Part shown: one piece after another, positions 1-63,272 of the stretch
How the letters are laid out: each line of letters begins with the position of its first letter
Numbering within the stretch: the stretch's first letter is position 1
Source of the DNA: a virus
Taxonomy: Duplodnaviria > Caudoviricetes
Reading direction: 5' to 3' (one strand)
Virus record (IMG/VR): IMGVR_UViG_3300046008_000188
Span: 1-63,272 of that record
Length of the DNA: 63,272 nt
The notes under the pieces: model-generated
Databases searched by the model: none
Told to the model about the DNA's origin: nothing
What the model saw: the letters and a program-made list of their open reading frames with translations, nothing else
Made by a program: the position numbers and the translations under genes

Positions 1-1
1 A

Positions 2-667
2 CAACAACCTTTAACACCTACCACTATTAATACTGGTAATGTAATTCCAGCCGATTCTGGTACGGCAACTTCTGGCTTCTATTCTCGTGTAATGCCAACT
101 ACAGGTTTTGGTTCAAGCGATTACGCAACTCCTGGCGAAGCTTTTTCTATATTTGGACGTGTTCAGTGTGGCGCTCCTTTCTCTGTAGCTCCTTCTACTA
201 CTTTCAACCACATGGCTGGCACAGTAGGTGAGTTTGCAGTTATTGGTACTTATGCTAACTTTGGTCTAATGGCTGGTGTAATGGGTACTATTAATACAAA
301 TACTCTGTCAGGCGATGCTGCTGTTATGGCGTTTATGGATGGCGATTCTGGTGTAACTACTTGCCGTTCAGCGTTTGGTGTTGCGATGGCTCAAACTACT
401 GCTGGTTCTGGTTTTGACTATGGTATTGACTTAAAGATGCAAGACCCCGTTCTTGATGCTGGTGGTCCTTCTGGCGTTATTCCTTACAAAACAGCTGAAA
501 TTCGTTTGGCTAATGACGGTGCTGCGGCTCCTGTTGTTATTAAAGTAGGTAACTTTACAGACGGTGCGGCATCAGGTGTAGGTAAAGGTTCATTAGGTAT
601 TGACTCTACTGACGGTTTGTTATTTATCTCCGATAACTCAGGTAATTGGCAACAAGTAACTGTTTAA
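2..667 (+). CDS. Virion structural protein (Gly/Ala/Thr-rich, fibre/decoration-like), 5'-truncated by the window edge
   Basis: The frame of ORF 92..667 stays open back to base 2 (QQPLTPTTINTGN...). It follows the capsid gene if the genome is circularised. Confidence 0.55.
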   Translation, partial: QQPLTPTTINTGNVIPADSGTATSGFYSRVMPTTGFGSSDYATPGEAFSIFGRVQCGAPFSVAPSTTFNHMAGTVGEFAVIGTYANFGLMAGVMGTINTNTLSGDAAVMAFMDGDSGVTTCRSAFGVAMAQTTAGSGFDYGIDLKMQDPVLDAGGPSGVIPYKTAEIRLANDGAAAPVVIKVGNFTDGAASGVGKGSLGIDSTDGLLFISDNSGNWQQVTV

Positions 668-822
668 TGCTAAATCACAGAGACCCAGAGGTTCAACTTA
701 TGCTTGGACTTCTAGAAGGACAAAGAGATTATGCTATGGGTACAGCAGCTACACTAGCTAAAGAAAATGCAGAGTTAAAAGCCCGCATTGTTGAGCTAGA
801 AGCTGCACCCCAGACAATCTAA
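667..822 (+). CDS. Small coiled-coil protein (51 aa), possible fibre chaperone
   Basis: Read manually: MLNHRDPEVQLMLGLLEGQRD...ENAELKARIVELEAAPQTI. TAATG-coupled to the upstream stop. Confidence 0.6.
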   Translation: MLNHRDPEVQLMLGLLEGQRDYAMGTAATLAKENAELKARIVELEAAPQTI

Positions 823-833
823 GGAGATTAATT

Positions 834-1118
834 ATGGGTATGCAAACCGATGTAAAAGCAACGCATCTTACGGCTGACGGAGTAATATCAGCTAATCCAG
901 CTCGTTTAAAGGCTATCTCGTATAGAGGTAATGGTCTTGATGGAAACGTGTCAATTAAAAATGGTGGCGCATCAGGAACTACATTATTAGAACTTGATGT
1001 AGGTACGAGTGATTCATTTACTATTTATGTATTATTACCTGGCGAAGGCATTCGTTTTGATACTAATATTTATGCCGACCTGACTAACGTTTCTGCAATA
1101 ACAGCATTCTACGGCTAG
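834..1118 (+). CDS. Small hypothetical virion protein (beta-rich)
   Basis: Strong RBS AAGGAG; lies in the late operon. Confidence 0.65.
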   Translation: MGMQTDVKATHLTADGVISANPARLKAISYRGNGLDGNVSIKNGGASGTTLLELDVGTSDSFTIYVLLPGEGIRFDTNIYADLTNVSAITAFYG

Positions 1119-1125
1119 GTGAGAT

Positions 1126-1353
1126 ATGAGTGTAGAACGAGAGCTAGCAGTGCATGAAACTGAAATTAAACATCTACAAGCTGATATGGATAAATTGGTC
1201 CAGGATATGGAATCAATTAAAGCTACGCTTAATGACATTAACACAACCCTTGCAGAAGCTCGCGGCGGTTGGAAAGTCTTAATGATGGTCGGCGGTGCTG
1301 GCGGTGCGTTAGGCGCTCTTGTCACTCAGTTCGCACATAAAATATTTGGATAG
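1126..1353 (+). CDS. Coiled-coil protein with a C-terminal TM helix (holin/XhlA-like topology)
   Basis: Heptad N-terminus followed by the hydrophobic segment WKVLMMVGGAGGALGALV. Confidence 0.55.
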   Translation: MSVERELAVHETEIKHLQADMDKLVQDMESIKATLNDINTTLAEARGGWKVLMMVGGAGGALGALVTQFAHKIFG

Positions 1354-1357
1354 TAAT

Positions 1358-1741
1358 ATGCCAAGCACATCTAAAAAACAGCATAATCTTATGGCCGCAG
1401 CTGCACATAACCCTAAATTTGCTAAGAAGGTGGGGGTTCCTACTAAAGTAGCAAAAGAGTTTAACGAAGCTGACAAAGGCAAGACCTTCAAGAAAGGCGG
1501 CGTATCATTAGCCGTTGGTCGTGGTGAGAAACTAGCTACAGATAAAGGTGCTGGGCTTACTGCCAAAGGTCGTGCAAAGTATAACGCAGCAACTGGGTCT
1601 AACTTAAAAGCTCCTCAGCCTGAAGGTGGCCCTCGTAAAAAATCGTTTTGTGCCCGTATGTCAGGTATGCCAGGCCCAATGAAAGACGAGAATGGCAAAC
1701 CTACTCGTAAAGCAGCGTCATTAAGACGTTGGAAATGTTAA
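1358..1741 (+). CDS. Small basic two-module protein (C-terminal DUF6321-like RKKSFCARM...SLRRWKC module)
   Basis: Likely start is ATG 1358 (MPSTSKKQ). Lys-rich; the two modules are joined by FKKGG. Confidence 0.65.
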   Translation: MPSTSKKQHNLMAAAAHNPKFAKKVGVPTKVAKEFNEADKGKTFKKGGVSLAVGRGEKLATDKGAGLTAKGRAKYNAATGSNLKAPQPEGGPRKKSFCARMSGMPGPMKDENGKPTRKAASLRRWKC

Positions 1742-1753
1742 TAAGGAATTATT

Positions 1754-1969
1754 ATGGCTAAAGAAAATACAAAGATGGACATGGCGCAAGACAAAGCTAT
1801 GGTTAAAAAAGCTGTAGGTATGCACGATAAACAAATGCATGGCGGTAAAAAAACTGACATGTCAAGCCTTAAAAAAGGTGGCTGCGCTAAGATGGCTAAA
1901 GGTGGCTCTGCTTCATCTCGCGCTGACGGCTGCGCAGTTAAAGGCAAAACTAAAGGGATGATAATATAA
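1754..1969 (+). CDS. Small basic Lys/Gly/Met-rich protein
   Basis: RBS AAGGA; ends MAKGGSASSRADGCAVKGKTKG. Confidence 0.7.
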   Translation: MAKENTKMDMAQDKAMVKKAVGMHDKQMHGGKKTDMSSLKKGGCAKMAKGGSASSRADGCAVKGKTKGMII

Positions 1970-2244
1970 TGGCTGAAGACGTAATTAAAAGCGCAGCAAC
2001 AAAAGGTGGTATGCAAGGTGGTATGGGTAAAGCAAAAGCTGCGCCAAAAGAACCTGTAGAACCTATCCCGTCTGAAATCGTGGACAAACTACAAGACATG
2101 AAAAACAAAAAAGCCGCTGAAAATTATCAAAAGACTAAAGATAATAAAGCTGGCGGTATGATTAAAATGGCTAAAGGCGGTTCAGCTTCAGCTCGTGCAG
2201 ATGGCTGTGCTCAACGCGGTAAAACACGCGGTAAGATGGTGTAA
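1969..2244 (+). CDS. Small basic protein with a C-terminus paralogous to 1754..1969
   Basis: TAATG coupling; ends MAKGGSASARADGCAQRGKTRG. Confidence 0.7.
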   Translation: MAEDVIKSAATKGGMQGGMGKAKAAPKEPVEPIPSEIVDKLQDMKNKKAAENYQKTKDNKAGGMIKMAKGGSASARADGCAQRGKTRGKMV

Positions 2245-2246
2245 TC

Positions 2247-2546
2247 ATGCGGGCGTCTCGTGGTATGGGGGCAATAGCCCCTTCTAAAATGCCTAAGAAA
2301 AAGATTATCAAACGCAAAGATAATCCTGAAGACGTAGAGATGTTTAAAAAGGGTGGGAAGGTAAACTTACCCGCTAGTAAAAATGTCAATGCCGCAGGCA
2401 ACTACACAAAACCTGAAGTTAGAAAGCGTATAGTGTCTGAAGTTAAGTCGGCTGCAACACACGGTACAGGCGCAGGGCAGTGGTCAGCTAGGAAAGCACA
2501 GTTAGTCGCTAAGAAGTATAAAGCCGCAGGTGGCGGTTATAAATGA
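2247..2546 (+). CDS. Small basic two-module protein (GQWSARKAQ motif, DUF5872-like)
   Basis: Very Lys/Arg-rich; modules joined by MFKKGG. Confidence 0.65.
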   Translation: MRASRGMGAIAPSKMPKKKIIKRKDNPEDVEMFKKGGKVNLPASKNVNAAGNYTKPEVRKRIVSEVKSAATHGTGAGQWSARKAQLVAKKYKAAGGGYK

Positions 2547-2794
2547 GCGCGTTAGCTAAAAGCCAGAAGTCTTTAAAAGCTTGGGGCGACCAGAAATGGA
2601 CTACTAAGTCAGGTAAAAAATCATCAGAAACGGGTGAACGGTATTTACCAGAAAAAGCAATAAAGGCCTTAACACCTGCAGAATATGCGGCAACAACCAA
2701 AGCAAAACGTGAAGGTAAGGCGGCTGGTAAACAGTTCGTAGCTCAGCCCGCTAAGATTAAAAGCAAAGTTAAGCCATATAGGAAAATTAAATAA
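2543..2794 (+). CDS. Small basic protein (LKAWGDQKW...GERYLP motif, DUF5872-like)
   Basis: Overlaps the upstream stop region; conserved-looking W/Y motifs. Confidence 0.65.
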   Translation: MSALAKSQKSLKAWGDQKWTTKSGKKSSETGERYLPEKAIKALTPAEYAATTKAKREGKAAGKQFVAQPAKIKSKVKPYRKIK

Positions 2795-2919
2795 TGCGAT
2801 GCTACTTTAGCTTTATTACTGGAGTGATGGTTGGGCTAGAGTTAGAGGAAAGCGAAGACTGTAATTATTTGATTGTAGAGCTTTTCATCGTGCAATTCAT
2901 ATTTGAATGGGAAAAATAA
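2794..2919 (+). CDS. Small hypothetical protein (41 aa)
   Basis: Read manually: MRCYFSFITGVMVGLELEES...FEWEK. TAATG-coupled and fills the intergenic gap. Confidence 0.5.
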   Translation: MRCYFSFITGVMVGLELEESEDCNYLIVELFIVQFIFEWEK

Positions 2920-2920
2920 A

Positions 2921-3847
2921 TTGGCAACCACAGGTGCATCATCATTTAATCTAGACCTTAATGACCTCGTAGAAGAGGCTTTTGAGCGTTGTGGTAAAGA
3001 GCTTCGTACTGGTTATGACTTGCGCACCGCGCGACGTAGCTTGAACTTACTTACTGTTGAGTGGGCAAACCGTGGCATAAACCTATGGACAATTGAACAA
3101 GGCACGATTGTGATGGCGACTGGGCAGGCGGTATACCCACTACCTGTTAATACGATTGACTTGCTAGACCAAGTGGTACGTCAGAATAACGGCACTACAA
3201 ACCAAATTGATATCAACATCAACCGTATATCCGAGTCAACCTACTCTACAATCCCTAACAAATTAACACAGGGTCGCCCTATACAGGTGTGGATTAACCG
3301 CCAGTCAGGTGCATCAAATGCTACGACAGTGACTTTGAACGGTGGCATATCTGCTACAGACACTACAATTACAGTAAGCTCTACAGCTAATCTATCCTCA
3401 TCAGGGTTTATACAAATTGATAACGAAGTTATTAGTTACCCAAATGTAAGTGGCAACCAGCTTATCAACTGTGCCCGAGGCCAGAACAATACAACCGCAG
3501 CAACTCATCTAACAGGTGCTTCGTTAACTACTTTAAACCTTCCGTCAATTAATGTATGGCCAACACCAAACGCTCAGGGTAATCAGTACACCTTTGTTTA
3601 CTGGCGTTTACGTCGGGTTCAAGATGCGGGTGATGGTGTTAATACACAGGATATTCCGTTCCGATTCTTAAACTGTATGGTTGCTGGCTTAGCTTATTAC
3701 TTGTCAATAAAACTACCTGATGTACCCTTAGAGCGTATAACAGGTCTTAAAGCAGACTACGAACAACAGTTCCAATTAGCGGCGGATGAAGATAGAGAAA
3801 AGGCATCAATACGGTTTGTTCCACGTAATATGTCGTACACGAGGTAA
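2921..3847 (+). CDS. Head-tail adaptor/connector-like protein with an inserted beta-rich domain
   Basis: Helical N-terminus (VEEAFERCG..ARRSLNLL..W.NRG) and C-terminus (VWPTP..LAYYL). Probable TTG start at 2921, right after the upstream stop. Confidence 0.6.
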   Translation: MATTGASSFNLDLNDLVEEAFERCGKELRTGYDLRTARRSLNLLTVEWANRGINLWTIEQGTIVMATGQAVYPLPVNTIDLLDQVVRQNNGTTNQIDININRISESTYSTIPNKLTQGRPIQVWINRQSGASNATTVTLNGGISATDTTITVSSTANLSSSGFIQIDNEVISYPNVSGNQLINCARGQNNTTAATHLTGASLTTLNLPSINVWPTPNAQGNQYTFVYWRLRRVQDAGDGVNTQDIPFRFLNCMVAGLAYYLSIKLPDVPLERITGLKADYEQQFQLAADEDREKASIRFVPRNMSYTR

Positions 3848-3849
3848 TC

Positions 3850-4239
3850 ATGCCTACTAAGTATGCTAGTGGTAAACACAGTATTGCCGAGTGCGACCGT
3901 TGTGGTCAGCGCTATAAATTGGTACAGCTTAAAAAGCTAACTATTAAAACGAAACAAGTAAGCATTAAGGTGTGCCCAGAGTGCTGGGACCCTGACCAGC
4001 CGCAACTACAACTAGGTATGTACCCAGTTAATGACCCACAAGCGGTGAGAGAACCTCGTCCTGATACTAGTTACTTAGTGTCCGGTATAGGCCCAGATGG
4101 TAATCCAGAGGGTGGTAGTAGAGTATTCCAGTGGGGATGGAACCCTGTAGGTGGGGCAAGAGGAAGTGACACGGGTTTAACACCTAATGACTTGATTGCC
4201 CAAGGACAAGTAGGTATAGTAACGGTATCAACAACTTAG
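3850..4239 (+). CDS. Zn-ribbon protein (CDRC...CPEC)
   Basis: Two CxxC motifs; lies in the late operon. Confidence 0.65.
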   Translation: MPTKYASGKHSIAECDRCGQRYKLVQLKKLTIKTKQVSIKVCPECWDPDQPQLQLGMYPVNDPQAVREPRPDTSYLVSGIGPDGNPEGGSRVFQWGWNPVGGARGSDTGLTPNDLIAQGQVGIVTVSTT

Positions 4240-4249
4240 GAGTATTAAC

Positions 4250-4444
4250 ATGGCATACAAATCAGGCGCCGATGGCGTAGCAAAACAAGGTAAGACAAAA
4301 GGTAGAAACTTAGGTGATTCAGGTCCAAACGTAGCAATTGAAAACGGTCCTAAATCTACAGGTAGTAAAGGTGGCAAAACTAATGCTGACATGAAGAAAA
4401 TGGGTCGTGGCTTAGCTAAGATTGCTGCACAGAAAAAGGGATAA
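4250..4444 (+). CDS. Small basic protein (ADGVAKQGKTKG motif)
   Basis: RBS AGGAG; shares a motif with the ORFs at 1754 and 1969. Confidence 0.65.
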   Translation: MAYKSGADGVAKQGKTKGRNLGDSGPNVAIENGPKSTGSKGGKTNADMKKMGRGLAKIAAQKKG

Positions 4445-4448
4445 TATC

Positions 4449-4718
4449 ATGGGTAAATCAGCACAAGACTCAACAGGGTTTGTTTTTCCTACAGGTGGTG
4501 GTAACGATATTGGTATGTATAAACAGCCAATGCCAAATGCAGATACGCAGCCAGAAAGCATTATCTCTAAATCAGGTAATGGCGTAAATGAACTTAACAT
4601 AGCCGTAGGTAATACAAGTAAAGGTAATGTTAAAGGCATGAACCCATACGGTACAGGCGAAATGCGTGGTTATGGCGCTGCAACTAAAGGTCGTAAGATT
4701 AGCGGAAAGATGGGTTAA
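4449..4718 (+). CDS. Small Gly-rich basic protein (RGYGAATKG C-terminal motif)
   Basis: Likely start is ATG 4449 (MGKSAQ). Confidence 0.6.
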   Translation: MGKSAQDSTGFVFPTGGGNDIGMYKQPMPNADTQPESIISKSGNGVNELNIAVGNTSKGNVKGMNPYGTGEMRGYGAATKGRKISGKMG

Positions 4719-4727
4719 GGTAGGTCA

Positions 4728-5645
4728 ATGAACTACATAGAGCTTAGTCAAGCAATACAATCATACGCGGAAAACACGGAGTCTTTATTCGTGCAAAATA
4801 TTCCTACGTTTGTAATGGAGGCTGAGCGACGTATATTTAACACTGTGCAACTGCCATCATTACGTAAAAACGTGACAGGCACAATGACTAACGGTAACAA
4901 ATATGTTGCGCTTCCTAATGATTGGTTGGCTAACTATTCTCTTGCAGTTATCGATGCAGCGGGTGCGTACAGTTATCTTCTAAATAAGGACGTTAACTTC
5001 ATTCGTGAGTCATACCCTACTCCTACATCAACTGGTCAGCCTAAGTACTATGCGGTATTTGGTCCTCGTATAGATGAAGCAAACGAGCTATCTTTAATTT
5101 TAGGGCCCACCCCAGACTCAGCGTATGGTATGGAGCTTCATTACTTCTACTATCCAGTATCTATAGTACAACGACCTATAGCAAGCTTAGGTACGATTAC
5201 GGGTGGGTCTGGTTATATTAACGGTACTTACTTTAATGTTCCATTAACAGGTGGTTCAGGTACTTCCGCGTATGCTACAATCACGGTATCAGGCGGTGCA
5301 GTTACTTCAGTTACAATAGTTTCTGGAGGGTCATTCTATGTTATCGGGGATGTACTAACTACGGCGAATACAAATATTGGCGGTTCAGGAACAGGGTTTT
5401 CAATCCCAGTAACTAATGTAGCTAACTCCGCGGGCACTAGCTGGTTAGGTGATAATTATGACCCCGTGCTATTTTACGGGGCTATGCGGGAAGCAATTAT
5501 TTTTATGAAAGGTGAAGCAGATATGGTCACTTATTATGAGAAGATGTTCCAAGATGCTTTAGGTCAATTGAAACGCCTTGGTGACGGTCTAGAACGCGGG
5601 GATGCTTACCGTGACGGGCAAACAAAACTTAGAGTAACTACTTAA
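4728..5645 (+). CDS. Tail adaptor (tail tubular protein A-like) with an inserted Gly/Thr-rich domain
   Basis: MNYxEL...F..EAERRI N-terminus, LGPTPD motif, WL...LFYG C-terminus; sits upstream of the fibre genes. Confidence 0.6.
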   Translation: MNYIELSQAIQSYAENTESLFVQNIPTFVMEAERRIFNTVQLPSLRKNVTGTMTNGNKYVALPNDWLANYSLAVIDAAGAYSYLLNKDVNFIRESYPTPTSTGQPKYYAVFGPRIDEANELSLILGPTPDSAYGMELHYFYYPVSIVQRPIASLGTITGGSGYINGTYFNVPLTGGSGTSAYATITVSGGAVTSVTIVSGGSFYVIGDVLTTANTNIGGSGTGFSIPVTNVANSAGTSWLGDNYDPVLFYGAMREAIIFMKGEADMVTYYEKMFQDALGQLKRLGDGLERGDAYRDGQTKLRVTT

Positions 5646-5658
5646 TTAGGAGAAAGAC

Positions 5659-6099
5659 ATGGCAATTTCACAAGCAATGTGCACGAGCTTTAAAGTTCAG
5701 TTATTGAGCGGCGCACAAAATTTTAATACAGGTACAACAAAGGTTTATAAAATCGCGTTGTACACATCAGCTGCAACATTAGGTGCAAGTACAACTACTT
5801 ATTCAGGTACTTCAAACGAAGTAGCTTCTGGCGGCGGTTATACTACTGGTGGTAATACACTTTCAGTATCTCAAGTCCCTACAGATGGTGGTTCAGGTAC
5901 TACAGCGTTTATTGACTTTGCGGATACTACATGGTCAGCAGCAACAATTACTGCTCGTGGTGCGTTGATATATAACAGCACTGATGACACTGCGGTTGCC
6001 GTGTTGGATTTTGGTTCAGATAAAACATCAACTGCTGGGGACTTTACAATCATATTCCCAACAGCAAACGCAACAGACGCAATCATTAGAATAGCCTAG
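5659..6099 (+). CDS. Tail/fibre-associated structural protein
   Basis: Beta-rich, KIALYT...GYTTGG...ARGALIYN pattern; RBS AGGAG. Confidence 0.6.
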   Translation: MAISQAMCTSFKVQLLSGAQNFNTGTTKVYKIALYTSAATLGASTTTYSGTSNEVASGGGYTTGGNTLSVSQVPTDGGSGTTAFIDFADTTWSAATITARGALIYNSTDDTAVAVLDFGSDKTSTAGDFTIIFPTANATDAIIRIA

Positions 6100-6113
6100 A
6101 ATAGGAGTCTCAA

Positions 6114-9100
6114 ATGGCTCTAGTTCTTAAAGACCGGGTTAAAGAAACCTCAGTATCGACTGGTACTGGGGCAATTGCGCTTGATGGTGCTACAGGTGCA
6201 TACCAAACATTTAGTATAATTGGTAACGGTAATACAACCTATTACTGTATAGTAGGGCAAACTACTAGTGAGTGGGAAGTGGGTATTGGTACATACGACT
6301 CTGGTGCTGATTCCATATCGCGTGACACTATCCTAGCCTCGTCTAATAGTAATACCATTGTTACATTTTCTGCAGGTACTAAAGACGTATTTATTACCTA
6401 CCCGTCTGAGAAAGCCATCTACGAAGAGCCAGATGGCGACACGCTAATTAATGCGGGTCCGATTACAATTCTAGGCCCTGGCGTAAGCGGGATTCCAACC
6501 CCATACGGGGATACACTAGGTCGCTTTTACGGTAATGTAGACAGCTTCCAACAACTGTATTTGCAAAACCAGTTTAATGGTGTAGATGCATCTTCAGACA
6601 TTGTAGCCTACAATAACTTAGGTGATGGCACTAACTACTTTGTCGATATGGGTATTGTTGGGTCCAGCTACTCATCAATGTCTTTCCCTATATTTTCCGC
6701 AAACTGCGCGTATGTATATAACTCTGGTTTAACTACGGGTACAGGCGCAGCTGGTGAGACTTCAGAACTACTTATCGGTACAGGTACACTTAACAGTGAC
6801 TTGGTGTTGTTTACTGGCGGCGTTGATACAGCCAATGAAGCCGTACGTATTTCAGGTGCAGACCAAACAATCGAAGTTCAAAAAGGTGTAACCTTAAATG
6901 AGACCCTTGACGTTACCGGTGCAGCATCGTTCGGCAGCACTGTTTTATTGGATGCGAACCCGACAACTGCCTTACAAGCTGCCACAAAACAATACGTAGA
7001 CAATGCGGTAACTGCAGGGGTACATATCCACGAGCCAGTTCGCGTCGTTGCAGCTAGTAATTTAACCGCTACTTACGCTCAAGGCGGTACTACCTTTAAC
7101 ATTACAGATATCACATTAACTACTACAGTTACAACGTCTGTAAACCACGGCTTATCCGTAAACGACCAGATTTGGCTAACTAGCACAGCTGGTAACGGGC
7201 TATCAACTAACACTGCTTATTTTGTATTTTCAACACCAGCTTTAAATACCTTAACCCTATCACTAACTTTTGGTGGTGCTCAGATTACAGGGTTAACCAA
7301 TGCGGCAGGGTTAACGTATGCTACAAGAGCAAACTCAGGTGTTGGTGCTACGCTTACTAATTCAGGCACTCAAGTTGCTCTTTCCATTGATAGCGTTTCG
7401 CTTTCAAGCACTAACCGAGTCCTAGTAAGAGGCCAAACTAACGCTGAAGAAAACGGTGCGTATACAGTTACTACTGTAGGTAGTGGGTCTACTAACTGGG
7501 TGTTAACTCGCGCTACCGATTCAAATATGGTCAATCCTTCAGACCCAAATGGTCTGGGTACAGGCGATTATTTCTTTGTGCAAGAGGGTTTAACTGGGAC
7601 TGGAGACTCGTTCGTATTAACTACTGAACCTAACACAATGATTATTGGCTACACGGCCTTAACATACACACAGTTCAGTGGCGCTATTACTTACGTTGGC
7701 GGTACAAACATTGATGTTACAGGTCAAACCATATCACTAACGGGTACAGTTGCTCCTACAAACGGCGGCACAGGCACAAGCACTGTAACTACAGGCGACT
7801 TGCTCTATGGCTCTGGCACAAACGCGTGGTCTAAACTAGGCTTAGGTTCTGCATATCAATCCTTAGCAGTAAACGGTTCAGGTACACAAGTCGAGTGGAA
7901 TGCAGTTAACCTATCTAGTGCTGTTGCAGTTACCGGAACACTAGGCGCAACATACGGCGGTACGGGGCAAACGACTTACGCAACTGGAGACATTCTTTAC
8001 TCTTCAGCTACAAACACATTAGCTAAGTTGGCGGGTAGTACATCTACTTCTAAACATTTCTTATCCCAAACAGGTACAGGTTCCGCTTCTGCAGCGCCAG
8101 CGTGGGTTCAATTATCAGCGACTGATATTACTTCTGGTACACTACCTGCGACTCGAGGTGGTACAGACAACAGCTCTTACGCAGTTGGTGACTTGCTCTA
8201 TGCGGATACTACGACTTCATTAGCTAAACTTGCTGACGTTGCTACGGGCAATGCATTGATATCAGGTGGTGTAAGCGCAGCGCCAGCTTGGGGTAAAGTA
8301 GCTCTTGCTTCTGCAGTATCAGGGACACTACCTATTGCTAACGGTGGTACAAATTCAACAGCTACTCCTACAGCCGGGGGTGTTAACTATGGTACAGGCA
8401 CAGCCCACGCGTTTACTAGTGCTGGAACATCTGGACAAATATTAACTTCTGCCGGAGCTTCTGCACCTGTATGGGCAAATAACCCGCCAGCATTCCCTAG
8501 TGGTACAGTAATGTTGTTCGTTCAAACAGCCGCGCCAACAGGTTGGACTAAATCAACAACGCACGACAATAAAGCCTTAAGGATTGTAAGCGGAACAGCA
8601 AGTTCAGGCGGCTCAGTAGCGTTTACGACAGCGTTTGCAAGTCAATCAGTTACGGGTAGTGTGGCGGCAACGGCAGCGGCAACGGCAACCAATCAGGCTA
8701 CAACTGCTGGTGGTAGTGTAGGTGCAACATCTGCGGCAACAGCGACCAATCAGGCTACAACTGCGGGTGGTAGTGTAGGTGCAACATCTGCGGCAACAGC
8801 GACCAATCAGGCAACAACTGCAGGTGGCACAGTAGGTGTGTCAGTAAGTGCAGGCACTTTAGCGGTAGGGGCAGGAACATTTGCGGTTGGCGCAACCACA
8901 TTAGCAACAACACAAATTCCTAGCCATACGCACACTGCGGCTGTTGTAACAAGTGACCGTGCTAATGCCCAATTTAATCCTGGAACGGCTGGGGCTGGCA
9001 ATACAGGTGCAACAGGTGGAGGTGGTTCACATACACATGGATTAACTGGCGCACCAAGCATTTCAGGTTCACCAAGTGTAACAGGCACATCCTTTACAGG

Positions 9101-9335
9101 CACTAGTCATAATCATACGCAAGACGCGCATAGCCATACAAGTGGTGGAACATTTACAGGCACAAGCCACAACCACACGCAAGACGCACATAGCCATACA
9201 AGTGGTGGAACATTTACAGGCACAAGCCACAACCACACGCAAGACGCGCACAGCCACACTTCAGGCGCATTTACAGGTAATGCAATTAATTTAGCAGTAA
9301 GTTATGTTGATGCAATTATTGCAACTAAAGACTAA
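6114..9335 (+). CDS. Long tail fibre protein with collar-like domain and His-rich needle tip
   Basis: AATKQYVD motif, GGTG repeats, FPSGT..F.QTAAPTGW collar-like motif, multiple HxH motifs near the C-terminus. Confidence 0.85.
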   Translation: MALVLKDRVKETSVSTGTGAIALDGATGAYQTFSIIGNGNTTYYCIVGQTTSEWEVGIGTYDSGADSISRDTILASSNSNTIVTFSAGTKDVFITYPSEKAIYEEPDGDTLINAGPITILGPGVSGIPTPYGDTLGRFYGNVDSFQQLYLQNQFNGVDASSDIVAYNNLGDGTNYFVDMGIVGSSYSSMSFPIFSANCAYVYNSGLTTGTGAAGETSELLIGTGTLNSDLVLFTGGVDTANEAVRISGADQTIEVQKGVTLNETLDVTGAASFGSTVLLDANPTTALQAATKQYVDNAVTAGVHIHEPVRVVAASNLTATYAQGGTTFNITDITLTTTVTTSVNHGLSVNDQIWLTSTAGNGLSTNTAYFVFSTPALNTLTLSLTFGGAQITGLTNAAGLTYATRANSGVGATLTNSGTQVALSIDSVSLSSTNRVLVRGQTNAEENGAYTVTTVGSGSTNWVLTRATDSNMVNPSDPNGLGTGDYFFVQEGLTGTGDSFVLTTEPNTMIIGYTALTYTQFSGAITYVGGTNIDVTGQTISLTGTVAPTNGGTGTSTVTTGDLLYGSGTNAWSKLGLGSAYQSLAVNGSGTQVEWNAVNLSSAVAVTGTLGATYGGTGQTTYATGDILYSSATNTLAKLAGSTSTSKHFLSQTGTGSASAAPAWVQLSATDITSGTLPATRGGTDNSSYAVGDLLYADTTTSLAKLADVATGNALISGGVSAAPAWGKVALASAVSGTLPIANGGTNSTATPTAGGVNYGTGTAHAFTSAGTSGQILTSAGASAPVWANNPPAFPSGTVMLFVQTAAPTGWTKSTTHDNKALRIVSGTASSGGSVAFTTAFASQSVTGSVAATAAATATNQATTAGGSVGATSAATATNQATTAGGSVGATSAATATNQATTAGGTVGVSVSAGTLAVGAGTFAVGATTLATTQIPSHTHTAAVVTSDRANAQFNPGTAGAGNTGATGGGGSHTHGLTGAPSISGSPSVTGTSFTGTSHNHTQDAHSHTSGGTFTGTSHNHTQDAHSHTSGGTFTGTSHNHTQDAHSHTSGAFTGNAINLAVSYVDAIIATKD
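8656..8830 (+). repeat. About 3 x 57-bp tandem repeat in the fibre (GSVGATSAATATNQATTAG)
   Basis: AATCAGGC.ACAACTGC recurs at 8691, 8748 and 8805. Confidence 0.9.
9093..9280 (+). repeat. 3 x 60-bp tandem repeat in the fibre (FTGTSHNHTQDAHSHTSGGT)
   Basis: Lines 9121, 9181 and 9241 begin with the near-identical AAGACGC.CA.AGCCA.AC. Confidence 0.9.
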
Positions 9336-9337
9336 TT

Positions 9338-10201
9338 ATGTTTGGGTTTAGCGCATTTGCTGAAGCACCCTTTGCCGATGTAGGTGGTGCATTATCTAGT
9401 ATAATATTTCCGTTAGGTGTAGAAGGTACAGCAGAATTAGGTACAGTAACAACAGTAGCAGAAGCAAATGTTCCTGTAACGGCGGTAACTGCGCAAGCCC
9501 TTTTAAATAGCATACTGGTTAACGCAGCGGCAAACACGACTGTAACAGGGTTAGAGGCAACAGGCTTTGTAGGTAGTGTAGCAACAAACGCCGCGGCAAA
9601 TGTTTCAGTTACAGGACTAGCAGCGACAGGCTTTGTAGGTAGTGTTACTATTACCGCAGCAGGTAATGTGTATGTTACTGGGGTTTATGGTGAAGGCTTT
9701 GTAGGTAATGTAACAGTTACAGGTATAGCAAATGTAACGACTACGGGTGTATTTGGCACAGGTCAAGTAGGGGATGTAACCGTCTCGTTAGGTGCTTCTG
9801 TATTCCCAACTACGGTATTTGCTACAGGGTTTGTTGGCGACGTTACGGTTACAGCGGGAGCCGGGGTATTTCCAACAGGAGTAGTTGGTACAGGGTTTAT
9901 AGGCAATGTTTCAATATCAGGTAAAGCCAACATATTTCCAATAGGCGTATTTGGTACAGGGCAGTTAGGTAATGTAACAACAAGAGCATCGGCAACTACA
10001 ATAGTAACAGGGGTACAAGCCCTAACATACCTAGGTAATGTAACAGTAATAGGTAAGGCTAATGTATACCCAATAGGGGTTGAAGCTATAGGGTATGTAG
10101 GAAGTGCATTAGTTTGGGGCTTAGTAGATGACTCACAAAACCCTAATTGGACTAATATAAATAACATTCAATCGACAACATGGACAGGGATACAAACATG
10201 A
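9338..10201 (+). CDS. Virion protein of about 22-aa Val/Thr/Gly repeats (beta-solenoid-like)
   Basis: About 10 degenerate A.V..TGV..TG.VG.V.V repeats. Confidence 0.7.
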   Translation: MFGFSAFAEAPFADVGGALSSIIFPLGVEGTAELGTVTTVAEANVPVTAVTAQALLNSILVNAAANTTVTGLEATGFVGSVATNAAANVSVTGLAATGFVGSVTITAAGNVYVTGVYGEGFVGNVTVTGIANVTTTGVFGTGQVGDVTVSLGASVFPTTVFATGFVGDVTVTAGAGVFPTGVVGTGFIGNVSISGKANIFPIGVFGTGQLGNVTTRASATTIVTGVQALTYLGNVTVIGKANVYPIGVEAIGYVGSALVWGLVDDSQNPNWTNINNIQSTTWTGIQT

Positions 10202-10338
10202 CAATTACTACACCTAATCAAGAAGATGCGGTAAAATGCGATAAAGAAGCACAAGCTAATGAGGCCCTACAAAAAGAACCGCAAAGCGTTTCAGTGACGG
10301 TTACTGGGTTTTCCTTATTTGCTACTACATTAAAATAG
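10198..10338 (+). CDS. Small hypothetical protein (46 aa)
   Basis: Read manually: MTITTPNQEDAVKC...FATTLK. ATGA overlap with the upstream stop. Confidence 0.45.
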   Translation: MTITTPNQEDAVKCDKEAQANEALQKEPQSVSVTVTGFSLFATTLK

Positions 10339-10349
10339 AGGATTAAACC

Positions 10350-11594
10350 ATGGCAAGCACCTATTCAACGAGTCTAAAGCTCGAACTTATTGGTAACGGC
10401 GACCAGTCGGGTACGTGGGGCACGACCACAAACACAAACTTAGGTACATTACTTGAGCAGGCTATTACTGGTGTTCAGGCTATTACCATGGCCAATGCTG
10501 ACGTTACATTAACTAGTTTAAATGGCGCCTCAGACCAAGCTCGTAATGCAGTGCTTGTAGTTGGTGGTACTAATGCGGCAATCAGAAATGTCATAGCCCC
10601 TGCGGTAAATAAACTATATGTCATAAGAAATAATACAGTTGGCGGCTTTGCTATTGTAATTAAAACAAGTGCCAGTACCGGCGTGTCTATTACTAACGGC
10701 ACAACAGCTTTTGTGTATTGCGACGGCAGTGAGTTTTACGCAGCTATTCCACCAAGTGCTTCTACTAATACAGCAAGTACTTTAGTCCTACGCGACGGGT
10801 CAGGTAATTTTGCAGCGGGTACGATAACTGCTAACTTGACGGGTAATGTTACAGGTAATGCAAGCACTGTCACAACCAATGCTAACTTAACAGGCGCTGT
10901 GACTTCAGTAGGTAATGCTACGTCATTAGGTTCATTTACTTCAGCTAACTTAGCAGCGGCTCTTACAGACGAGACAGGTACAGGCGCAAACGTATTCGCA
11001 AACAGCCCTACTTTAGTTACTCCAGCATTGGGTACCCCGTCTTCAGGAAATTTAGCCAACTGCACATTCCCGACTCTAAACCAAAACACAACGGGAACAG
11101 CAGCTGGGTTATCATCTACATTAGTAGTAGGTAGTGGTGGTACTGGAATAACCTCAGCTGGTACAGCGGGCAACGTGTTAACAAGTAATGGCTCTGCATG
11201 GGTAAGTTCAGCTCCAGGAGCGGCTTTCCCTAGTGGTACAAGAATGTCATTTAATCAAACCGCCGCTCCAACTGGCTGGACTAAAGATACATCATCCGCA
11301 ATAAACGATGCGGTTTTGCGTTTAGTTACAGGTTCGGTTTCAAGTGGTGGCTCAACAGGTTTTAGCTCATGGAATAGCACTACGGCAACAGGGGCGTACA
11401 CTTTAGCAACTGCTGACATTCCTAGCCATACTCACACTGCGGCTGTTGTAACATCTAGTATGGTTAATTCTCAATTTCAGACTGGAACGGCTGGTGCTGG
11501 CGATACAGGTGCGACAGGTGGTGGTGGCTCACATAGCCATTCACTTTCAAACAATATAAAATATTACGATTTTATAATAGCGAGTAAAAACTAA
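10350..11594 (+). CDS. Second (short) tail fibre protein
   Basis: N-terminus MASTYS..LELIG..WG; C-terminal collar/needle region paralogous to 6114..9335. Confidence 0.8.
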   Translation: MASTYSTSLKLELIGNGDQSGTWGTTTNTNLGTLLEQAITGVQAITMANADVTLTSLNGASDQARNAVLVVGGTNAAIRNVIAPAVNKLYVIRNNTVGGFAIVIKTSASTGVSITNGTTAFVYCDGSEFYAAIPPSASTNTASTLVLRDGSGNFAAGTITANLTGNVTGNASTVTTNANLTGAVTSVGNATSLGSFTSANLAAALTDETGTGANVFANSPTLVTPALGTPSSGNLANCTFPTLNQNTTGTAAGLSSTLVVGSGGTGITSAGTAGNVLTSNGSAWVSSAPGAAFPSGTRMSFNQTAAPTGWTKDTSSAINDAVLRLVTGSVSSGGSTGFSSWNSTTATGAYTLATADIPSHTHTAAVVTSSMVNSQFQTGTAGAGDTGATGGGGSHSHSLSNNIKYYDFIIASKN

Positions 11595-11911
11595 TGGCTA
11601 AAGATGCTAAAATTATTTGTCCAATGATGGGCGGAGAACCATGCGTTGAAGATGGCGCGATTCGTAATGGAGAGCTAGTTGCTTGTCGTTTTTGGGTGAC
11701 TGTGCAGGGGATGCACCCTCAAACTGGGGAAGTATCTAACCATAAAGATTGTTCGTTTGCTTGGATGCCTGTATTAATGATTGAAAACAGCAAAGTTAAT
11801 CGCGAAACAGGCGCTGCAGTTGAATCATTTAGAAATGAAATGACAAAATCAAATGACCTAAACACACAGGTTTTACTTGCAAGAACACAACAAAATTTAA
11901 TAGAGGGTTAA
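11594..11911 (+). CDS. Cys-rich small protein following the fibre genes (possible fibre accessory)
   Basis: CP...C...CRFW...C..AW pattern; translationally coupled. Confidence 0.6.
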   Translation: MAKDAKIICPMMGGEPCVEDGAIRNGELVACRFWVTVQGMHPQTGEVSNHKDCSFAWMPVLMIENSKVNRETGAAVESFRNEMTKSNDLNTQVLLARTQQNLIEG

Positions 11912-11914
11912 GAT

Positions 11915-12382
11915 ATGAAACTTACAATTATTCCGTCTGATGGCGCAGTTTATGAAAATAATGTGTGTTATTCTGGTTTGACATGGGAAGGCACTCCTGC
12001 CGATGTCCATGCTTTGCAATGGTTAGATGATGCAGGGTGGATTGAATATAACGATGGAGCGGTTAATGAAGATATTACTGTTTTACCCCAATGGGCTGAT
12101 AACGCTATGGCGGCTTGGACTGTTGCAAATACGCCAGTTCCACCACCGCCACCAACACCGCCAACAGCAGAAGAAAACAAAGCAACGGCAGTTAGTTTAT
12201 TGCAAGCAACAGATTGGACACAAATTCCAAGTGTTAGCGACCCTGCTTTAAGCAATCCATATTTGGCTAATAAATTGGCTTTTGACCAATACCGTAATGC
12301 TATTCGTCAATATGCTGTTTATCCAGTAGCTGGTAATATCAATTGGCCTGCAGAGCCAACTGAAAACTGGGTAAGCGTGTAA
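11915..12382 (+). CDS. Tail fibre assembly chaperone-like protein
   Basis: C-terminal L..TDWTQ..D...YR..IR...WP.EP signature; Pro-rich linker. Confidence 0.65.
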   Translation: MKLTIIPSDGAVYENNVCYSGLTWEGTPADVHALQWLDDAGWIEYNDGAVNEDITVLPQWADNAMAAWTVANTPVPPPPPTPPTAEENKATAVSLLQATDWTQIPSVSDPALSNPYLANKLAFDQYRNAIRQYAVYPVAGNINWPAEPTENWVSV

Positions 12383-12384
12383 AA

Positions 12385-12867
12385 ATGAAAAACCTAGCGT
12401 ACTTATTGCTAGGTCTTTTACTCGGCGGATTTTTAGCCGTGGGAGTATCTTATGCGGACGAAACAACAATTAATTATAAGGGTCAACCTGTCCCCTCTGC
12501 TATGGCTCCTTCAATGTCGGCTTTCAGTCAAGATGTTTGCGGCATTGGTGTCAGTGGTGCTGTTAACGGGGGCGTATTTTCTGTAGCTGGCGGCACGATG
12601 ATTACTGACAATAACTGCGTTCGCTTGCGTTGGGCTAAATTCTTAAGTGACAGTGGTCTAAAGGTTGCGGCAGTGTCTTTGGCTTGTGCAGCTACACATG
12701 AAAACTGGGTGGCTATGGAGATGTCTGGTTCACCTTGTCCTATAGGTGGTGCTATTGGTGATGCAGCTAGAAAGGCTTGGTATGACTTACACCCAAACTG
12801 GTTTGAGGAAATTTACGGTAAAGACTTCGTGCTTATCACTCCTCTGCCTGATTCTTCTAAGGAGTAG
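12385..12867 (+). CDS. Exported Cys-containing protein (signal peptide)
   Basis: Hydrophobic N-terminus ending VSYA|DE; four Cys. Confidence 0.65.
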   Translation: MKNLAYLLLGLLLGGFLAVGVSYADETTINYKGQPVPSAMAPSMSAFSQDVCGIGVSGAVNGGVFSVAGGTMITDNNCVRLRWAKFLSDSGLKVAAVSLACAATHENWVAMEMSGSPCPIGGAIGDAARKAWYDLHPNWFEEIYGKDFVLITPLPDSSKE

Positions 12868-13504
12868 TTATGTTTATGCATATTGTTACGCATCTCAGTG
12901 GGCGGATTATGGTCCTGTTTACTCAAGCCTTAGCGTCGCTCAAGGCACTACTATTCAAGCTTGTCAGCAACTTGCGTGCCAAATTTATCCGGGTATACCA
13001 GAATGTGCGCAACCTGCACCTCCTCAACCTCCTGCGTGCTCAGACAGGGTGGAAAACCAATCCCTTAGTTGTGAACCTAACAACAGCGGTGCAATCAATC
13101 AAAGCCGCACATACGTATGCCAAAGCCAAACTTACACAGTCTTTCTTTCCTCGTCAGGAAGCACAAGTACACAGTCCACCCAACAATCGCCGACCACATC
13201 GAGCGGGACTACGCCGAGTACATCGCAGCCACAAGTACCAAAGGGCAAGACACTTGTTCCGGGGTTTGGGGTAGTGATGAGTCTAGAAATTTTAAACAAG
13301 CCGATGCAAACTCAGCAGATTCAGTTGAACGACGCATTGGCATACCAGCAGGAGTTACCATATGAGCTTGGAAGAAATCAAGGATTCTTACTCGAACTAC
13401 TCAGCGAAAACGCTATTAGTAGTGGTTTTTGGGATATTAGCGCCACTAGGTGGGACAGTCTACGTAGGCATAACGACCTACAACCGAGTTATAGCGGCGA
13501 CTGA
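12782..13504 (+). CDS. Exported Cys-rich protein with Ser/Thr-rich linker
   Basis: Signal-like segment LSLLCLILLRSSYVYA. Start is uncertain (12746, 12761 or 12782). Overlaps both neighbours. Confidence 0.55.
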   Translation: MTYTQTGLRKFTVKTSCLSLLCLILLRSSYVYAYCYASQWADYGPVYSSLSVAQGTTIQACQQLACQIYPGIPECAQPAPPQPPACSDRVENQSLSCEPNNSGAINQSRTYVCQSQTYTVFLSSSGSTSTQSTQQSPTTSSGTTPSTSQPQVPKGKTLVPGFGVVMSLEILNKPMQTQQIQLNDALAYQQELPYELGRNQGFLLELLSENAISSGFWDISATRWDSLRRHNDLQPSYSGD

Positions 13505-13832
13505 AGCCATTGAAGCAGCTAAACCATATGACGACGCTGAGCTAAGAGCAGAAGTAAACGCTTTAAAAGTGCAGTTAGCTGCCCAACAACAATCGGTCAA
13601 TACGGTTAAAGACAGTATGGTTACTACGTCAAACCAGCTTGTATCCATGCAGGAAAAAGTATCCAACGCTATTGGCACTGCCAATGAAGCTAAAGCAATT
13701 ACTAACGGCAACGTGCGGGAAACCGCTGCATCTTTAATGGGTGTGCGCGAAGAAATGAAAGCCACACGCGAAGGCATTGAATCACAACTTAAAGCACTTA
13801 AACGTGCTACTTCTAACCCACTAGGAAATTAA
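13362..13832 (+). CDS. N-terminal TM anchor plus long coiled coil (i-spanin-like topology)
   Basis: LLVVVFGILAPLGGTVYVGI followed by heptads; GGAG upstream of ATG. Confidence 0.6.
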   Translation: MSLEEIKDSYSNYSAKTLLVVVFGILAPLGGTVYVGITTYNRVIAATEAIEAAKPYDDAELRAEVNALKVQLAAQQQSVNTVKDSMVTTSNQLVSMQEKVSNAIGTANEAKAITNGNVRETAASLMGVREEMKATREGIESQLKALKRATSNPLGN

Positions 13833-13834
13833 TT

Positions 13835-14332
13835 ATGTTATCTATTTTATCAGGCTTACTAGGTATTGCTTCTTCTAGCTTACCTAACATTTTAGGGTTC
13901 TTCCAACAAAAGGCTGACCAAAAGCACGAGTTGCAAATGATGATGCAGCAAAAAGAACGTGACCTAGCTATGGCTCAGGCTGGCTTTCAAGCACAAGAAA
14001 AGATTGCCGCAATCGAATACGAAAGCACTTTAGCTGAAACATACACAAGAGAGCGTGAGGCTTTATACTCTCACGATAAAACTATTGTCGAAGGTGCTGG
14101 ACCTTTTATCCGTGGTCTTAATGCAGCCGTACGACCTGTCATCGCTTTTACTTTTGTATTTGAGTTGGTTGCCATCAACTTTATTGGCTTATGGTGGGCA
14201 ATTCGTACTAACGTAGACTTTTTAGTTGCACTACGGGAAGTGTTTGGGTCTGACGAAATGGCTATTTTAAGTTCAATTATTGGCTTCTACTTTGGCTCAC
14301 GTCAATGGGAAAAGCATAATGAAAGTAAGTGA
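13835..14332 (+). CDS. Putative holin (GTA 3TM-holin-like)
   Basis: AVRPVIAF...IIGFYFGSR motifs; directly upstream of the lysozyme gene. Confidence 0.7.
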   Translation: MLSILSGLLGIASSSLPNILGFFQQKADQKHELQMMMQQKERDLAMAQAGFQAQEKIAAIEYESTLAETYTREREALYSHDKTIVEGAGPFIRGLNAAVRPVIAFTFVFELVAINFIGLWWAIRTNVDFLVALREVFGSDEMAILSSIIGFYFGSRQWEKHNESK

Positions 14333-14813
14333 AGAAGGGCTTAAGCTACTAAAGCACCACGAGGGTTTTCGTAAGAAGCCCTATCAGTGCGCAGCTGGAA
14401 TCTGGACGATAGGTTACGGTCATGCTATGTATGCTGAGCAATTAAAGATACCCTCTACACCTGAAGGAATGGCTGCTCGTAAAGCATTTCCATTAAAACC
14501 TGAAGATAATCGTATATGGAGTAAAGAAGAAATTGACGCATTATTGGTTAAGGATGTCGTACGATTTGAGCGAGCAGTTGACCGATACATTCGTGTACCG
14601 CTTAGACAAAATGAATTTAACGCTCTTATATCTGCTGTTTATAATCTTGGTGCTGGCTGGCTGCAAAGAAGTCCCGTTCGTCAAAAGATTAATCGAGGCG
14701 ACAAAGAGGGTGCTATGGAACAGCTTCTCAAGTATAATAAAGGCGGCGGTAAAGAGCTTAAAGGGTTGACTTTACGCCGTAAAGATGAAGTCGCCTTGTT
14801 TAGGAAAGAATAA
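14319..14813 (+). CDS. Endolysin, GH24 phage lysozyme
   Basis: HEG...Y.C.AG.WTIGYGH catalytic motif and GLTLRRKDE C-terminus; start at ATG 14319. Confidence 0.92.
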   Translation: MKVSEEGLKLLKHHEGFRKKPYQCAAGIWTIGYGHAMYAEQLKIPSTPEGMAARKAFPLKPEDNRIWSKEEIDALLVKDVVRFERAVDRYIRVPLRQNEFNALISAVYNLGAGWLQRSPVRQKINRGDKEGAMEQLLKYNKGGGKELKGLTLRRKDEVALFRKE

Positions 14814-14814
14814 C

Positions 14815-16743
14815 ATGCCATTAAAGAAACTAGAATTTAGACCGGGATTGAACCGAGAAGGTACAGACTATGCCAATGAAGGCGGTTGGTACGACGGCGA
14901 CAAGATTCGTTTTCGTTCTGGTTTCCCTGAAAAGATTGGTGGCTGGTCTCGCCTATCAAATAATACTTACTTAGGCGTTGCTCGTTCTTTATGGAATTGG
15001 ATTGACTTAGATGGTTCAAACTACCTAGGCGTGGGCACTAACATTAAGTACTACATTGAGCAAGGTGGTACTTATTACGACATTACTCCTTTTAGTTATA
15101 TTGGAGGAGCAGGTGTTGCTACCTTTGCGGCTACTAACGGGTCAAGCACCCTTACTGTTACTGATGCGGTGTATAACCCTTCAGTAGGTGACTTCGTTGT
15201 ATTTAGTGCTGCCGTATCACTAGGCGGAAACATCACTGCGGCAGTGTTAAACCAAGAATACGAAGTGCTTACAGTTCCTTCTACTACAACCTACACTATA
15301 TCAGCACGAAGTGCTACAACTGGACTACCTGTATTAGCTAATGGGTCAGATGTCGGAAACGGCGGTGCCGGTACTATCGCATCATACGAAGTACCTATTG
15401 GATTAAACGTATTTACAATCGGCACTGGTTGGGGTGCTGGGCCCTGGAGTCGAAGTACTTGGGGTTCTGCATATACATCAGGTATCGCGCAACAGCTTCG
15501 CTTATGGTCTAACGATAACTTTGGTCAAGACCTTGTTATCGCACCTAGAGGTGGTGGTATATATTACTGGAAAGACTCAACGGGAGTTAATACTAGGGCA
15601 GTTTCATTAAATACTCTTTCTACTAATGAAGGGTATGCTGGAACCTATGTACCAAACACAACTAACCAAGTCATAGCATCCGCTATTCAGAAATTTGTTA
15701 TTGCTATGGGTGCCAACTCATATTTGTCAGGCACTCCTAACACTCCGTTTAATCCGATGCTTGTTCGATGGTCAGACCAACTTAACCCATATGAGTGGGT
15801 TCCAGCTATTACAAATCAGGCTGGTGAATTTGCATTAACTAGTGGTTCATTTATTGTAGGCGCTAAGGCCACTCGCCAAGAGATTCTAATCTGGACTGAT
15901 TCAGCGTTATATTCAATGCAGTATCTAGGCGCTCCCTATGTGTGGGGTTTTAATATCTTGATGGATAATATTTCTATCATGTCACCTAACGCAATGATAA
16001 CTGTAAACAACGTAACCTACTGGATGGGTGGGGACAAGTTCTATATGTATTCCGGACGCGTAGAAACTTTACCTTGCGCATTGCGTCAGTATGTCTTTAA
16101 CGACATAAACAAAGACCAAGCATTCCAAGTGTTTGCTGGGGGTAACGAAGGCTACAACGAAGTCTGGTGGTTCTATGTAAGTAACTCAAGCGGTGGTACT
16201 ACGGTTGATAAGTACGTAATCTATAACTATGTTGACCGTGTTTGGTACTATGGCTCTATGGCTCGCAGTGCTTGGCTAGATTCAGGCATTCGTCAGTTTC
16301 CTATGGCAGCAGATTATAACAACCGGATTCTTTATCACGAGTCTTCTGTTGATGATAACGCAGGTGACACTACCCTACCTATCGCAGCTTATGTGCAGTC
16401 TTCTGACTTTGATATTGGCGACGGTCATAACTTTGGCTTTGTATGGCGCATATTACCAGACGTAAACTTTAATGGCTCTAATGTAAATCAACCGTCTGTA
16501 ACCATGACTGTTAAACCCCGTCAAAACTCAGGGTCTCCTTACGGTGCGGCTAATAACCCGTTAGTGCGAAGCTCGGATAACTTTAGTACAGGTCAGGTAT
16601 ACAACGTGCAGGAATTTACAGGTCAGGTATATACTCGCATACGCGGTCGTCAGATGGCATTTAGAATTGAATCGTCAGACCTCGGAGTGTCTTGGCAACT
16701 AGGTATGCCTCGTATTGATATTAGACCAGATGGGCGTAGATAA
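14815..16743 (+). CDS. Tail nozzle/DNA-stabilisation protein (tail tubular protein B / P22 gp10-like beta-propeller)
   Basis: About 640 aa, Trp/Gly-rich beta protein with a VRWSDQ motif; located before the ejection genes. Confidence 0.7.
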   Translation: MPLKKLEFRPGLNREGTDYANEGGWYDGDKIRFRSGFPEKIGGWSRLSNNTYLGVARSLWNWIDLDGSNYLGVGTNIKYYIEQGGTYYDITPFSYIGGAGVATFAATNGSSTLTVTDAVYNPSVGDFVVFSAAVSLGGNITAAVLNQEYEVLTVPSTTTYTISARSATTGLPVLANGSDVGNGGAGTIASYEVPIGLNVFTIGTGWGAGPWSRSTWGSAYTSGIAQQLRLWSNDNFGQDLVIAPRGGGIYYWKDSTGVNTRAVSLNTLSTNEGYAGTYVPNTTNQVIASAIQKFVIAMGANSYLSGTPNTPFNPMLVRWSDQLNPYEWVPAITNQAGEFALTSGSFIVGAKATRQEILIWTDSALYSMQYLGAPYVWGFNILMDNISIMSPNAMITVNNVTYWMGGDKFYMYSGRVETLPCALRQYVFNDINKDQAFQVFAGGNEGYNEVWWFYVSNSSGGTTVDKYVIYNYVDRVWYYGSMARSAWLDSGIRQFPMAADYNNRILYHESSVDDNAGDTTLPIAAYVQSSDFDIGDGHNFGFVWRILPDVNFNGSNVNQPSVTMTVKPRQNSGSPYGAANNPLVRSSDNFSTGQVYNVQEFTGQVYTRIRGRQMAFRIESSDLGVSWQLGMPRIDIRPDGRR

Positions 16744-17054
16744 TGGCGTATAACACCCCTTTAAAAAATACGCAGTTAGTTCCACCAAAAGCACCTAACT
16801 TACCCATTGCGCCAGTTGAGTATAGCCAACAATATATAGACCAACTAACCAATGCATTACGACTTTACTTTGGACAGATTGATAATATCACACAGGGGTT
16901 AACAATACCTGATTCAGGCACGACAGCAAACAGGCCTATAAGTACAACACTTGTTAAATTACAGATAGGGCAATACTATTTTGATACTACCATAGGAAGA
17001 CCTATTTGGTGGAACGGTACTAACTGGATAAACGCCGCTGGAACAATAGTTTAA
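16743..17054 (+). CDS. Small virion protein
   Basis: Translationally coupled; GQYYFDTTIGRPIWWNGTNW module. Confidence 0.6.
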   Translation: MAYNTPLKNTQLVPPKAPNLPIAPVEYSQQYIDQLTNALRLYFGQIDNITQGLTIPDSGTTANRPISTTLVKLQIGQYYFDTTIGRPIWWNGTNWINAAGTIV

Positions 17055-17056
17055 TA

Positions 17057-17085
17057 TTGTATAGGCGCTACATTGATGATATTAT
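17057..17085 (+). promoter_or_regulatory. Possible sigma70 promoter for the ejection-protein genes
   Basis: TTGTAT-N17-TATTAT with TG at the extended -10, in one of the largest intergenic gaps of this arm. Confidence 0.4.
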
Positions 17086-17141
17086 TCACTAAACTATATA
17101 TAGTAGGAATTTACTATGAAACACTATAATCGAGGTGCATT

Positions 17142-18248
17142 ATGGAAGGCATGCTAATAGGCGCCGCAGTTGGCGGTGGTACAGCGTTATTAACTGGCGA
17201 AGATGTCCTTACAGGCGCGTTAATAGGTGCGGGTACGGCAGGTCTTACTTCGGGTGCACAAGGACTTTTAGGCGCAACTAATACAGCTGCACTAGACACA
17301 GCAGTAGATACAGGTGTAGGTGTTGGTACACCCGCAGCAATTGAAGCAGCAGGTACATCTCAATTAGCGGCGCAGCAAGCTATGCTACAACCTACAACAA
17401 CGGCTATTGGGGGTGCTAATCTTACCACTGCTGGGGGTCAAGGGTTTGCTGCAAGTGCAGCTCCACAAGTTCCTGGGTCTACTGGTTTTTGGCAGGGTGC
17501 TAATACCGCTGCAAGTACAGTACCTCAAGCCGCTGTGTCTGACGTTGTATTACCTGGTGCACAACAAGGCATAGCCGCAGCAAAACCCGGCTTAATGGAT
17601 AGGATTAGCACTGGGTATAGTAATCTATCTGATATGGAAAAACTAGGTGTAGGTATCGGCGGTACTGCATTAGTAGGTGCTGCTATGGCCCCTGGTGTGC
17701 AAATGCCTGAAGAAGATGAATACAAAGGCCCTTTAAGCAAGTTTAAGTATGACCCTAACAAGTTTAACGCATCCCGTATAACACCAAACGTATATAGGCC
17801 TGGCTATGCTCAAGGTGGTATTGCTGCACTGGCAGGTGGGGGGTATCCAATGGGTAGACAAGATAACACTCAATTTGCAACTCCAACTCAAATGCCTATG
17901 AGCGCAGAAGTACTTCGTGCAGACTACGAACCAGTTGAAATGGCTATGGGTGGTATCGCTGGATATAGTCTTGGTGGGTATGCTGCGGGGGGTAATCCTC
18001 GTTTACTTAAAGGCCCAGGTGATGGTATGTCTGATGATATCCCTGCTACAATTGCTAATAAACAACCAGCTCGATTGGCAGACGGTGAGTTTGTAGTTCC
18101 CGCTGACGTGGTGTCACATCTAGGTAATGGGTCTACTGATGCAGGTGCTAAACACTTATATAAAATGATGGAAAATGTACGTAGAGCTCGTACGGGTAAA
18201 AAAGCACAAGGTAAACAGATAAAATCAGAGAAGTTCCTACCAGCATAG
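17142..18248 (+). CDS. Internal virion/ejection protein with a C-terminal GPGDG.SD.IPA..L.DGEFVVPADVV domain
   Basis: Hydrophobic Gly/Ala-rich N-terminus and multiple xAxGG motifs; RBS GAGGT. Confidence 0.65.
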   Translation: MEGMLIGAAVGGGTALLTGEDVLTGALIGAGTAGLTSGAQGLLGATNTAALDTAVDTGVGVGTPAAIEAAGTSQLAAQQAMLQPTTTAIGGANLTTAGGQGFAASAAPQVPGSTGFWQGANTAASTVPQAAVSDVVLPGAQQGIAAAKPGLMDRISTGYSNLSDMEKLGVGIGGTALVGAAMAPGVQMPEEDEYKGPLSKFKYDPNKFNASRITPNVYRPGYAQGGIAALAGGGYPMGRQDNTQFATPTQMPMSAEVLRADYEPVEMAMGGIAGYSLGGYAAGGNPRLLKGPGDGMSDDIPATIANKQPARLADGEFVVPADVVSHLGNGSTDAGAKHLYKMMENVRRARTGKKAQGKQIKSEKFLPA

Positions 18249-18255
18249 GATTAAA

Positions 18256-18687
18256 ATGACTTTACAAATTAAGGTGGTCGATACAAACTTCGTCCACCAA
18301 GTATGGCCTCGGGTTGAAGGCTTTATTGCCACTGCTGTAGCTTCAATGGATAATTTTCCTGAGTGGAGCAGAAACTATAACCTAGAGCATATTAGAATGT
18401 ATGTAACTTCTGGTGAATGGTATTTGTTTGTTGCCATAGATGAGACCGGAGATATACATGGGTGTGCAACAGTATCATTAGTTAACTGCCCTTTGCATAG
18501 AGTAGCATTTATTACTTCTACTGGTGGTAAGTTTATAGCAACTAAAGAAGTGTTTGCGCAGCTAAAACGGATACTAAAAGAGTTAGGTGCTACAAAGATA
18601 CAAGGCTATGGCAAGGATTCTATAGTGCGGTTATGGAGGCGGTTTGATTTTGAGCCACGTAACACTCTATTTGAAGTGCTTATATAA
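18256..18687 (+). CDS. GNAT-fold-like protein (copy 1)
   Basis: Size about 140 aa with L..LGATKIQGYG...RLW.R.DF pattern; located among the ejection genes. Confidence 0.55.
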   Translation: MTLQIKVVDTNFVHQVWPRVEGFIATAVASMDNFPEWSRNYNLEHIRMYVTSGEWYLFVAIDETGDIHGCATVSLVNCPLHRVAFITSTGGKFIATKEVFAQLKRILKELGATKIQGYGKDSIVRLWRRFDFEPRNTLFEVLI

Positions 18688-19103
18688 TGCAAGTATCGCT
18701 GGTACCTGTAGAGTACGTTGAAAATGTATGGCCTCATATAGAAAAGTATTTAGAGGGTCCCGCCAAGTATTCATACGGTAGGTACGAAGTAGAGGATATT
18801 AAACAAGGGTTACTAACTAAGCCACAACATCTTTGGATTGCATTTGAAGGTGCCAAGATATACGGTGCGGTTGTAACTACGTTTGGATACTACCCTAGAA
18901 TGGTGTCGCTAGATATGATATTTACTGGTGGCGTAGAATTAAAGAAGTGGAAAGACCCCATGCTTGCCTTACTACAGAAGTTTGCCAAAGAGCACGGGTG
19001 TAAGATTATAGAAAGCTATGGTCGCCCCGGTTGGGAAAAGATTTTTAAAAATGATGGATACAAATCGCGGTTTGTGTTTTATGAGTTGCCTGTGGAGAAA
19101 TAA
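18687..19103 (+). CDS. GNAT-fold-like protein (copy 2, paralogue)
   Basis: FAKEHGC..IE.YGRPGWEK motif; VWP..E N-terminus shared with copy 1. Confidence 0.6.
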   Translation: MQVSLVPVEYVENVWPHIEKYLEGPAKYSYGRYEVEDIKQGLLTKPQHLWIAFEGAKIYGAVVTTFGYYPRMVSLDMIFTGGVELKKWKDPMLALLQKFAKEHGCKIIESYGRPGWEKIFKNDGYKSRFVFYELPVEK

Positions 19104-19105
19104 GT

Positions 19106-21856
19106 ATGAGTAAGCACTTTGACATGTTGCCTGAAGAAGCCTTCCAAAAAGACCCATTTGGAAATATTAAGCTATACAAAAAAGGTGGCGGTGGTCCTAC
19201 AAATACTGAAGTGCAACAGTCTAACATCCCGGAATACGCTCAGCCTTACGTTGAGTCAATGCTTGGTGCAGCTCAACAACAAATATTTCAGGGAACGCCT
19301 GGCGCAGACGGCAGTTTTAATGTAACAGGCTTTCAACCATACACGCCCTATAGTACCAATATGAATGACTACGTTGCTGGGTTCTCTCCACTCCAACAAC
19401 AAGCACAAACTGGTGCAGCAAACTTAGCAATGCCAGGTCAATTCGATACAGCTACAGGTATAGCGGGTGCATCAGGTTTTGGTTCACTAGGCACCGCTGG
19501 TCAAGCTGTAAACTTAGGTCAAGCGGCTACTAATGTTGGTATGGGTGGTTTAGGTTACGGTGCTTTAGGTGTGGGTTACGGTGCTTTAGGTGCTCAACAA
19601 GGCCAACAAGCCGCAGGGTATGGTGCACTGGGTGCTGGGTATGGTATGCAAGCTGGCCAAGCGGGTGCTAATTTTGCACAACAAGCCACCGACCCTAACG
19701 CAGTTCGTTCGTACATGAACCCGTACCTACAGTCTTCTCTAGCTCCACAAATCGATGCAATGCGTCGTCAGTATGGCATTACAGGCACACAGCAACAAGG
19801 TCAAGCAACTCAAGCGGGCGCATTTGGTGGCACTCGTGAAGCCCTTATGGCAGCGGAAAATAATCGTGCTATGAACTCCGCTATTGATGCAACTATATCT
19901 AAAGGATATAACGACGCCTTCAACAATGCTCAACAGCAACAACAGTTCGGTGCTAACTTAGGTCTACAAGGCCAACAAGCTGCTATGCAAGGTGCTGGTA
20001 TGGGTATCACTGGCCAAAACGCGGCTATGCAAGGTGCGGGACTTGGTATGCAAGGTGCTGGTATGGGCTTACAAGGTATTGGTACCGCTTTACAAGGTTA
20101 TGGTCAAGGTCAACAAGGTCTCAGCACTGCACTGCAAGGTTATGGTCAAGCGGGTCAAGCAGCTTCTACTCTAGGTAATTTAGGCGCTAATCAGTTAGCT
20201 GCGCAACAAGGCATCATAGGCACACAAAATCAATTTGGTACTGCTCAACAACAAGCAGAGCAACAAAAAATAGACCAAGCAATCCAGAACTACGCAATGC
20301 AACAACAAGCCCCAATGCAATCTCTTGCACAAATGAGCGGCTTACTACGCGGCCTACCGTTGGAAGCTAGGACAACACAGTCTTATCAAGCTGGACCAGG
20401 CGCATTACAATCATTGGCTGGTATAGGAACTGGTATCGCTGGTGTTGCAAGTATGACTAAAGCCGAAGGCGGCACTGTCAAGTCTTACGCTGGTGGTGGT
20501 ATTGTTGGCTACGCAGGCGGCGGTGATGTAATGAGCCAAGATAATGCAGAAGGTATTGCACAAGGCTTAAACGCAGAACAACTACAACAAGTGCAACCAC
20601 GCACATTGCCTGACTACATCCGCATTCCACTACTTAATCAGAAAGTACAAGAACAACAAGCGGCCCAAGAAGCCATGGCTGCGCAACAAGGCATGGCAGA
20701 CCAAGAGTCTCTCAAACAACAAGTACTAGCTCAGGCTGAAGACCTAGGCATTACTGGCGCGCAATCTAACTTACCTGATGAGGCAATGATGGCTGGTGGC
20801 GGTATCGTGTCGTTTGTTAAAGGTGGTATAAATGCTCCGAAGTTTGATTACGAACCTACTGCTATGGACTATGGCTACTTAGATAAAATAGCTAAAAGAT
20901 TAAATAACCCAGCAACAGGATTGCCATATACCTTTGAAGAAAAAGCCGAAGAAAACAGGGCTAGAGAAGGGAAGTTAGGTATTAAAGATTTAACTGAAGA
21001 TGAATTAGCCACGCTAAAGAAAAAAGAAGATAAGTTAGCAGATAGAGAAAATCGTGCTCAAGGGCTAGGGTTGTTGGCTGCATCAAAAGCTATATTTAAC
21101 GCTAAACCTGGTAGATGGGTTGGTGAAGGTGCAGGTGCATATGGTACAACTACCGGTGCTGAGCTTGAAAAAGTTGATGCTCTACGTGAGAACTATGACC
21201 AGCAAAAAAGTTTGGTTCGTAGCAAACAAATGGAACAAAAACGTGCAATGCTTGCGGGTGATACCGCAGATGTTAACCGCATCGAAAAAGAAATCCAAGC
21301 TATTCAAGCTAAACAAGGTGAAGCAGCTAATGCTAACATTGCAGCTAAAGATACGGCTAGACTTGAAGGCACTAAAGCTGAGTATAAATACGCACAAGAT
21401 ATGGCTCTAGCAGATAAAGAAGGTGGGTACAAAGTTGCTGCCGGAGCTGCAAGTAATATCGGTGTGGTGCAGTTGCCTAAGAGTTTGTATGATATGATAG
21501 CAGGTAGAGACACGCAGTTTGATGCACTTAAAAAACAATTTGATGCTTCTAAACTCGGACAAGCGTATCAAACAGCTCTAACTAATAGAGCATCATTAAA
21601 AACTGTTAGTGCTGACGATGCAAAAATTATTGAAGATGCTGAAAAAGAACTTGCTAACATTAAAGAAAGCGTTAATAAAACATATAGCCCTTCAATTAGA
21701 AATCAAATTAAGCAAGCTAGAGCGTATGGCCACGATATTTCTGCGGAAGAAGAAGCAAACATATTAAAAGGTATTACTCCAGTACCAACCGGTAATACTG
21801 CTGCGCAGTATAATTTAGACAAATACATGAGCAATAATAAAAACCCTAAAGGATAG
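19106..21856 (+). CDS. Ejection/DNA-pilot-like internal virion protein
   Basis: Gly/Gln/Ala heptad repeats, YMNPY and GAFGG.R motifs, helical C-terminal half. Confidence 0.7.
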   Translation: MSKHFDMLPEEAFQKDPFGNIKLYKKGGGGPTNTEVQQSNIPEYAQPYVESMLGAAQQQIFQGTPGADGSFNVTGFQPYTPYSTNMNDYVAGFSPLQQQAQTGAANLAMPGQFDTATGIAGASGFGSLGTAGQAVNLGQAATNVGMGGLGYGALGVGYGALGAQQGQQAAGYGALGAGYGMQAGQAGANFAQQATDPNAVRSYMNPYLQSSLAPQIDAMRRQYGITGTQQQGQATQAGAFGGTREALMAAENNRAMNSAIDATISKGYNDAFNNAQQQQQFGANLGLQGQQAAMQGAGMGITGQNAAMQGAGLGMQGAGMGLQGIGTALQGYGQGQQGLSTALQGYGQAGQAASTLGNLGANQLAAQQGIIGTQNQFGTAQQQAEQQKIDQAIQNYAMQQQAPMQSLAQMSGLLRGLPLEARTTQSYQAGPGALQSLAGIGTGIAGVASMTKAEGGTVKSYAGGGIVGYAGGGDVMSQDNAEGIAQGLNAEQLQQVQPRTLPDYIRIPLLNQKVQEQQAAQEAMAAQQGMADQESLKQQVLAQAEDLGITGAQSNLPDEAMMAGGGIVSFVKGGINAPKFDYEPTAMDYGYLDKIAKRLNNPATGLPYTFEEKAEENRAREGKLGIKDLTEDELATLKKKEDKLADRENRAQGLGLLAASKAIFNAKPGRWVGEGAGAYGTTTGAELEKVDALRENYDQQKSLVRSKQMEQKRAMLAGDTADVNRIEKEIQAIQAKQGEAANANIAAKDTARLEGTKAEYKYAQDMALADKEGGYKVAAGAASNIGVVQLPKSLYDMIAGRDTQFDALKKQFDASKLGQAYQTALTNRASLKTVSADDAKIIEDAEKELANIKESVNKTYSPSIRNQIKQARAYGHDISAEEEANILKGITPVPTGNTAAQYNLDKYMSNNKNPKG

Positions 21857-21859
21857 ATA

Positions 21860-24800
21860 ATGGCATTTGATATTGCTGCAGCACGTAAAGACGGAGTTCC
21901 TGAAAGTGCAATTGCTGAGTATCTAGCTAAACAATCTAGCTTTGACCTTGATACAGCACGTAAAGACGGAGTTCCTGATAGCGCAATTGCTGATTATTTA
22001 GCAGGTAAAAGCGCGCCCGCGCAAACTAAACCAGCGATAGAAGAAAAGGCTGCTCCACAACCTGGCAAAAATCCTGACACTAAATTTGGTATAGAGCGCA
22101 CGGGAGAAGCTTTACTTCAAGATGTGCCTGTAGGAATAGCTAAAGGTGTAGTAGATGTAGCTAGAAGTACTACACAAGCTATGGGTGGTCAAGAAGCTCC
22201 TTCTAAGTCTATTCAAGAATTAGTTGCTAAACAACTACTAAAGTTTACCGATTTTTCTGTACCCAATCCAAACCTACCTAATATTTCCCTAGATATTGCT
22301 AAGTATGTACAAGATAAATTTGGTCTAGCACCAGATAATAATGATGTATTAAAAGGCGTATCTGAGTATTTACAGTCTCTTAAATCTAAGGGTACTCAAG
22401 AGCTAGAAGCTTATAGTCCTACAAATCCTGATGACCCCTTATTAACAAGAATTGCTGACAAAGCGGGTTATATGCTTAGTAACCCATCTACTATATCTAC
22501 AGGGTTAGCTGAAACAGTCGGTCCAATGGGTGAGGCAGGGATATTTGCTAGAGCTTTAAAACCTACTAATTTAAGTTTAGGTAACCGCATAGCAGCTGGT
22601 GAAGCAGGTGTTGCAGGTCTATCCACAGCTCAGGCAATTAGAGACCAACAAGAAGGAAAACCTTTAACTCCTGGTCAGCATGTAGCCGTTGCAGCTAATA
22701 TGGTATTGACTGGATTATTTAGCAAAGCCGGTGGAGCTGCAGCTGACTATCTTGGGGTTGGTGATTTAGATGCGATATTTGCTAGGGAAATGGCCGGACA
22801 GATTAGCAGTAAAGTAGCTGAAAAAGAAATTGCTAGTAGAGTAGGCGCTGCACTTAAAGCAAGTGCTGTTGAGGCTGGCGTAGAAGAACTACCACAATCT
22901 ACGGTAGACCAAATATCTTTAAACGTAGCAACAGGCAAACCAGCTTTTGAAAATGTGGCTGAAGCTGGTGTAGAAGGAGCTTTAACCGCTGCCCCACTAG
23001 GCGCCGCTGCCGGTGCTTACCAACAACAAAAAATTAATCAACAAATTCTTGGCGAAGAACAATACAAAAAATCAAAAACCGAACAAAAAGATTGGCAAGA
23101 AAAACAAGCCAAAGCAAATGAAAAGATAGACACGCAGACAATGACTGCGGATGAAAAACGTAATTATAAGTTAAAACAAGCCGGTAAACCTGTACCTTTA
23201 ACATTAGAAGAAAAGGAAGCGGAAGAATATGTCACAGGAACTAACGCTCAAGCTAGTGGAGCAGGCGCTAATTTATCTGGAGAACCCGACGCTGCAGAAC
23301 TTGAAGCCGGAGCTGGAGGAGCTGACAGAAGTGGAATGGCTGGGTCTGGAATCAATGCTGGAGCAACTACAGGTGGAACGAATGCACAGCCAACTGCATT
23401 AAATGCAACAGAACAACCCATAGTAGACGCCGCTACGCAAGCTGGGGTTAAATTTAACGCGCCTAGTCATGCTAGAAACTGGGTAATAAAAAATGTACTT
23501 AAGGGAGACAAAGCGGCTGCCGCTCAGTTAGAAAAAACTAATCCTGGTATATACAAAAGACTATTTGAGACCTCTAAACAAGCCGTTGCAGCACCTGTAG
23601 TCAAAACGGAAACGATTGAAGCCGTAAATGAAACACCTGCATTTAACGAAGCTGAACTTCAAGAGGCAGGGGAAACTCCACTCAGGGTTGCTAGCCCCGA
23701 AGCTTTAGCGGCTAAGGCTAAAAGAGATGCATGGCTTGGAAAATCACCAGAAGAAATAGCAGGTCAGCAAGATGAACAGGTAGAAAAATCTCCAATAGAA
23801 GAAGTAGAAAAACAACAGGCTGAAGCAGAAGCGTTAGCAGAGAAATTAGTACCTAGCGAAGAAGTGTCTGAAGAAGCTGCTGTTGATACTGCACCTAAAG
23901 CCGAAGAAGTAATTGCGGAAGAAGAGGTAGCTGCTGAGGCCCCACCAGTAGATAAAAAAGAATTAGCTAAGAATAAATTAGCTGATGCGTTAGCTCGAGC
24001 TGGTAATAAGATGTCTAAGGTTGGACGTACGAATATCGTACCCGAGGAAGATGAAGACTGGAGCCCTATTTTACGTGACTTATTCTCTGCCGCTGCAGAC
24101 ATGGGTTTTATTAAAGTAGAAGATGCCATAGAGTTTGTTAAAACTCAACTAAGGGAATATGGCATTGACGTTGGCATATTTAAACCTGAACAATTTAATG
24201 AGGCCTTTAGTCAAGGTACAGCTGGTCTACGTTCTGAGACTAGACGCAAACAAGAAGCTGAATTAGAAGCCAAGCAAAAAGCTTTTGCAGCTGACGAGCC
24301 TGCTCGTGCAAAAGCATTAGAACAAAATGAAGCGGAGCGTATAGAACAAAATGCTTATCCATTCATTGCAGTTGATACTAAAACTACTGATAAAGAAATT
24401 GAAGGGTTTGAATACAATCGACAAGCAGACCCAGAAAATAAATTTAGGGGGTGGGACAAACTGTCTGCCGCACAACAAGCTTTATACTCTATTATCAACC
24501 GTACACAAGGGCCAAACGCGGCTCTTAAAGCCCTAAATGACTTTAGTAAAGATAAAAGTGGAACATATGAATCAATAACAGACGTTAATGCGGCTTTATA
24601 TGAACTAAATAAAAAAGCTGCTGCTAAAGAACATCAAATTGAATTCCCTTTATGGCAAGAGCTATCTGAGCAAGCCCAAGCTAATTTCTTGGAAGACCTA
24701 CCAAAAATATCTACTAGATTAAAAGCAGGGCAAAAATATTTTTCACAAAGCGGCACGGCATTGCATAATGCGTTTGGAAAAGTAGCCGAACAGTTAGAAA

Positions 24801-27800
24801 AAGAAAACGTAGGGTATCGTGGTAAGAAACAAATAGATATTGAAAACGCTGAATTAGCACTTCAATCCGAGCAAGCCAAAGAACAGTACCAAGCTACTAC
24901 AGCTAAAGAAAAAGCCGCAGAAAAAGAGGCGGTAGGTAAAGGTGTTGACCTTTCACAAGACGTAGTTGATATGTTGGAAGAAGGTAACATAAACGGTGTA
25001 CTACGTGAGTTACTAGCTACGGCTCGTGGTATTGCAATTAAAGGTAAGGTTACTATTACTGGTAAAGATGGTATAGGCGCTTTTGGTAACTATCTAGCAA
25101 ATCAACACAGAAAAGCCACTGCATATTTATACCGCTCTCTAGCAGAACAGCTAAGTAAAATTGACTTCCAATCTACTGTTATAACCGATATTAAGAACCC
25201 TATTATTGTAGCCTTACGCCGTGAAGGTAAGTTGGCTGAGTACGACCCTAAAACAGATACGTTCTACTTTACCCCTGAAGGATTAGACGAGGCTACGGTA
25301 CTACACGAAGTTGTGCATGCTGCAACAGTTAGATTAATTTCTAGGTACTTAGAGAATCCTCAGTCTTTAACTAAACCTCAGCGTGAAGCTATCGAGCATA
25401 TTGAGAAACTGTTTGACTTTACTAAGCCTCGTTTAAATGGCAGGTTCCCTAATGCGTTTGAAAACCTATACGAGTTTGTAGCTTACGCATTGACTGACTC
25501 ACAATTTCAATTTGCGCTATCTAATATTCAAGCGCGCAGTCTAGCTAAGTTCACAGTTGGCAAATTACCAAGCGAGTTTAGTAAATTAATTAATGCCCCA
25601 GTTGCATCAGCTAAGAACATATTAAATCAGTTTACCGAAGCTATTATGAAGCTTTATGGCATCGTAACTAATAGTGGGTATGGCCTATACATGAAGCCCT
25701 ATCTATATGAGCAGCTACGCAAAGACTCCTTAGTATCAGGCAAAGAAACCTTTAAGGTAGTTCGGATAGAGGACTTAAGCCCTGCTGAACAAGAAAAACA
25801 CGAGGACACTTTGGCTCAGTTAGCAGAGAATGTTAAGACTGCCGAAGAAAAAGAATTATATAGCCAAGTATATTCTCAAGTAATCCAAGAGGGTGGCTTA
25901 GATACTACCACTGCAGAAGAACTTAAAATATTAAATAAAACTATCACAGATAGATTAAAACAAGAACAAAAATTAATAGCAGCGGCAGAGAAAAAAGCGG
26001 CGGCGAAGAAAGCGGCGGAAGAGAAAAAAGCAGGGAAAGAGGAAGATAAAGGCTCTACTAGTGTTGAAGAAGAAAAAGAGATTCTTGCTGGATACAAAAA
26101 AGGCTATGAAGGCAATGCCTTGTTTGAGTTGACTGAGTTGTTTAATACTATTATTGCCGCACCAGTAGCAGGTACTCAAGTAGACCCGTTAGCAGCACGT
26201 CGTATACAGATACCACAAACACCGCCTGCAGCAGACGTAAATGCTAGAGTAAAAGCCAAAGCAGGGGACCTTAGTGCTAAACGAGAAAGCAAGTCAGCCA
26301 TAACAATTATTTATGGGCATTTAAAAAATCCTCGTATAGCCTATCGTGCGTTGGTACGCCAGCTACAAAGTAATACTAAACCGTTGCAGTTGCTAGAACG
26401 TGATTTGAAAATGAGTAATAAACTTGAGCGAGATGAACGTAATCAATCTATGTTCAATGATACTTATTCTCAAGTAATTAAGTCTATGGCTAAAGCGTAT
26501 ACTATTACAGCTCAGAGTATTAAACCGCTAGAAACTAAAGTTACTAAACTTATAACAGACATCAAAAAAGAAGCTACAGAATTTAATCCTAAAGAACTAA
26601 TGGACCATCTACAGCTATGGTATACAGGGTTGCATGAGCCTGAGCGCCGCCGTTGGTTCTTTATAAAAAATGTGCCCTTAAGCAGTGATGTAAATTACCT
26701 AGTATCTGTTGCTGGAAAAATGGATACTCCGGCAAACCATAGGGATAGACTACTTGCATCATTTAAAAATCTAAAAGATACCCCAGGGGGTATGACTGCC
26801 CTTGAAAAAGCTGATGTAATTAGGCAGCACCTTGATGAGTTAATATTTGAAATAGACCCTGCTACCGGTAAAGCAATGACCGGGGACTTGATGTCAGACA
26901 AAGCCTTTGAACGGGTTGGTAAACTTAATGAAGCTAATATGGACCAAAATCAGCTTGTTACTAACCCTAATAGGTTTTTAGAAAATCATAATGACCAAAG
27001 CGTAGTTGGTGGATATTCCGCTGAAGATATTAGTGACTTTTTAACCACACTAGATAGTAAACCTTACAAGCAGCAAGTAATGGATTTGTTTGAAGCCTTG
27101 AGAGAAATTCAAGAAGTTACATCTATGCTTAACCTGCAAAGTAATTTTTATACTCAAGCTAACATAAACTACATTAAGGGTAGTGGGTATAAGTGGTATG
27201 TGCCATTTAAAGGTAGACCTGAGCTAGAAGAAAAAACAACCACTAATGGATTTGATGATGACCAAAGATACAGCTCAGATTTGCAGTTTGGAGAGACTGT
27301 AGCTAAAGGTCGTGAATCTACAGCTACTAACCCCGTAAGTCAGATAATAGTAGATGCTAAAAAAGCTGCATATGTTTTAGCACATCAGTCAGTAACACAG
27401 TCCGTAGTAAACAACATTAAACAAGGTAACATAGACGGCAAGAAAATAAAAACTATATCCCATGAGGATAGGTATAAAGAGGGGCTACAAAAAGATAAAT
27501 CTACTATATGGTTTAACATGCCTGATGGACGTGTAGAAATATGGAAAATTACAGACCAAAATATATTAGAAGCTCTACGTAAACCCTATAAACAGTACTC
27601 GTCTGACTTAACTAAAAATATAGCAAACTCTGTATCAACAGGCACTAGAGCTGTCGGCCAAGGATTTACATTATTTAACATTAAATTCCCTCCAGCCAAT
27701 GCGGTTAAAGATATGATTCCTAACTTATTCTATATAGGTTCTGAATACGGTTTTGTGCCAGCAGTAGAATACTTGGTCAATATAATTAATACAGCTTCTG

Positions 27801-29509
27801 CAGATACTATATTAGGTGGTGGAGTATTTTCAGCTGGTACGGCTATGTACCACTACCAAAACGGAAATTTTAAAGCACTAGAAGCTAAAGCAAAAAAAGA
27901 TGAGTTTACTAGATATTTCTTAGAACTAGCGCTTGCAAACGGGATTGTAACTTTTGCACAGGGAGTATCAACCGATATCGAATCTAGAAAACTAGAAAGC
28001 AATGTTGATATGGCTTTTAAAGGTAATTATAACCCTAAGAAAATAGCATCTGCAGCTTACGACCACGCAGTAATACCGTTTGAATACTGGATGCATATGA
28101 GTGAGATAAGCGTTCGACTAACCGCCTATAAAACGGTAAAAGACCACTTAATGGCTAATGGAGTGCCTGAAGTAGAAGCTATTAGTGAAGCTGCTACATT
28201 TACTAAAGAATTAGCTAACTTTGAACATTCTGGTACCAACAACTTCGCAAGAAATATGGCCAGATTATATGCATTTACTAGGTCTACTGCTACTGGTACT
28301 GTAAGGTTCTTCCAAGACTTAGGATACATCTTACCCTTCGCTCAAAGTAGCGCTATTAAAGACTTGAGTGAGTCAATTAAAAAAGACCCTGTTGCTTTAG
28401 CTAACTACAAAAAGAACTTTTCATTAAAACAACAACGCACTGCAATTATGACTGGAGTTTATATAGGTCTTGGTATGGCTGTTTATAGTATGGCATTATC
28501 CGGTTCCGAGGACGATGAGCTAGGCAGAAATAAAATTGAAAACGATGACCCTTCACTATGGACTAGGGCTATGCGATTCTTCCTGCCTGGGATGAAAAAC
28601 CCTATACAGATTCCTACTGGATACGGCCCAGGTGCCCTTATATCTCTAGGTGCTCAAATAAATACTTACGTACAGGGCAATCAAACTTTTGATGAGTTAG
28701 TAGATAATATAGCCACTATAGTACAGGATTCATTTTCTCCGGTGCAGATGAGTAAAATACCTATTACCGATGACCCATTTAATTGGGCTTTAGATACTAT
28801 TTCACCTACGCTTGTTAAAGGTATCGTAGAGTCGGCTATCAATAAAAACGGCTTAGGTATGCAGATAGTATTAGACTCTATGGGTAATGAACCCAATGCT
28901 TTCACAAGTCACGGTAATGTACCTGAATGGGCTAAATGGGCTGCGGAAACACTTAATAGAGAGAGCAGAGACTTATTTGATAGTAGTATTATTGATATAA
29001 GCCCTAACACTATTTACCATCTAGCAAGCAATTATGTTAACGGTATTGTAGTATTTAGTGACTTAGCGGAACGTCATATTATGATTTCTAAAGGCGAAAG
29101 AGATTATGATATTACTACTGAAAATCCTGTTGTTGATGCTTTTGTAGGCAGACCCTCTAGACCAGACTCAAGAGAATACATAAGAATAAAAAAAGAAATT
29201 GATAATATGGAGATATCACTAAAATCAGCCGAGGCTGACCCTAAGTCAAATGTAAATGCTTATGAAGCTAGACGCCCTTACGACAGAGAGGTAATTGATA
29301 ATCTACGTAAAGACAACGCTGATTTAGATGCCCTACGTCACGAAAGAAAAGTCATTGAACAAAACCAATCGGGCTTAAAATTTAATGAGAAACAAAAACT
29401 TCTTGAAAATAATGTCCGAAACCAAGATTTGTTAAAAGCAAGAATTAATAGAGGATTAAAAGCACGGAACCCAAAATTACGTACGGCTAAAGACAGAGAT
29501 ATGAACTAG
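21860..29509 (+). CDS. Giant internal virion/polyvalent protein (zincin-like HExxH domain, probable LPD38-like C-terminus)
   Basis: 2549 aa; TVLHEVVHAAT...EFVA metallopeptidase-like motif; last gene of the late arm. Confidence 0.7.
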   Translation: MAFDIAAARKDGVPESAIAEYLAKQSSFDLDTARKDGVPDSAIADYLAGKSAPAQTKPAIEEKAAPQPGKNPDTKFGIERTGEALLQDVPVGIAKGVVDVARSTTQAMGGQEAPSKSIQELVAKQLLKFTDFSVPNPNLPNISLDIAKYVQDKFGLAPDNNDVLKGVSEYLQSLKSKGTQELEAYSPTNPDDPLLTRIADKAGYMLSNPSTISTGLAETVGPMGEAGIFARALKPTNLSLGNRIAAGEAGVAGLSTAQAIRDQQEGKPLTPGQHVAVAANMVLTGLFSKAGGAAADYLGVGDLDAIFAREMAGQISSKVAEKEIASRVGAALKASAVEAGVEELPQSTVDQISLNVATGKPAFENVAEAGVEGALTAAPLGAAAGAYQQQKINQQILGEEQYKKSKTEQKDWQEKQAKANEKIDTQTMTADEKRNYKLKQAGKPVPLTLEEKEAEEYVTGTNAQASGAGANLSGEPDAAELEAGAGGADRSGMAGSGINAGATTGGTNAQPTALNATEQPIVDAATQAGVKFNAPSHARNWVIKNVLKGDKAAAAQLEKTNPGIYKRLFETSKQAVAAPVVKTETIEAVNETPAFNEAELQEAGETPLRVASPEALAAKAKRDAWLGKSPEEIAGQQDEQVEKSPIEEVEKQQAEAEALAEKLVPSEEVSEEAAVDTAPKAEEVIAEEEVAAEAPPVDKKELAKNKLADALARAGNKMSKVGRTNIVPEEDEDWSPILRDLFSAAADMGFIKVEDAIEFVKTQLREYGIDVGIFKPEQFNEAFSQGTAGLRSETRRKQEAELEAKQKAFAADEPARAKALEQNEAERIEQNAYPFIAVDTKTTDKEIEGFEYNRQADPENKFRGWDKLSAAQQALYSIINRTQGPNAALKALNDFSKDKSGTYESITDVNAALYELNKKAAAKEHQIEFPLWQELSEQAQANFLEDLPKISTRLKAGQKYFSQSGTALHNAFGKVAEQLEKENVGYRGKKQIDIENAELALQSEQAKEQYQATTAKEKAAEKEAVGKGVDLSQDVVDMLEEGNINGVLRELLATARGIAIKGKVTITGKDGIGAFGNYLANQHRKATAYLYRSLAEQLSKIDFQSTVITDIKNPIIVALRREGKLAEYDPKTDTFYFTPEGLDEATVLHEVVHAATVRLISRYLENPQSLTKPQREAIEHIEKLFDFTKPRLNGRFPNAFENLYEFVAYALTDSQFQFALSNIQARSLAKFTVGKLPSEFSKLINAPVASAKNILNQFTEAIMKLYGIVTNSGYGLYMKPYLYEQLRKDSLVSGKETFKVVRIEDLSPAEQEKHEDTLAQLAENVKTAEEKELYSQVYSQVIQEGGLDTTTAEELKILNKTITDRLKQEQKLIAAAEKKAAAKKAAEEKKAGKEEDKGSTSVEEEKEILAGYKKGYEGNALFELTELFNTIIAAPVAGTQVDPLAARRIQIPQTPPAADVNARVKAKAGDLSAKRESKSAITIIYGHLKNPRIAYRALVRQLQSNTKPLQLLERDLKMSNKLERDERNQSMFNDTYSQVIKSMAKAYTITAQSIKPLETKVTKLITDIKKEATEFNPKELMDHLQLWYTGLHEPERRRWFFIKNVPLSSDVNYLVSVAGKMDTPANHRDRLLASFKNLKDTPGGMTALEKADVIRQHLDELIFEIDPATGKAMTGDLMSDKAFERVGKLNEANMDQNQLVTNPNRFLENHNDQSVVGGYSAEDISDFLTTLDSKPYKQQVMDLFEALREIQEVTSMLNLQSNFYTQANINYIKGSGYKWYVPFKGRPELEEKTTTNGFDDDQRYSSDLQFGETVAKGRESTATNPVSQIIVDAKKAAYVLAHQSVTQSVVNNIKQGNIDGKKIKTISHEDRYKEGLQKDKSTIWFNMPDGRVEIWKITDQNILEALRKPYKQYSSDLTKNIANSVSTGTRAVGQGFTLFNIKFPPANAVKDMIPNLFYIGSEYGFVPAVEYLVNIINTASADTILGGGVFSAGTAMYHYQNGNFKALEAKAKKDEFTRYFLELALANGIVTFAQGVSTDIESRKLESNVDMAFKGNYNPKKIASAAYDHAVIPFEYWMHMSEISVRLTAYKTVKDHLMANGVPEVEAISEAATFTKELANFEHSGTNNFARNMARLYAFTRSTATGTVRFFQDLGYILPFAQSSAIKDLSESIKKDPVALANYKKNFSLKQQRTAIMTGVYIGLGMAVYSMALSGSEDDELGRNKIENDDPSLWTRAMRFFLPGMKNPIQIPTGYGPGALISLGAQINTYVQGNQTFDELVDNIATIVQDSFSPVQMSKIPITDDPFNWALDTISPTLVKGIVESAINKNGLGMQIVLDSMGNEPNAFTSHGNVPEWAKWAAETLNRESRDLFDSSIIDISPNTIYHLASNYVNGIVVFSDLAERHIMISKGERDYDITTENPVVDAFVGRPSRPDSREYIRIKKEIDNMEISLKSAEADPKSNVNAYEARRPYDREVIDNLRKDNADLDALRHERKVIEQNQSGLKFNEKQKLLENNVRNQDLLKARINRGLKARNPKLRTAKDRDMN

Positions 29510-29700
29510 CGGATGCGCCAAGTGCGCACTCCCATAATGCCGTCCTTTTCTGTAATGAAGTACTGAACCTTAATACCTACCCTCTTAGCCGCAGTGTCAA
29601 TGCTGTAGATTAAGGGGGCAGGTTGTAGGGTTGGGATAAAAAAGCTCTCTCCGACTTTCATCCCATCAAATGGTAGAACCCACTCAGGCTCCTGACTCAT
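29506..29700 (-). CDS. Small putative DNA-binding protein
   Basis: PFDGM.VGESFFIP...G.RTWR pattern, common in phages. Confidence 0.6.
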   Translation of the reverse strand: MSQEPEWVLPFDGMKVGESFFIPTLQPAPLIYSIDTAAKRVGIKVQYFITEKDGIMGVRTWRIR

Positions 29701-32572
29701 CAGGTACTAATCCCTTAATAAACTCATTATCGAAGCTATGTGTGTCTATGATGTAGCAGTAGTTCTGTAGCTTAACTCCTTCTTTCCAGCCAGCGCCAAC
29801 ACGCGCCTTCTTATAAATTACATTGACACCCATGCTTTGCATCTGAAACAAAAACTCATCAGTACTAATATTAGACTCAGTTAAATACTTACGGAAGTCT
29901 GGTGTGTTTATAAAGAGCTTCCCAGTATCCACCTCAACGCGTACTAGTAATGGACCTCGAGGCTCTAGTGTTACCCTACCATCATTGATAATTAGAGTGT
30001 TCATGGTTTTGTTATTGACATAGTCACCCAATAGTGACTCGTAGTCTACGCTGTTAACCTTGACAACATTGTCTTTAATTGAAATCATCTGTGCAACAAT
30101 AACTTTATAGATACGCTCTAGGTCATACTCGGTAATTTGAGCATCGTTAGTAATATCACCTGCCGCCATAACGACACCGACTAGGTTCTCATAGAAGCGA
30201 TACTCTGACATGTCACCAAAGTCTTTCTTAAATCGTAGAATCCATTTCTCAATAGTTGCGCGTATATCCTGTTCAGTAAGCTTGTACACCGCTTTAATAA
30301 ACTCAGGACCTGCCCATCCGTAATGTCTGTTAAATTCATCAAAGATAGCCCTACCTTGGCTAGGGTCCTCTACAAGTAATTTAGGTTGTGGTACTCTAAA
30401 GTTAATCAATCGAGCAACCTCACCTGTCGGGGACTTCTTATGACTCATAATTAAATCGTAGATAGGGTCGTTCGACGTGAGGATTGCAATTAGCGAAGCT
30501 GACACCTCATGGTTACGCTCAGCGTTGACTGAAGACTGCATACGAATCTTAGCCTTACCCTGTGCAATTTTATGAAGCAGAGTAGTCAACTCTTTTACAG
30601 GCATCTCGTGAACCTCATCTAAACCAAACGGAATATTATGAAGTGCTAGGTAGCGTCCTGTTAAACCATTTGATGTCGCGCCTTGGTCAGTGCCGACTAC
30701 GCTCAAATCTTTTGGGTTTCCCCAAATACTCAATGCGCCATAGAGTGCACCTGTTTTTGCTGCACCTGATTTACCACTCAATCCCATCGTTACACCACTC
30801 GTTGAAGTGTACGGCATGAGAACAGAACCAAATCCAGCCAGTAAAGTGAACGCGTGGTACTCCATACTATGTAGATTTAATTTATTAGCTGAAGCTTTCC
30901 ACTGAGCGTAGGACCCGGTGGGTTTTAAGTGTTGAGCAATTCCACGGCATAGGGGTGAGGTAGGGCTGTGTACAGCCTCGCCGTTCTTTTTTATCTCCTG
31001 ATTGCCGATTACGAACGCTTCTTTGTCTTCTGTCCAACCCATTTGCATTCTCATAATTTCCGCCGATTTTTTGTGTATGAGGTACTCACCCCACTTAACC
31101 ATATAGTTCATTAATAATTTATCTCCGTTCGTAGGATTAAACAAAACCCCATTACTCGACATAATTTCACGAAGTCTGTCCACGGCATAGGCATGCTTCA
31201 TTGGCACTAAGAATTCTCTTGACGTATCATTAGGTAAGTCTGTTCTCATCAACAAGCACTCGCCGTCCATCGAACTGTAAATCCGTTTAACTGGGTAGAG
31301 GTCGTATCGTGAAACCAACATTGGCTGGTCTGTTTTTGATGTGCCTGTCTTAGCATCGAATTTTGCAGGGGGAACATAGTACACTCCGCCAGTCGGTCCA
31401 GCTACAAAAGGGTATAGTCCTTCTGGAAGCGCTTTGGGACTCGACGGCAACCGAACAGACCCCTCGGTGTCCTTGACTGCTGTGGCAATTTGTTGCTCGT
31501 ACTCTGCGTCTGAGATTTGTTTGATTTGTAGTACGCGTCCGAGTGTGAGTGGGTTAGCTGGTTTGAGCTTTCCAAAGTGGGGGCACTTATTGCAAATTCC
31601 TGGGCTTTCGTTGTTGTATGTTTCACACGTATATCCTTTACCACCTTTTAATGTAGCTGCTTTCTTCTCAACTGTCTCGGGGTCATAGCCTACATAGTCT
31701 TCTGAAAGTAAATGAATTGCTGTATCCGCGTCATTGCAGTTAGCGGCAGTAGACAGCGCAGCGCGCCATATTGGTTCGGGTAGATGCTTAGCGTTCTCAA
31801 TGGCATACTTAATTTGCAGACAGCCTTCGCCCTTATCATCAAAACTTTTCATAACTATGTCAGAGAAGTTGCAGGTGAAGTCTTCCACTTTAAGCATTGC
31901 TTTTTGGTCATCACTCATTCCCTTTGGGACGCTTGCTATGATGTGGTCGAATGTAAGCTCAGGTTCGCCTAAGAACTCTTTGAATTCAAAAAAGGAATAG
32001 ACAGGGTATTCTTCGTTATCATCTAATATTAGCGTAGGTGATGGTGGGTCTGTCTTGTAGTTCAGCGCGTCCGGGCATCGCATGATACGATTTGGGTTGG
32101 CCGTTACTACAGGGTCGATGTGCAGGTCATTACCTAGGCATAAGTCTTTAAACTTTTCAGCGTAGGGTCTCCATTCAGACACGGGAACATCTTGGTCTAA
32201 AATCCAATAAGCGTGTATGCCACGACCGGAGTCAATGCGTACTGGCTCGGGTAATTCTGTTGTATCTATGAATGTCTCAAGCGCTGCTAGTGCTTCTTGC
32301 TTGGATGAATATTCTTTTCCCTCACCGACATCTAGGTCGACAAAGAATGAACGCTGATATAAAACATCTTCTAACTTACGACTGTAGCCGTTGAAACTTG
32401 CTGGTGCTACGAATACATTATGTCCTGCTTCTTTTGTGGCTTCTATTAAATCTATAAGGCCATCTATTGTTTCGGTGAATCGATTTCTAGTTTTGTCGCC
32501 CTTAGAGTCGATACCAGTTACACAATAAACACCCTGCGTGGGTAATACTTTTTCGTAGAATTTTCTAATCAT
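29684..32572 (-). CDS. DNA primase-helicase (AEP/RepB-like primase, Zn site, DUF927-like and P-loop domains)
   Basis: FFVDLD, DSGRGIHAYW, R.MRCP, C...C..CPH, GKSGAAKT, GLDE. Confidence 0.85.
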   Translation of the reverse strand: MIRKFYEKVLPTQGVYCVTGIDSKGDKTRNRFTETIDGLIDLIEATKEAGHNVFVAPASFNGYSRKLEDVLYQRSFFVDLDVGEGKEYSSKQEALAALETFIDTTELPEPVRIDSGRGIHAYWILDQDVPVSEWRPYAEKFKDLCLGNDLHIDPVVTANPNRIMRCPDALNYKTDPPSPTLILDDNEEYPVYSFFEFKEFLGEPELTFDHIIASVPKGMSDDQKAMLKVEDFTCNFSDIVMKSFDDKGEGCLQIKYAIENAKHLPEPIWRAALSTAANCNDADTAIHLLSEDYVGYDPETVEKKAATLKGGKGYTCETYNNESPGICNKCPHFGKLKPANPLTLGRVLQIKQISDAEYEQQIATAVKDTEGSVRLPSSPKALPEGLYPFVAGPTGGVYYVPPAKFDAKTGTSKTDQPMLVSRYDLYPVKRIYSSMDGECLLMRTDLPNDTSREFLVPMKHAYAVDRLREIMSSNGVLFNPTNGDKLLMNYMVKWGEYLIHKKSAEIMRMQMGWTEDKEAFVIGNQEIKKNGEAVHSPTSPLCRGIAQHLKPTGSYAQWKASANKLNLHSMEYHAFTLLAGFGSVLMPYTSTSGVTMGLSGKSGAAKTGALYGALSIWGNPKDLSVVGTDQGATSNGLTGRYLALHNIPFGLDEVHEMPVKELTTLLHKIAQGKAKIRMQSSVNAERNHEVSASLIAILTSNDPIYDLIMSHKKSPTGEVARLINFRVPQPKLLVEDPSQGRAIFDEFNRHYGWAGPEFIKAVYKLTEQDIRATIEKWILRFKKDFGDMSEYRFYENLVGVVMAAGDITNDAQITEYDLERIYKVIVAQMISIKDNVVKVNSVDYESLLGDYVNNKTMNTLIINDGRVTLEPRGPLLVRVEVDTGKLFINTPDFRKYLTESNISTDEFLFQMQSMGVNVIYKKARVGAGWKEGVKLQNYCYIIDTHSFDNEFIKGLVPDESGA

Positions 32573-32600
32573 AATCGCAGAGACTCATTTATTAAGAGGG

Positions 32601-32645
32601 AAAAAAGCCCCCACCACTAGTATGTATCTAGATAATGATGGGGGT
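32601..32645 (-). terminator. Terminator/attenuator-like hairpin between the HTH and primase genes
   Basis: On - strand: ACCCCCATCA...TGGTGGGGGC followed by TTTTTT. Confidence 0.5.
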
Positions 32646-32654
32646 AAAACTGTA

Positions 32655-32969
32655 TTACTTGTTAAGTTTAGAACCTATCGATTCCGTGTACTCTTTCGCA
32701 ACTGCCATGTTAACTGCCGGTAATACTCCATCGGCTATGTCTTCATCTAGCTGTTTAATAAATGACTTTACTAGCTGTGAGTTCTTATCCCGTAGTGCTT
32801 TACCTCGGAACCAACTATATATAGTCATTCTAGTTACGCCCAATGCTTCTGCTACATAGTGGGCAGGGAGATTAGCTTTGATACAAGCCTTTGCAAGCTT
32901 CACTCCCTCACGGTCGGCGTCTAACTTATGGACATTAATTAAAAACTGTTCACTGTAAGGACGTGCCAT
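32655..32969 (-). CDS. HTH DNA-binding protein (Cro/XRE-like)
   Basis: VAEALGVTRMTIYSWFRG. Confidence 0.8.
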   Translation of the reverse strand: MARPYSEQFLINVHKLDADREGVKLAKACIKANLPAHYVAEALGVTRMTIYSWFRGKALRDKNSQLVKSFIKQLDEDIADGVLPAVNMAVAKEYTESIGSKLNK

Positions 32970-32980
32970 TTATATCTCCG

Positions 32981-33874
32981 TTATGATTTCTTAGCCCATT
33001 TGTTAACGATATTGCTAACATCTTTTGGTTTATCAGCTTGAGCTGTAGTATTAGACTCACGCAATACAGGTGCATCTTCTACATCAACTTGCACTGGGGC
33101 AACACTAGCCTTTGCGGCTGGTACGAACTCACTATTATCCGCTTCTACGTCTGAAGAATCAACTTGATAAACAGTTAATTTTATCGCAGCTTCTGCGGCT
33201 GGAGTCTTAGCTTGGCGTGTCAATACTTCCAAGTCGCCTGCATCAATTGCTGATACTGGAGAGAACAATAATTTAGGTGTAGGTGACTTAGTATCGAACT
33301 GCATCTTAGTAACAAGACGGCTAGCACTCACGTTATTGTCCGCTAATTTTTGGATGTATGGACGGAAAGGCCATCTACCGTTATCTTCTTTACCGAAACA
33401 TGAAGTAGCTGGTAATACTAATTGCATCACATCACCACTTGGGTCGTTAGGAAGAACTACGGCTAAGCGCCATGACAATCGGCAAGCTGTACCTGTACCA
33501 TTAGCGCCCGAGTTTTTAGCACTAAACTGGCAAGTAGAGCAAGTTTTAGATTGTGGGGTTTTAACTTCTGTATCCGGAGCTTGACCATCATTTGACCAGC
33601 AAGCAGGACTTACTTTCTCGCCTTCTTTGTAGCCTTGTGAATAGAAAGTACGGGATGCACTGTGTGCCATCTTAACAATGATGACGTTCATGTGGCGGTC
33701 TTCGATAGCACCGATTTCTTTACCACCGGACATCTTGCGGAATACACCGCCTTTGATAGATAGACGTTTAGTCTGATTACCACCACCGCCAGCGACGGCA
33801 AGTGTATCCTCATCTAAACCTGTTTGAACTAAAGCTGCACTGTTTTGCAGTATGTTTGCTAATTCATTACTCAT
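32981..33874 (-). CDS. Putative single-stranded DNA-binding protein
   Basis: Lies in the replication operon; Cys cluster (CWS..C..C...C) and acidic low-complexity tail. Confidence 0.5.
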   Translation of the reverse strand: MSNELANILQNSAALVQTGLDEDTLAVAGGGGNQTKRLSIKGGVFRKMSGGKEIGAIEDRHMNVIIVKMAHSASRTFYSQGYKEGEKVSPACWSNDGQAPDTEVKTPQSKTCSTCQFSAKNSGANGTGTACRLSWRLAVVLPNDPSGDVMQLVLPATSCFGKEDNGRWPFRPYIQKLADNNVSASRLVTKMQFDTKSPTPKLLFSPVSAIDAGDLEVLTRQAKTPAAEAAIKLTVYQVDSSDVEADNSEFVPAAKASVAPVQVDVEDAPVLRESNTTAQADKPKDVSNIVNKWAKKS

Positions 33875-33896
33875 GGTATGTTTCCTTTAACTAAAT

Positions 33897-34313
33897 TTAA
33901 CTGGATTTTGCCGTTGGTTTACGTACTGTAATAGTCACTTCTCGCATAGTACTCACTCCTGGGGGTAAACCTTCCCCTTCATGGTTACTCATAAACTCTT
34001 TAAAATTGCCGTTGTGTATACGTTGTTGTAGTAACTCAACTGCTTGATTCTCAAGAATAAATTGCTTAAAACTATCCCAGTCGCCGCACACGTAACTTTC
34101 TTTCATCGACTTAATAATTGTACCGTTAGGGGTACGAATACTATCCGCATTAATATCATTACATGATGCCAGCATTACTTGCTCAATTGAAGTCATATCG
34201 CCTTTTAACTCGGCATCCTTGGCCTCGAACTGTTGTGATAGCATCTCACGTTCTCGTCTAATTGTCAAGTATGTTTTTACTAATTCATCTAACTCTATTT
34301 TTTCTTCACTCAT
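33897..34313 (-). CDS. Conserved replication-module protein (coiled coil plus LPPG motif)
   Basis: Lies between the SSB-like and helicase genes. Confidence 0.6.
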   Translation of the reverse strand: MSEEKIELDELVKTYLTIRREREMLSQQFEAKDAELKGDMTSIEQVMLASCNDINADSIRTPNGTIIKSMKESYVCGDWDSFKQFILENQAVELLQQRIHNGNFKEFMSNHEGEGLPPGVSTMREVTITVRKPTAKSS

Positions 34314-35875
34314 GTTTCTAACTCCTCTCTGTATAAGTCAACCAACTTGGTATGTAAATCTACTTTTCCTTGCAACATTTTGTACATCTTTCTTTCTACA
34401 TCCGACCCCTGCAAATGCACAACGGTCATCTTGTTCTTCTGTCCTACTCGGTCTATTCGGGCAATGCATTGTAGATATGTTTCTACACTCATAACGGGAG
34501 ACCAAAACACCACTGTATTCGCCGCAGTTAGCGTCACACCGTGCGATGCCGATTGAGGTTGTATTACCAAAACATGTGGGTCTTCAGCTTGTTGGAATGC
34601 ATCAATAATAGTAGAGCGCATCGTCGCAGAAACATCTCCGTTAATAACTCTATTGCTGATACCTTTCTTAGTTAAGTACTCAGCCACCAAGTTTATAGTA
34701 TGGCGGTATGGCACAAATATGATTACCTTATGCTCCGTTTCTTCCAAGACTTCTTGGAGGGCACTAAATCTCGGGGCAATGTCAAATTCAACAACTTCAC
34801 GTGTATCCGTATAAATTGCACCCCCCGATAGCTGAAGCAACTTATTGAGATTTGCCGCCGCGTTAACTGCAGTAATCTGCTCACCTGCAGCTTCGATAAG
34901 CATATTATCTTTGAGCGCTTTATAGTATTTCGTTGCCTGCGGTGTAAGCGGCACATCTCGGGTTTGGTACATGACATCGGGAAGGTCAAGGCATTCGTCC
35001 TTTGCAAATCTAATAGCTGGCTGAAGAGCTTTATATACATCATCTCTTGCTGTTATCTTAGGTACCCACTTGAACCGTGATAGTTGGTTCATTACTTTAT
35101 CTCGCCATGCGTTTTGAAATTTAGGGACCCGAACTGGACTAACTAACCGAGCCAAACCATACGCATCTATTGGCGACTGAGACGCTGGAGTACCTGTAAG
35201 CATCCACAATCTTGTTACAGGTTTTAATACTTTTGCTAATGTTTTCCATCTTGCTGTGCTTGGGGTTTTATACGCGTTGGCCTCATCTACTACAACCAAA
35301 TCAAAATTAGCTAATTCAATAGCATCACGCACGACACCCACACCATCAAAGTTAATAACTACAAACTCGTAGTCTCCGTTGATAATCTTTTCACGTTTAG
35401 CGGCTGGGCCATGTGCTACACCTACCGAGCGGTGCATTGCTGTCTTGAACACATCTGCTTGCCATGCTGAATACATAATAGATAGAGGGCATATAACAAG
35501 TACGCGCTTGACTAAACCTTGTGTCATTAAGTAATCTGCCGCCCATATCACGGACGATGTCTTACCTGTACCTGCCTCATTAAAGCAGAATGCACGACGG
35601 TTTATAGATAGGAACTCCGCAGTCACTCGTTGATGGTCGAATGGCGTATACATGCCTGGCCATTTATAGTCTCTAACTATGGGTGAGGGGAGATTGGTCT
35701 TGAATGATATTAGCTGGTTAAGGCGAGTCATTTCCTCTAGACCCCAGTACACGACCATATCTGCTATGTTGCCCCTCCACTCTACGACTTCACTCTTTTC
35801 AATGTTGTCTGTTATGTGAGGCACAATGTGCTCGGGTACTGATAGCTTAAGAGCTATGTTGTCTATGATTTCCAT
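34310..35875 (-). CDS. SNF2-family (SF2) helicase
   Basis: GTGKT, VVDEA, LTGTP, HGVTLT, QCIARIDRVGQ. Confidence 0.9.
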   Translation of the reverse strand: MEIIDNIALKLSVPEHIVPHITDNIEKSEVVEWRGNIADMVVYWGLEEMTRLNQLISFKTNLPSPIVRDYKWPGMYTPFDHQRVTAEFLSINRRAFCFNEAGTGKTSSVIWAADYLMTQGLVKRVLVICPLSIMYSAWQADVFKTAMHRSVGVAHGPAAKREKIINGDYEFVVINFDGVGVVRDAIELANFDLVVVDEANAYKTPSTARWKTLAKVLKPVTRLWMLTGTPASQSPIDAYGLARLVSPVRVPKFQNAWRDKVMNQLSRFKWVPKITARDDVYKALQPAIRFAKDECLDLPDVMYQTRDVPLTPQATKYYKALKDNMLIEAAGEQITAVNAAANLNKLLQLSGGAIYTDTREVVEFDIAPRFSALQEVLEETEHKVIIFVPYRHTINLVAEYLTKKGISNRVINGDVSATMRSTIIDAFQQAEDPHVLVIQPQSASHGVTLTAANTVVFWSPVMSVETYLQCIARIDRVGQKNKMTVVHLQGSDVERKMYKMLQGKVDLHTKLVDLYREELET

Positions 35876-36030
35876 ACTATCCTTAACTGAAATTAACTAA
35901 GCCCCTTACGGGGGCGAATCGACTAATCCTAGCAAGAGGAGCAATACGAAAGGACTTTTTTGCTATATTAGTTAGCGCAGTTATAGAGGGCAATGAATAA
36001 CCTCTCACTATAATGCACTTACGCTCTCAC

Positions 36031-36058
36031 ATTATAGCTAGCATGGAACAATTGTCAA
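36031..36058 (-). promoter_or_regulatory. Consensus sigma70 promoter upstream of the helicase operon
   Basis: TTGACA-N16-TATAAT on the - strand. Confidence 0.7.
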
Positions 36059-36066
36059 CTACTACT

Positions 36067-36384
36067 TTACTTCTTTGTTTTGCGTTCTTTCTTGCTTGTT
36101 TCTGATACTAATGCACCTGTTGAACTACGCTTAAAGGAACGGTTTTTAGCCGCCGACTCAAGACGAACTCCATCTTTATTGCTACCACCTTTTGATAGTG
36201 CTTTAACATGGGCAATATCTTTACCCTCGCGTTTGTCTGCGTGGCCGTTGCCGTTCTTATCTACACCTGTTTTGTCCATAGCCCTACGAGCGCGTTGGCG
36301 CTCCATACGGTCAGCTAATTCACCCCTTGCTTTTTGTTGCTGGTATTCTTTAGCGTAGGGTCGTGGTTTATTTGTATATGCCAT
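36067..36384 (-). CDS. HNH-like small basic protein
   Basis: GKDIAHVKALSKGGSN...KNRS. Confidence 0.65.
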   Translation of the reverse strand: MAYTNKPRPYAKEYQQQKARGELADRMERQRARRAMDKTGVDKNGNGHADKREGKDIAHVKALSKGGSNKDGVRLESAAKNRSFKRSSTGALVSETSKKERKTKK

Positions 36385-36393
36385 AATAATTCC

Positions 36394-37044
36394 TTAGTTA
36401 AATTCACAACTCTTAACTGGGCAGAATCTGCATAAGCCTGTAGGGTTTGGTACCCATTTGCCTGTATCATAAGAGCTATCTAGTCTAGCGAGTAATGGGA
36501 TAAAATGATTCCATGACGCTTCAATTTCACTTCTATTATACTCCTCTGTTATAAAAGCGTTGTGCATAACGAATAATAATCCACCCTTAACTTTTTGTAC
36601 ATCGGGGAAGTGGGCGAACATCATTAGTGCCATCAAGCGTAGCTGTTTAGGGTCGGGGTATTTATTACTTCCTGTTTTGTAGTCTACGACATAGCCCGTA
36701 TCACCGTCAATAATAACCAAGTCAGCAACCCCTCGTACCCAGCGTCCCTCGTCCTCGAAATCGCATGGAGTTCTGTCGGGTAATAGAGCCATCTCATATT
36801 CGCAATACTTTTCCCCAGGAATTGCAATGAGTTCATCTACTACATTCTTAAACCGTTCGTAGTTCTTCGCTAAAGGTATACTGTCACGAACGTAGTCCTC
36901 TAGTGCTTTATGCACTTCCTTACCATAAATAGTAGCTTGAGTATCTGATGTTGTGTAGTCCTTCAACACCTTGATGTGGTGGTACTGTTTAGGACAGTTT
37001 ACATATTGCTTTAGTGATGAGTACGACCAAGTGTAGCTAGACAT
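36394..37044 (-). CDS. PD-(D/E)xK exonuclease (Cas4/RecB-like)
   Basis: WSYS..CP, G..VH, GVADL, VDYKTG, QL.L, C-terminal C.FCPV..C. Confidence 0.85.
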   Translation of the reverse strand: MSSYTWSYSSLKQYVNCPKQYHHIKVLKDYTTSDTQATIYGKEVHKALEDYVRDSIPLAKNYERFKNVVDELIAIPGEKYCEYEMALLPDRTPCDFEDEGRWVRGVADLVIIDGDTGYVVDYKTGSNKYPDPKQLRLMALMMFAHFPDVQKVKGGLLFVMHNAFITEEYNRSEIEASWNHFIPLLARLDSSYDTGKWVPNPTGLCRFCPVKSCEFN

Positions 37045-38906
37045 TAACATTCCCCGTAAGATTCTCCCATACCAGCTTCACAGGCTACAGGCAATGAGCT
37101 ACCCCATACTGGCGGTGTATTCATAATACTCATTACATACTCCATAGCTTGTTCTGCTTCGGGTCTAGGGGCTACAATAACAGCTGCATCGTGAACTGTC
37201 AATGCAGGGCGATACTTCTCGCCTATCTTAATCATCTGCTCACCTACAATAATCCTAGCCAATGCTTGAATAACATTCTCCACAACTGAACCACCCCATA
37301 TAGAGATGCGTCCCTTGCGTGACTTGTAGGTGTACTTGCTCTTAGCTTCCGATGTGTCCCACTTAAGTTCGGGGTATCTAATGTACAATCCGTTAGGCAA
37401 TTTAATCCCATCAGGTGTGACAAGTAAACACTCGTGCTTCCCTAAGTAGTACGGCTTCTTGTTCTTAGGCCATCCAGCCATGTCGCCCAATGCCTCGTCT
37501 GCTTCTTTCCATAGGTTAATAACCTCATAGTTGAAGTCTCGGTATACTTTGACCAAGCGTTGGCACTCGTCGTCTGGTAAATCTGCGCCTGGGGGTGATG
37601 TCTTTAGAGTATGTTGTAGCTTAGCCCATCCAGTGCCGTAGCCTAGACCTAGCGTACAAGTCTTACCAACGAACCGCTCTACTAAGTTAGCTTTAGTAAT
37701 AGGTTTGTTATATACGACAGTAGCAAACTCGGAGTATACATCGCGCCCTTCGGCAAACATCTGCACCATGTTTTCTTGCCCTGCCACCCATACTAGTACT
37801 CGCGCCTCAATTTGTGATGAGTCACAGTTAATAACTACTTTACCCATGGGTGCAACAACCGCGTTCTTGAGTGCTTTCTTTTTCTTATCACGCGACGGCA
37901 AGTTTTGGAAGTTGACCTTGTCTGACCCAGCCCATCGCCCTGTATGCGCCCCATAGTATTTGAGTGGGATAGGTAGTTTACCTTTATTTCGTGCGCCTAT
38001 TCCAATAAAGCGTTGTATACGAGACTCTTCGATGGTAGACTTAGTACCTAGACGTACTGCACAAAGTTGTTGAATGAAGGGGTCCTCGTGCTCAGTCATC
38101 TCTATGAACCCAACGTCATTCTTAGCCAGTGCGTACGTCTGATTCCCTGTAGTAGGGCTTTCTTTCATAGGCACTATCACGCCAAGTTCCTGTAGTAGCT
38201 CAGCAAACTGTTTGTTACTAGCAAGTTTCTTACGCACAGCTTCCTCTGTGTCGCACTCTAGTCTGACCATTAGTCCTTGTAGTAACAGAGACTTTTCTTG
38301 TTGTACTTCTTCTAGCCTATCTACCAATAGCGCATCGTCAATCTCTAGTTGTGGCTCGGTAAACATACGGACAGTCATATCAATCAGTTGTAGCTCATCT
38401 ACGCTAAACTCCGCACTTAGTATGTTCCATAGCTTATAAGTTAATTCAACATCGTTCTTACAGTACGCGCCATACTGAGCAAGTTGTTCTTTACCAAAGT
38501 CTTCTAAGCGTAACCCTTTAGCATCGAGAACCTCAGTTCCTTTTTGTCCTAGGTTGTATCGCTCGACTAGCTTAGCCAATGACCCACCTGCATCTACGCC
38601 GTGGATAGCCCTCGCCATACTCAATGTATCTAAGTAAATGTGTGGCACATGACCATAATGCCAAGCAAGTATAGCCCCGTCAAACAGTGTGTTATGGCAC
38701 AACAATAAAGAGTTTTCCCAGTCAAGGGATTCAAATAGCGATTTGACTCCGTCTCCACTAGCCCACACTGTCTCACCGTCATTAACTTTAACCCCCACTC
38801 CGATGACTTGGAACTGGGGGCTTTTGATGTATTCTTCTGTGGTTAGCTTGGTTAGTGAGAAGTCTGGCGCATAGTATGTTTCAAAGTCCAGCGTTACTAA
38901 ATTCAT
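37044..38906 (-). CDS. polA: DNA polymerase family A with 3'-5' exonuclease
   Basis: LDFET exonuclease motif, HTGRW, DSSQIEAR (motif A), K..TLGLGYG (motif B), TVHD (motif C). Confidence 0.93.
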   Translation of the reverse strand: MNLVTLDFETYYAPDFSLTKLTTEEYIKSPQFQVIGVGVKVNDGETVWASGDGVKSLFESLDWENSLLLCHNTLFDGAILAWHYGHVPHIYLDTLSMARAIHGVDAGGSLAKLVERYNLGQKGTEVLDAKGLRLEDFGKEQLAQYGAYCKNDVELTYKLWNILSAEFSVDELQLIDMTVRMFTEPQLEIDDALLVDRLEEVQQEKSLLLQGLMVRLECDTEEAVRKKLASNKQFAELLQELGVIVPMKESPTTGNQTYALAKNDVGFIEMTEHEDPFIQQLCAVRLGTKSTIEESRIQRFIGIGARNKGKLPIPLKYYGAHTGRWAGSDKVNFQNLPSRDKKKKALKNAVVAPMGKVVINCDSSQIEARVLVWVAGQENMVQMFAEGRDVYSEFATVVYNKPITKANLVERFVGKTCTLGLGYGTGWAKLQHTLKTSPPGADLPDDECQRLVKVYRDFNYEVINLWKEADEALGDMAGWPKNKKPYYLGKHECLLVTPDGIKLPNGLYIRYPELKWDTSEAKSKYTYKSRKGRISIWGGSVVENVIQALARIIVGEQMIKIGEKYRPALTVHDAAVIVAPRPEAEQAMEYVMSIMNTPPVWGSSLPVACEAGMGESYGEC

Positions 38907-38907
38907 T

Positions 38908-39096
38908 TTATCTCCGTTTTTGCCAATCCTCTTGGCAGTGCTTGTCGCACCATCTCATGCCGAACCCGACGGGCTCGTAGCAATTTAAACACTCACCTGT
39001 TATGTCAGCTTCCAATACAGGCTTGCGGTTGTACTTTTTACGCAGAGCTTCCTCTCGTTCAATGTGGTCCTGTGCTAAGTCTGCGTCATCGCTCAT
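38908..39096 (-). CDS. TraR/DksA-like C4 zinc-finger protein
   Basis: N-terminal DxxDxA (MSDDADLA) plus CLNC...C.KHC. Confidence 0.7.
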   Translation of the reverse strand: MSDDADLAQDHIEREEALRKKYNRKPVLEADITGECLNCYEPVGFGMRWCDKHCQEDWQKRR

Positions 39097-39338
39097 TACT
39101 TTTCTTCCTCATAGTGTTCACCCGTAGGGCCATTCTGCCCGATGATATCGAGTCTTTTTTCGTCCCAGCCTAGGGGGCAGCTAGTCCACGCACATTCCTT
39201 TGTGGCATCTAATACTTTACCACATATGTCGCACAGTGGGTCTTTCTTTCTAAAGATGTTATCGAAGTTATCCTCGAAATGCTTATTGTTAACTCGGCTT
39301 TTAATTACGTCGCCTGTTATATCATTCTTTGATGCCAT
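39096..39338 (-). CDS. Hypothetical protein with Cys motifs
   Basis: NDITGD, CDICG..C...C, IIGQNG modules. Confidence 0.55.
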   Translation of the reverse strand: MASKNDITGDVIKSRVNNKHFEDNFDNIFRKKDPLCDICGKVLDATKECAWTSCPLGWDEKRLDIIGQNGPTGEHYEEEK

Positions 39339-39495
39339 TTTCTTTCTCCCGCTTAGCCCTATCTAGTCCTCGCCTTATCAGCGTTTCAAATCCCAACTGC
39401 ATAAGATACATCTTGCCTTCCTCGTCTACATCTAACTCGGCTATTGCACTGCCGTCGGGTTGGTCAATTAAGTCGCCAATCAATTCTATTTTCAT
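39322..39495 (-). CDS. Small hypothetical protein (57 aa)
   Basis: Read manually: MKIELIGDLIDQPDGSA...KENGIKE; RBS AAGGAG. Confidence 0.6.
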   Translation of the reverse strand: MKIELIGDLIDQPDGSAIAELDVDEEGKMYLMQLGFETLIRRGLDRAKREKENGIKE

Positions 39496-39777
39496 GTTGT
39501 CTCCTTAAAAATGTAAAGCATAGTTTACTTTTTTGCCTGTTTGTACACTATGTGAGCGCTTTTAGTTCAAAACTAAACTAATAGTGTAGACTTGTGTGTA
39601 ATTTTAAACCATTTATTCAACACAAACTTTTTTGTCTCGCAAGAATTAAACACAAAAAAGTGATATATCCGCAAACAATGCTCACGCAGTGTGCCTCAAA
39701 CCTAGTCGTGCCAACGCATTGCAAGATAGTTACTTCACCTACCCCCTAAGCACTTTCCCCAATAAACTCCGCGTCTA

Positions 39778-39981
39778 TTAGGTTGGTTGTTCTAGCGCTT
39801 CTTTAAACTCACTATCCCTAGCAATGCGTTCTTCTATGGTATGTTTCCAATCCCTTGTTAGTGGTTGTTCTAGTGCTTCTTTGCAAAGTTCTTTGTAGTT
39901 TTTATCAAGTATGTTGTATTTAAGAACTAAATCCTTATAATTTTTTTGAATTAAATTTAGTTTTTCTTTATCTGAAATCAT
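39778..39981 (-). CDS. Small hypothetical protein with two EALEQP motifs
   Basis: ATGA coupling to the upstream ORF. Confidence 0.5.
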   Translation of the reverse strand: MISDKEKLNLIQKNYKDLVLKYNILDKNYKELCKEALEQPLTRDWKHTIEERIARDSEFKEALEQPT

Positions 39982-40151
39982 TTTTTATACCCTTCTGGAT
40001 TAACTGGTCTATCAACATTTCTGTACAAATCATAATTAATATTTGGCTCTGGTTGTTCTAGTGCTTCTTTGCAAGCCTTAACTGCCTTTGTATGGTCTGT
40101 TCCATATAGCAACGCTTTAATCGCCATCTTTAATGCTTCGTCTTTAGTCAT
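39978..40151 (-). CDS. Small hypothetical protein MTKDEALKMA...CKEALEQP (57 aa)
   Basis: Read manually; ATGA overlaps at both ends. Confidence 0.6.
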   Translation of the reverse strand: MTKDEALKMAIKALLYGTDHTKAVKACKEALEQPEPNINYDLYRNVDRPVNPEGYKK

Positions 40152-40372
40152 ACGCTTTGCCCTATGTATGTAGCCTTGCTGTCCTTAAACTGCACCTCGA
40201 CAGCGCATTCTTTCCCTGCGTTTCCATTGATTAGCTTATAAAACCCGAAACACATGGAAACAATAGCTATAAGTAGCAACGTTACTACAATTACCACTGC
40301 TCTATCTGATTTACTACCGCCACAGTCGCACTCACGACCTTGATTACAGTTTTGGTTACACGGCATCGTCAA
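40148..40372 (-). CDS. Small membrane protein (CNQNCNQGRECDC plus TM helix)
   Basis: Cys cluster followed by a hydrophobic helix. Confidence 0.6.
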   Translation of the reverse strand: MTMPCNQNCNQGRECDCGGSKSDRAVVIVVTLLLIAIVSMCFGFYKLINGNAGKECAVEVQFKDSKATYIGQSV

Positions 40373-40618
40373 CCTCCAATTTAATTTTGCCTAAGTATGG
40401 CCCATATTGTTTAAATGTTATGTTTCCGTTTTCTAGCCAACCATATACATTTATATACTGTGGCTCTTTAGGCTGTGGTTTAATGCGGTATTCACTACTA
40501 CTATCCCATCTCGGCATACCTAAACATCTAGCCATCTTATTTTTAGTTCATCAAAATACTCAATCTCCGCACCATCCGCCCATGCTTTAATTTCTTTGTG
40601 CCATTTATGTTGTGCCAT
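40356..40618 (-). pseudogene. Frameshifted small gene (MAQHKWHKEIKAWADGAEIE.../..PRW...EYRIKPQPKEPQY...LGKIKLE)
   Basis: The span is 263 nt, one short of 88 codons. Adding one T at about 40522 joins the two halves into one ORF. Confidence 0.6.
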
Positions 40619-40811
40619 CATCTTCTCCTGTAAAGTATTCAATTACTGTATCCAATGCCCCTATTACTTTGGTGTCGTACTCCACGTCGTCGGGGTGGGT
40701 TGAGTGCCAGTCAACTATCTGTCTCCTACTTGACTTCAAGTGTGCGCCTACTATGGCATCCAGTATCTCGGCTAACTGTGTTGAATCTGATAAGTCTAAT
40801 GTGATTTTCAT
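40605..40811 (-). CDS. Hypothetical protein
   Basis: Coupled ORF with RBS. Confidence 0.55.
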   Translation of the reverse strand: MKITLDLSDSTQLAEILDAIVGAHLKSSRRQIVDWHSTHPDDVEYDTKVIGALDTVIEYFTGEDDGTT

Positions 40812-41035
40812 TCTATGTCCTCTCTGAAGAATTCTTCCTCATCTATTATGATACGGTGAGCGTCAGCTTTCATTTGGTCTAGCACTTCGATGATACCCTC
40901 AAAGGTATCGCTTGCTACGGTTGCATCACAGAACCCCATGAGCGAACCATCGCGGTTGTAATATACTTCTTTTACCTCATAGTATGGCTCATCAAACGCA
41001 CCTTCAAACTTAACTACTCGATAGTTCCAGCTCAT
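40808..41035 (-). CDS. Hypothetical protein (WNYRV...EVYY family)
   Basis: Coupled ORF; paralogue at 50723..50950. Confidence 0.6.
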   Translation of the reverse strand: MSWNYRVVKFEGAFDEPYYEVKEVYYNRDGSLMGFCDATVASDTFEGIIEVLDQMKADAHRIIIDEEEFFREDIE

Positions 41036-41208
41036 AGCTCTACTCCTTCTCCATGTAGGTCTAGCTCGTCAATGTCTATTTCTGTTTCTTTACCTGTGGG
41101 CAACTTGCCTATTATGGTAGTCGGGAAGTGTCCTGTCTTGAGCACTTCAATAACACATTCGCCTTTCTTCCACCATACCCACTTAGGCATCGTACGTTTT
41201 ACTTTCAT
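41032..41208 (-). CDS. Small hypothetical protein (58 aa)
   Basis: Read manually: MKVKRTMPKWVWWKKG...GHFPTT; ATGA overlaps. Confidence 0.55.
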   Translation of the reverse strand: MKVKRTMPKWVWWKKGECVIEVLKTGHFPTTIIGKLPTGKETEIDIDELDLHGEGVEL

Positions 41209-41339
41209 AATAGTGCTTCTCCTAAATGTTCAAACATTTCATCTAAAGTTAATTTCTTTTCTACAATCTCGACCGTCCCAGTAGCAGGGTAGTTATAGTA
41301 GCGCAACGGCTCACCATCAAAGTCAAGTAGCACCCACAT
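41205..41339 (-). CDS. Small hypothetical protein (44 aa)
   Basis: Read manually: MWVLLDFDGEPLRYY...GEALL. Confidence 0.5.
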   Translation of the reverse strand: MWVLLDFDGEPLRYYNYPATGTVEIVEKKLTLDEMFEHLGEALL

Positions 41340-41544
41340 CTTGATTTTCTTTCTTAAAGTTGTATGCTTTACGTGCGTCCCAATCTAATTCAAGTAATGT
41401 ATTGTAGTGGTCAGATAGGTCAGCAATTAAATCCCCTAACACGTCCATCTTAACTATCCAGTCTGATTCTACAAATTCTTCACTGAACTTAATCTTGGTT
41501 TTATCTTGATGACCACTCCATGTAGCAGATAATACTCTCATCAC
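41323..41544 (-). CDS. Hypothetical protein
   Basis: ORF in a tightly packed operon. Confidence 0.5.
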   Translation of the reverse strand: MMRVLSATWSGHQDKTKIKFSEEFVESDWIVKMDVLGDLIADLSDHYNTLLELDWDARKAYNFKKENQDVGAT

Positions 41545-41786
41545 TATTCTCCATACTTAGTCTGTAACAACAACTCGCAGTAGTGTATCGCTTTATGTAT
41601 ATCCTCTGCGCCGTTCTTTGCGTGGTGTCGGCAGACATACTTAACGATGTTGCCCTCTAAAAAACCTAGTTCATTAGCTACAATAAACTCAACAGGCTGT
41701 ATTGCCATTTCAGCATAGTGGTTACCGCCCACTTGCTTAGCTAATGCGTTTTCTTCTTCCATCATGTCCGTCATTCCGTCGCTCAT
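41544..41786 (-). CDS. DUF3310 (SaV / T7 gp1.7-like) protein
   Basis: QVGGNHY...IQP.EFI...F.EGNIVKY.CR...KNG.EDI.KA.HY. Confidence 0.85.
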   Translation of the reverse strand: MSDGMTDMMEEENALAKQVGGNHYAEMAIQPVEFIVANELGFLEGNIVKYVCRHHAKNGAEDIHKAIHYCELLLQTKYGE

Positions 41787-41854
41787 TTACTTCTCCTATA
41801 ATAAACATACATACCATACCTAACCCAAACGATATCCAGTAGCACTGGACATAC

Positions 41855-42043
41855 TCAATCACCATGTTTACCATTAGCTCTGTCCCTCGCATCTCGTTCG
41901 GCTTCTAATTGAAAGCGTAGGTAGATATTCTCAATCAAAATACCTAAGTTATTGTTTGTCGTATTCGGGACACTCAGAACTATCCTACGCACAGTCTCGC
42001 CAAAACTTTCACGGTTCTTGTCATCTAATTTTTCCATTACCAA
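41855..42043 (-). CDS. Hypothetical protein
   Basis: ORF in the operon. Confidence 0.5.
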   Translation of the reverse strand: MVMEKLDDKNRESFGETVRRIVLSVPNTTNNNLGILIENIYLRFQLEAERDARDRANGKHGD

Positions 42044-42507
42044 CTCCCAAACATACGCATGCTACTTTGCATGCCACTCATGCCACTACTCGACCGTTTT
42101 GCTTGTTTCGCTCGTTCTTCTTTGGTCATGGGCACATGCTCTCGGTCTAGTAATTTAAATACTCTAGTGACGTTCTTCACAGCTATCTGGGCTTGCGTAG
42201 GCTTAATGATTGGCGCGTCATAGTGCGGTTTTACATAGGGTGTTGCCGCGTTGTATACATACTGACGCTTGTTATCAACTGTGCGTTTCATACGAACTAA
42301 ATAGCCATTTAGTGATAGCCATTCTAGATACCGTTTACCCTTCTCAAAGAATTCCAACTCCTCTACGCATTGTTTACCTAATACATCTTTACGTGATGCA
42401 ACATAGTTATACACAATCTCTCTGTTGTTATTTACTTCAGCATCAATCTCGGCTTTCTTTCTAGCACTTCTTTCGCGTTCTTCTTTAATTGCTTGTTCAT
42501 TCATCAC
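42037..42507 (-). CDS. Hypothetical protein, possibly winged-helix-like
   Basis: YLEWL..NGYL.R pattern. Confidence 0.5.
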   Translation of the reverse strand: MMNEQAIKEERERSARKKAEIDAEVNNNREIVYNYVASRKDVLGKQCVEELEFFEKGKRYLEWLSLNGYLVRMKRTVDNKRQYVYNAATPYVKPHYDAPIIKPTQAQIAVKNVTRVFKLLDREHVPMTKEERAKQAKRSSSGMSGMQSSMRMFGSW

Positions 42508-42643
42508 GCTTTTCCTTTTCTTTCATCATTGCATCTGCTATGTCATACGACATGGGCACTACCCCCTTACAAAACCCATTGTTTGCAATCAGACCGTTCA
42601 TAGCAAAAGCTGCGAACAAATCCCGTTCGTTAAACTCCTCCAT
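42497..42643 (-). CDS. Small hypothetical protein (RDLFAAFAM...ADAMM type, 48 aa)
   Basis: Read manually; RBS AAAGGA. Confidence 0.6.
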   Translation of the reverse strand: MEEFNERDLFAAFAMNGLIANNGFCKGVVPMSYDIADAMMKEKEKRDE

Positions 42644-42815
42644 CTGTTTTCCTTTCTATTGGCTTAGCCAGTAAATACTTGTCGCCCATTGATTCAATCA
42701 CTACCTGCACTCGGCGCTCACGGTTTGGGTCGGGTTCAACCTGTATGCCATATAAGTTTTTGTATGTCAGTCCATGCCCATACTCATCTATTAGTTTATT
42801 TAAGTAGTCAAACAT
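42630..42815 (-). CDS. Hypothetical protein
   Basis: Likely start at MFDYL; MGDKYLLA.P motif. Confidence 0.5.
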   Translation of the reverse strand: MFDYLNKLIDEYGHGLTYKNLYGIQVEPDPNRERRVQVVIESMGDKYLLAKPIERKTDGGV

Positions 42816-42816
42816 A

Positions 42817-43026
42817 TTATTCCTCCGCCATTTCTCTATAAGTCTTACGCACAAACTGTTTAAACTTATCGTCTGTCTCTTCCGCAGAGTATTTGCTTAT
42901 CTGTCTAGCAAAGCGAGTTACGACCATTGCGTAGCGGTCTAAATCTTCTACCCGTTTATGTAGTTGATATGCGCCCCAAAGTGTTATGACTAAACTTCCA
43001 CCTAAAATTATATTTAATGCGTCCAT
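42817..43026 (-). CDS. Small membrane-anchored protein
   Basis: N-terminal hydrophobic helix; RBS AGGAG. Confidence 0.55.
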   Translation of the reverse strand: MDALNIILGGSLVITLWGAYQLHKRVEDLDRYAMVVTRFARQISKYSAEETDDKFKQFVRKTYREMAEE

Positions 43027-43036
43027 ATTAATTCTC

Positions 43037-43327
43037 CTATTTGATGCCAGTTATCCACTGCTCGACATCATTCACATTGACCTCGTTGATGACGATTGCA
43101 TCGCCACCGCTCTCCTTTATCTTTTTCATATTCATCTCTTGCAGGGCAGTAGGTTTGTTGTCCCCTGCCTTACACTCGATTGCTACGAAATGACCCTTGA
43201 AACAAATTATGATGTCAGGCACACCTGACTTACCAAATCCCCCCGTTGCAGGGAAAAAGTAATAACACCCTAGCTTGTCTAATACTTTCTTAACCTTGTC
43301 TTTCACTTTCTTTTCAGGTGTCGCCAT
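43037..43327 (-). CDS. VRR-NUC domain nuclease (Holliday junction resolvase-like)
   Basis: PEKKVK...GVPDII...AIECKA...TALQ. Confidence 0.85.
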   Translation of the reverse strand: MATPEKKVKDKVKKVLDKLGCYYFFPATGGFGKSGVPDIIICFKGHFVAIECKAGDNKPTALQEMNMKKIKESGGDAIVINEVNVNDVEQWITGIK

Positions 43328-43664
43328 TTTGATTGTCCTTACCTAGTAACATATTAAACTCCACCTTGTTTAGCACGACGATGTAGTTGTTGTCGTCGTA
43401 TCGCCACGCTGTATCTTGTAACCCAAAGCTACCTCTGTATATAAACAAATCATGCATGCCAAAGAAGTCTTGTGTATTAGGGGGTTCATACCCTGCATCA
43501 GCAATTACAATCTTAGTCCTTACATAGTCGGGTAACGATTGCTCTGTAAACACCCTCTTAAAGTCCGTATCTAATTTAATAGTATACATCGGAGGGTCTC
43601 GGTATACAGGCACTCTTGTATACCCCTCTTTAGTTGGGTGCGATAGTGGTAGGAATAGGTTCAT
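43314..43664 (-). CDS. Hypothetical protein
   Basis: Coupled ORF. Confidence 0.55.
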   Translation of the reverse strand: MNLFLPLSHPTKEGYTRVPVYRDPPMYTIKLDTDFKRVFTEQSLPDYVRTKIVIADAGYEPPNTQDFFGMHDLFIYRGSFGLQDTAWRYDDNNYIVVLNKVEFNMLLGKDNQNGDT

Positions 43665-44671
43665 TAGTTAGTTGATGTTGCAATAGGAACTAATAGTATG
43701 TTCATAGCAAACTCACCTGCTGAATAGTTAGTTGATGTAGTGTATACCTCTAAGTCTGATACATACCCGTTTAGTGAGACTAACATTTTATCTTCTCGGA
43801 CACGACGGCTATAATCGGGGTGTCCTTCTATATATACTTTATACATAGTAAGTAGAGCTCTCAAGTCATCAATACCATTTAGTTCATCAAGTGATGTTAC
43901 TCGTTGAAAGCCGTCTGTAACTTCGACTTCCCTGTCCATTGATATCTCATCGGACTTGAAATTAATCTTAGCCTTGCCTATGCAGATACCTGCGCTCTTT
44001 GTCTCTGCTAAGACATAGAACTCGTTGCCATATAACGACTTAACTTTTTCAATAGCGTGTCGCTCAGTTTCTACCTCTTTATACCAATTGTCAAACACTT
44101 TCTTCATTTCTTCATGTTTATCTGTTGGTAACTTAGTGCCTGTCATATAAGCATTTAATACTGCATACTGGTCTTTACTTCTAAAATCTCTACTACTAAT
44201 GTTTCTAACTTCTCGCATTCCCTCATTCATTGTGGAAGATATAGCATAGGTAATAGCGTCTCTACCGATAACATCTAGTGGGTCGTCTTGCACACACTTA
44301 TACTTCTCTAGCATACGCATAAGCCCCGATATCTTAGATGCCCTAACAGTGCGCTTGTCTGTCTTGTCTCGACCCCGTTCCTTCTCAAAGTATGGGCTAT
44401 AGAAACAATACTGAACCTTACCCTTACTTACCCTCTCAACAAACACTTGGCAGTATGGCAAGCCGTCTAGCGTCATCATGTATTTGTGGCTAGTGATAGT
44501 CTCTGTATGGTTTTCTTCCTCGTCAAACTCGTAGGACTTAAACTCTGTTACATCGTAGGCACGGAGACCATGCTTGTAGAACATCTCCATGATTAGCGGT
44601 TTAGCTAAGTCTTTCTCTATCAAGTCCTCTAGTTCTTGCGACCACGAGTTGTCGTATATGTAGTTCCGCAT
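43664..44671 (-). CDS. Hypothetical protein (335 aa)
   Basis: Long ORF with RBS AAGGAG. Confidence 0.7.
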   Translation of the reverse strand: MRNYIYDNSWSQELEDLIEKDLAKPLIMEMFYKHGLRAYDVTEFKSYEFDEEENHTETITSHKYMMTLDGLPYCQVFVERVSKGKVQYCFYSPYFEKERGRDKTDKRTVRASKISGLMRMLEKYKCVQDDPLDVIGRDAITYAISSTMNEGMREVRNISSRDFRSKDQYAVLNAYMTGTKLPTDKHEEMKKVFDNWYKEVETERHAIEKVKSLYGNEFYVLAETKSAGICIGKAKINFKSDEISMDREVEVTDGFQRVTSLDELNGIDDLRALLTMYKVYIEGHPDYSRRVREDKMLVSLNGYVSDLEVYTTSTNYSAGEFAMNILLVPIATSTN

Positions 44672-44682
44672 TTTATTTCTCC

Positions 44683-45729
44683 TTAAGATTGGTATTGACT
44701 TACTGTATTGCCATTATGTATTACTTTTATATCCCATGTGTTGCTAGGATATGGCTCGTTGGCTTTATATACTACGCTGTCAAGTGCATTAGCACCTATC
44801 TTTATTTGCCTATCTATTTTCTTAAGTGCTTGTGTGTAATAGACATATGGGGCATAGTCCATCTGACCGTAGTAGCTGTTATTATTGTCGCTACCATACG
44901 ACCATAGCCTGTAACTCGTAGCCATCATAGTTGCACATATAGATTTAAACATGTCTACCTTGACATTGTTCTTGGCATACTCCAACATACGAGCCACCGC
45001 ATTACTACTTCTCCATCTCTCGCCCTCTGTAAGAGCTTCTGCGTATACTTCTTTTAAACCTGCTGTAAATGAATCCTCAGTCATGGTCTTGAATATAACT
45101 TCGTTAAACTTAATAGCGTCAACATACTCAGACATTATCTCTTTCGTCCTAGTCCTATTAACTTTTGATAAGTGGACCTCGTAGTCTAGCACTGAGCTAT
45201 TAGTTTCTAAGTCGATGCGTTGCCCAACGAAAAGCGGGATTATCTTGGTAACAGTCTTATCATTCCAAGTCCCTGTCCATTCCCTATAGATAACACCGCC
45301 ATGCCTAACGCTAGCTAAAACATCGCCCTGATACTTGTTAAACATCGCCTGTATAAAGTATCTTGTGCCTTGGTGCATTCTGTTAGAAGTCAGCTCGAAT
45401 GTGTTGTCTTTGCGAACAACACCTATCTCGTCCCAAAGCCTATCCCATACGATATACTTCACGCTGTTGTCAGCTTGGGTTTCTACCCTAACATACAGTC
45501 CCTTAGCGTCCATGTCGTCATACTCAGCTTTGTCGACATACCTATCCACATACTTGTAGCCGTAGATAATCCGAAAGTATGTATCACCACTTGCGTCTGT
45601 CTCAGCAATGAATCTCTTATGTGAATGTTCTCGGTAGGATAATGGGTATTCGTTAGTAGTCCCACGATAAGGTTTGTTAGTCTTTGTTATGTGCTCTAGT
45701 CGTTCATACGATAGTCTGTTGTCGCTCAT
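44683..45729 (-). CDS. Hypothetical protein (348 aa)
   Basis: Long ORF with RBS AAGGAG. Confidence 0.7.
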   Translation of the reverse strand: MSDNRLSYERLEHITKTNKPYRGTTNEYPLSYREHSHKRFIAETDASGDTYFRIIYGYKYVDRYVDKAEYDDMDAKGLYVRVETQADNSVKYIVWDRLWDEIGVVRKDNTFELTSNRMHQGTRYFIQAMFNKYQGDVLASVRHGGVIYREWTGTWNDKTVTKIIPLFVGQRIDLETNSSVLDYEVHLSKVNRTRTKEIMSEYVDAIKFNEVIFKTMTEDSFTAGLKEVYAEALTEGERWRSSNAVARMLEYAKNNVKVDMFKSICATMMATSYRLWSYGSDNNNSYYGQMDYAPYVYYTQALKKIDRQIKIGANALDSVVYKANEPYPSNTWDIKVIHNGNTVSQYQS

Positions 45730-45770
45730 TTTAATGCTCCTTGTTTAGTGAATCGGGGAATCCCGATTTG

Positions 45771-47015
45771 TTAATCTTCTTTCTTAACCATCTTGCCGCC
45801 GACAGGTGGAGTGAAGTTGCGGTTCTGTGTTACAAGCCATAGCGTAGGCGCTGTGATGTCCCACTTGATATCGCTTTCCACATAACCATCGGTAAACACT
45901 ATCACACCATCGCATTGGATTTTGTTCTTAGCTATGTATTCACTGACACAGCTAACATGCGTTCCTCCACCGCCTTGTGGCTTAAGCATATCTTTGATGT
46001 TGGTATAGTTGTCCTCGAATATCTGTTCACCATGCACATCGGTGTCCCACCACAACACACGAATTTTTCTCGGTCTTACTGCGTCGCATATTGATGCCAG
46101 TTCCGATGCATACTCTGTTAGCTCTACCCCTGTAATTGACCCCGATGTATCGTTAGCGATGATAAGTTCACCGACAGTTTCATTCTCTAGGCTTGGCATA
46201 TACAAATCATTAACCATCATGCGCTTATTAAACTTGCGCCATGTATACTCATCTGTTCCCCTTGCCCTGTCAGTTACAAACTCACGCAGTGCGTCTATCC
46301 AGTTGACCTTTGGCTCAAGTAAGTCGCCTATCTGTCTAGGGACTTTGCTACCCATGCGACCTGCTAGTATACCCCCTTCTCGTAAGGCTCTATCAATGGC
46401 ATCGGAAAGTTGAGCTTGCTCTGCAACGGACATTTCTTTAGCGTTGAAATCATGCTCGTCGGTTGTTTGAACCGTAGACTCTTTGCCATCGATACTAATT
46501 TTAATGCTTTGGCCTTGTCCTTCTTTGCCGTCTCCCTTGCCGTCTCCATCTCCGAATGATATTGATATTTTTGGTTGAGGTGGGAGAGTGCTTTTAAGGT
46601 AGTTGTAAATCTCTCGTGCTGACCAATTATGGAATTTCTCATCATATAAACCTCCTTCGGGCAGTTCACAAAAGCCCTTGTCCTCCATTGATTTAATAAC
46701 ATCATTAACTGCGTAGTCTGTCGCTACATTAATTAACATTGGATTGTCTTGGAATTCCTTAGTAAAACGCCCAATGTGTTTCAACGCTACATGAAGATTC
46801 TCATGCATTATCAGTCCGCGTAATTGTGCATCTGTCAGCTTAGATATAAACTCACGACCGTATTTCTTATCCCGTCCGTTAGTATACGCAGTTGGTATAC
46901 CGTCCTCTACCACGCTGTTACCCATCAGTATTATTCCCGAATACAGCGCAGTTTCGGGGTGTTTCATCAAGGCTATGTGTGCTTTCTTAAGCCTTGTCTC
47001 TTGTGTTATTGCCAT
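45771..47015 (-). CDS. Metallopeptidase-like plus vWA domain protein (DUF2201-like)
   Basis: TAYTNG, HENLH (HExxH), MIDAS DTSGS, GGGT, FTDGY. Confidence 0.85.
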   Translation of the reverse strand: MAITQETRLKKAHIALMKHPETALYSGIILMGNSVVEDGIPTAYTNGRDKKYGREFISKLTDAQLRGLIMHENLHVALKHIGRFTKEFQDNPMLINVATDYAVNDVIKSMEDKGFCELPEGGLYDEKFHNWSAREIYNYLKSTLPPQPKISISFGDGDGKGDGKEGQGQSIKISIDGKESTVQTTDEHDFNAKEMSVAEQAQLSDAIDRALREGGILAGRMGSKVPRQIGDLLEPKVNWIDALREFVTDRARGTDEYTWRKFNKRMMVNDLYMPSLENETVGELIIANDTSGSITGVELTEYASELASICDAVRPRKIRVLWWDTDVHGEQIFEDNYTNIKDMLKPQGGGGTHVSCVSEYIAKNKIQCDGVIVFTDGYVESDIKWDITAPTLWLVTQNRNFTPPVGGKMVKKED

Positions 47016-47041
47016 TTTAGTTCTCCTCGTTGATTAATTTC

Positions 47042-48115
47042 TTAGAACAATTCATGGTTATCAACAGCCCACTTGGCTATCTGTTGGTTGCTACGGGCTA
47101 GCTTGACACCATTCTTACTACGCACCATCATAGTAAAGAACACCGCTTGTAACTCACTGCTTGCAACACGATTAACGAATGTCATAAACTTCGACAGGTT
47201 CTCTTGCGTGTCCAATGAGTCAGTCGCTTGGAACATCAACATCAATGTAGCAGCTGTATCGTCTGGAACTTTAATAGTTGATGGGTTATCCAGTATGTCT
47301 TGGAACTTAGGTAGTTGTCTCTCTAGGGCTAAGAACGCTGACATATCACCTGCGGCACTATGACCTATCGTGCCTGCCAATGCCACCATCGTAGCGTTAT
47401 CACCTATCTTGTCTCGGTTCTTAACAATGACTGATGCCTTAGCCAATGAACGAGGTGATACGAAAGATAGCTTGAGCTTGCTTGGGTTAAAGATATATGG
47501 GTTATCCTCTTGACCACCATCGGTATAGCTATTCAAGCACCGAGGGAACATATTGACCCATGCTCTGATAAGTGGGTGAACACCATTACTGCTAGCCCAT
47601 TGTAACCATGTATCTGCGTCGGGTTTCTCCATTGGCATAATGCACACACGATTACCTGCGTGAGCCAACATACTATCGCCTACACCATCGCTTGCATTGT
47701 TTGATGTCGCAAACACAATACTGCCTTCGGGTAGGGGTGTGTCGCCTACGGTTCTCTCTAGCATTAGTCGAGTAAAGATAACTTGAAGTAACTTCGGTGC
47801 TTTCATAAACTCATCAAGTAAGATGACTTTAGGCTTTGGGCTGTCCATTTTAAACAGACCTGCGGTATAGCTTTTGAGGGTTTCAGTTGCATGGTTAGGA
47901 ATAGTCATAGCTATGTCTGACATATCTTTCGCAGGGCAATCTACATAGATGTAGTCATACCCATCACCCAAATCTTCCTCTAACATTTTAAGTAGCGATG
48001 TCTTACCACAGCCAGGCTCGGATTGAATCACCGTAGTTAAGTCTACCCCGATTGCAGGGATTACTCTGCGTAGTTCGTCGATTGTTACTTTGTTGATTGT
48101 ATTTACTTGTGCCAT
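47042..48115 (-). CDS. MoxR-like AAA+ ATPase
   Basis: EPGCGKT Walker A, LLDEF Walker B, ATSN, SPRS; adjacent to the vWA gene. Confidence 0.85.
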   Translation of the reverse strand: MAQVNTINKVTIDELRRVIPAIGVDLTTVIQSEPGCGKTSLLKMLEEDLGDGYDYIYVDCPAKDMSDIAMTIPNHATETLKSYTAGLFKMDSPKPKVILLDEFMKAPKLLQVIFTRLMLERTVGDTPLPEGSIVFATSNNASDGVGDSMLAHAGNRVCIMPMEKPDADTWLQWASSNGVHPLIRAWVNMFPRCLNSYTDGGQEDNPYIFNPSKLKLSFVSPRSLAKASVIVKNRDKIGDNATMVALAGTIGHSAAGDMSAFLALERQLPKFQDILDNPSTIKVPDDTAATLMLMFQATDSLDTQENLSKFMTFVNRVASSELQAVFFTMMVRSKNGVKLARSNQQIAKWAVDNHELF

Positions 48116-48148
48116 TTTTATTGCTCCTTTGATTAAATAAACTACCTA

Positions 48149-49051
48149 CTAAAACCCAAACTTACCTAAGATGTCGTCGACATCATTCTTAACCTTGTCT
48201 CGCACAGCATCGCTGTCTCGTATCAGTTCGGCTGTTACACCGTTCAATGTATTTTCTAGTAACCGTGAGGCCTCGGCTAAGTCTTTATTACCTGTTAGAT
48301 TAAAGTCTTTATACATACTAGCTAACTCTCTAGCTTTCTCAATAGTCGTGTCGTATATCTTGCGTTTCTTAGTTTTCACATCGGAGGTTCCCGATTCGTT
48401 AATTTCCTGCACACCACAGCAATGGCTGATTGATTGTAAAAGCTCTGCAAGGCGTTCCTGTTGTTGGGACAAGATACCAGTGATTATCTCCTCCGCTTGG
48501 TGTTCGTATTGTTGTTTTAAGTCATCAGCGATGTCCTCGGCTACTGCGCACCTAAAGTCTTGCGTTGGCACTTCGGCTACAAACAAGCGAATACCAAACT
48601 TACCTCGCACTTGGTCTATATCGGGATAGTCATTGCGGTTAAACATATCACCTTGCTTGAAAGCCATGTCCGACACGATGCTTGAGTAGTGCAATAAAAA
48701 GTCGTCTAGTAAGCGATAGAACTCTGACTCGTGTTCTTGATACTCGGTCTTGAACTTTTCCAATGCAAGCACAGGTAGTAAGTCTTGCGAGTTGTTCCAT
48801 CGGTAGGTTGACCGTTTCAGCCAGTTGTATATAGTCTGTCTGTAGTTTGCCACACGCTTGTGGTGATGGTTGTCAGCTAATAGATTCTTAACGAACCGAC
48901 CTGCCGAGTTGTCTGCGTTCTTAGCATTTGTTACCTCGTCGCTTATCACTCGGTCTTGCTTGGTGGCTGACCACACATTTACATCTACACTTACAAGCAC
49001 AGCCGATGTCGCTAGGCTGATAATGCTATTGGGTTTTTGCATTGTTTCCAT
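48149..49051 (-). CDS. DUF3150-like helical protein
   Basis: Helical, about 300 aa; usual position upstream of the AAA/vWA pair. Confidence 0.55.
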   Translation of the reverse strand: METMQKPNSIISLATSAVLVSVDVNVWSATKQDRVISDEVTNAKNADNSAGRFVKNLLADNHHHKRVANYRQTIYNWLKRSTYRWNNSQDLLPVLALEKFKTEYQEHESEFYRLLDDFLLHYSSIVSDMAFKQGDMFNRNDYPDIDQVRGKFGIRLFVAEVPTQDFRCAVAEDIADDLKQQYEHQAEEIITGILSQQQERLAELLQSISHCCGVQEINESGTSDVKTKKRKIYDTTIEKARELASMYKDFNLTGNKDLAEASRLLENTLNGVTAELIRDSDAVRDKVKNDVDDILGKFGF

Positions 49052-49127
49052 TTTGTTTCCTTTCGTTTAGTGAATCGGGAGTTCCCGATTTGTTATTTAA
49101 ATCTTACTGTGAGTTGTTACATTAATC

Positions 49128-49190
49128 TCCCACCGTATTAATAGTATAACATAACTTTACATTTAAAGCTAGTGGTTTACCTAAGTATTT
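49128..49190 (-). promoter_or_regulatory. Class II repeated promoter (copy 1)
   Basis: On - strand: AAATACTTAGGTAAACC.CTAGC..N..ATGTAAAGTTATGTTATACTAT with extended -10 TGnTATACT. Near-identical copy at 51899-51962. Confidence 0.65.
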
Positions 49191-49209
49191 GATTCTTATA
49201 CGCATTTAC

Positions 49210-49737
49210 TTAAGGTTCGGGCATATCCCATTGGATTGAGCTTACTGGGTATAGGTAGCTGTCTGTCTCGCATGTCCCCCCACTCCTAGTCTCTACATCG
49301 TCCGAGTTCTCGCCTATCCGCACGAATGTGTAAGACATGTAGTCTCCGTTATTTCGCTGATTAGTTGTTTCATTGATGTCATCGCCTGCTATGTATTCTT
49401 CAGCGATGTCTATCATTGCATTGTGGCAATCAACATCGGGGTAGCTGTCATACCACTTAACATCTTCAGCCCTAAACTTAATCATCTGCATTTCGTAGTC
49501 CACCTCAAGCGCCCCACCCCATTGCACTTCCTTGCCAGTATTAAGATACTTGCCGTCCTTAACTTCATCGTCCCATGCTTGCGCTGTTTGCGAGCGAGCT
49601 TTGGTCTCAGCTAAGAATGTATAAAACAAGTTTTTGGCATACTCTCTGTCTAATTCCTTTTCCACATCTCTTTGAGAACCAGACCCGACTGGCTTTTTAA
49701 ACTCTATTACATAACCTACTTGACTTCTATATCCCAT
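49210..49737 (-). CDS. Hypothetical protein (MGYRS...KWY...RIGE type)
   Basis: RBS GGAG; acidic. Confidence 0.65.
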   Translation of the reverse strand: MGYRSQVGYVIEFKKPVGSGSQRDVEKELDREYAKNLFYTFLAETKARSQTAQAWDDEVKDGKYLNTGKEVQWGGALEVDYEMQMIKFRAEDVKWYDSYPDVDCHNAMIDIAEEYIAGDDINETTNQRNNGDYMSYTFVRIGENSDDVETRSGGTCETDSYLYPVSSIQWDMPEP

Positions 49738-49739
49738 TT

Positions 49740-49964
49740 TTAATCTCCATGTAGTCGTGCCAATCCTTTGGCTGTTAGTTCAAAATCTGTTACCGAGTCT
49801 CCACGCCATGCGTCTATGCCTACCCGTTTTGGTGCGTCTGCTCGTCTGCGTATTAGTCCTAGCTGTTGTAACGATGAAAGCAAACCTCTCGATATACTCT
49901 CATCGCCTATAAATACCTTTAGCAATATTTCTCGTTTTAGTTCTGCGCCTTGTGAATTGTCCAT
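49740..49964 (-). CDS. Hypothetical protein (wHTH-like LTAKG C-terminus)
   Basis: L..LGLI...FELTAKG. Confidence 0.5.
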   Translation of the reverse strand: MDNSQGAELKREILLKVFIGDESISRGLLSSLQQLGLIRRRADAPKRVGIDAWRGDSVTDFELTAKGLARLHGD

Positions 49965-50260
49965 TCTGCGACACTCCCTGTTGATACCAGTTTTATTAAA
50001 CTGTCTGTGTTGTAGTAGCTTATGAATGGCGCACTTGGTCGCAGTTGTCCCTGTTGCCTTGTAGTTGAGCGTGAGTATTTATCCTCATTACCGAACCACA
50101 TGCCTAGCTGTTCGTCCCATACATACATGGGGAAGTGTCGCCCGTAGCTATACACCACATATAAATCTTTTATCCATTCGCCCCATGTGTTACTGCCTTT
50201 GAACGGCTCTTTATTTGTTACATGCTGTCCTGCTTGTTTGTTGCTTGAGTAGGTAGTCAT
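49937..50260 (-). CDS. Hypothetical protein (YVVYSYG.H.P...KYSRSTTRQQ type)
   Basis: RBS present; preceded by the 18-bp palindrome. Confidence 0.65.
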   Translation of the reverse strand: MTTYSSNKQAGQHVTNKEPFKGSNTWGEWIKDLYVVYSYGRHFPMYVWDEQLGMWFGNEDKYSRSTTRQQGQLRPSAPFISYYNTDSLIKLVSTGSVAEWTIHKAQN

Positions 50261-50305
50261 CTCATTTCCCTTTCATTAGTTGGTAAATCGGGAGTTCCCG
50301 ATTCG

Positions 50306-50521
50306 TTATTTAGTTTCTTTAAGCATTAGTCGTGTCATCGCTAGCCTTTGCCTTGGTGTTGGTCGCTCTGTGTTCCCATCTGTCATTGGGTCAAAGATGT
50401 ATGGGTTGTTAGTATCTTTAGCCTTATTTAGTGCGTTCAGTAGCATGTCCTTAACATCGGGGTTATCCCTTATAAAGTCCATAAAGCGGTCTAGGTCTTC
50501 CATGTCTTGTTTTTTGCTCAT
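50306..50521 (-). CDS. Hypothetical protein
   Basis: Coupled ORF. Confidence 0.55.
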   Translation of the reverse strand: MSKKQDMEDLDRFMDFIRDNPDVKDMLLNALNKAKDTNNPYIFDPMTDGNTERPTPRQRLAMTRLMLKETK

Positions 50522-50730
50522 CTCATTATCCTCGGTGCTAGTATATGGTCGGGTAGAAAGTTGCTTGTATTATCTCTTGGCTCATTGCCTGTTACTATTT
50601 TGATTTGCGCATTTACCTTGTTTACAAAGTCATTCAGTTGTGGCTCAGTAAATACAATCACTGAGTTATGTTCGCCAACCTCATGCACCAATGCGCCCAC
50701 CTCGTTTGCCATTTCAATCATGTTACTCAT
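50518..50730 (-). CDS. Hypothetical protein
   Basis: Coupled ORF. Confidence 0.55.
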   Translation of the reverse strand: MSNMIEMANEVGALVHEVGEHNSVIVFTEPQLNDFVNKVNAQIKIVTGNEPRDNTSNFLPDHILAPRIMR

Positions 50731-50950
50731 CGTCGTTCTCCTTTAACATTTTCCAAATAGGTAGCACGGGTTTGTCCAATGCCAATAACATTCTCTCGTG
50801 AAGTTCTTGTAGTCCTAGTAGGTTTTCGCTGTGTAAGAACGGGTCGTGCGCACCTATTACATTGTCATCATCGTCGTATATTACTTCTTTGATTGTTATG
50901 TAAACATCGTCGCCCTCCATTACTTCACATACTCTGTGTTCCCATGTCAT
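50723..50950 (-). CDS. Hypothetical protein (WxHRV...EVIYD family)
   Basis: Likely start at MTWEHRV (50950); paralogue of 40808..41035. Confidence 0.6.
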   Translation of the reverse strand: MTWEHRVCEVMEGDDVYITIKEVIYDDDDNVIGAHDPFLHSENLLGLQELHERMLLALDKPVLPIWKMLKENDDE

Positions 50951-51168
50951 TTCGTTACTCCTTTGTGGCTTGAGTTCAAGCCGTTTAATAAAGATAAGTC
51001 CGTTACTAATATGTAGTTGCTCTTGGGCATTGGCACAACACACCATGATTTCCTGTCGCTCGTAGCCTGCGTATCACCGCAAGCCATACAGGTGCGCTTA
51101 CCTATTGCCCATCGCCTAGCGTCTACCTCTACACCACAACCCCAACAGTTATTAGTTTCTTTAGTCAT
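50947..51168 (-). CDS. C4 zinc-finger protein (DksA/TraR-type finger)
   Basis: CWGCG.EV..RR..IG..TC..CG. Confidence 0.7.
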   Translation of the reverse strand: MTKETNNCWGCGVEVDARRWAIGKRTCMACGDTQATSDRKSWCVVPMPKSNYILVTDLSLLNGLNSSHKGVTK

Positions 51169-51189
51169 CGTGTTCTATCTCTATTCAAT

Positions 51190-51363
51190 TTAGTCTTCCT
51201 TGTCTGCGTAGTCGTTGATGTCAATTGCGAGTGGCTCGTCGCTGTCGTCGTTATCCCACAAGTTATATGGGTCGTTGATGCGTGGTTCGATTGGTCGCTT
51301 GTCATCATAGGGTATGTTTAAGTTGTCTTGCTGTAATTGCCATGCTGTTTTTACTCTGCTCAT
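51190..51363 (-). CDS. Small acidic protein (57 aa)
   Basis: Read manually: MSRVKTAWQ...NDDSDEPLAIDINDYADKED. Confidence 0.55.
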   Translation of the reverse strand: MSRVKTAWQLQQDNLNIPYDDKRPIEPRINDPYNLWDNDDSDEPLAIDINDYADKED

Positions 51364-51365
51364 AA

Positions 51366-51518
51366 TTATCTACCCCTTTGCATTTTAAGGTTGATTGCTC
51401 GTTCCCACTCTTGGTTAGCTTTGCGTGTTCTGCTATGCGCTTGGTGTTTAAGTCCGTTGCTTTTTATCTGCGGTATTGGGTTGCGCATAATGTATGGTAA
51501 AGGTTTTGTTGATTTCAT
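51366..51518 (-). CDS. Small basic protein (50 aa)
   Basis: Read manually: MKSTKPLPYIMRNP...; RBS AGGAG. Confidence 0.55.
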   Translation of the reverse strand: MKSTKPLPYIMRNPIPQIKSNGLKHQAHSRTRKANQEWERAINLKMQRGR

Positions 51519-51528
51519 TTTTTATCTC

Positions 51529-51804
51529 CTAGTTAGCGCTGTGACGCGGGGTTGTGTCGTTGGCTATGATAAATTTGTTTATATACTGAAAGGCTTGGTC
51601 TGTGGATGCGAATACTGCGTTTTTGGTAGAGCTGAACAATGGGATACTAACCACTACTCGCTTACTCATGCCACTACCTAGTTCCTCCATGTAAGCCTCA
51701 TTCATGCAAGCCAACATGCCGTTACCTGCGTAGCTGAAAGACCATACGCCTTCCTCGCCTTTACTACTACTTTTTACTGCGTTTACTCCATACATCAATT
51801 TCAT
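51529..51804 (-). CDS. Hypothetical protein
   Basis: Start at MKLMYG (51804) with AAGGAG. Confidence 0.6.
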   Translation of the reverse strand: MKLMYGVNAVKSSSKGEEGVWSFSYAGNGMLACMNEAYMEELGSGMSKRVVVSIPLFSSTKNAVFASTDQAFQYINKFIIANDTTPRHSAN

Positions 51805-51898
51805 TTTAGTCTCCTTTGAAAATCCCGAATCGGGAGTTCCCGATTTGTTAAACAAGTTGTGTTGGTAGCTGTTATTTGTATCGTTTAATAGTTTAATT

Positions 51899-51962
51899 CC
51901 CCACCAACATCTATAGTATAACATAACTTTACATATAATGCTAGGGGTTTACCTAAGTATTT
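51899..51962 (-). promoter_or_regulatory. Class II repeated promoter (copy 2)
   Basis: Shares ATAGTATAACATAACTTTACAT and GCTAG.GGTTTACCTAAGTATTT with 49141-49190. Confidence 0.65.
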
Positions 51963-52051
51963 GGGGTTTGTGGTGTAAAAAGATATGTATAGTTTCTAAC
52001 TTTACTAATTGTGTTTTTTTGGGGTTGCTCTGAAACCGTTGCCCTGCCTAG

Positions 52052-52395
52052 TGTTCTAAATGTTCTAAGATTGTAACTTTACAAATGGAACTAGAACAAG
52101 GTTTGGGGGAATTGCTAAGTGCTTGATTTTGTTGTTGTTGTTATTATTATAATTAGTATAGTTATATATATTTTTAGTAAATGTTCTAATGTTCTAGTGT
52201 TTTTTGCAAAGTGCTGTTTTGCTAGACTTGCTGAGCTTTCTCATGCTTTTACAAAATTTGCCAAAAAAACTTTGTTCTGCCAAAACACAAAAATATCGTT
52301 AGAACATTAGAACATTAGAACATCGTTGATTACAAAGGGTTTTTTCGCTTTACAAATAGAACACGGTTAGAACATTTAGAACAAAGTCTAGAACA
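52052..52395. repeat. Iteron-like heptamer cluster (TAGAACA x8, TGTTCTA x4) around an AT-rich core; candidate replication origin
   Basis: Copies at 52052, 52061, 52092, 52182, 52190, 52300, 52308, 52316, 52357, 52368, 52377 and 52389. AT-rich stretch at 52140-52180. Confidence 0.7.
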
Positions 52396-52742
52396 AGATT
52401 CCAGCTGACACCAAACACTAATTTTGGCACAGAGTTTAGCATCGTTTAAGATAACGGTAGCTGATAGGTCTAACGACGCAGACTACGCTAAAACTCCGAA
52501 TCGGGAGTTCCCGATTTGCTAAACAAGGCGAACCTCGCGTTCTGCGCGCGCGTAACTAGTAACTGGTATCGGTGGGGGGTCGAGGTATGTAAAGTTAACC
52601 TCGCTAGATTATATTTTACATGATGGATTTTGTTGGGGGGAAGATGTTCCTAAATAGACTTAGCGGTTTTGTCTCGCAGGCTACGCACCTCTCGCGCGCA
52701 TATAACAACTGGCATCAAGCGATGCCCCACAAATTTTGGGCG

Positions 52743-52772
52743 AAAAAAAACCTAGCCCGAAGGCTAGGTTTT
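52743..52772 (-). terminator. Rho-independent terminator (cUUCGg loop)
   Basis: AAAACCTAGCC-TTCG-GGCTAGG-TTTTTTTT on - strand, after ORF 52792. Confidence 0.85.
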
Positions 52773-52791
52773 AAGGTGTTGCTAGGTGTTG

Positions 52792-53433
52792 CTAGGCTTT
52801 AGGCTTAGCCCATTTTTTATCATTCCACACATCTTTAAAAGCTTTCATGCTTTCGTTAAATTGCGCCTCGTTGTAAGAGCTATCAGAGCCTGCTTTAGCA
52901 GTGATAGCCTTTTTCATTAAACCTTTCTTACTATCAAAAAGCATTTCAACAACGGCTTCAGCAAAGTTTAAATTTGCCTTGCGTGGCGCACCACCATTTG
53001 CTTCAGCGATTAAACTCTTACCTAACCGTTGCATATCTTTTACTGTATCTGATAGGTAAGCCATTGCTTTAGTGCGTGGCTTGTTTACCAAATTCCAGCG
53101 TGGCTTATCTAATTGCGCCATTTTGCTGATTTCAGTCTTATCAATGCTTAGTAGATTTGGCACATTCATTTGATACTTTGCGCCTTTGTGAGCCTTAAAA
53201 GCATTATCATCAACGGCAATAAAGTTTTCGCCTTGCTGAATGTAGCCTTGATTTAGTTCAGTGTGATTTTCTGCATAGCGCAATGAAAGCCCGTCGTTTA
53301 AATCTTTACGCAAATCAGCACTAATTTCCGTTGCAAATTTGTTGCTAGTTAAATCTAGCAATGCTTTCACAATGATTTTTTGTGTAAAGCCAGCACCGCC
53401 AAATTCATACCCATACTGTTGGAATTTGTTCAT
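52792..53433 (-). CDS. Early hypothetical protein (about 213 aa, Lys/Ala-rich)
   Basis: Start at MNKFQ with AAAGGA; bracketed by a promoter and a terminator. Confidence 0.7.
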   Translation of the reverse strand: MNKFQQYGYEFGGAGFTQKIIVKALLDLTSNKFATEISADLRKDLNDGLSLRYAENHTELNQGYIQQGENFIAVDDNAFKAHKGAKYQMNVPNLLSIDKTEISKMAQLDKPRWNLVNKPRTKAMAYLSDTVKDMQRLGKSLIAEANGGAPRKANLNFAEAVVEMLFDSKKGLMKKAITAKAGSDSSYNEAQFNESMKAFKDVWNDKKWAKPKA

Positions 53434-53490
53434 TTTATTTCCTTTGATTAAAAAAGTTAAAAAACACAGCACGATTTTCTGTGCCGTATT

Positions 53491-53536
53491 ATATTTATAC
53501 CCGATTAGTTTAGATAATGTAAAGTTTTCGGGATTT
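53491..53536 (-). promoter_or_regulatory. Class I early promoter P3
   Basis: AAATCCC..AAA-CTTTACA-N18-TATAAATAT. Confidence 0.75.
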
Positions 53537-53649
53537 CAAAATCGGGAAGCCCCGATTTGATAAATAAGCATAGCACACGCAGTCTCGCACGCTTTGCCAC
53601 GCGCGGGATTAGTAACTGGTATCAAAGGGGGTTGCCAGCCCCCGATGTG

Positions 53650-53826
53650 TTATAGGTCGTCGTTGTCAGCGTCGTTCAAGTATGAATCAACGCATTTGTC
53701 GCATACACTTAAACCGTGTATATACTTAGTTGATGGTCGCAGGTGAATCAAGTCATCAAACTTAACAAACTCACCACAGCAATTGGTGCGTTCCCATTGA
53801 ACGCCATCGTCATCTATTATTCCCAT
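53650..53826 (-). CDS. Small acidic Cys-containing early protein (58 aa)
   Basis: Read manually: MGIIDDDGVQWERTNCCGEF...VCDKC; RBS AAGGAG. Confidence 0.65.
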   Translation of the reverse strand: MGIIDDDGVQWERTNCCGEFVKFDDLIHLRPSTKYIHGLSVCDKCVDSYLNDADNDDL

Positions 53827-53873
53827 TTTAAATCTCCTTAGTTAATAAGGGGCGCTGTCACCGCCCCGTTGGG

Positions 53874-54035
53874 TTACTCTTTGTATTCGCCTTCGACTTG
53901 TTCTATCAGGCTAAATAGTTTGCCTAGCATTTCATTGGCTTCATCTGTTCTGCCAACGCTGTGCATCATTAACATGAATTCAAGTCTAAACTTCAACACG
54001 TCTTTCAACTGCCTTACTTCTGTAGTAGTTTCCAT
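53874..54035 (-). CDS. Small early protein (53 aa)
   Basis: Read manually: METTTEVRQLKDVLKFRLEF...; RBS AGGAG; flanked by hairpins. Confidence 0.65.
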   Translation of the reverse strand: METTTEVRQLKDVLKFRLEFMLMMHSVGRTDEANEMLGKLFSLIEQVEGEYKE

Positions 54036-54073
54036 TTTAATGCTCCTAAGTGCGCCCCGAAGGGCGCGTTGAT

Positions 54074-54334
54074 TTATCTACTTGCTACATCACCGAGTTC
54101 GCCATCGTAAAACCAATCGCAATACTCTAAAACACTACCGCTAGTGGTGTATGCGTTTTCACACTTGCCACCATGAATAGGTTGGTAGTTGTTATCTTCT
54201 TCAAGACCTACTTCTTCTAGAGTTAAAAACTCTACATGGTCTTCCCATTCCATCTCTTCAACCAAATCCAATTGGATAGGTGTGGAGGATATTACTGCGT
54301 CTAAGTAAGACGCCCTACGATAGCGTGTATCCAT
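54074..54334 (-). CDS. Small highly acidic early protein
   Basis: First gene after promoter P2; RBS GGAG. Confidence 0.65.
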   Translation of the reverse strand: MDTRYRRASYLDAVISSTPIQLDLVEEMEWEDHVEFLTLEEVGLEEDNNYQPIHGGKCENAYTTSGSVLEYCDWFYDGELGDVASR

Positions 54335-54371
54335 GCTATATGCTCCAAGTATCCGAACAATTTGTTCGTGA

Positions 54372-54419
54372 TATATTTATACTGGATAATTCCAACATAT
54401 GTAAAGTATTTGGGATTTT
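54372..54419 (-). promoter_or_regulatory. Class I early promoter P2
   Basis: AAAATCCCAAATACTTTACA-N18-TATAAATAT. Confidence 0.75.
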
Positions 54420-54482
54420 AAAGCTTGCGCGAACGCCTGCGCGCATTACCACGCGCGGGACTTGTAACTGGTATCAAAGGGT

Positions 54483-54505
54483 AAAAAGAAAGGGGCCGAA
54501 GCCCC
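54483..54505 (-). terminator. Rho-independent terminator (cUUCGg loop)
   Basis: GGGGC-TTCG-GCCCC-TTTCTTTTT on - strand. Confidence 0.8.
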
Positions 54506-54523
54506 AATCCCTAGTCTTACTTG

Positions 54524-54742
54524 TTATGCGTTGCGTATATCCTCATACACATCTTGTTTTAATTCCCAAAAGTCTTTGAGTTGTTTCTTAGCGTCCTCAA
54601 TAGAACCAACACTTAGCAATAGCTGTTCATAGTCCTCAGTATCGTAGGTCTCATAAACCCAATGTCCTCCTTCTTCATAGTGGTCACGAGCGTAGTCTTC
54701 CAATGCTTTTACTTCATCTTTCATGTATTGTGAGTATTCCAT
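54524..54742 (-). CDS. Small acidic early protein
   Basis: RBS AAGGAG; Asp/Glu/Tyr-rich. Confidence 0.7.
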   Translation of the reverse strand: MEYSQYMKDEVKALEDYARDHYEEGGHWVYETYDTEDYEQLLLSVGSIEDAKKQLKDFWELKQDVYEDIRNA

Positions 54743-54780
54743 TTTAATCTCCTTAATGCGCCCCGAAGGGCGCGGTTATG

Positions 54781-54876
54781 TTAAGCAAACACTACAAGCC
54801 ATGTAACGATGGCTATGAACAAATAAATCCTAACTAATAAGCTAAGACCGCCTTCATCAAACATTCTGTTCTTCAT
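54781..54876 (-). CDS. Very small membrane peptide (31 aa)
   Basis: Read manually: MKNRMFDEGGLSLLVRIYLFIAIVTWLVVFA; RBS AGGAG. Confidence 0.5.
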   Translation of the reverse strand: MKNRMFDEGGLSLLVRIYLFIAIVTWLVVFA

Positions 54877-54877
54877 T

Positions 54878-55039
54878 CTATTTCTCCTGTGAGTTGCGTA
54901 ATGCTATGGTTAATAATACAGTGCCTGCAATCAGTGTGCCGATGTAGAATAGACCTGACCCATCAGCGATTACATCTGCTGACCAATACATGATACCGAA
55001 TGCCATGACTGCTGTTAGTGTGTTGTATGTGTGATTCAT
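54878..55039 (-). CDS. Small two-TM membrane protein (53 aa)
   Basis: Read manually: MNHTYNTLTAVMAFGIMYW...; RBS AGGAG. Confidence 0.6.
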   Translation of the reverse strand: MNHTYNTLTAVMAFGIMYWSADVIADGSGLFYIGTLIAGTVLLTIALRNSQEK

Positions 55040-55081
55040 TTGTATCTCCTAGTTAATGAGGGGGCCGAAGCCCCCGTTGTG

Positions 55082-55261
55082 TTAGTAGTCTAAGTAACCT
55101 TGTGAGTAATCCTCTAGGTTAGATACTAGACCGTCGAAGTCCTCACTCTTACCTAGCATATCAGCTACTGCATAAACAAACTTATTAGGCAGTTCATATT
55201 CCTCTGCTAAGAAGTCCAAGTAGTCTTTGCGCGTGGCAAAGTGTTCGTGGTAGTTATCCAT
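55082..55261 (-). CDS. Small acidic early protein (59 aa)
   Basis: Read manually: MDNYHEHFATRKDYLDFLAEEY...LG.SEDFDGLVSNLED; first gene after promoter P1. Confidence 0.7.
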   Translation of the reverse strand: MDNYHEHFATRKDYLDFLAEEYELPNKFVYAVADMLGKSEDFDGLVSNLEDYSQGYLDY

Positions 55262-55298
55262 TTTAATACTCCATGTTATCCATTCAATTTGAATGTAA

Positions 55299-55346
55299 TA
55301 TATTTATAGCGGGAAATCTCAGCATATGTAAAGTATTTGGGATTTT
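55299..55346 (-). promoter_or_regulatory. Class I early promoter P1
   Basis: AAAATCCCAAATACTTTACA-N18-TATAAATAT. Confidence 0.75.
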
Positions 55347-55552
55347 ACGCGGCCCCCACCCCCCAAACGCTCAATTAGGTTCCATCTAGGTCTTATACAT
55401 TTAGAAAAATACAAATAGTAACCACATTTTCCAAATTCCGCTGCGCTACACAAATCACCCCCCATGCCAAAATAAAAGGCTATGTCAAAAAATATTTCGC
55501 AAAAAAATCTCAAATATCATATGTAAAGTTATAAAATACTTTAAAAACTCCC

Positions 55553-55581
55553 TTGACAAAACAATTCTTTACTCATACTAT
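55553..55581 (+). promoter_or_regulatory. sigma70-type promoter of the packaging/late operon
   Basis: TTGACA-N17-TACTAT, upstream of ATG 55625. Confidence 0.65.
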
Positions 55582-55624
55582 CTACAACTACTCATGCCAC
55601 CCCACAAAAACGGTGTTAATAAAG

Positions 55625-56230
55625 ATGATAGATGACGACGTACTAATAATCGACGACTCACCCGAGGACGAAGATGTACTAATCGTGCCACCCCTAGAAG
55701 AAGACATACCCTTGCCTAAAAATGCGCAAGATGCTATGCCACAACTCACACTAGAACAAGAACTGCAGATGCGGGCTAATACAATTAAGCTTTTATCTGA
55801 CCTATCAGGCAACCCAATCACGCCAAGTGAAGACCAAAAGACCGAAGCAATTGATTTGGCGCGTAAAATTATGTCTGACCCCAACACAAAACTAGATTTA
55901 ACACGGTACCCAAACGAAACCATGGCCTTTTTGGCGGGTCTTGTGGCGGAAACCACCCACGTTTTAGTCGATGACCTAGCTGAACTGAAGCTTTTCGTGA
56001 TTAATGGCCTAGTAAAAGAGGCTGCCACGGGTAAAGATGCTAAAACAAGGCTGTCTGCCCTTGCAAAACTGGGTGAAGTAGACGGAGTCGACGCATTTAA
56101 GAAGAGAACCGAGACAGTTATTAAGCATCAGACCCTAGAAGAAGTAGAAGATGAGCTATTAAAGGTGCTTGGTAGCATAAAAGGCAGGGTTATTGAAGGC
56201 GAAGTCATAGAAAGCAAGCGTAGTGAGTAA
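55625..56230 (+). CDS. Putative terminase small subunit
   Basis: Immediately upstream of TerL; RL.AL..LG...GVDAF motif. Confidence 0.6.
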   Translation: MIDDDVLIIDDSPEDEDVLIVPPLEEDIPLPKNAQDAMPQLTLEQELQMRANTIKLLSDLSGNPITPSEDQKTEAIDLARKIMSDPNTKLDLTRYPNETMAFLAGLVAETTHVLVDDLAELKLFVINGLVKEAATGKDAKTRLSALAKLGEVDGVDAFKKRTETVIKHQTLEEVEDELLKVLGSIKGRVIEGEVIESKRSE

Positions 56231-57821
56231 ACCCCAAAGAAAACTCACGGCTGAAGACGTGCAGAAGATAGAAAACGCCTTCCCGACAATGTCGGAAGAG
56301 CAGAAACGCAAGGTCTTACCTCTATTAAAGGTATATAAGGATGGTTTAACCCAAGAAGTGGCTAAGGATTCGTTCCTTGACTTCATACACCATGTGTATC
56401 CGGACTATAAGGTAGGTGCCCACCACAAAAGACTGGCTAAAATCTTCGAGGAGATTGCCGAGGGCAAGAAGAAACGGGTTGTAGTTAACATTGCACCGCG
56501 TCATGGTAAGTCAGAGATGATATCGTACCTAGCTCCGGCTTGGTTCTTGGGCAAATACCCACATAAGAAGATTATTATGGCATCACACACAGCGGACTTG
56601 GCTGTTAACTTCGGGCGTCGAGTGCGTAACTTGGTGGGTTCAGACCCCTATAAAGACATATTTCCGCAGGTAGAACTGCAGTCAGACAGTAAAAGTGCAA
56701 GTAGATGGGGTACTAATTTTAATGGTGAATACTTTGCAATTGGTGTTGGTGGCGCTCTTGCTGGGCGAGGCGCTGACCTTTTTATCATTGATGACCCTCA
56801 TTCTGAACAAGAAGCTAAGCAGGGGCGAGCAGATGTTTTTCTTCCTGCTTGGGAATGGTTTCAATCTGGCCCTATTCAGCGTCTTATGCCAGGTGGTGCG
56901 ATAATTGTCGTAATGACTAGGTGGTCTAAGCTTGACTTGACCGGACAAATCCTAAACCAGATGATTAAGAACGAGGACGCAGAGGACTGGGAGATAGTAG
57001 AGTTCCCCGCAATACTCGAGAAGGAAAGAAAGATAGAGTACACCGTTGTCGACGAGGACAACATAGAACATAAAGAAATAAAGACAGAAAAATACGAGGT
57101 ACCCTTGTGGCCCGAGTTCTGGTCCTTGGAAGAGTTAGCTGCAAAACGTGCCGTGCTGGACGTCCGTTACTGGAATGCACAATATTTACAAAACCCTACG
57201 TCAGAAGAAGGTGCGCTGATAAAGAGGGAGTGGTGGCAGATATGGGACAAGGAAGACCCACCACAGTGTGAGTTTATTATTATGGCGCTGGACGCGGCTC
57301 AGGAGACTAACAACCGAGCTGACTATAACTCATTGACAACATGGGGTGTTTTTTATAACGAGGAAGTGTCTAATTATAATATAATCCTGTTAAACGCAAT
57401 AAAAGAGCGTTTGGAGTTTCCGGAGTTAAAAGCGCTAGCACTCAAGGAGTATAAGGAGTGGGAGCCTGACTCGTTCATAGTGGAGAAGAAGTCCAACGGC
57501 TCAGCGTTGTATCAAGAGATGCGTAGGATGGGACTTCCACTAGGTGAGTTCACGCCAGGAAAAGGGCAGGATAAGATAAGCCGAGTAAATGCGGTGTCTG
57601 ACTTATTTCGCTCTGGCATTGTGTGGGCACCGGACCGTAGATGGGCTAGAGAAGTTATTGAGGAGTGCAACGACTTTCCGAGCGGGGCAAACGATGACCA
57701 AGTCGACTCTACAACACTAGCACTATTTCGTTTCAGACAAGGGGGGTTCATCAAACTTCCTAATGATGAGCCTGACGACGACATGTTATATAAATATAAA
57801 AGAAAAGCTGCATACTATTAA
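56223..57821 (+). CDS. terL: Terminase large subunit
   Basis: APRHGKS Walker A, IIDDP, MTRW, YLQNP, ALDAA, DDQVD nuclease motif. Confidence 0.95.
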   Translation: MSKPQRKLTAEDVQKIENAFPTMSEEQKRKVLPLLKVYKDGLTQEVAKDSFLDFIHHVYPDYKVGAHHKRLAKIFEEIAEGKKKRVVVNIAPRHGKSEMISYLAPAWFLGKYPHKKIIMASHTADLAVNFGRRVRNLVGSDPYKDIFPQVELQSDSKSASRWGTNFNGEYFAIGVGGALAGRGADLFIIDDPHSEQEAKQGRADVFLPAWEWFQSGPIQRLMPGGAIIVVMTRWSKLDLTGQILNQMIKNEDAEDWEIVEFPAILEKERKIEYTVVDEDNIEHKEIKTEKYEVPLWPEFWSLEELAAKRAVLDVRYWNAQYLQNPTSEEGALIKREWWQIWDKEDPPQCEFIIMALDAAQETNNRADYNSLTTWGVFYNEEVSNYNIILLNAIKERLEFPELKALALKEYKEWEPDSFIVEKKSNGSALYQEMRRMGLPLGEFTPGKGQDKISRVNAVSDLFRSGIVWAPDRRWAREVIEECNDFPSGANDDQVDSTTLALFRFRQGGFIKLPNDEPDDDMLYKYKRKAAYY

Positions 57822-57832
57822 AGGAATATATT

Positions 57833-60376
57833 ATGGCAACAAATATGGACAAAGCGTTATACCAAGCCCCCCTAGGCATGACCGAGGATGATGAGACTGC
57901 ACCGCCCATCGAGATAGAGATTGAAGACCCAGAGAGCGTGGGCATCAAGATAGGTGACTTAGAGATAGACATCGAGCCAGGTGTTGACGAGGACGAGTTT
58001 AATAAGAACTTAGCCGAGGACATGGATGACAGCGTGTTGACTACAATGGCTTCAGAACTTGTCTCTGACTATGAAGATGACTTAGCGTCCCGCAAAGACT
58101 GGATACAAACCTATGTAGATGGTCTAGAGTTGCTAGGTATGAAGATTGAAGAACGTAGCGAGCCATGGGAAGGCGCGTGTGGTGTGTACCACCCACTATT
58201 AAGTGAAGCGCTAGTTAAGTTTCAGGCTGAGACTATGATGTCGATGTTCCCTGCAGCTGGCCCAGTTAAGACACAGATAATTGGTAAAGAGACCGTAGAG
58301 AAAAAAGATGCGGCCCTTCGTGTGCAAGATGACATGAACTACCAGCTTACTGATGTGATGAAGGAATACCGTCCAGAGCATGAGCGCATGTTATGGGGCC
58401 TAGGTCTAAGTGGTAACGCGTTTAAGAAAGTGTACTTTGACCCGCATCTAGACCGTCAAGTATCTCTATTTGTACCGGCAGAAGATATCGTTGTGCCATA
58501 CGGCGCGTCTAACTTAGAGTCAGCAGAGCGTGTAACCCACGTAATGCGTAAGACAGAGAATGAACTACGTCGCTTACAAGTGGCTGGGTTTTATCGTGAT
58601 GTTGAGTTGGGCGACCCATCGGATGTATTAGATGAGGTAGAGAAGAAGATAGCCGAGAAGATGGGCTTCCGTGCCACAAGTGACTCACGCTACAAAGTAT
58701 TAGAGATGCACGTCGACTACGACCTACCGGGTTACGAGCATGAGGACGACGATGGTAAAGCTACAGGCATTGCGCTGCCATACGTCATAACTATAGAGAA
58801 AGGCACTAACACTGTATTAGCAGTACGCCGCAACTGGGACCCTGAAGATGAAACCTATCAAAAACGTCAGCACTTCGTCCATTATGGTTATGTTCCGGGT
58901 TTCGGCTTTTATTATTTTGGGCTTATTCATCTGGTCGGGGCTTTTGCTAAGTCTGGCACTTCACTTATTCGCCAGTTGGTTGATGCGGGTACGCTCAGCA
59001 ATTTACCGGGTGGTTTTAAAACTCGCGGACTTCGTGTCAAGGGTGATGACACACCGATAGCTCCAGGTGAGTTCCGTGATGTAGATGTACCGTCAGGCAC
59101 TATGCGTGACAATATTATGCCTCTACCATACAAAGAGCCTTCACAAGTTCTTATGGGCTTATTAGGCCAAATCGTAGAAGAAGGTCGTCGCTTCGCTAAT
59201 ACAGCAGACTTGCAAATCTCTGACATGTCAGCTAACTCTCCAGTCGGAACAACACTTGCTATTTTAGAGCGTACCTTGAAGGTTATGTCAGCCGTACAAG
59301 CTCGCATACACTATTCTATGAAGCAAGAGTTAGGTCTCCTTAAAGAAATAATCGCAGCATACACTCCAGATGATTATAACTACGAGCCAGAAGAAGGCGA
59401 CCGTAAGGCTAAGAAATCTGACTACAATAACGTAGAGGTAATCCCTGTATCTGACCCTAACGCCTCAACAATGGCACAGAAGATTGTACAGTACCAAGCT
59501 GTTATGCAGTTAGCGCAACAAACTCCTCAGATATACAACATGCCTTTATTACACCGTCAGATGTTAGAAGTGATGGGTATTAAGAATGTAGGTAAGTTAA
59601 TTCCTATGGACGAGGACCAGAAGCCTATGGACCCAGTGACCGAGAATCAGAACATATTGATGATGAAACCGGTCAAGGCGTTTTCTTACCAAGACCATCA
59701 GTCTCATATCGCGGTTCACACAGCTGCATTGCAAGACCCGAAAATCGTGGCTCTAGTACAGAACAACCCTATGGCTCCGCAGATTCAAGCGGCTATGATG
59801 GCTCATATTAACGAGCACTTAGGCTATGCATACCGTGTTGAGATAGAGAAACAGTTGGGTATGGAGTTACCACCAGAGAAAGATGTAGACGGTGAAGTAA
59901 TGTCTATGGACCCAGAAGTTGAGAAACGCTTGGCTCCGATGTTGGCGCAGGCTGCGCAGCGTCTGTTACAACAAAACCAAGCAGAAGCTCAGCAACAAAA
60001 AGCTCAGCAAATGCAACAAGACCCAATCATTCAAATGCAACAACAAGAGTTGCAGCTTAAAGCCGCAGAACAGAAACGCAAAGAAACAAAAGACATGACC
60101 GATGCGCAGTTCAAAGTCCAACAGTTACAACTTGAAAAGGCTAAGTTACAAGCAGACATGGCTAAATCAGATAAGCAACTTAAGTTTAATGCAGCAAAAG
60201 AAGACACTAAAATGGTAGCTGATGCTGTAAAACAAGTATCTAAACAGCAACATGACTTTAAAAAACATGAAACGGGTAACAAACATAACCGTGACATGAA
60301 AAGCCAAGACGTAATCAGTAGAAACCTTCAAGCGGTAATGGCTGCTAGACGTAATGTTCCTAAAAAGGGTGAATAA
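57833..60376 (+). CDS. Portal protein
   Basis: 847 aa, follows TerL; Gln-rich C-terminal helical barrel as in P22-like portals. Confidence 0.85.
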   Translation: MATNMDKALYQAPLGMTEDDETAPPIEIEIEDPESVGIKIGDLEIDIEPGVDEDEFNKNLAEDMDDSVLTTMASELVSDYEDDLASRKDWIQTYVDGLELLGMKIEERSEPWEGACGVYHPLLSEALVKFQAETMMSMFPAAGPVKTQIIGKETVEKKDAALRVQDDMNYQLTDVMKEYRPEHERMLWGLGLSGNAFKKVYFDPHLDRQVSLFVPAEDIVVPYGASNLESAERVTHVMRKTENELRRLQVAGFYRDVELGDPSDVLDEVEKKIAEKMGFRATSDSRYKVLEMHVDYDLPGYEHEDDDGKATGIALPYVITIEKGTNTVLAVRRNWDPEDETYQKRQHFVHYGYVPGFGFYYFGLIHLVGAFAKSGTSLIRQLVDAGTLSNLPGGFKTRGLRVKGDDTPIAPGEFRDVDVPSGTMRDNIMPLPYKEPSQVLMGLLGQIVEEGRRFANTADLQISDMSANSPVGTTLAILERTLKVMSAVQARIHYSMKQELGLLKEIIAAYTPDDYNYEPEEGDRKAKKSDYNNVEVIPVSDPNASTMAQKIVQYQAVMQLAQQTPQIYNMPLLHRQMLEVMGIKNVGKLIPMDEDQKPMDPVTENQNILMMKPVKAFSYQDHQSHIAVHTAALQDPKIVALVQNNPMAPQIQAAMMAHINEHLGYAYRVEIEKQLGMELPPEKDVDGEVMSMDPEVEKRLAPMLAQAAQRLLQQNQAEAQQQKAQQMQQDPIIQMQQQELQLKAAEQKRKETKDMTDAQFKVQQLQLEKAKLQADMAKSDKQLKFNAAKEDTKMVADAVKQVSKQQHDFKKHETGNKHNRDMKSQDVISRNLQAVMAARRNVPKKGE

Positions 60377-60570
60377 TGGATTATAAAATTTATGATGTTC
60401 TTCTAGGCGAGTACAAAGACCGCATGGACATGCTTTCCGAGGCATTAGTCCGGGGCAATTGCCCAACAATAGAAGAATACAGGTATATATGTGGTCAGCT
60501 ACGAGGTCTCGAAGCCGCATGTTCAATTATAGTAGACCTCAAAAAACGATTGGAGAATTTAGATGAGTGA
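60376..60570 (+). CDS. Small conserved head-module protein
   Basis: EEYRYICGQLRGL motif; coupled to the portal gene. Confidence 0.65.
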   Translation: MDYKIYDVLLGEYKDRMDMLSEALVRGNCPTIEEYRYICGQLRGLEAACSIIVDLKKRLENLDE

Positions 60571-60979
60571 GATTTTATTGGCTACAAACCCCAATAATCC
60601 GCAAATAGTAGGCTCTTATAAACCACAAGCAACAGACGAAGAAAAAGCATCACAGCTTCCACAACCGTCTGGGTATCATATTCTTTGTGCAATACCAGAA
60701 ATGGATAAGGAATACGATAGTGGTCTAATAAAAGCAGATGAAACAATACGACATGAGGAAGCATTAACTACGGTTTTATTCGTGGTTGATTTAGGTCCAG
60801 ATTGTTATAAAGACGGTGCTAAGTTTCCTACGGGTGCTTGGTGTAAGAAAGGTGATTTCGTTTTAGTTCGCCCACATTCTGGTAGCCGTTTGGTTATCCA
60901 CGGTCGTGAGTTTCGTATAATCAATGATGATACAGTTGAAGCGGTTGTAGCTGACCCTCGCGGTATCCGTCGCAAATAA
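60563..60979 (+). CDS. groES: GroES-like co-chaperonin (Cpn10)
   Basis: P.GY.IL, SGLI, VVDLGPD, KGDFVL, FRIINDD.VEAVV. Confidence 0.85.
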   Translation: MSEILLATNPNNPQIVGSYKPQATDEEKASQLPQPSGYHILCAIPEMDKEYDSGLIKADETIRHEEALTTVLFVVDLGPDCYKDGAKFPTGAWCKKGDFVLVRPHSGSRLVIHGREFRIINDDTVEAVVADPRGIRRK

Positions 60980-60989
60980 GGAGGACAAG

Positions 60990-61955
60990 ATGCCTGAATT
61001 TGAGAAAGAAGAGTTTACATTTCCCGATGAGGATAAAAAGGTCAACGTTGCAGAGAACGAAGCAGAAGGTAGCTTTGAGATTGAAATCGAAGACGACACC
61101 CCTGCAGAAGACCGCAATCGTCAGCCCATGCCAAAAGAGCTTGTTGAAGAGCTTGATAAGGATGAGTTAGACAAGTATGACGAGGCTACCAAGCAACGTC
61201 TAAAACAAATGCGTAAGGTCTACCATGACGAACGTCGTGAAAAAGAAGCCGCATTACGTGAACAACGTGAAGCTGTAAACCTTGCACAGCGCCTAATAGA
61301 AGAGAACAAACGTATTAAGAACGTTCTTACTACAGGCGAAAAAGAATACGTAGAGTCCATGCAAACATCGGCTAATCTTCAGCTAGAAATGGCTAAGCGC
61401 GCTTACAAAGATGCATATGACTCAGGGGATACTGATAAACAAATTGAAGCTCAAGAGGCTATGCAGAATGCTAACCTCAAATTGATGCAGATAAAGAATT
61501 TTAAATTACCCTCTTTACAAGAAGATAATAATAGTGTACAAACTCAATATCAAGAGCAAGTACAGCAAAATCCTGTACGCCAAGCGGACCCTAAGCTAGA
61601 AAAATGGCTAGATAGTAACGATTGGTATGGTTCTAACAAAGTGATGACTGCAGCAGCCTTAGCTGTGCATGAAGAACTTGTAGACTCAGGATATAAAGCT
61701 GGCTCTGACGTATACTACGCCGAATTGGACAAAACAATGCGGAACACGTTTAGTGGTTACTTTAGTGATTCTGAACCTGTTAAGGAAAAAGTTGAAAGTG
61801 CTTCTACAAAACCAAGCACAGTTGTAGCGCCAGCTTCTCGAAGCACAGCGTCGAACAAAATTAAACTTAGAGCTAGTCAAGTACAATTAGCAAAAAAATT
61901 GGGACTTACTAACGAACAATACGCGCAAGCGGCCTTAAAATTGGAGAACAGATAA
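60990..61955 (+). CDS. Capsid scaffolding protein (putative)
   Basis: Acidic N-terminus, long coiled coil, C-terminal LAKKLGLT.EQYA. Confidence 0.7.
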   Translation: MPEFEKEEFTFPDEDKKVNVAENEAEGSFEIEIEDDTPAEDRNRQPMPKELVEELDKDELDKYDEATKQRLKQMRKVYHDERREKEAALREQREAVNLAQRLIEENKRIKNVLTTGEKEYVESMQTSANLQLEMAKRAYKDAYDSGDTDKQIEAQEAMQNANLKLMQIKNFKLPSLQEDNNSVQTQYQEQVQQNPVRQADPKLEKWLDSNDWYGSNKVMTAAALAVHEELVDSGYKAGSDVYYAELDKTMRNTFSGYFSDSEPVKEKVESASTKPSTVVAPASRSTASNKIKLRASQVQLAKKLGLTNEQYAQAALKLENR

Positions 61956-62410
61956 TGACAAACACTATTAATAAAGTACCACGCGACTTAGAAACCCGAG
62001 CAATAACTGAACGCCCTAAGCAATGGCAGCCAGCGGAATTGCTCCCAGAACCTGACAAACAGGCCGGGTATTCGTATAGATGGATTCGTACTTCAACGCT
62101 TAACAATGCGGACCCGCGTAACCTATCTGCCAAACTCAGAGAAGGATGGGAACCTGTAAGCATAGAGGAACAACCAAAATTTAAATTGCTAGTCGACCCT
62201 CAAAGTCGTTTTAAAGACAACATTGAGATAGGCGGATTATTATTATGCAAGACTCCTACAGAGTTTGTTGAACAACGTAGTGCACACTACAATCAGTTGA
62301 CTCAATCTCAAACAGAGGCAGTAGATAATAATTTGATGCGCCAAAGTGACCCTCGTATGCCTCTATTTAATGAGCGCAAATCATCGTCATCTTTTGGCAA
62401 AGGTAATTAA
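61955..62410 (+). CDS. Conserved head-module protein
   Basis: YRWIR...REGWEPV...GGLLLCK motifs. Confidence 0.65.
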   Translation: MTNTINKVPRDLETRAITERPKQWQPAELLPEPDKQAGYSYRWIRTSTLNNADPRNLSAKLREGWEPVSIEEQPKFKLLVDPQSRFKDNIEIGGLLLCKTPTEFVEQRSAHYNQLTQSQTEAVDNNLMRQSDPRMPLFNERKSSSSFGKGN

Positions 62411-62432
62411 TTTTAATTTTTAGGAGATTTAT

Positions 62433-63023
62433 ATGGCATATCCAACCGTATCCGCTCCCTATGGCTTTAAACCGATTAACCGTTTAGATGGCTTACCATA
62501 CGCAGGTGCTGTTCGTCAGTACCCTGTAACATCAGGTCAAGCAATCTACAATGGTCAACCAGTTCAATTAGTTATAGGCGGCACAGTATCAGGTGATTCA
62601 GATTTAACAGCAGGTGTTATTCTTGGCGTTGCAGTAGGTGTTCAATACACAAACTCATCTGGCCAAACAGTACAAGCACAATACGCACCAGCTTCAGGCG
62701 TAACTAACGTTATCGCTTATGTAGTTGATGACCCATTTGCGTTATACAAAGTAGCACTTACAGGTAACAACTCAACCATTACAGCTGCAGGCAAAAACAT
62801 CGTCGGCACAAACGTAACAGGTATCGTTGGTACTCCTGATGCAAACACTGGTAACGCGACTTCATCTATCTATGGTGGTTCAGCTGCTGTTACAGCAACT
62901 TTCCCGTTCCGTGTAGTAAGTGTAGTTCCAGAGACAGCGACAGGCGCAGATGCATTCGTAGAGTGTATTGTTAAGCTTAACTTGTCACAACTTCTATCAA
63001 CCACTGGCCTTGCTGCCGCCTAA
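62433..63023 (+). CDS. Capsid decoration/cement-like protein
   Basis: Beta-rich, APYGFKP N-terminus; directly before the major capsid gene. Confidence 0.6.
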   Translation: MAYPTVSAPYGFKPINRLDGLPYAGAVRQYPVTSGQAIYNGQPVQLVIGGTVSGDSDLTAGVILGVAVGVQYTNSSGQTVQAQYAPASGVTNVIAYVVDDPFALYKVALTGNNSTITAAGKNIVGTNVTGIVGTPDANTGNATSSIYGGSAAVTATFPFRVVSVVPETATGADAFVECIVKLNLSQLLSTTGLAAA

Positions 63024-63038
63024 TTAAGGAGATAATAT

Positions 63039-63272
63039 ATGGCTATTTCACGCGCACAGCTCCTTAAAGAGCTACTACCAGGTCTTAACGCATTATTCGG
63101 TTTAGAATATGCCCGTTACGGTCAAGAACACGAAGAGATTTACGAAACTGAATCTTCAGAGCGTTCATTCGAAGAAGAAACAAAATTGTCTGGCTTCTCA
63201 GCCGCACCTGTTAAAAACGAGGGTTCTGCCATCGCTTATGACAATGCTCAAGAAGCTTGGACTGCTCGCTAC
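63039..63272 (+). CDS. Major capsid protein, 3'-truncated by the window edge
   Basis: MAISRAQLLKELLPGLNALFGLEY...SERSFEEE..LSGF..AP.K.EG; strong RBS AAGGAG; open to the end of the window. Confidence 0.85.
   Translation, partial: MAISRAQLLKELLPGLNALFGLEYARYGQEHEEIYETESSERSFEEETKLSGFSAAPVKNEGSAIAYDNAQEAWTARY

Follow-up and report, generated by a model that had tools for sequence, protein, structure and literature searches.

The closest precedent for the arrangement described here is the removal of the leader of P22 gp7 by a host peptidase. The host enzyme OpdA cleaves off a 20-aa leader (P22 database record). According to the available text of PMC8402733, mature gp7 begins K-G-G-K-G, about 60% of the burst is retained when the leader is deleted, packaging does not require the leader, procapsids are bound through aa 21–154, and the ejection proteins are recruited by the scaffold. 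At the cut, the gp7 sequence reads ...SYPE and then KGGKGG. In T4, the capsid targeting sequence is ~10 aa long, and the phage's own prohead protease cleaves it off at Leu/Ile-x-Glu. Bacteriocin leaders have a consensus of their own and are cut after Gly-Gly during export by a C39 exporter (ABC transporter). The diverse internal proteins of T4 have only a targeting sequence in common (PMC3012670, available text), and processing by zincin-like peptidases has been proposed for polyvalent proteins (Iyer et al., 2017; PMC5512222, available text).

We analyzed a 63,272-nt stretch of a tailed virus genome (IMG/VR record IMGVR_UViG_3300046008_000188, a lone virus contig; the whole stretch is called the window), in which several virion proteins share a hydrophobic-x-x-Gly-Gly motif. 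Our best explanation, with a probability of about 0.5, is that the motif is a protein-level connector at the disordered joints of independently shuffled internal or ejected proteins, with trimming of leaders likely.

Motif copies and their distribution

The earlier note listed 15 motif copies in six late proteins, and all 15 are present in the ORFs to which it assigned them (all on the plus strand), together with one additional, overlapping copy, MMAGG. Four of these ORFs are small. ORF 1358 (1358..1741; 127 aa) consists of an N-module (aa 1–43), FKKGG (aa 44–48; nt 1487–1501), and DUF6321 (aa 62–125; Pfam E=3e-23). Its aa 1–44 match phrog_16759, and PHROG families labelled "virion structural protein" (845 aa and 263 aa) have N-termini that match the N-module too. 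The Lys-rich ORF 1754 (1754..1969; 71 aa), which matched no Pfam or PHROG family, carries LKKGG (nt 1868–1882) and MAKGG (nt 1892–1906) followed by a DGCA-x-KGKTKG tail; the same C-terminal element is found in ORF 1969 (1969..2244; 91 aa; MAKGG at nt 2167–2181). ORF 2247 (2247..2546; 99 aa) has a conserved leader (aa 1–32), FKKGG (nt 2343–2357), and a C-module (aa 46–99) matching phrog_17747. The motif was kept in 12/12, 9/9, and 16/16 homologues of ORFs 1754, 1969, and 2247, respectively. In 11 tails of one small-protein family, motif copies lie 2–3 residues from the C-terminus. A further site, [FY]-P-x-G-G-G-N-D, absent from the earlier list, was noticed in ORF 4422/4449 (4449..4718, plus strand; here FPTGG, nt 4485–4499) and is kept in the homologues of relatives.

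ORF 17142 (17142..18248; 368 aa), an internal protein of what we call the A family, has N-terminal Gly-zipper helices, no leader in this phage, five connectors (YAQGG, LAGGG, MAMGG, YSLGG, and YAAGG; aa 222–284, nt 17805–17993), and, at the C-terminus, 80 aa that hardly vary (nt 18000–18245). At least 7999 homologues were found. Positional conservation was evident: across 53 sequences A223, G225, G226, G270, G271, G278, G283, and G284 are invariant. The sixth protein, ORF 19106 (19106..21856; 916 aa; B family), comprises, in this order, a leader (aa 1–23, or 1–28 including YKKGG), a Gln/Gly-rich N-half, joint 1, a helical module of ~70 aa, joint 2, and a helical C-half. YKKGG (nt 19175–19189) and the attached Gly run occupy aa 24–30, so that leader, connector, and Gly run together span nt 19106–19195. 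Joint 1 (aa 418–482; nt 20357–20551) contains the tandem YAGGG-IVG-YAGGG (nt 20486–20524), and joint 2 (aa 552–589; nt 20759–20872) contains MAGGG-IVS-FVKGG (nt 20789–20827).

Across 79 window proteins, we counted 39 copies of the loose form [FYML]xxGG where per-protein shuffles predict 23.2, and in the six named proteins 16 copies where ~4.8 are expected; the four small ORFs taken singly were not significant (P 0.01–0.19). In a Gly-matched test, F/Y/M/L stood at –3 of GG in 12/29 sites of the six proteins (background 15%, binomial p = 7e-4) and at other offsets in 3–6/29; other late proteins (15/75) and early proteins (7/30) showed no significant preference. For the strict form [FYML][AK]xGG, 13 copies were counted in the six proteins vs. 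1.2 expected (maximum of 6 in 300 shuffles), 1 vs. 1.85 in other late proteins, and 0 vs. 0.82 in early ones. As the earlier note supposed, several proteins of the virion module share the motif. Since the six were picked for carrying the motif, these tests are biased, and conservation in homologues is the independent support. Family-level enrichment ratios are not specific: the homologues of terminase (80 vs. 15.5 expected) and of ORF 5659 (14 vs. 1.9) owe theirs to single inherited sites.

In its general form, the motif starts with Y/F/M/L and continues through two variable positions, of which the first is usually Ala or Lys, to Gly-Gly, x, and Val/Ala. The Gly-Gly is often extended to a longer Gly run. 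Ala/Lys at the first variable position and Ala/Val/Pro at +2 are preferred in three unrelated protein sets, and a tandem spacing of 8 residues is the commonest in two of the three. Variable positions track the local composition, with Lys in Lys-rich and Ala/Gly in Gly-rich proteins.

The connector at joints between exchangeable modules

The joints of ORF 19106 separate parts that are encoded independently elsewhere. Its N-half and C-half are neighboring separate genes in four related contigs (L086, L088, L094, and L123) and are joined in one ORF in L096 and in this phage, which identifies ORF 19106 as a two-gene fusion. The first motif of six long homologues begins 6–18 residues past the end of the N-half homology, and the separate C-half proteins of relatives carry double motifs with the 8-residue spacing of joint 2. 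The longer forms of ORF 2247 (P0242–P0247) share the leader, followed by motif-flanked inserts and then by alternative C-modules.

DUF6321 forms the C-terminal end of polyvalent proteins of 800–1700 aa, in which the motif recurs 6–12 times between domains (SLT, ART-PolyVal, DUF6973, and DUF6321); 120 long DUF6321 proteins contained 386 motifs vs. 104 expected. DUF6321 is also fused N-terminally to adaptor proteins. Overall, small motif-flanked modules occur as free genes, as adaptor fusions, or within polyvalent proteins.

Coincidence of the motif with module exchange points could also mean that the constrained element is DNA, a recombination linker or RNA structure encoding the motif by chance. 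We consider this highly improbable: the variable positions leave nucleotide identity too low for homologous exchange, and glycine codons differ between copies, their use equaling the background of the same genes. The constraint therefore acts on protein, where the motif keeps its position in homologues.

In the AF2 model of ORF 19106 (mean pLDDT 62.6), every motif lies in a stretch with pLDDT < 50 between helical modules, and the N-terminus forms a small element followed by disordered aa 26–38. ORF 17142 modelled alone reached a pLDDT of 50.6, falling below 50 in the motif region and at the C-terminus. Such low-confidence linkers, together with Gly runs of 2 to 9 residues and variable positions that follow local composition, would suit a plain flexible hinge, in which Gly-Gly gives flexibility and hydrophobic residues cap the modules, nothing recognizes the site, and the benefit lies in storage and threading through the tail channel. 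This reading is nevertheless very doubtful. Unrelated families show the same position-specific preferences (an aromatic residue or Met at –3, Ala at –2, and Val/Ala at +2) and the same fixed tandem spacing of 8 residues, and motif columns are invariant over a wide divergence at which ordinary linkers are less conserved.

N-terminal leaders

Leaders ending in the motif are 8–34 aa long and fall into several conserved families. Among 49 B-family proteins, 43 had an 8–34-aa leader before the Gly run (2 to 9 residues in B-family homologues), four started with the Gly run, and two had no Gly run. Of 120 A-family homologues, 41 carried leader and motif, 24 were leaderless, 4 were of other types, and 51 were not assessable. 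The leaders are portable: B-family leader families are also present on the A family, and seven contigs carry an identical leader type on two different proteins. A profile of one leader family matched 328 cluster representatives, starting at residues 1–6 in the best 150 of the 328; its cargo formed ~15 BLAST groups (119 proteins of ≥150 aa among the matches listed). The ten invariant columns of leader family (a) suggest, as far as sequence conservation tells, that this leader binds something and is more than a discarded piece.

N-termini of these kinds also occur in the gp7 family. The homologue of a Proteus phage carries ...LLPMHGYMKGGGDGG, the leader type of three contigs of this phage group (L116, L133, and L155), and that of APSE-1 starts MGGSSG. 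The comparison that revealed the shared leaders of the seven contigs found the leader type of ORF 19106 on only four other proteins, which all belong to the B family; no gp7-family member showed it. Between gp7 and the mature parts, neither BLAST (E=0.09) nor hhalign (probability 4% and 0.8%) detected homology.

Portable, conserved, strictly N-terminal leaders on many cargo types, with two or more such proteins per genome, are also what a docking signal would look like. Leader, connector, and internal copies would then bind the scaffold, portal, or coat interior for procapsid loading, multiple copies adding avidity, and cleavage would not be obligatory. The T4 targeting sequence to which this reading is likened, recruitment by the P22 scaffold, and the disorder of motif regions in stand-alone AF2 models fit it. 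We hold it to be possible but unlikely, for the P22 leader is dispensable with binding located downstream of it, leaderless homologues are common (4/49 in the B family and 24/69 assessable in the A family), and the giant internal protein ORF 21860 lacks the motif.

Candidate proteases

No prohead protease was recognizable in the window, as the earlier note had stated for the head module, nor was a C39 domain found there; a search of ~80 window proteins found no clan CE or other GG-specific protease. Two metallopeptidase candidates were considered. The only Pfam-recognized peptidase-like gene of the window encodes a putative metallopeptidase with DUF2201_N and a VWA-like domain (45771..47015, minus strand; Pfam E=2e-27 and 4e-18) and adjoins an AAA ATPase gene (47042–48115). 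The other is ORF 21860 (21860..29509, plus strand; 2549 aa) with LPD38 (Pfam E=2e-20) and HEVVH at aa 1149 (nt 25304–25318). Its HExxH region matches the "internal virion protein" 9sfn_G of PDB (E=4e-4) and no zincin or other peptidase family in Pfam; the connector motif is absent from this ORF (0 vs. 1.6 expected).

Every motif could be a cleavage site for a phage-encoded protease that acts on precursors while the head matures or once they have been ejected, and so releases separate products from fusions and polyvalent proteins. The motif sits where genes occur in both fused and split forms, zincin-like peptidases have been proposed for polyvalent proteins (PMC5512222, available text), and both candidates are at hand, HEVVH lying in a protein without a motif of its own. 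Even so, we regard this as quite unlikely. The DUF2201_N gene was found in 6/10 and the HExxH region in 5/10 near-complete relatives carrying the module (the latter by searching with a single sequence, which has limited reach), and HExxH is absent from 5/6 motif-rich polyvalent proteins inspected. No maturation protease is known from T7-like cyanophages with DUF6321 genes. Cutting at tandem and C-terminal copies would yield only peptides of 2–8 residues.

Proposed role of the connector

The proteins bearing the connector are internal virion proteins, presumably ejected, whose modules evolve and shuffle independently, and we infer that the exposed, disordered joints between these modules are recognition sites. 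The connector has two uses. At the N-terminus, it closes short leaders portable across ejection-protein families; internally, it joins modules that are separate genes elsewhere, as in ORFs 19106, 1358, and 2247 and the polyvalent proteins of relatives. Leaders would be removed just upstream of x-G-G, most likely by a host M3 zinc peptidase of the OpdA type, as in P22 gp7. The mature protein would then begin x-G-G, at the start point of the naturally leaderless homologues. Oligopeptidases act on short peptides and cannot explain the internal joints or the 33–44-aa N-modules of ORFs 2247 and 1358. Internal copies may be uncut hinges or be cut by some other enzyme. Tandem copies 5–8 residues apart and copies near the C-terminus suggest a binding or structural element rather than a cut site.

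Comparison with known systems

The earlier note had read the motif as a processing or head-targeting signal, by analogy with adenovirus and ASFV, recognized by a phage factor. Its observation stands, as do the module boundaries and a common signal on internal proteins, supported by leaders with Gly runs on different proteins of one genome in relatives; the analogy, the register, and the phage factor are not supported. The clan CE cysteine proteases of adenovirus and ASFV likewise act on a hydrophobic...Gly-Gly signature common to several virion core proteins, but no such protease was found in the window. The hydrophobic residue here lies three before the first Gly and not at P4; in the adenain consensus it is one position nearer to Gly-Gly. 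These viruses also cut after Gly-Gly, whereas in P22 gp7 a host M3 oligopeptidase cuts before it, immediately ahead of x-G-G.

Bacteriocin double-glycine leaders are similarly N-terminal, 15–30 aa long, and end in Gly-Gly, but the proteins described here are intracellular virion proteins. The T4 capsid targeting sequence resembles the leaders as a short N-terminal peptide shared by different proteins; unlike in T4, no Leu/Ile-x-Glu-type site was seen here. Links to the polyvalent proteins (Iyer, Burroughs, Anand, de Souza, Aravind 2017) are LPD38 in ORF 21860 and the combination of SLT and ART-PolyVal domains in DUF6321 proteins of relatives, although the motif carriers of this window are small or ejection-protein-like. 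The words "glycine" and "linker" are absent from the main text of PMC5512222 as available, and the connector is therefore not described in that text.

P22 itself differs in that its motif spacing is off by one residue. Cleavage by OpdA is established in P22, the sole precedent anchored by experiment, while enzyme and cleavage are proposed here, and the signature in this phage group extends, unlike in descriptions of P22, to internal joints, many leader families, and many cargo types. The likeness is otherwise close. P22 is a podovirus without a prohead protease, and gp7 is one of its ejection proteins; the order of 20-aa leader, aromatic residue, two or three further residues, and Gly-Gly in gp7 resembles the arrangement here. 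Both a leader type of this phage group and a leaderless M-G-G start are represented in the gp7 family, and the succession of leader, Gln-rich body, and Gly-zipper tail in gp7 is also the build of the N-half of ORF 19106.

Genome organization

The window is a single virus record of 63,272 bases and is nearly complete. The terminase gene (55553–57821) and the portal gene (57833–60376) are followed by an ORF for a 138-aa GroES-like protein (60563–60979; PHROG co-chaperonin, E = 3e-8; Pfam Cpn10, E = 0.054), located between the portal and scaffold genes, which could be a co-chaperonin that the phage uses in folding its coat. The product of ORF 60990–61955 is coiled-coil and scaffold-like; its identification as the coat protein was rejected, and the coat gene begins at 63039. 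This gene runs off the window after its initial 78 codons (63039–63272), which match the 303-aa coat of the related contig L017. At the opposite end, the ORF left open (1–667) encodes a different, Gly-rich protein and not the rest of the coat; therefore, the record lacks approximately the last 225 coat codons, though it is rated complete.

A cluster of small Lys-rich ORFs (1358–2794) and two SU10-type adaptor-like genes (2903 and 4728) are followed by fibre genes, then a lysis cassette, and the internal-protein module (14785–29509), the last gene of which (ORF 21860) encodes a giant 2549-aa protein with LPD38. Replication genes are on the minus strand. At the nucleotide level, the module matched no cultured phage. 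The internal module has distant relatives in culture, namely Synechococcus phage MinM2, its Planktothrix twins, and Caulobacter phage RW. Two adjoining paralogues of ~140 aa (18256–19103), encoded between ORFs 17142 and 19106, belong to no Pfam family and gave weak PHROG matches for one paralogue only; by eye, their sequence pattern looks acetyltransferase-like. The C-terminus of the 1073-aa fibre of ORF 6114 (8500–9300) contains triplicated segments of ~19–20 residues including His-rich T-S-H-N-H-T-Q-D-A-H-S-H units, and it has a His-rich C-terminal region in common with ORF 10350 (10350–11594).

Form and conservation of the motif

The earlier note had drawn attention to a hydrophobic-x-x-Gly-Gly motif, here called the connector, in ORFs 1358, 1754, 1969, 2247, 17142, and 19106, and all 15 copies it named were confirmed in their ORFs. 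Reading the motif as a connector is well supported. The loose form, [FYML]xxGG, was observed 39 times in 79 window proteins against 23.2 expected; for none of the four small ORFs was the excess significant alone. With composition controlled, enrichment of the strict form, [FYML][AK]xGG, was upheld in the six proteins (13 vs. 1.2 expected), a comparison biased, like the other enrichment tests, because these proteins were picked for carrying the motif. The strict form occurred once in the other late proteins (1.85 expected) and not at all in the early ones (0.82 expected). A hydrophobic residue stood exactly at −3 in 12 of the 29 GG sites of the six proteins; other offsets accounted for 3–6 of 29. 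Family-level ratios were unspecific, since the terminase (80 vs. 15.5), ORF 5659 (14 vs. 1.9), and scaffold (10 vs. 2.6) families also scored because of single inherited sites.

Conservation in homologues is an independent check, and here the motif held its position. At least 7999 homologues of ORF 17142 were detected, and the motif columns were invariant in 53 of them, hand-chosen from 120 listed and spanning 46–87% identity. When every fourth of the 120 was inspected, each of these 30 proteins had 4–9 copies. In 80 related contigs, gathered with the scaffold protein, the motif was present in all homologues of ORFs 1754 (12/12), 1969 (9/9), and 2247 (16/16) and in 13 of 27 homologues of ORF 1358. 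Such position-specific conservation argues against the motif being a plain hinge. A DNA-level element was rejected on codon variation, different glycine codons being used in different motif copies. Three unrelated protein sets shared an extended form, in which Y/F/M/L is followed by Ala (34–70%) or Lys, any residue, Gly-Gly, any residue, and then Ala, Val, or Pro. In two of these sets, 8 residues was the commonest tandem spacing.

The motif as a general C-terminal feature was tried and rejected (14 observed vs. 8.0 expected, with shuffles reaching 18); 11 of the 14 copies come from a single tail family of small proteins. Another short element, D-G-[C/I/V]-A-x-[K/R]-G-K-T-[K/R]-G (1900–1960, 2190–2235, and 4260–4300), comes after the connector at the C-terminal ends of ORFs 1754 and 1969 and also begins ORF 4250. 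It also occurs in MinM2 and many related contigs, often extended by a terminal M-K-K-G-G-x-C.

Connectors at module boundaries

The proposed location of the motif at module boundaries was borne out for ORFs 1358, 2247, and 19106 and for small flanked modules. ORF 1358 is divided at the motif into an N-module (PHROG) and DUF6321 (Pfam). A search for longer proteins found DUF6321 as the C-terminal end of 800–1700-aa proteins with SLT, ART-PolyVal, or DUF6973 domains, and also fused to the N-terminus of adaptor proteins. The loose motif occurred 386 times in 120 longer DUF6321 proteins (104 expected) and lay between recognised domains in the six that were fully examined; one copy is located ~19 residues ahead of DUF6321, as in ORF 1358. 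Longer forms of ORF 2247 keep the N-terminal leader, followed by motif-flanked inserts and alternative C-modules. In T7-like cyanophages, small modules flanked by the motif in fusions are also encoded on their own, between the genes for scaffold and coat.

The N-half and C-half of ORF 19106 form one ORF in the window and in contig L096 and are adjacent separate genes in L086, L088, L094, and L123. In six long homologues the first motif lies 6–18 residues past the end of the N-half homology. By eye, ORF 19106 resembled split genes of MinM2 and of Caulobacter phage RW, a likeness that BLAST at E < 1e-6 did not recover. In an AF2 model of ORF 19106 (39-row alignment, mean pLDDT 62.6), all motifs are predicted to lie in segments with pLDDT <50 (aa 26–38, 418–482, and 552–589), with confident helices on either side. 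Foldseek comparison of this model with the PDB returned generic helical hairpins only and no match below E = 1, and PDB sequence searches with ORFs 17142 and 19106 gave no match.

N-terminal leaders

Portable N-terminal leaders, peptides closed by a connector or a Gly run, are a new point of the analysis. Among 49 ORF 19106-type proteins of related contigs, 43 had 8–34 residues (median 23) before a Gly run of 2–9, four began at the Gly run, and two had no Gly run. In 32 of the 43 leaders, F/Y/M/L/W occurred within three residues before the longest Gly run, and in eight more, by eye, before the first part of a split run. The leaders sort into at least six recognisable families, and leader families of these proteins are also found on the unrelated ORF 17142-type internal proteins. 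Of 120 of the latter, 41 had a leader with the motif, 24 were leaderless (of 69 assessable, ORF 17142 included), four were of other kinds, and 51 had N-termini that could not be assessed. Of the 162 contigs scanned, many being fragments, seven (L100, L112, L114, L124, L134, L137, and L144) have two different proteins that begin with one and the same leader type.

One leader family had ten invariant columns in a 15-sequence alignment. At E up to 1e-3 its profile matched 328 cluster representatives, of which 213 remained at 1e-10, and the match began at residues 1–6 in all 150 of the matches listed. Past residue 45, the cargo of 119 of these (≥150 aa; 31 shorter proteins dropped) formed 15 BLAST groups, of 91, 10, 3, 2, 2, and 2 proteins plus nine singletons, some of which may belong, as divergent members, to the two large groups. 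The ORF 19106 leader (aa 1–23, then YKKGGGG) is of a rarer type, carried by only four other proteins in the contigs scanned and by no other protein in the window. Just upstream of the leaderless ORF 17142 and in a different frame, positions 17116–17130 contain an ATG and codons for M-K-H-Y-N, the same five residues with which the leader of homologue P0029 begins. The stretch may be left over from a leader since lost, though so short a match is weak evidence.

At the other end of ORF 17142, the C-terminal 80 residues (aa 287–368; 18000–18245) are almost invariant in the 53 homologues, the other regions being 46–87% identical, in a list skewed to the C-terminal segment by the word-based search. 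In the AF2 model, neither the motif region nor the invariant C-terminus had a fold, and the C-terminal segment was modelled as disordered, with pLDDT mostly <50. This segment had no family, PDB, or named Atlas match, and the ESM Atlas search with the C-half returned only unnamed viral clusters. The same segment ends a 580-aa protein in Caulobacter phage RW. A four-copy homo-oligomer prediction for aa 205–368 scored 0.09 against a mark of 0.42, which speaks neither for nor against an oligomer.

Possible mechanisms and candidate peptidases

For the N-terminal copies, the likeliest mechanism by analogy is that a host M3-type peptidase would remove the leader immediately ahead of x-G-G. This would match the only experimental case, the ejection protein gp7 of phage P22, trimmed by host oligopeptidase A (OpdA). 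OpdA favours Gly or Ala around the scissile bond. Such removal would explain the leaderless homologues starting M-x-G-G or M-G-G. It cannot account for internal joints, tandem copies, or copies beside C-termini, and the strong conservation of leaders fits it uneasily. Of 14 control bacteria, 11 had M3 peptidases.

Cutting at the motifs by a phage-encoded protease is a rival for which the window offers two candidates. An HEVVH region of ORF 21860 (HEVVH at aa 1149; aa ~1080–1307; 25100–25780) aligns with PDB 9sfn chain G (E = 4e-4), an "internal virion protein" of 1337 aa in which the motif stands in the same context; no paper citing this entry was found. Pfam placed no peptidase family on the region, and no zincin family even at E up to 10. 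The other candidate, among early/middle genes of the minus strand (45771–48115), is a DUF2201_N putative metallopeptidase with a VWA-like domain, adjoining an AAA ATPase; the PHROG label of its family, "HNH endonuclease", looks like a mislabel. The DUF2201_N gene was found in only 6 of 10 near-complete relatives and the HExxH region was detected, by a single-sequence search of limited reach, in only 5 of 10, which counts against a phage protease.

A docking signal like the targeting sequence of T4 is attractive for the leaders by analogy. Many leaderless forms count against it, as does the P22 leader-deletion result (PMC8402733).

Significance

Internal and ejected phage proteins are difficult to recognise and study. 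The connector signature, with strictly N-terminal leaders, would help to find such proteins in metagenomic phages and to split them into modules. Searches of openly accessible main texts turned up no account of the connector or of portable leaders on ejection proteins; nothing was found on DUF6321, the names of the phages led to irrelevant papers only, and a search combining ejection protein, leader peptide, and Gly-Gly gave the P22 paper only. The connector and leader pattern offers a testable general setting for the lone case of host peptidase trimming in P22 gp7, and connector sites suggest where polyvalent effector proteins might undergo processing. If the leaders are addressing or safety peptides, they are possible tags for loading foreign proteins into phage heads.

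More broadly, leader, Gly run, and internal connectors could be a general grammar of the head-carried, ejected proteins of tailed phages, to which we give roughly one chance in five. Interchangeable leader families would address or restrain the cargo, and every connector would be a cut site for a host M3 oligopeptidase or an undiscovered protease, turning fused or polyvalent polyproteins into separate effectors; the OpdA cleavage of P22 gp7, which has long lacked an explanation, would be one instance.

Comparison with known systems

The earlier note had likened the motif to sites of the adenovirus and ASFV proteases, and this analogy was not supported. Neither Pfam scans of ~80 proteins of the window nor PHROG scans of 58 turned up a clan CE peptidase (adenain/pS273R type) or any other cysteine peptidase. 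The consensus of such sites has a hydrophobic residue two positions before Gly-Gly, with the cut after Gly-Gly, whereas here the residue precedes the first Gly by three positions in each of the protein sets compared, and other offsets are not enriched. The comparison with the T4 capsid targeting sequence, one N-terminal peptide on several internal proteins, is mixed: seven related contigs have the same leader type on two proteins, and in the window ORF 19106 alone carries its leader type. The T4 sequence is removed by a phage prohead protease; no prohead protease family was detected in the window by Pfam or PHROG, in line with the note, which recognised none in the head module. Likeness to polyvalent proteins lies in LPD38 (E = 2e-20) of the giant ORF 21860, a neighbour of the motif-bearing ORFs and not one of them; the main text of the polyvalent-protein paper (PMC5512222) contains neither "glycine" nor "linker".

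The closest likeness is to P22 gp7: a leader of ~20 aa followed by x-Gly-Gly, on a protein of the ejection module, is found in ORF 19106. According to the P22 RefSeq record, the 20 N-terminal residues of gp7 are cleaved off by the host OpdA protease; the record sequence reads S-Y-P-E, then K-G-G-K-G-G, and PMC8402733 gives Lys-Gly-Gly-Lys-Gly as the mature N-terminus. PMC5124237 describes OpdA as a zinc oligopeptidase of family M3 with links to the breakdown of signal peptides and to P22 development. A gp7-like leader appears dispensable here, natural homologues without it starting at the Gly run. The leader of gp11 of Proteus phage Brookers, a gp7-family protein, ends ...LLPMHGYMKGGGDGG and matches by eye, over ~15 residues, the type found in contigs L116, L133, and L155; the window's own type was absent from the nine gp7-family proteins examined. 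The gp7 homologue of APSE-1 (P32) is leaderless and starts M-G-G-S-S-G. Because of the alternative leader of Brookers and the leaderless start of APSE-1, the gp7 family seems to show the same three states as the proteins here, with a leader, with an alternative one, or with none. The mature ORF 19106-type protein showed no homology to gp7 in BLASTP (E = 0.09) or in hhalign (probability 4% with gp7 alone and 0.8% with the nine family proteins); what is shared with P22 is therefore the device and not membership of the gp7 family.
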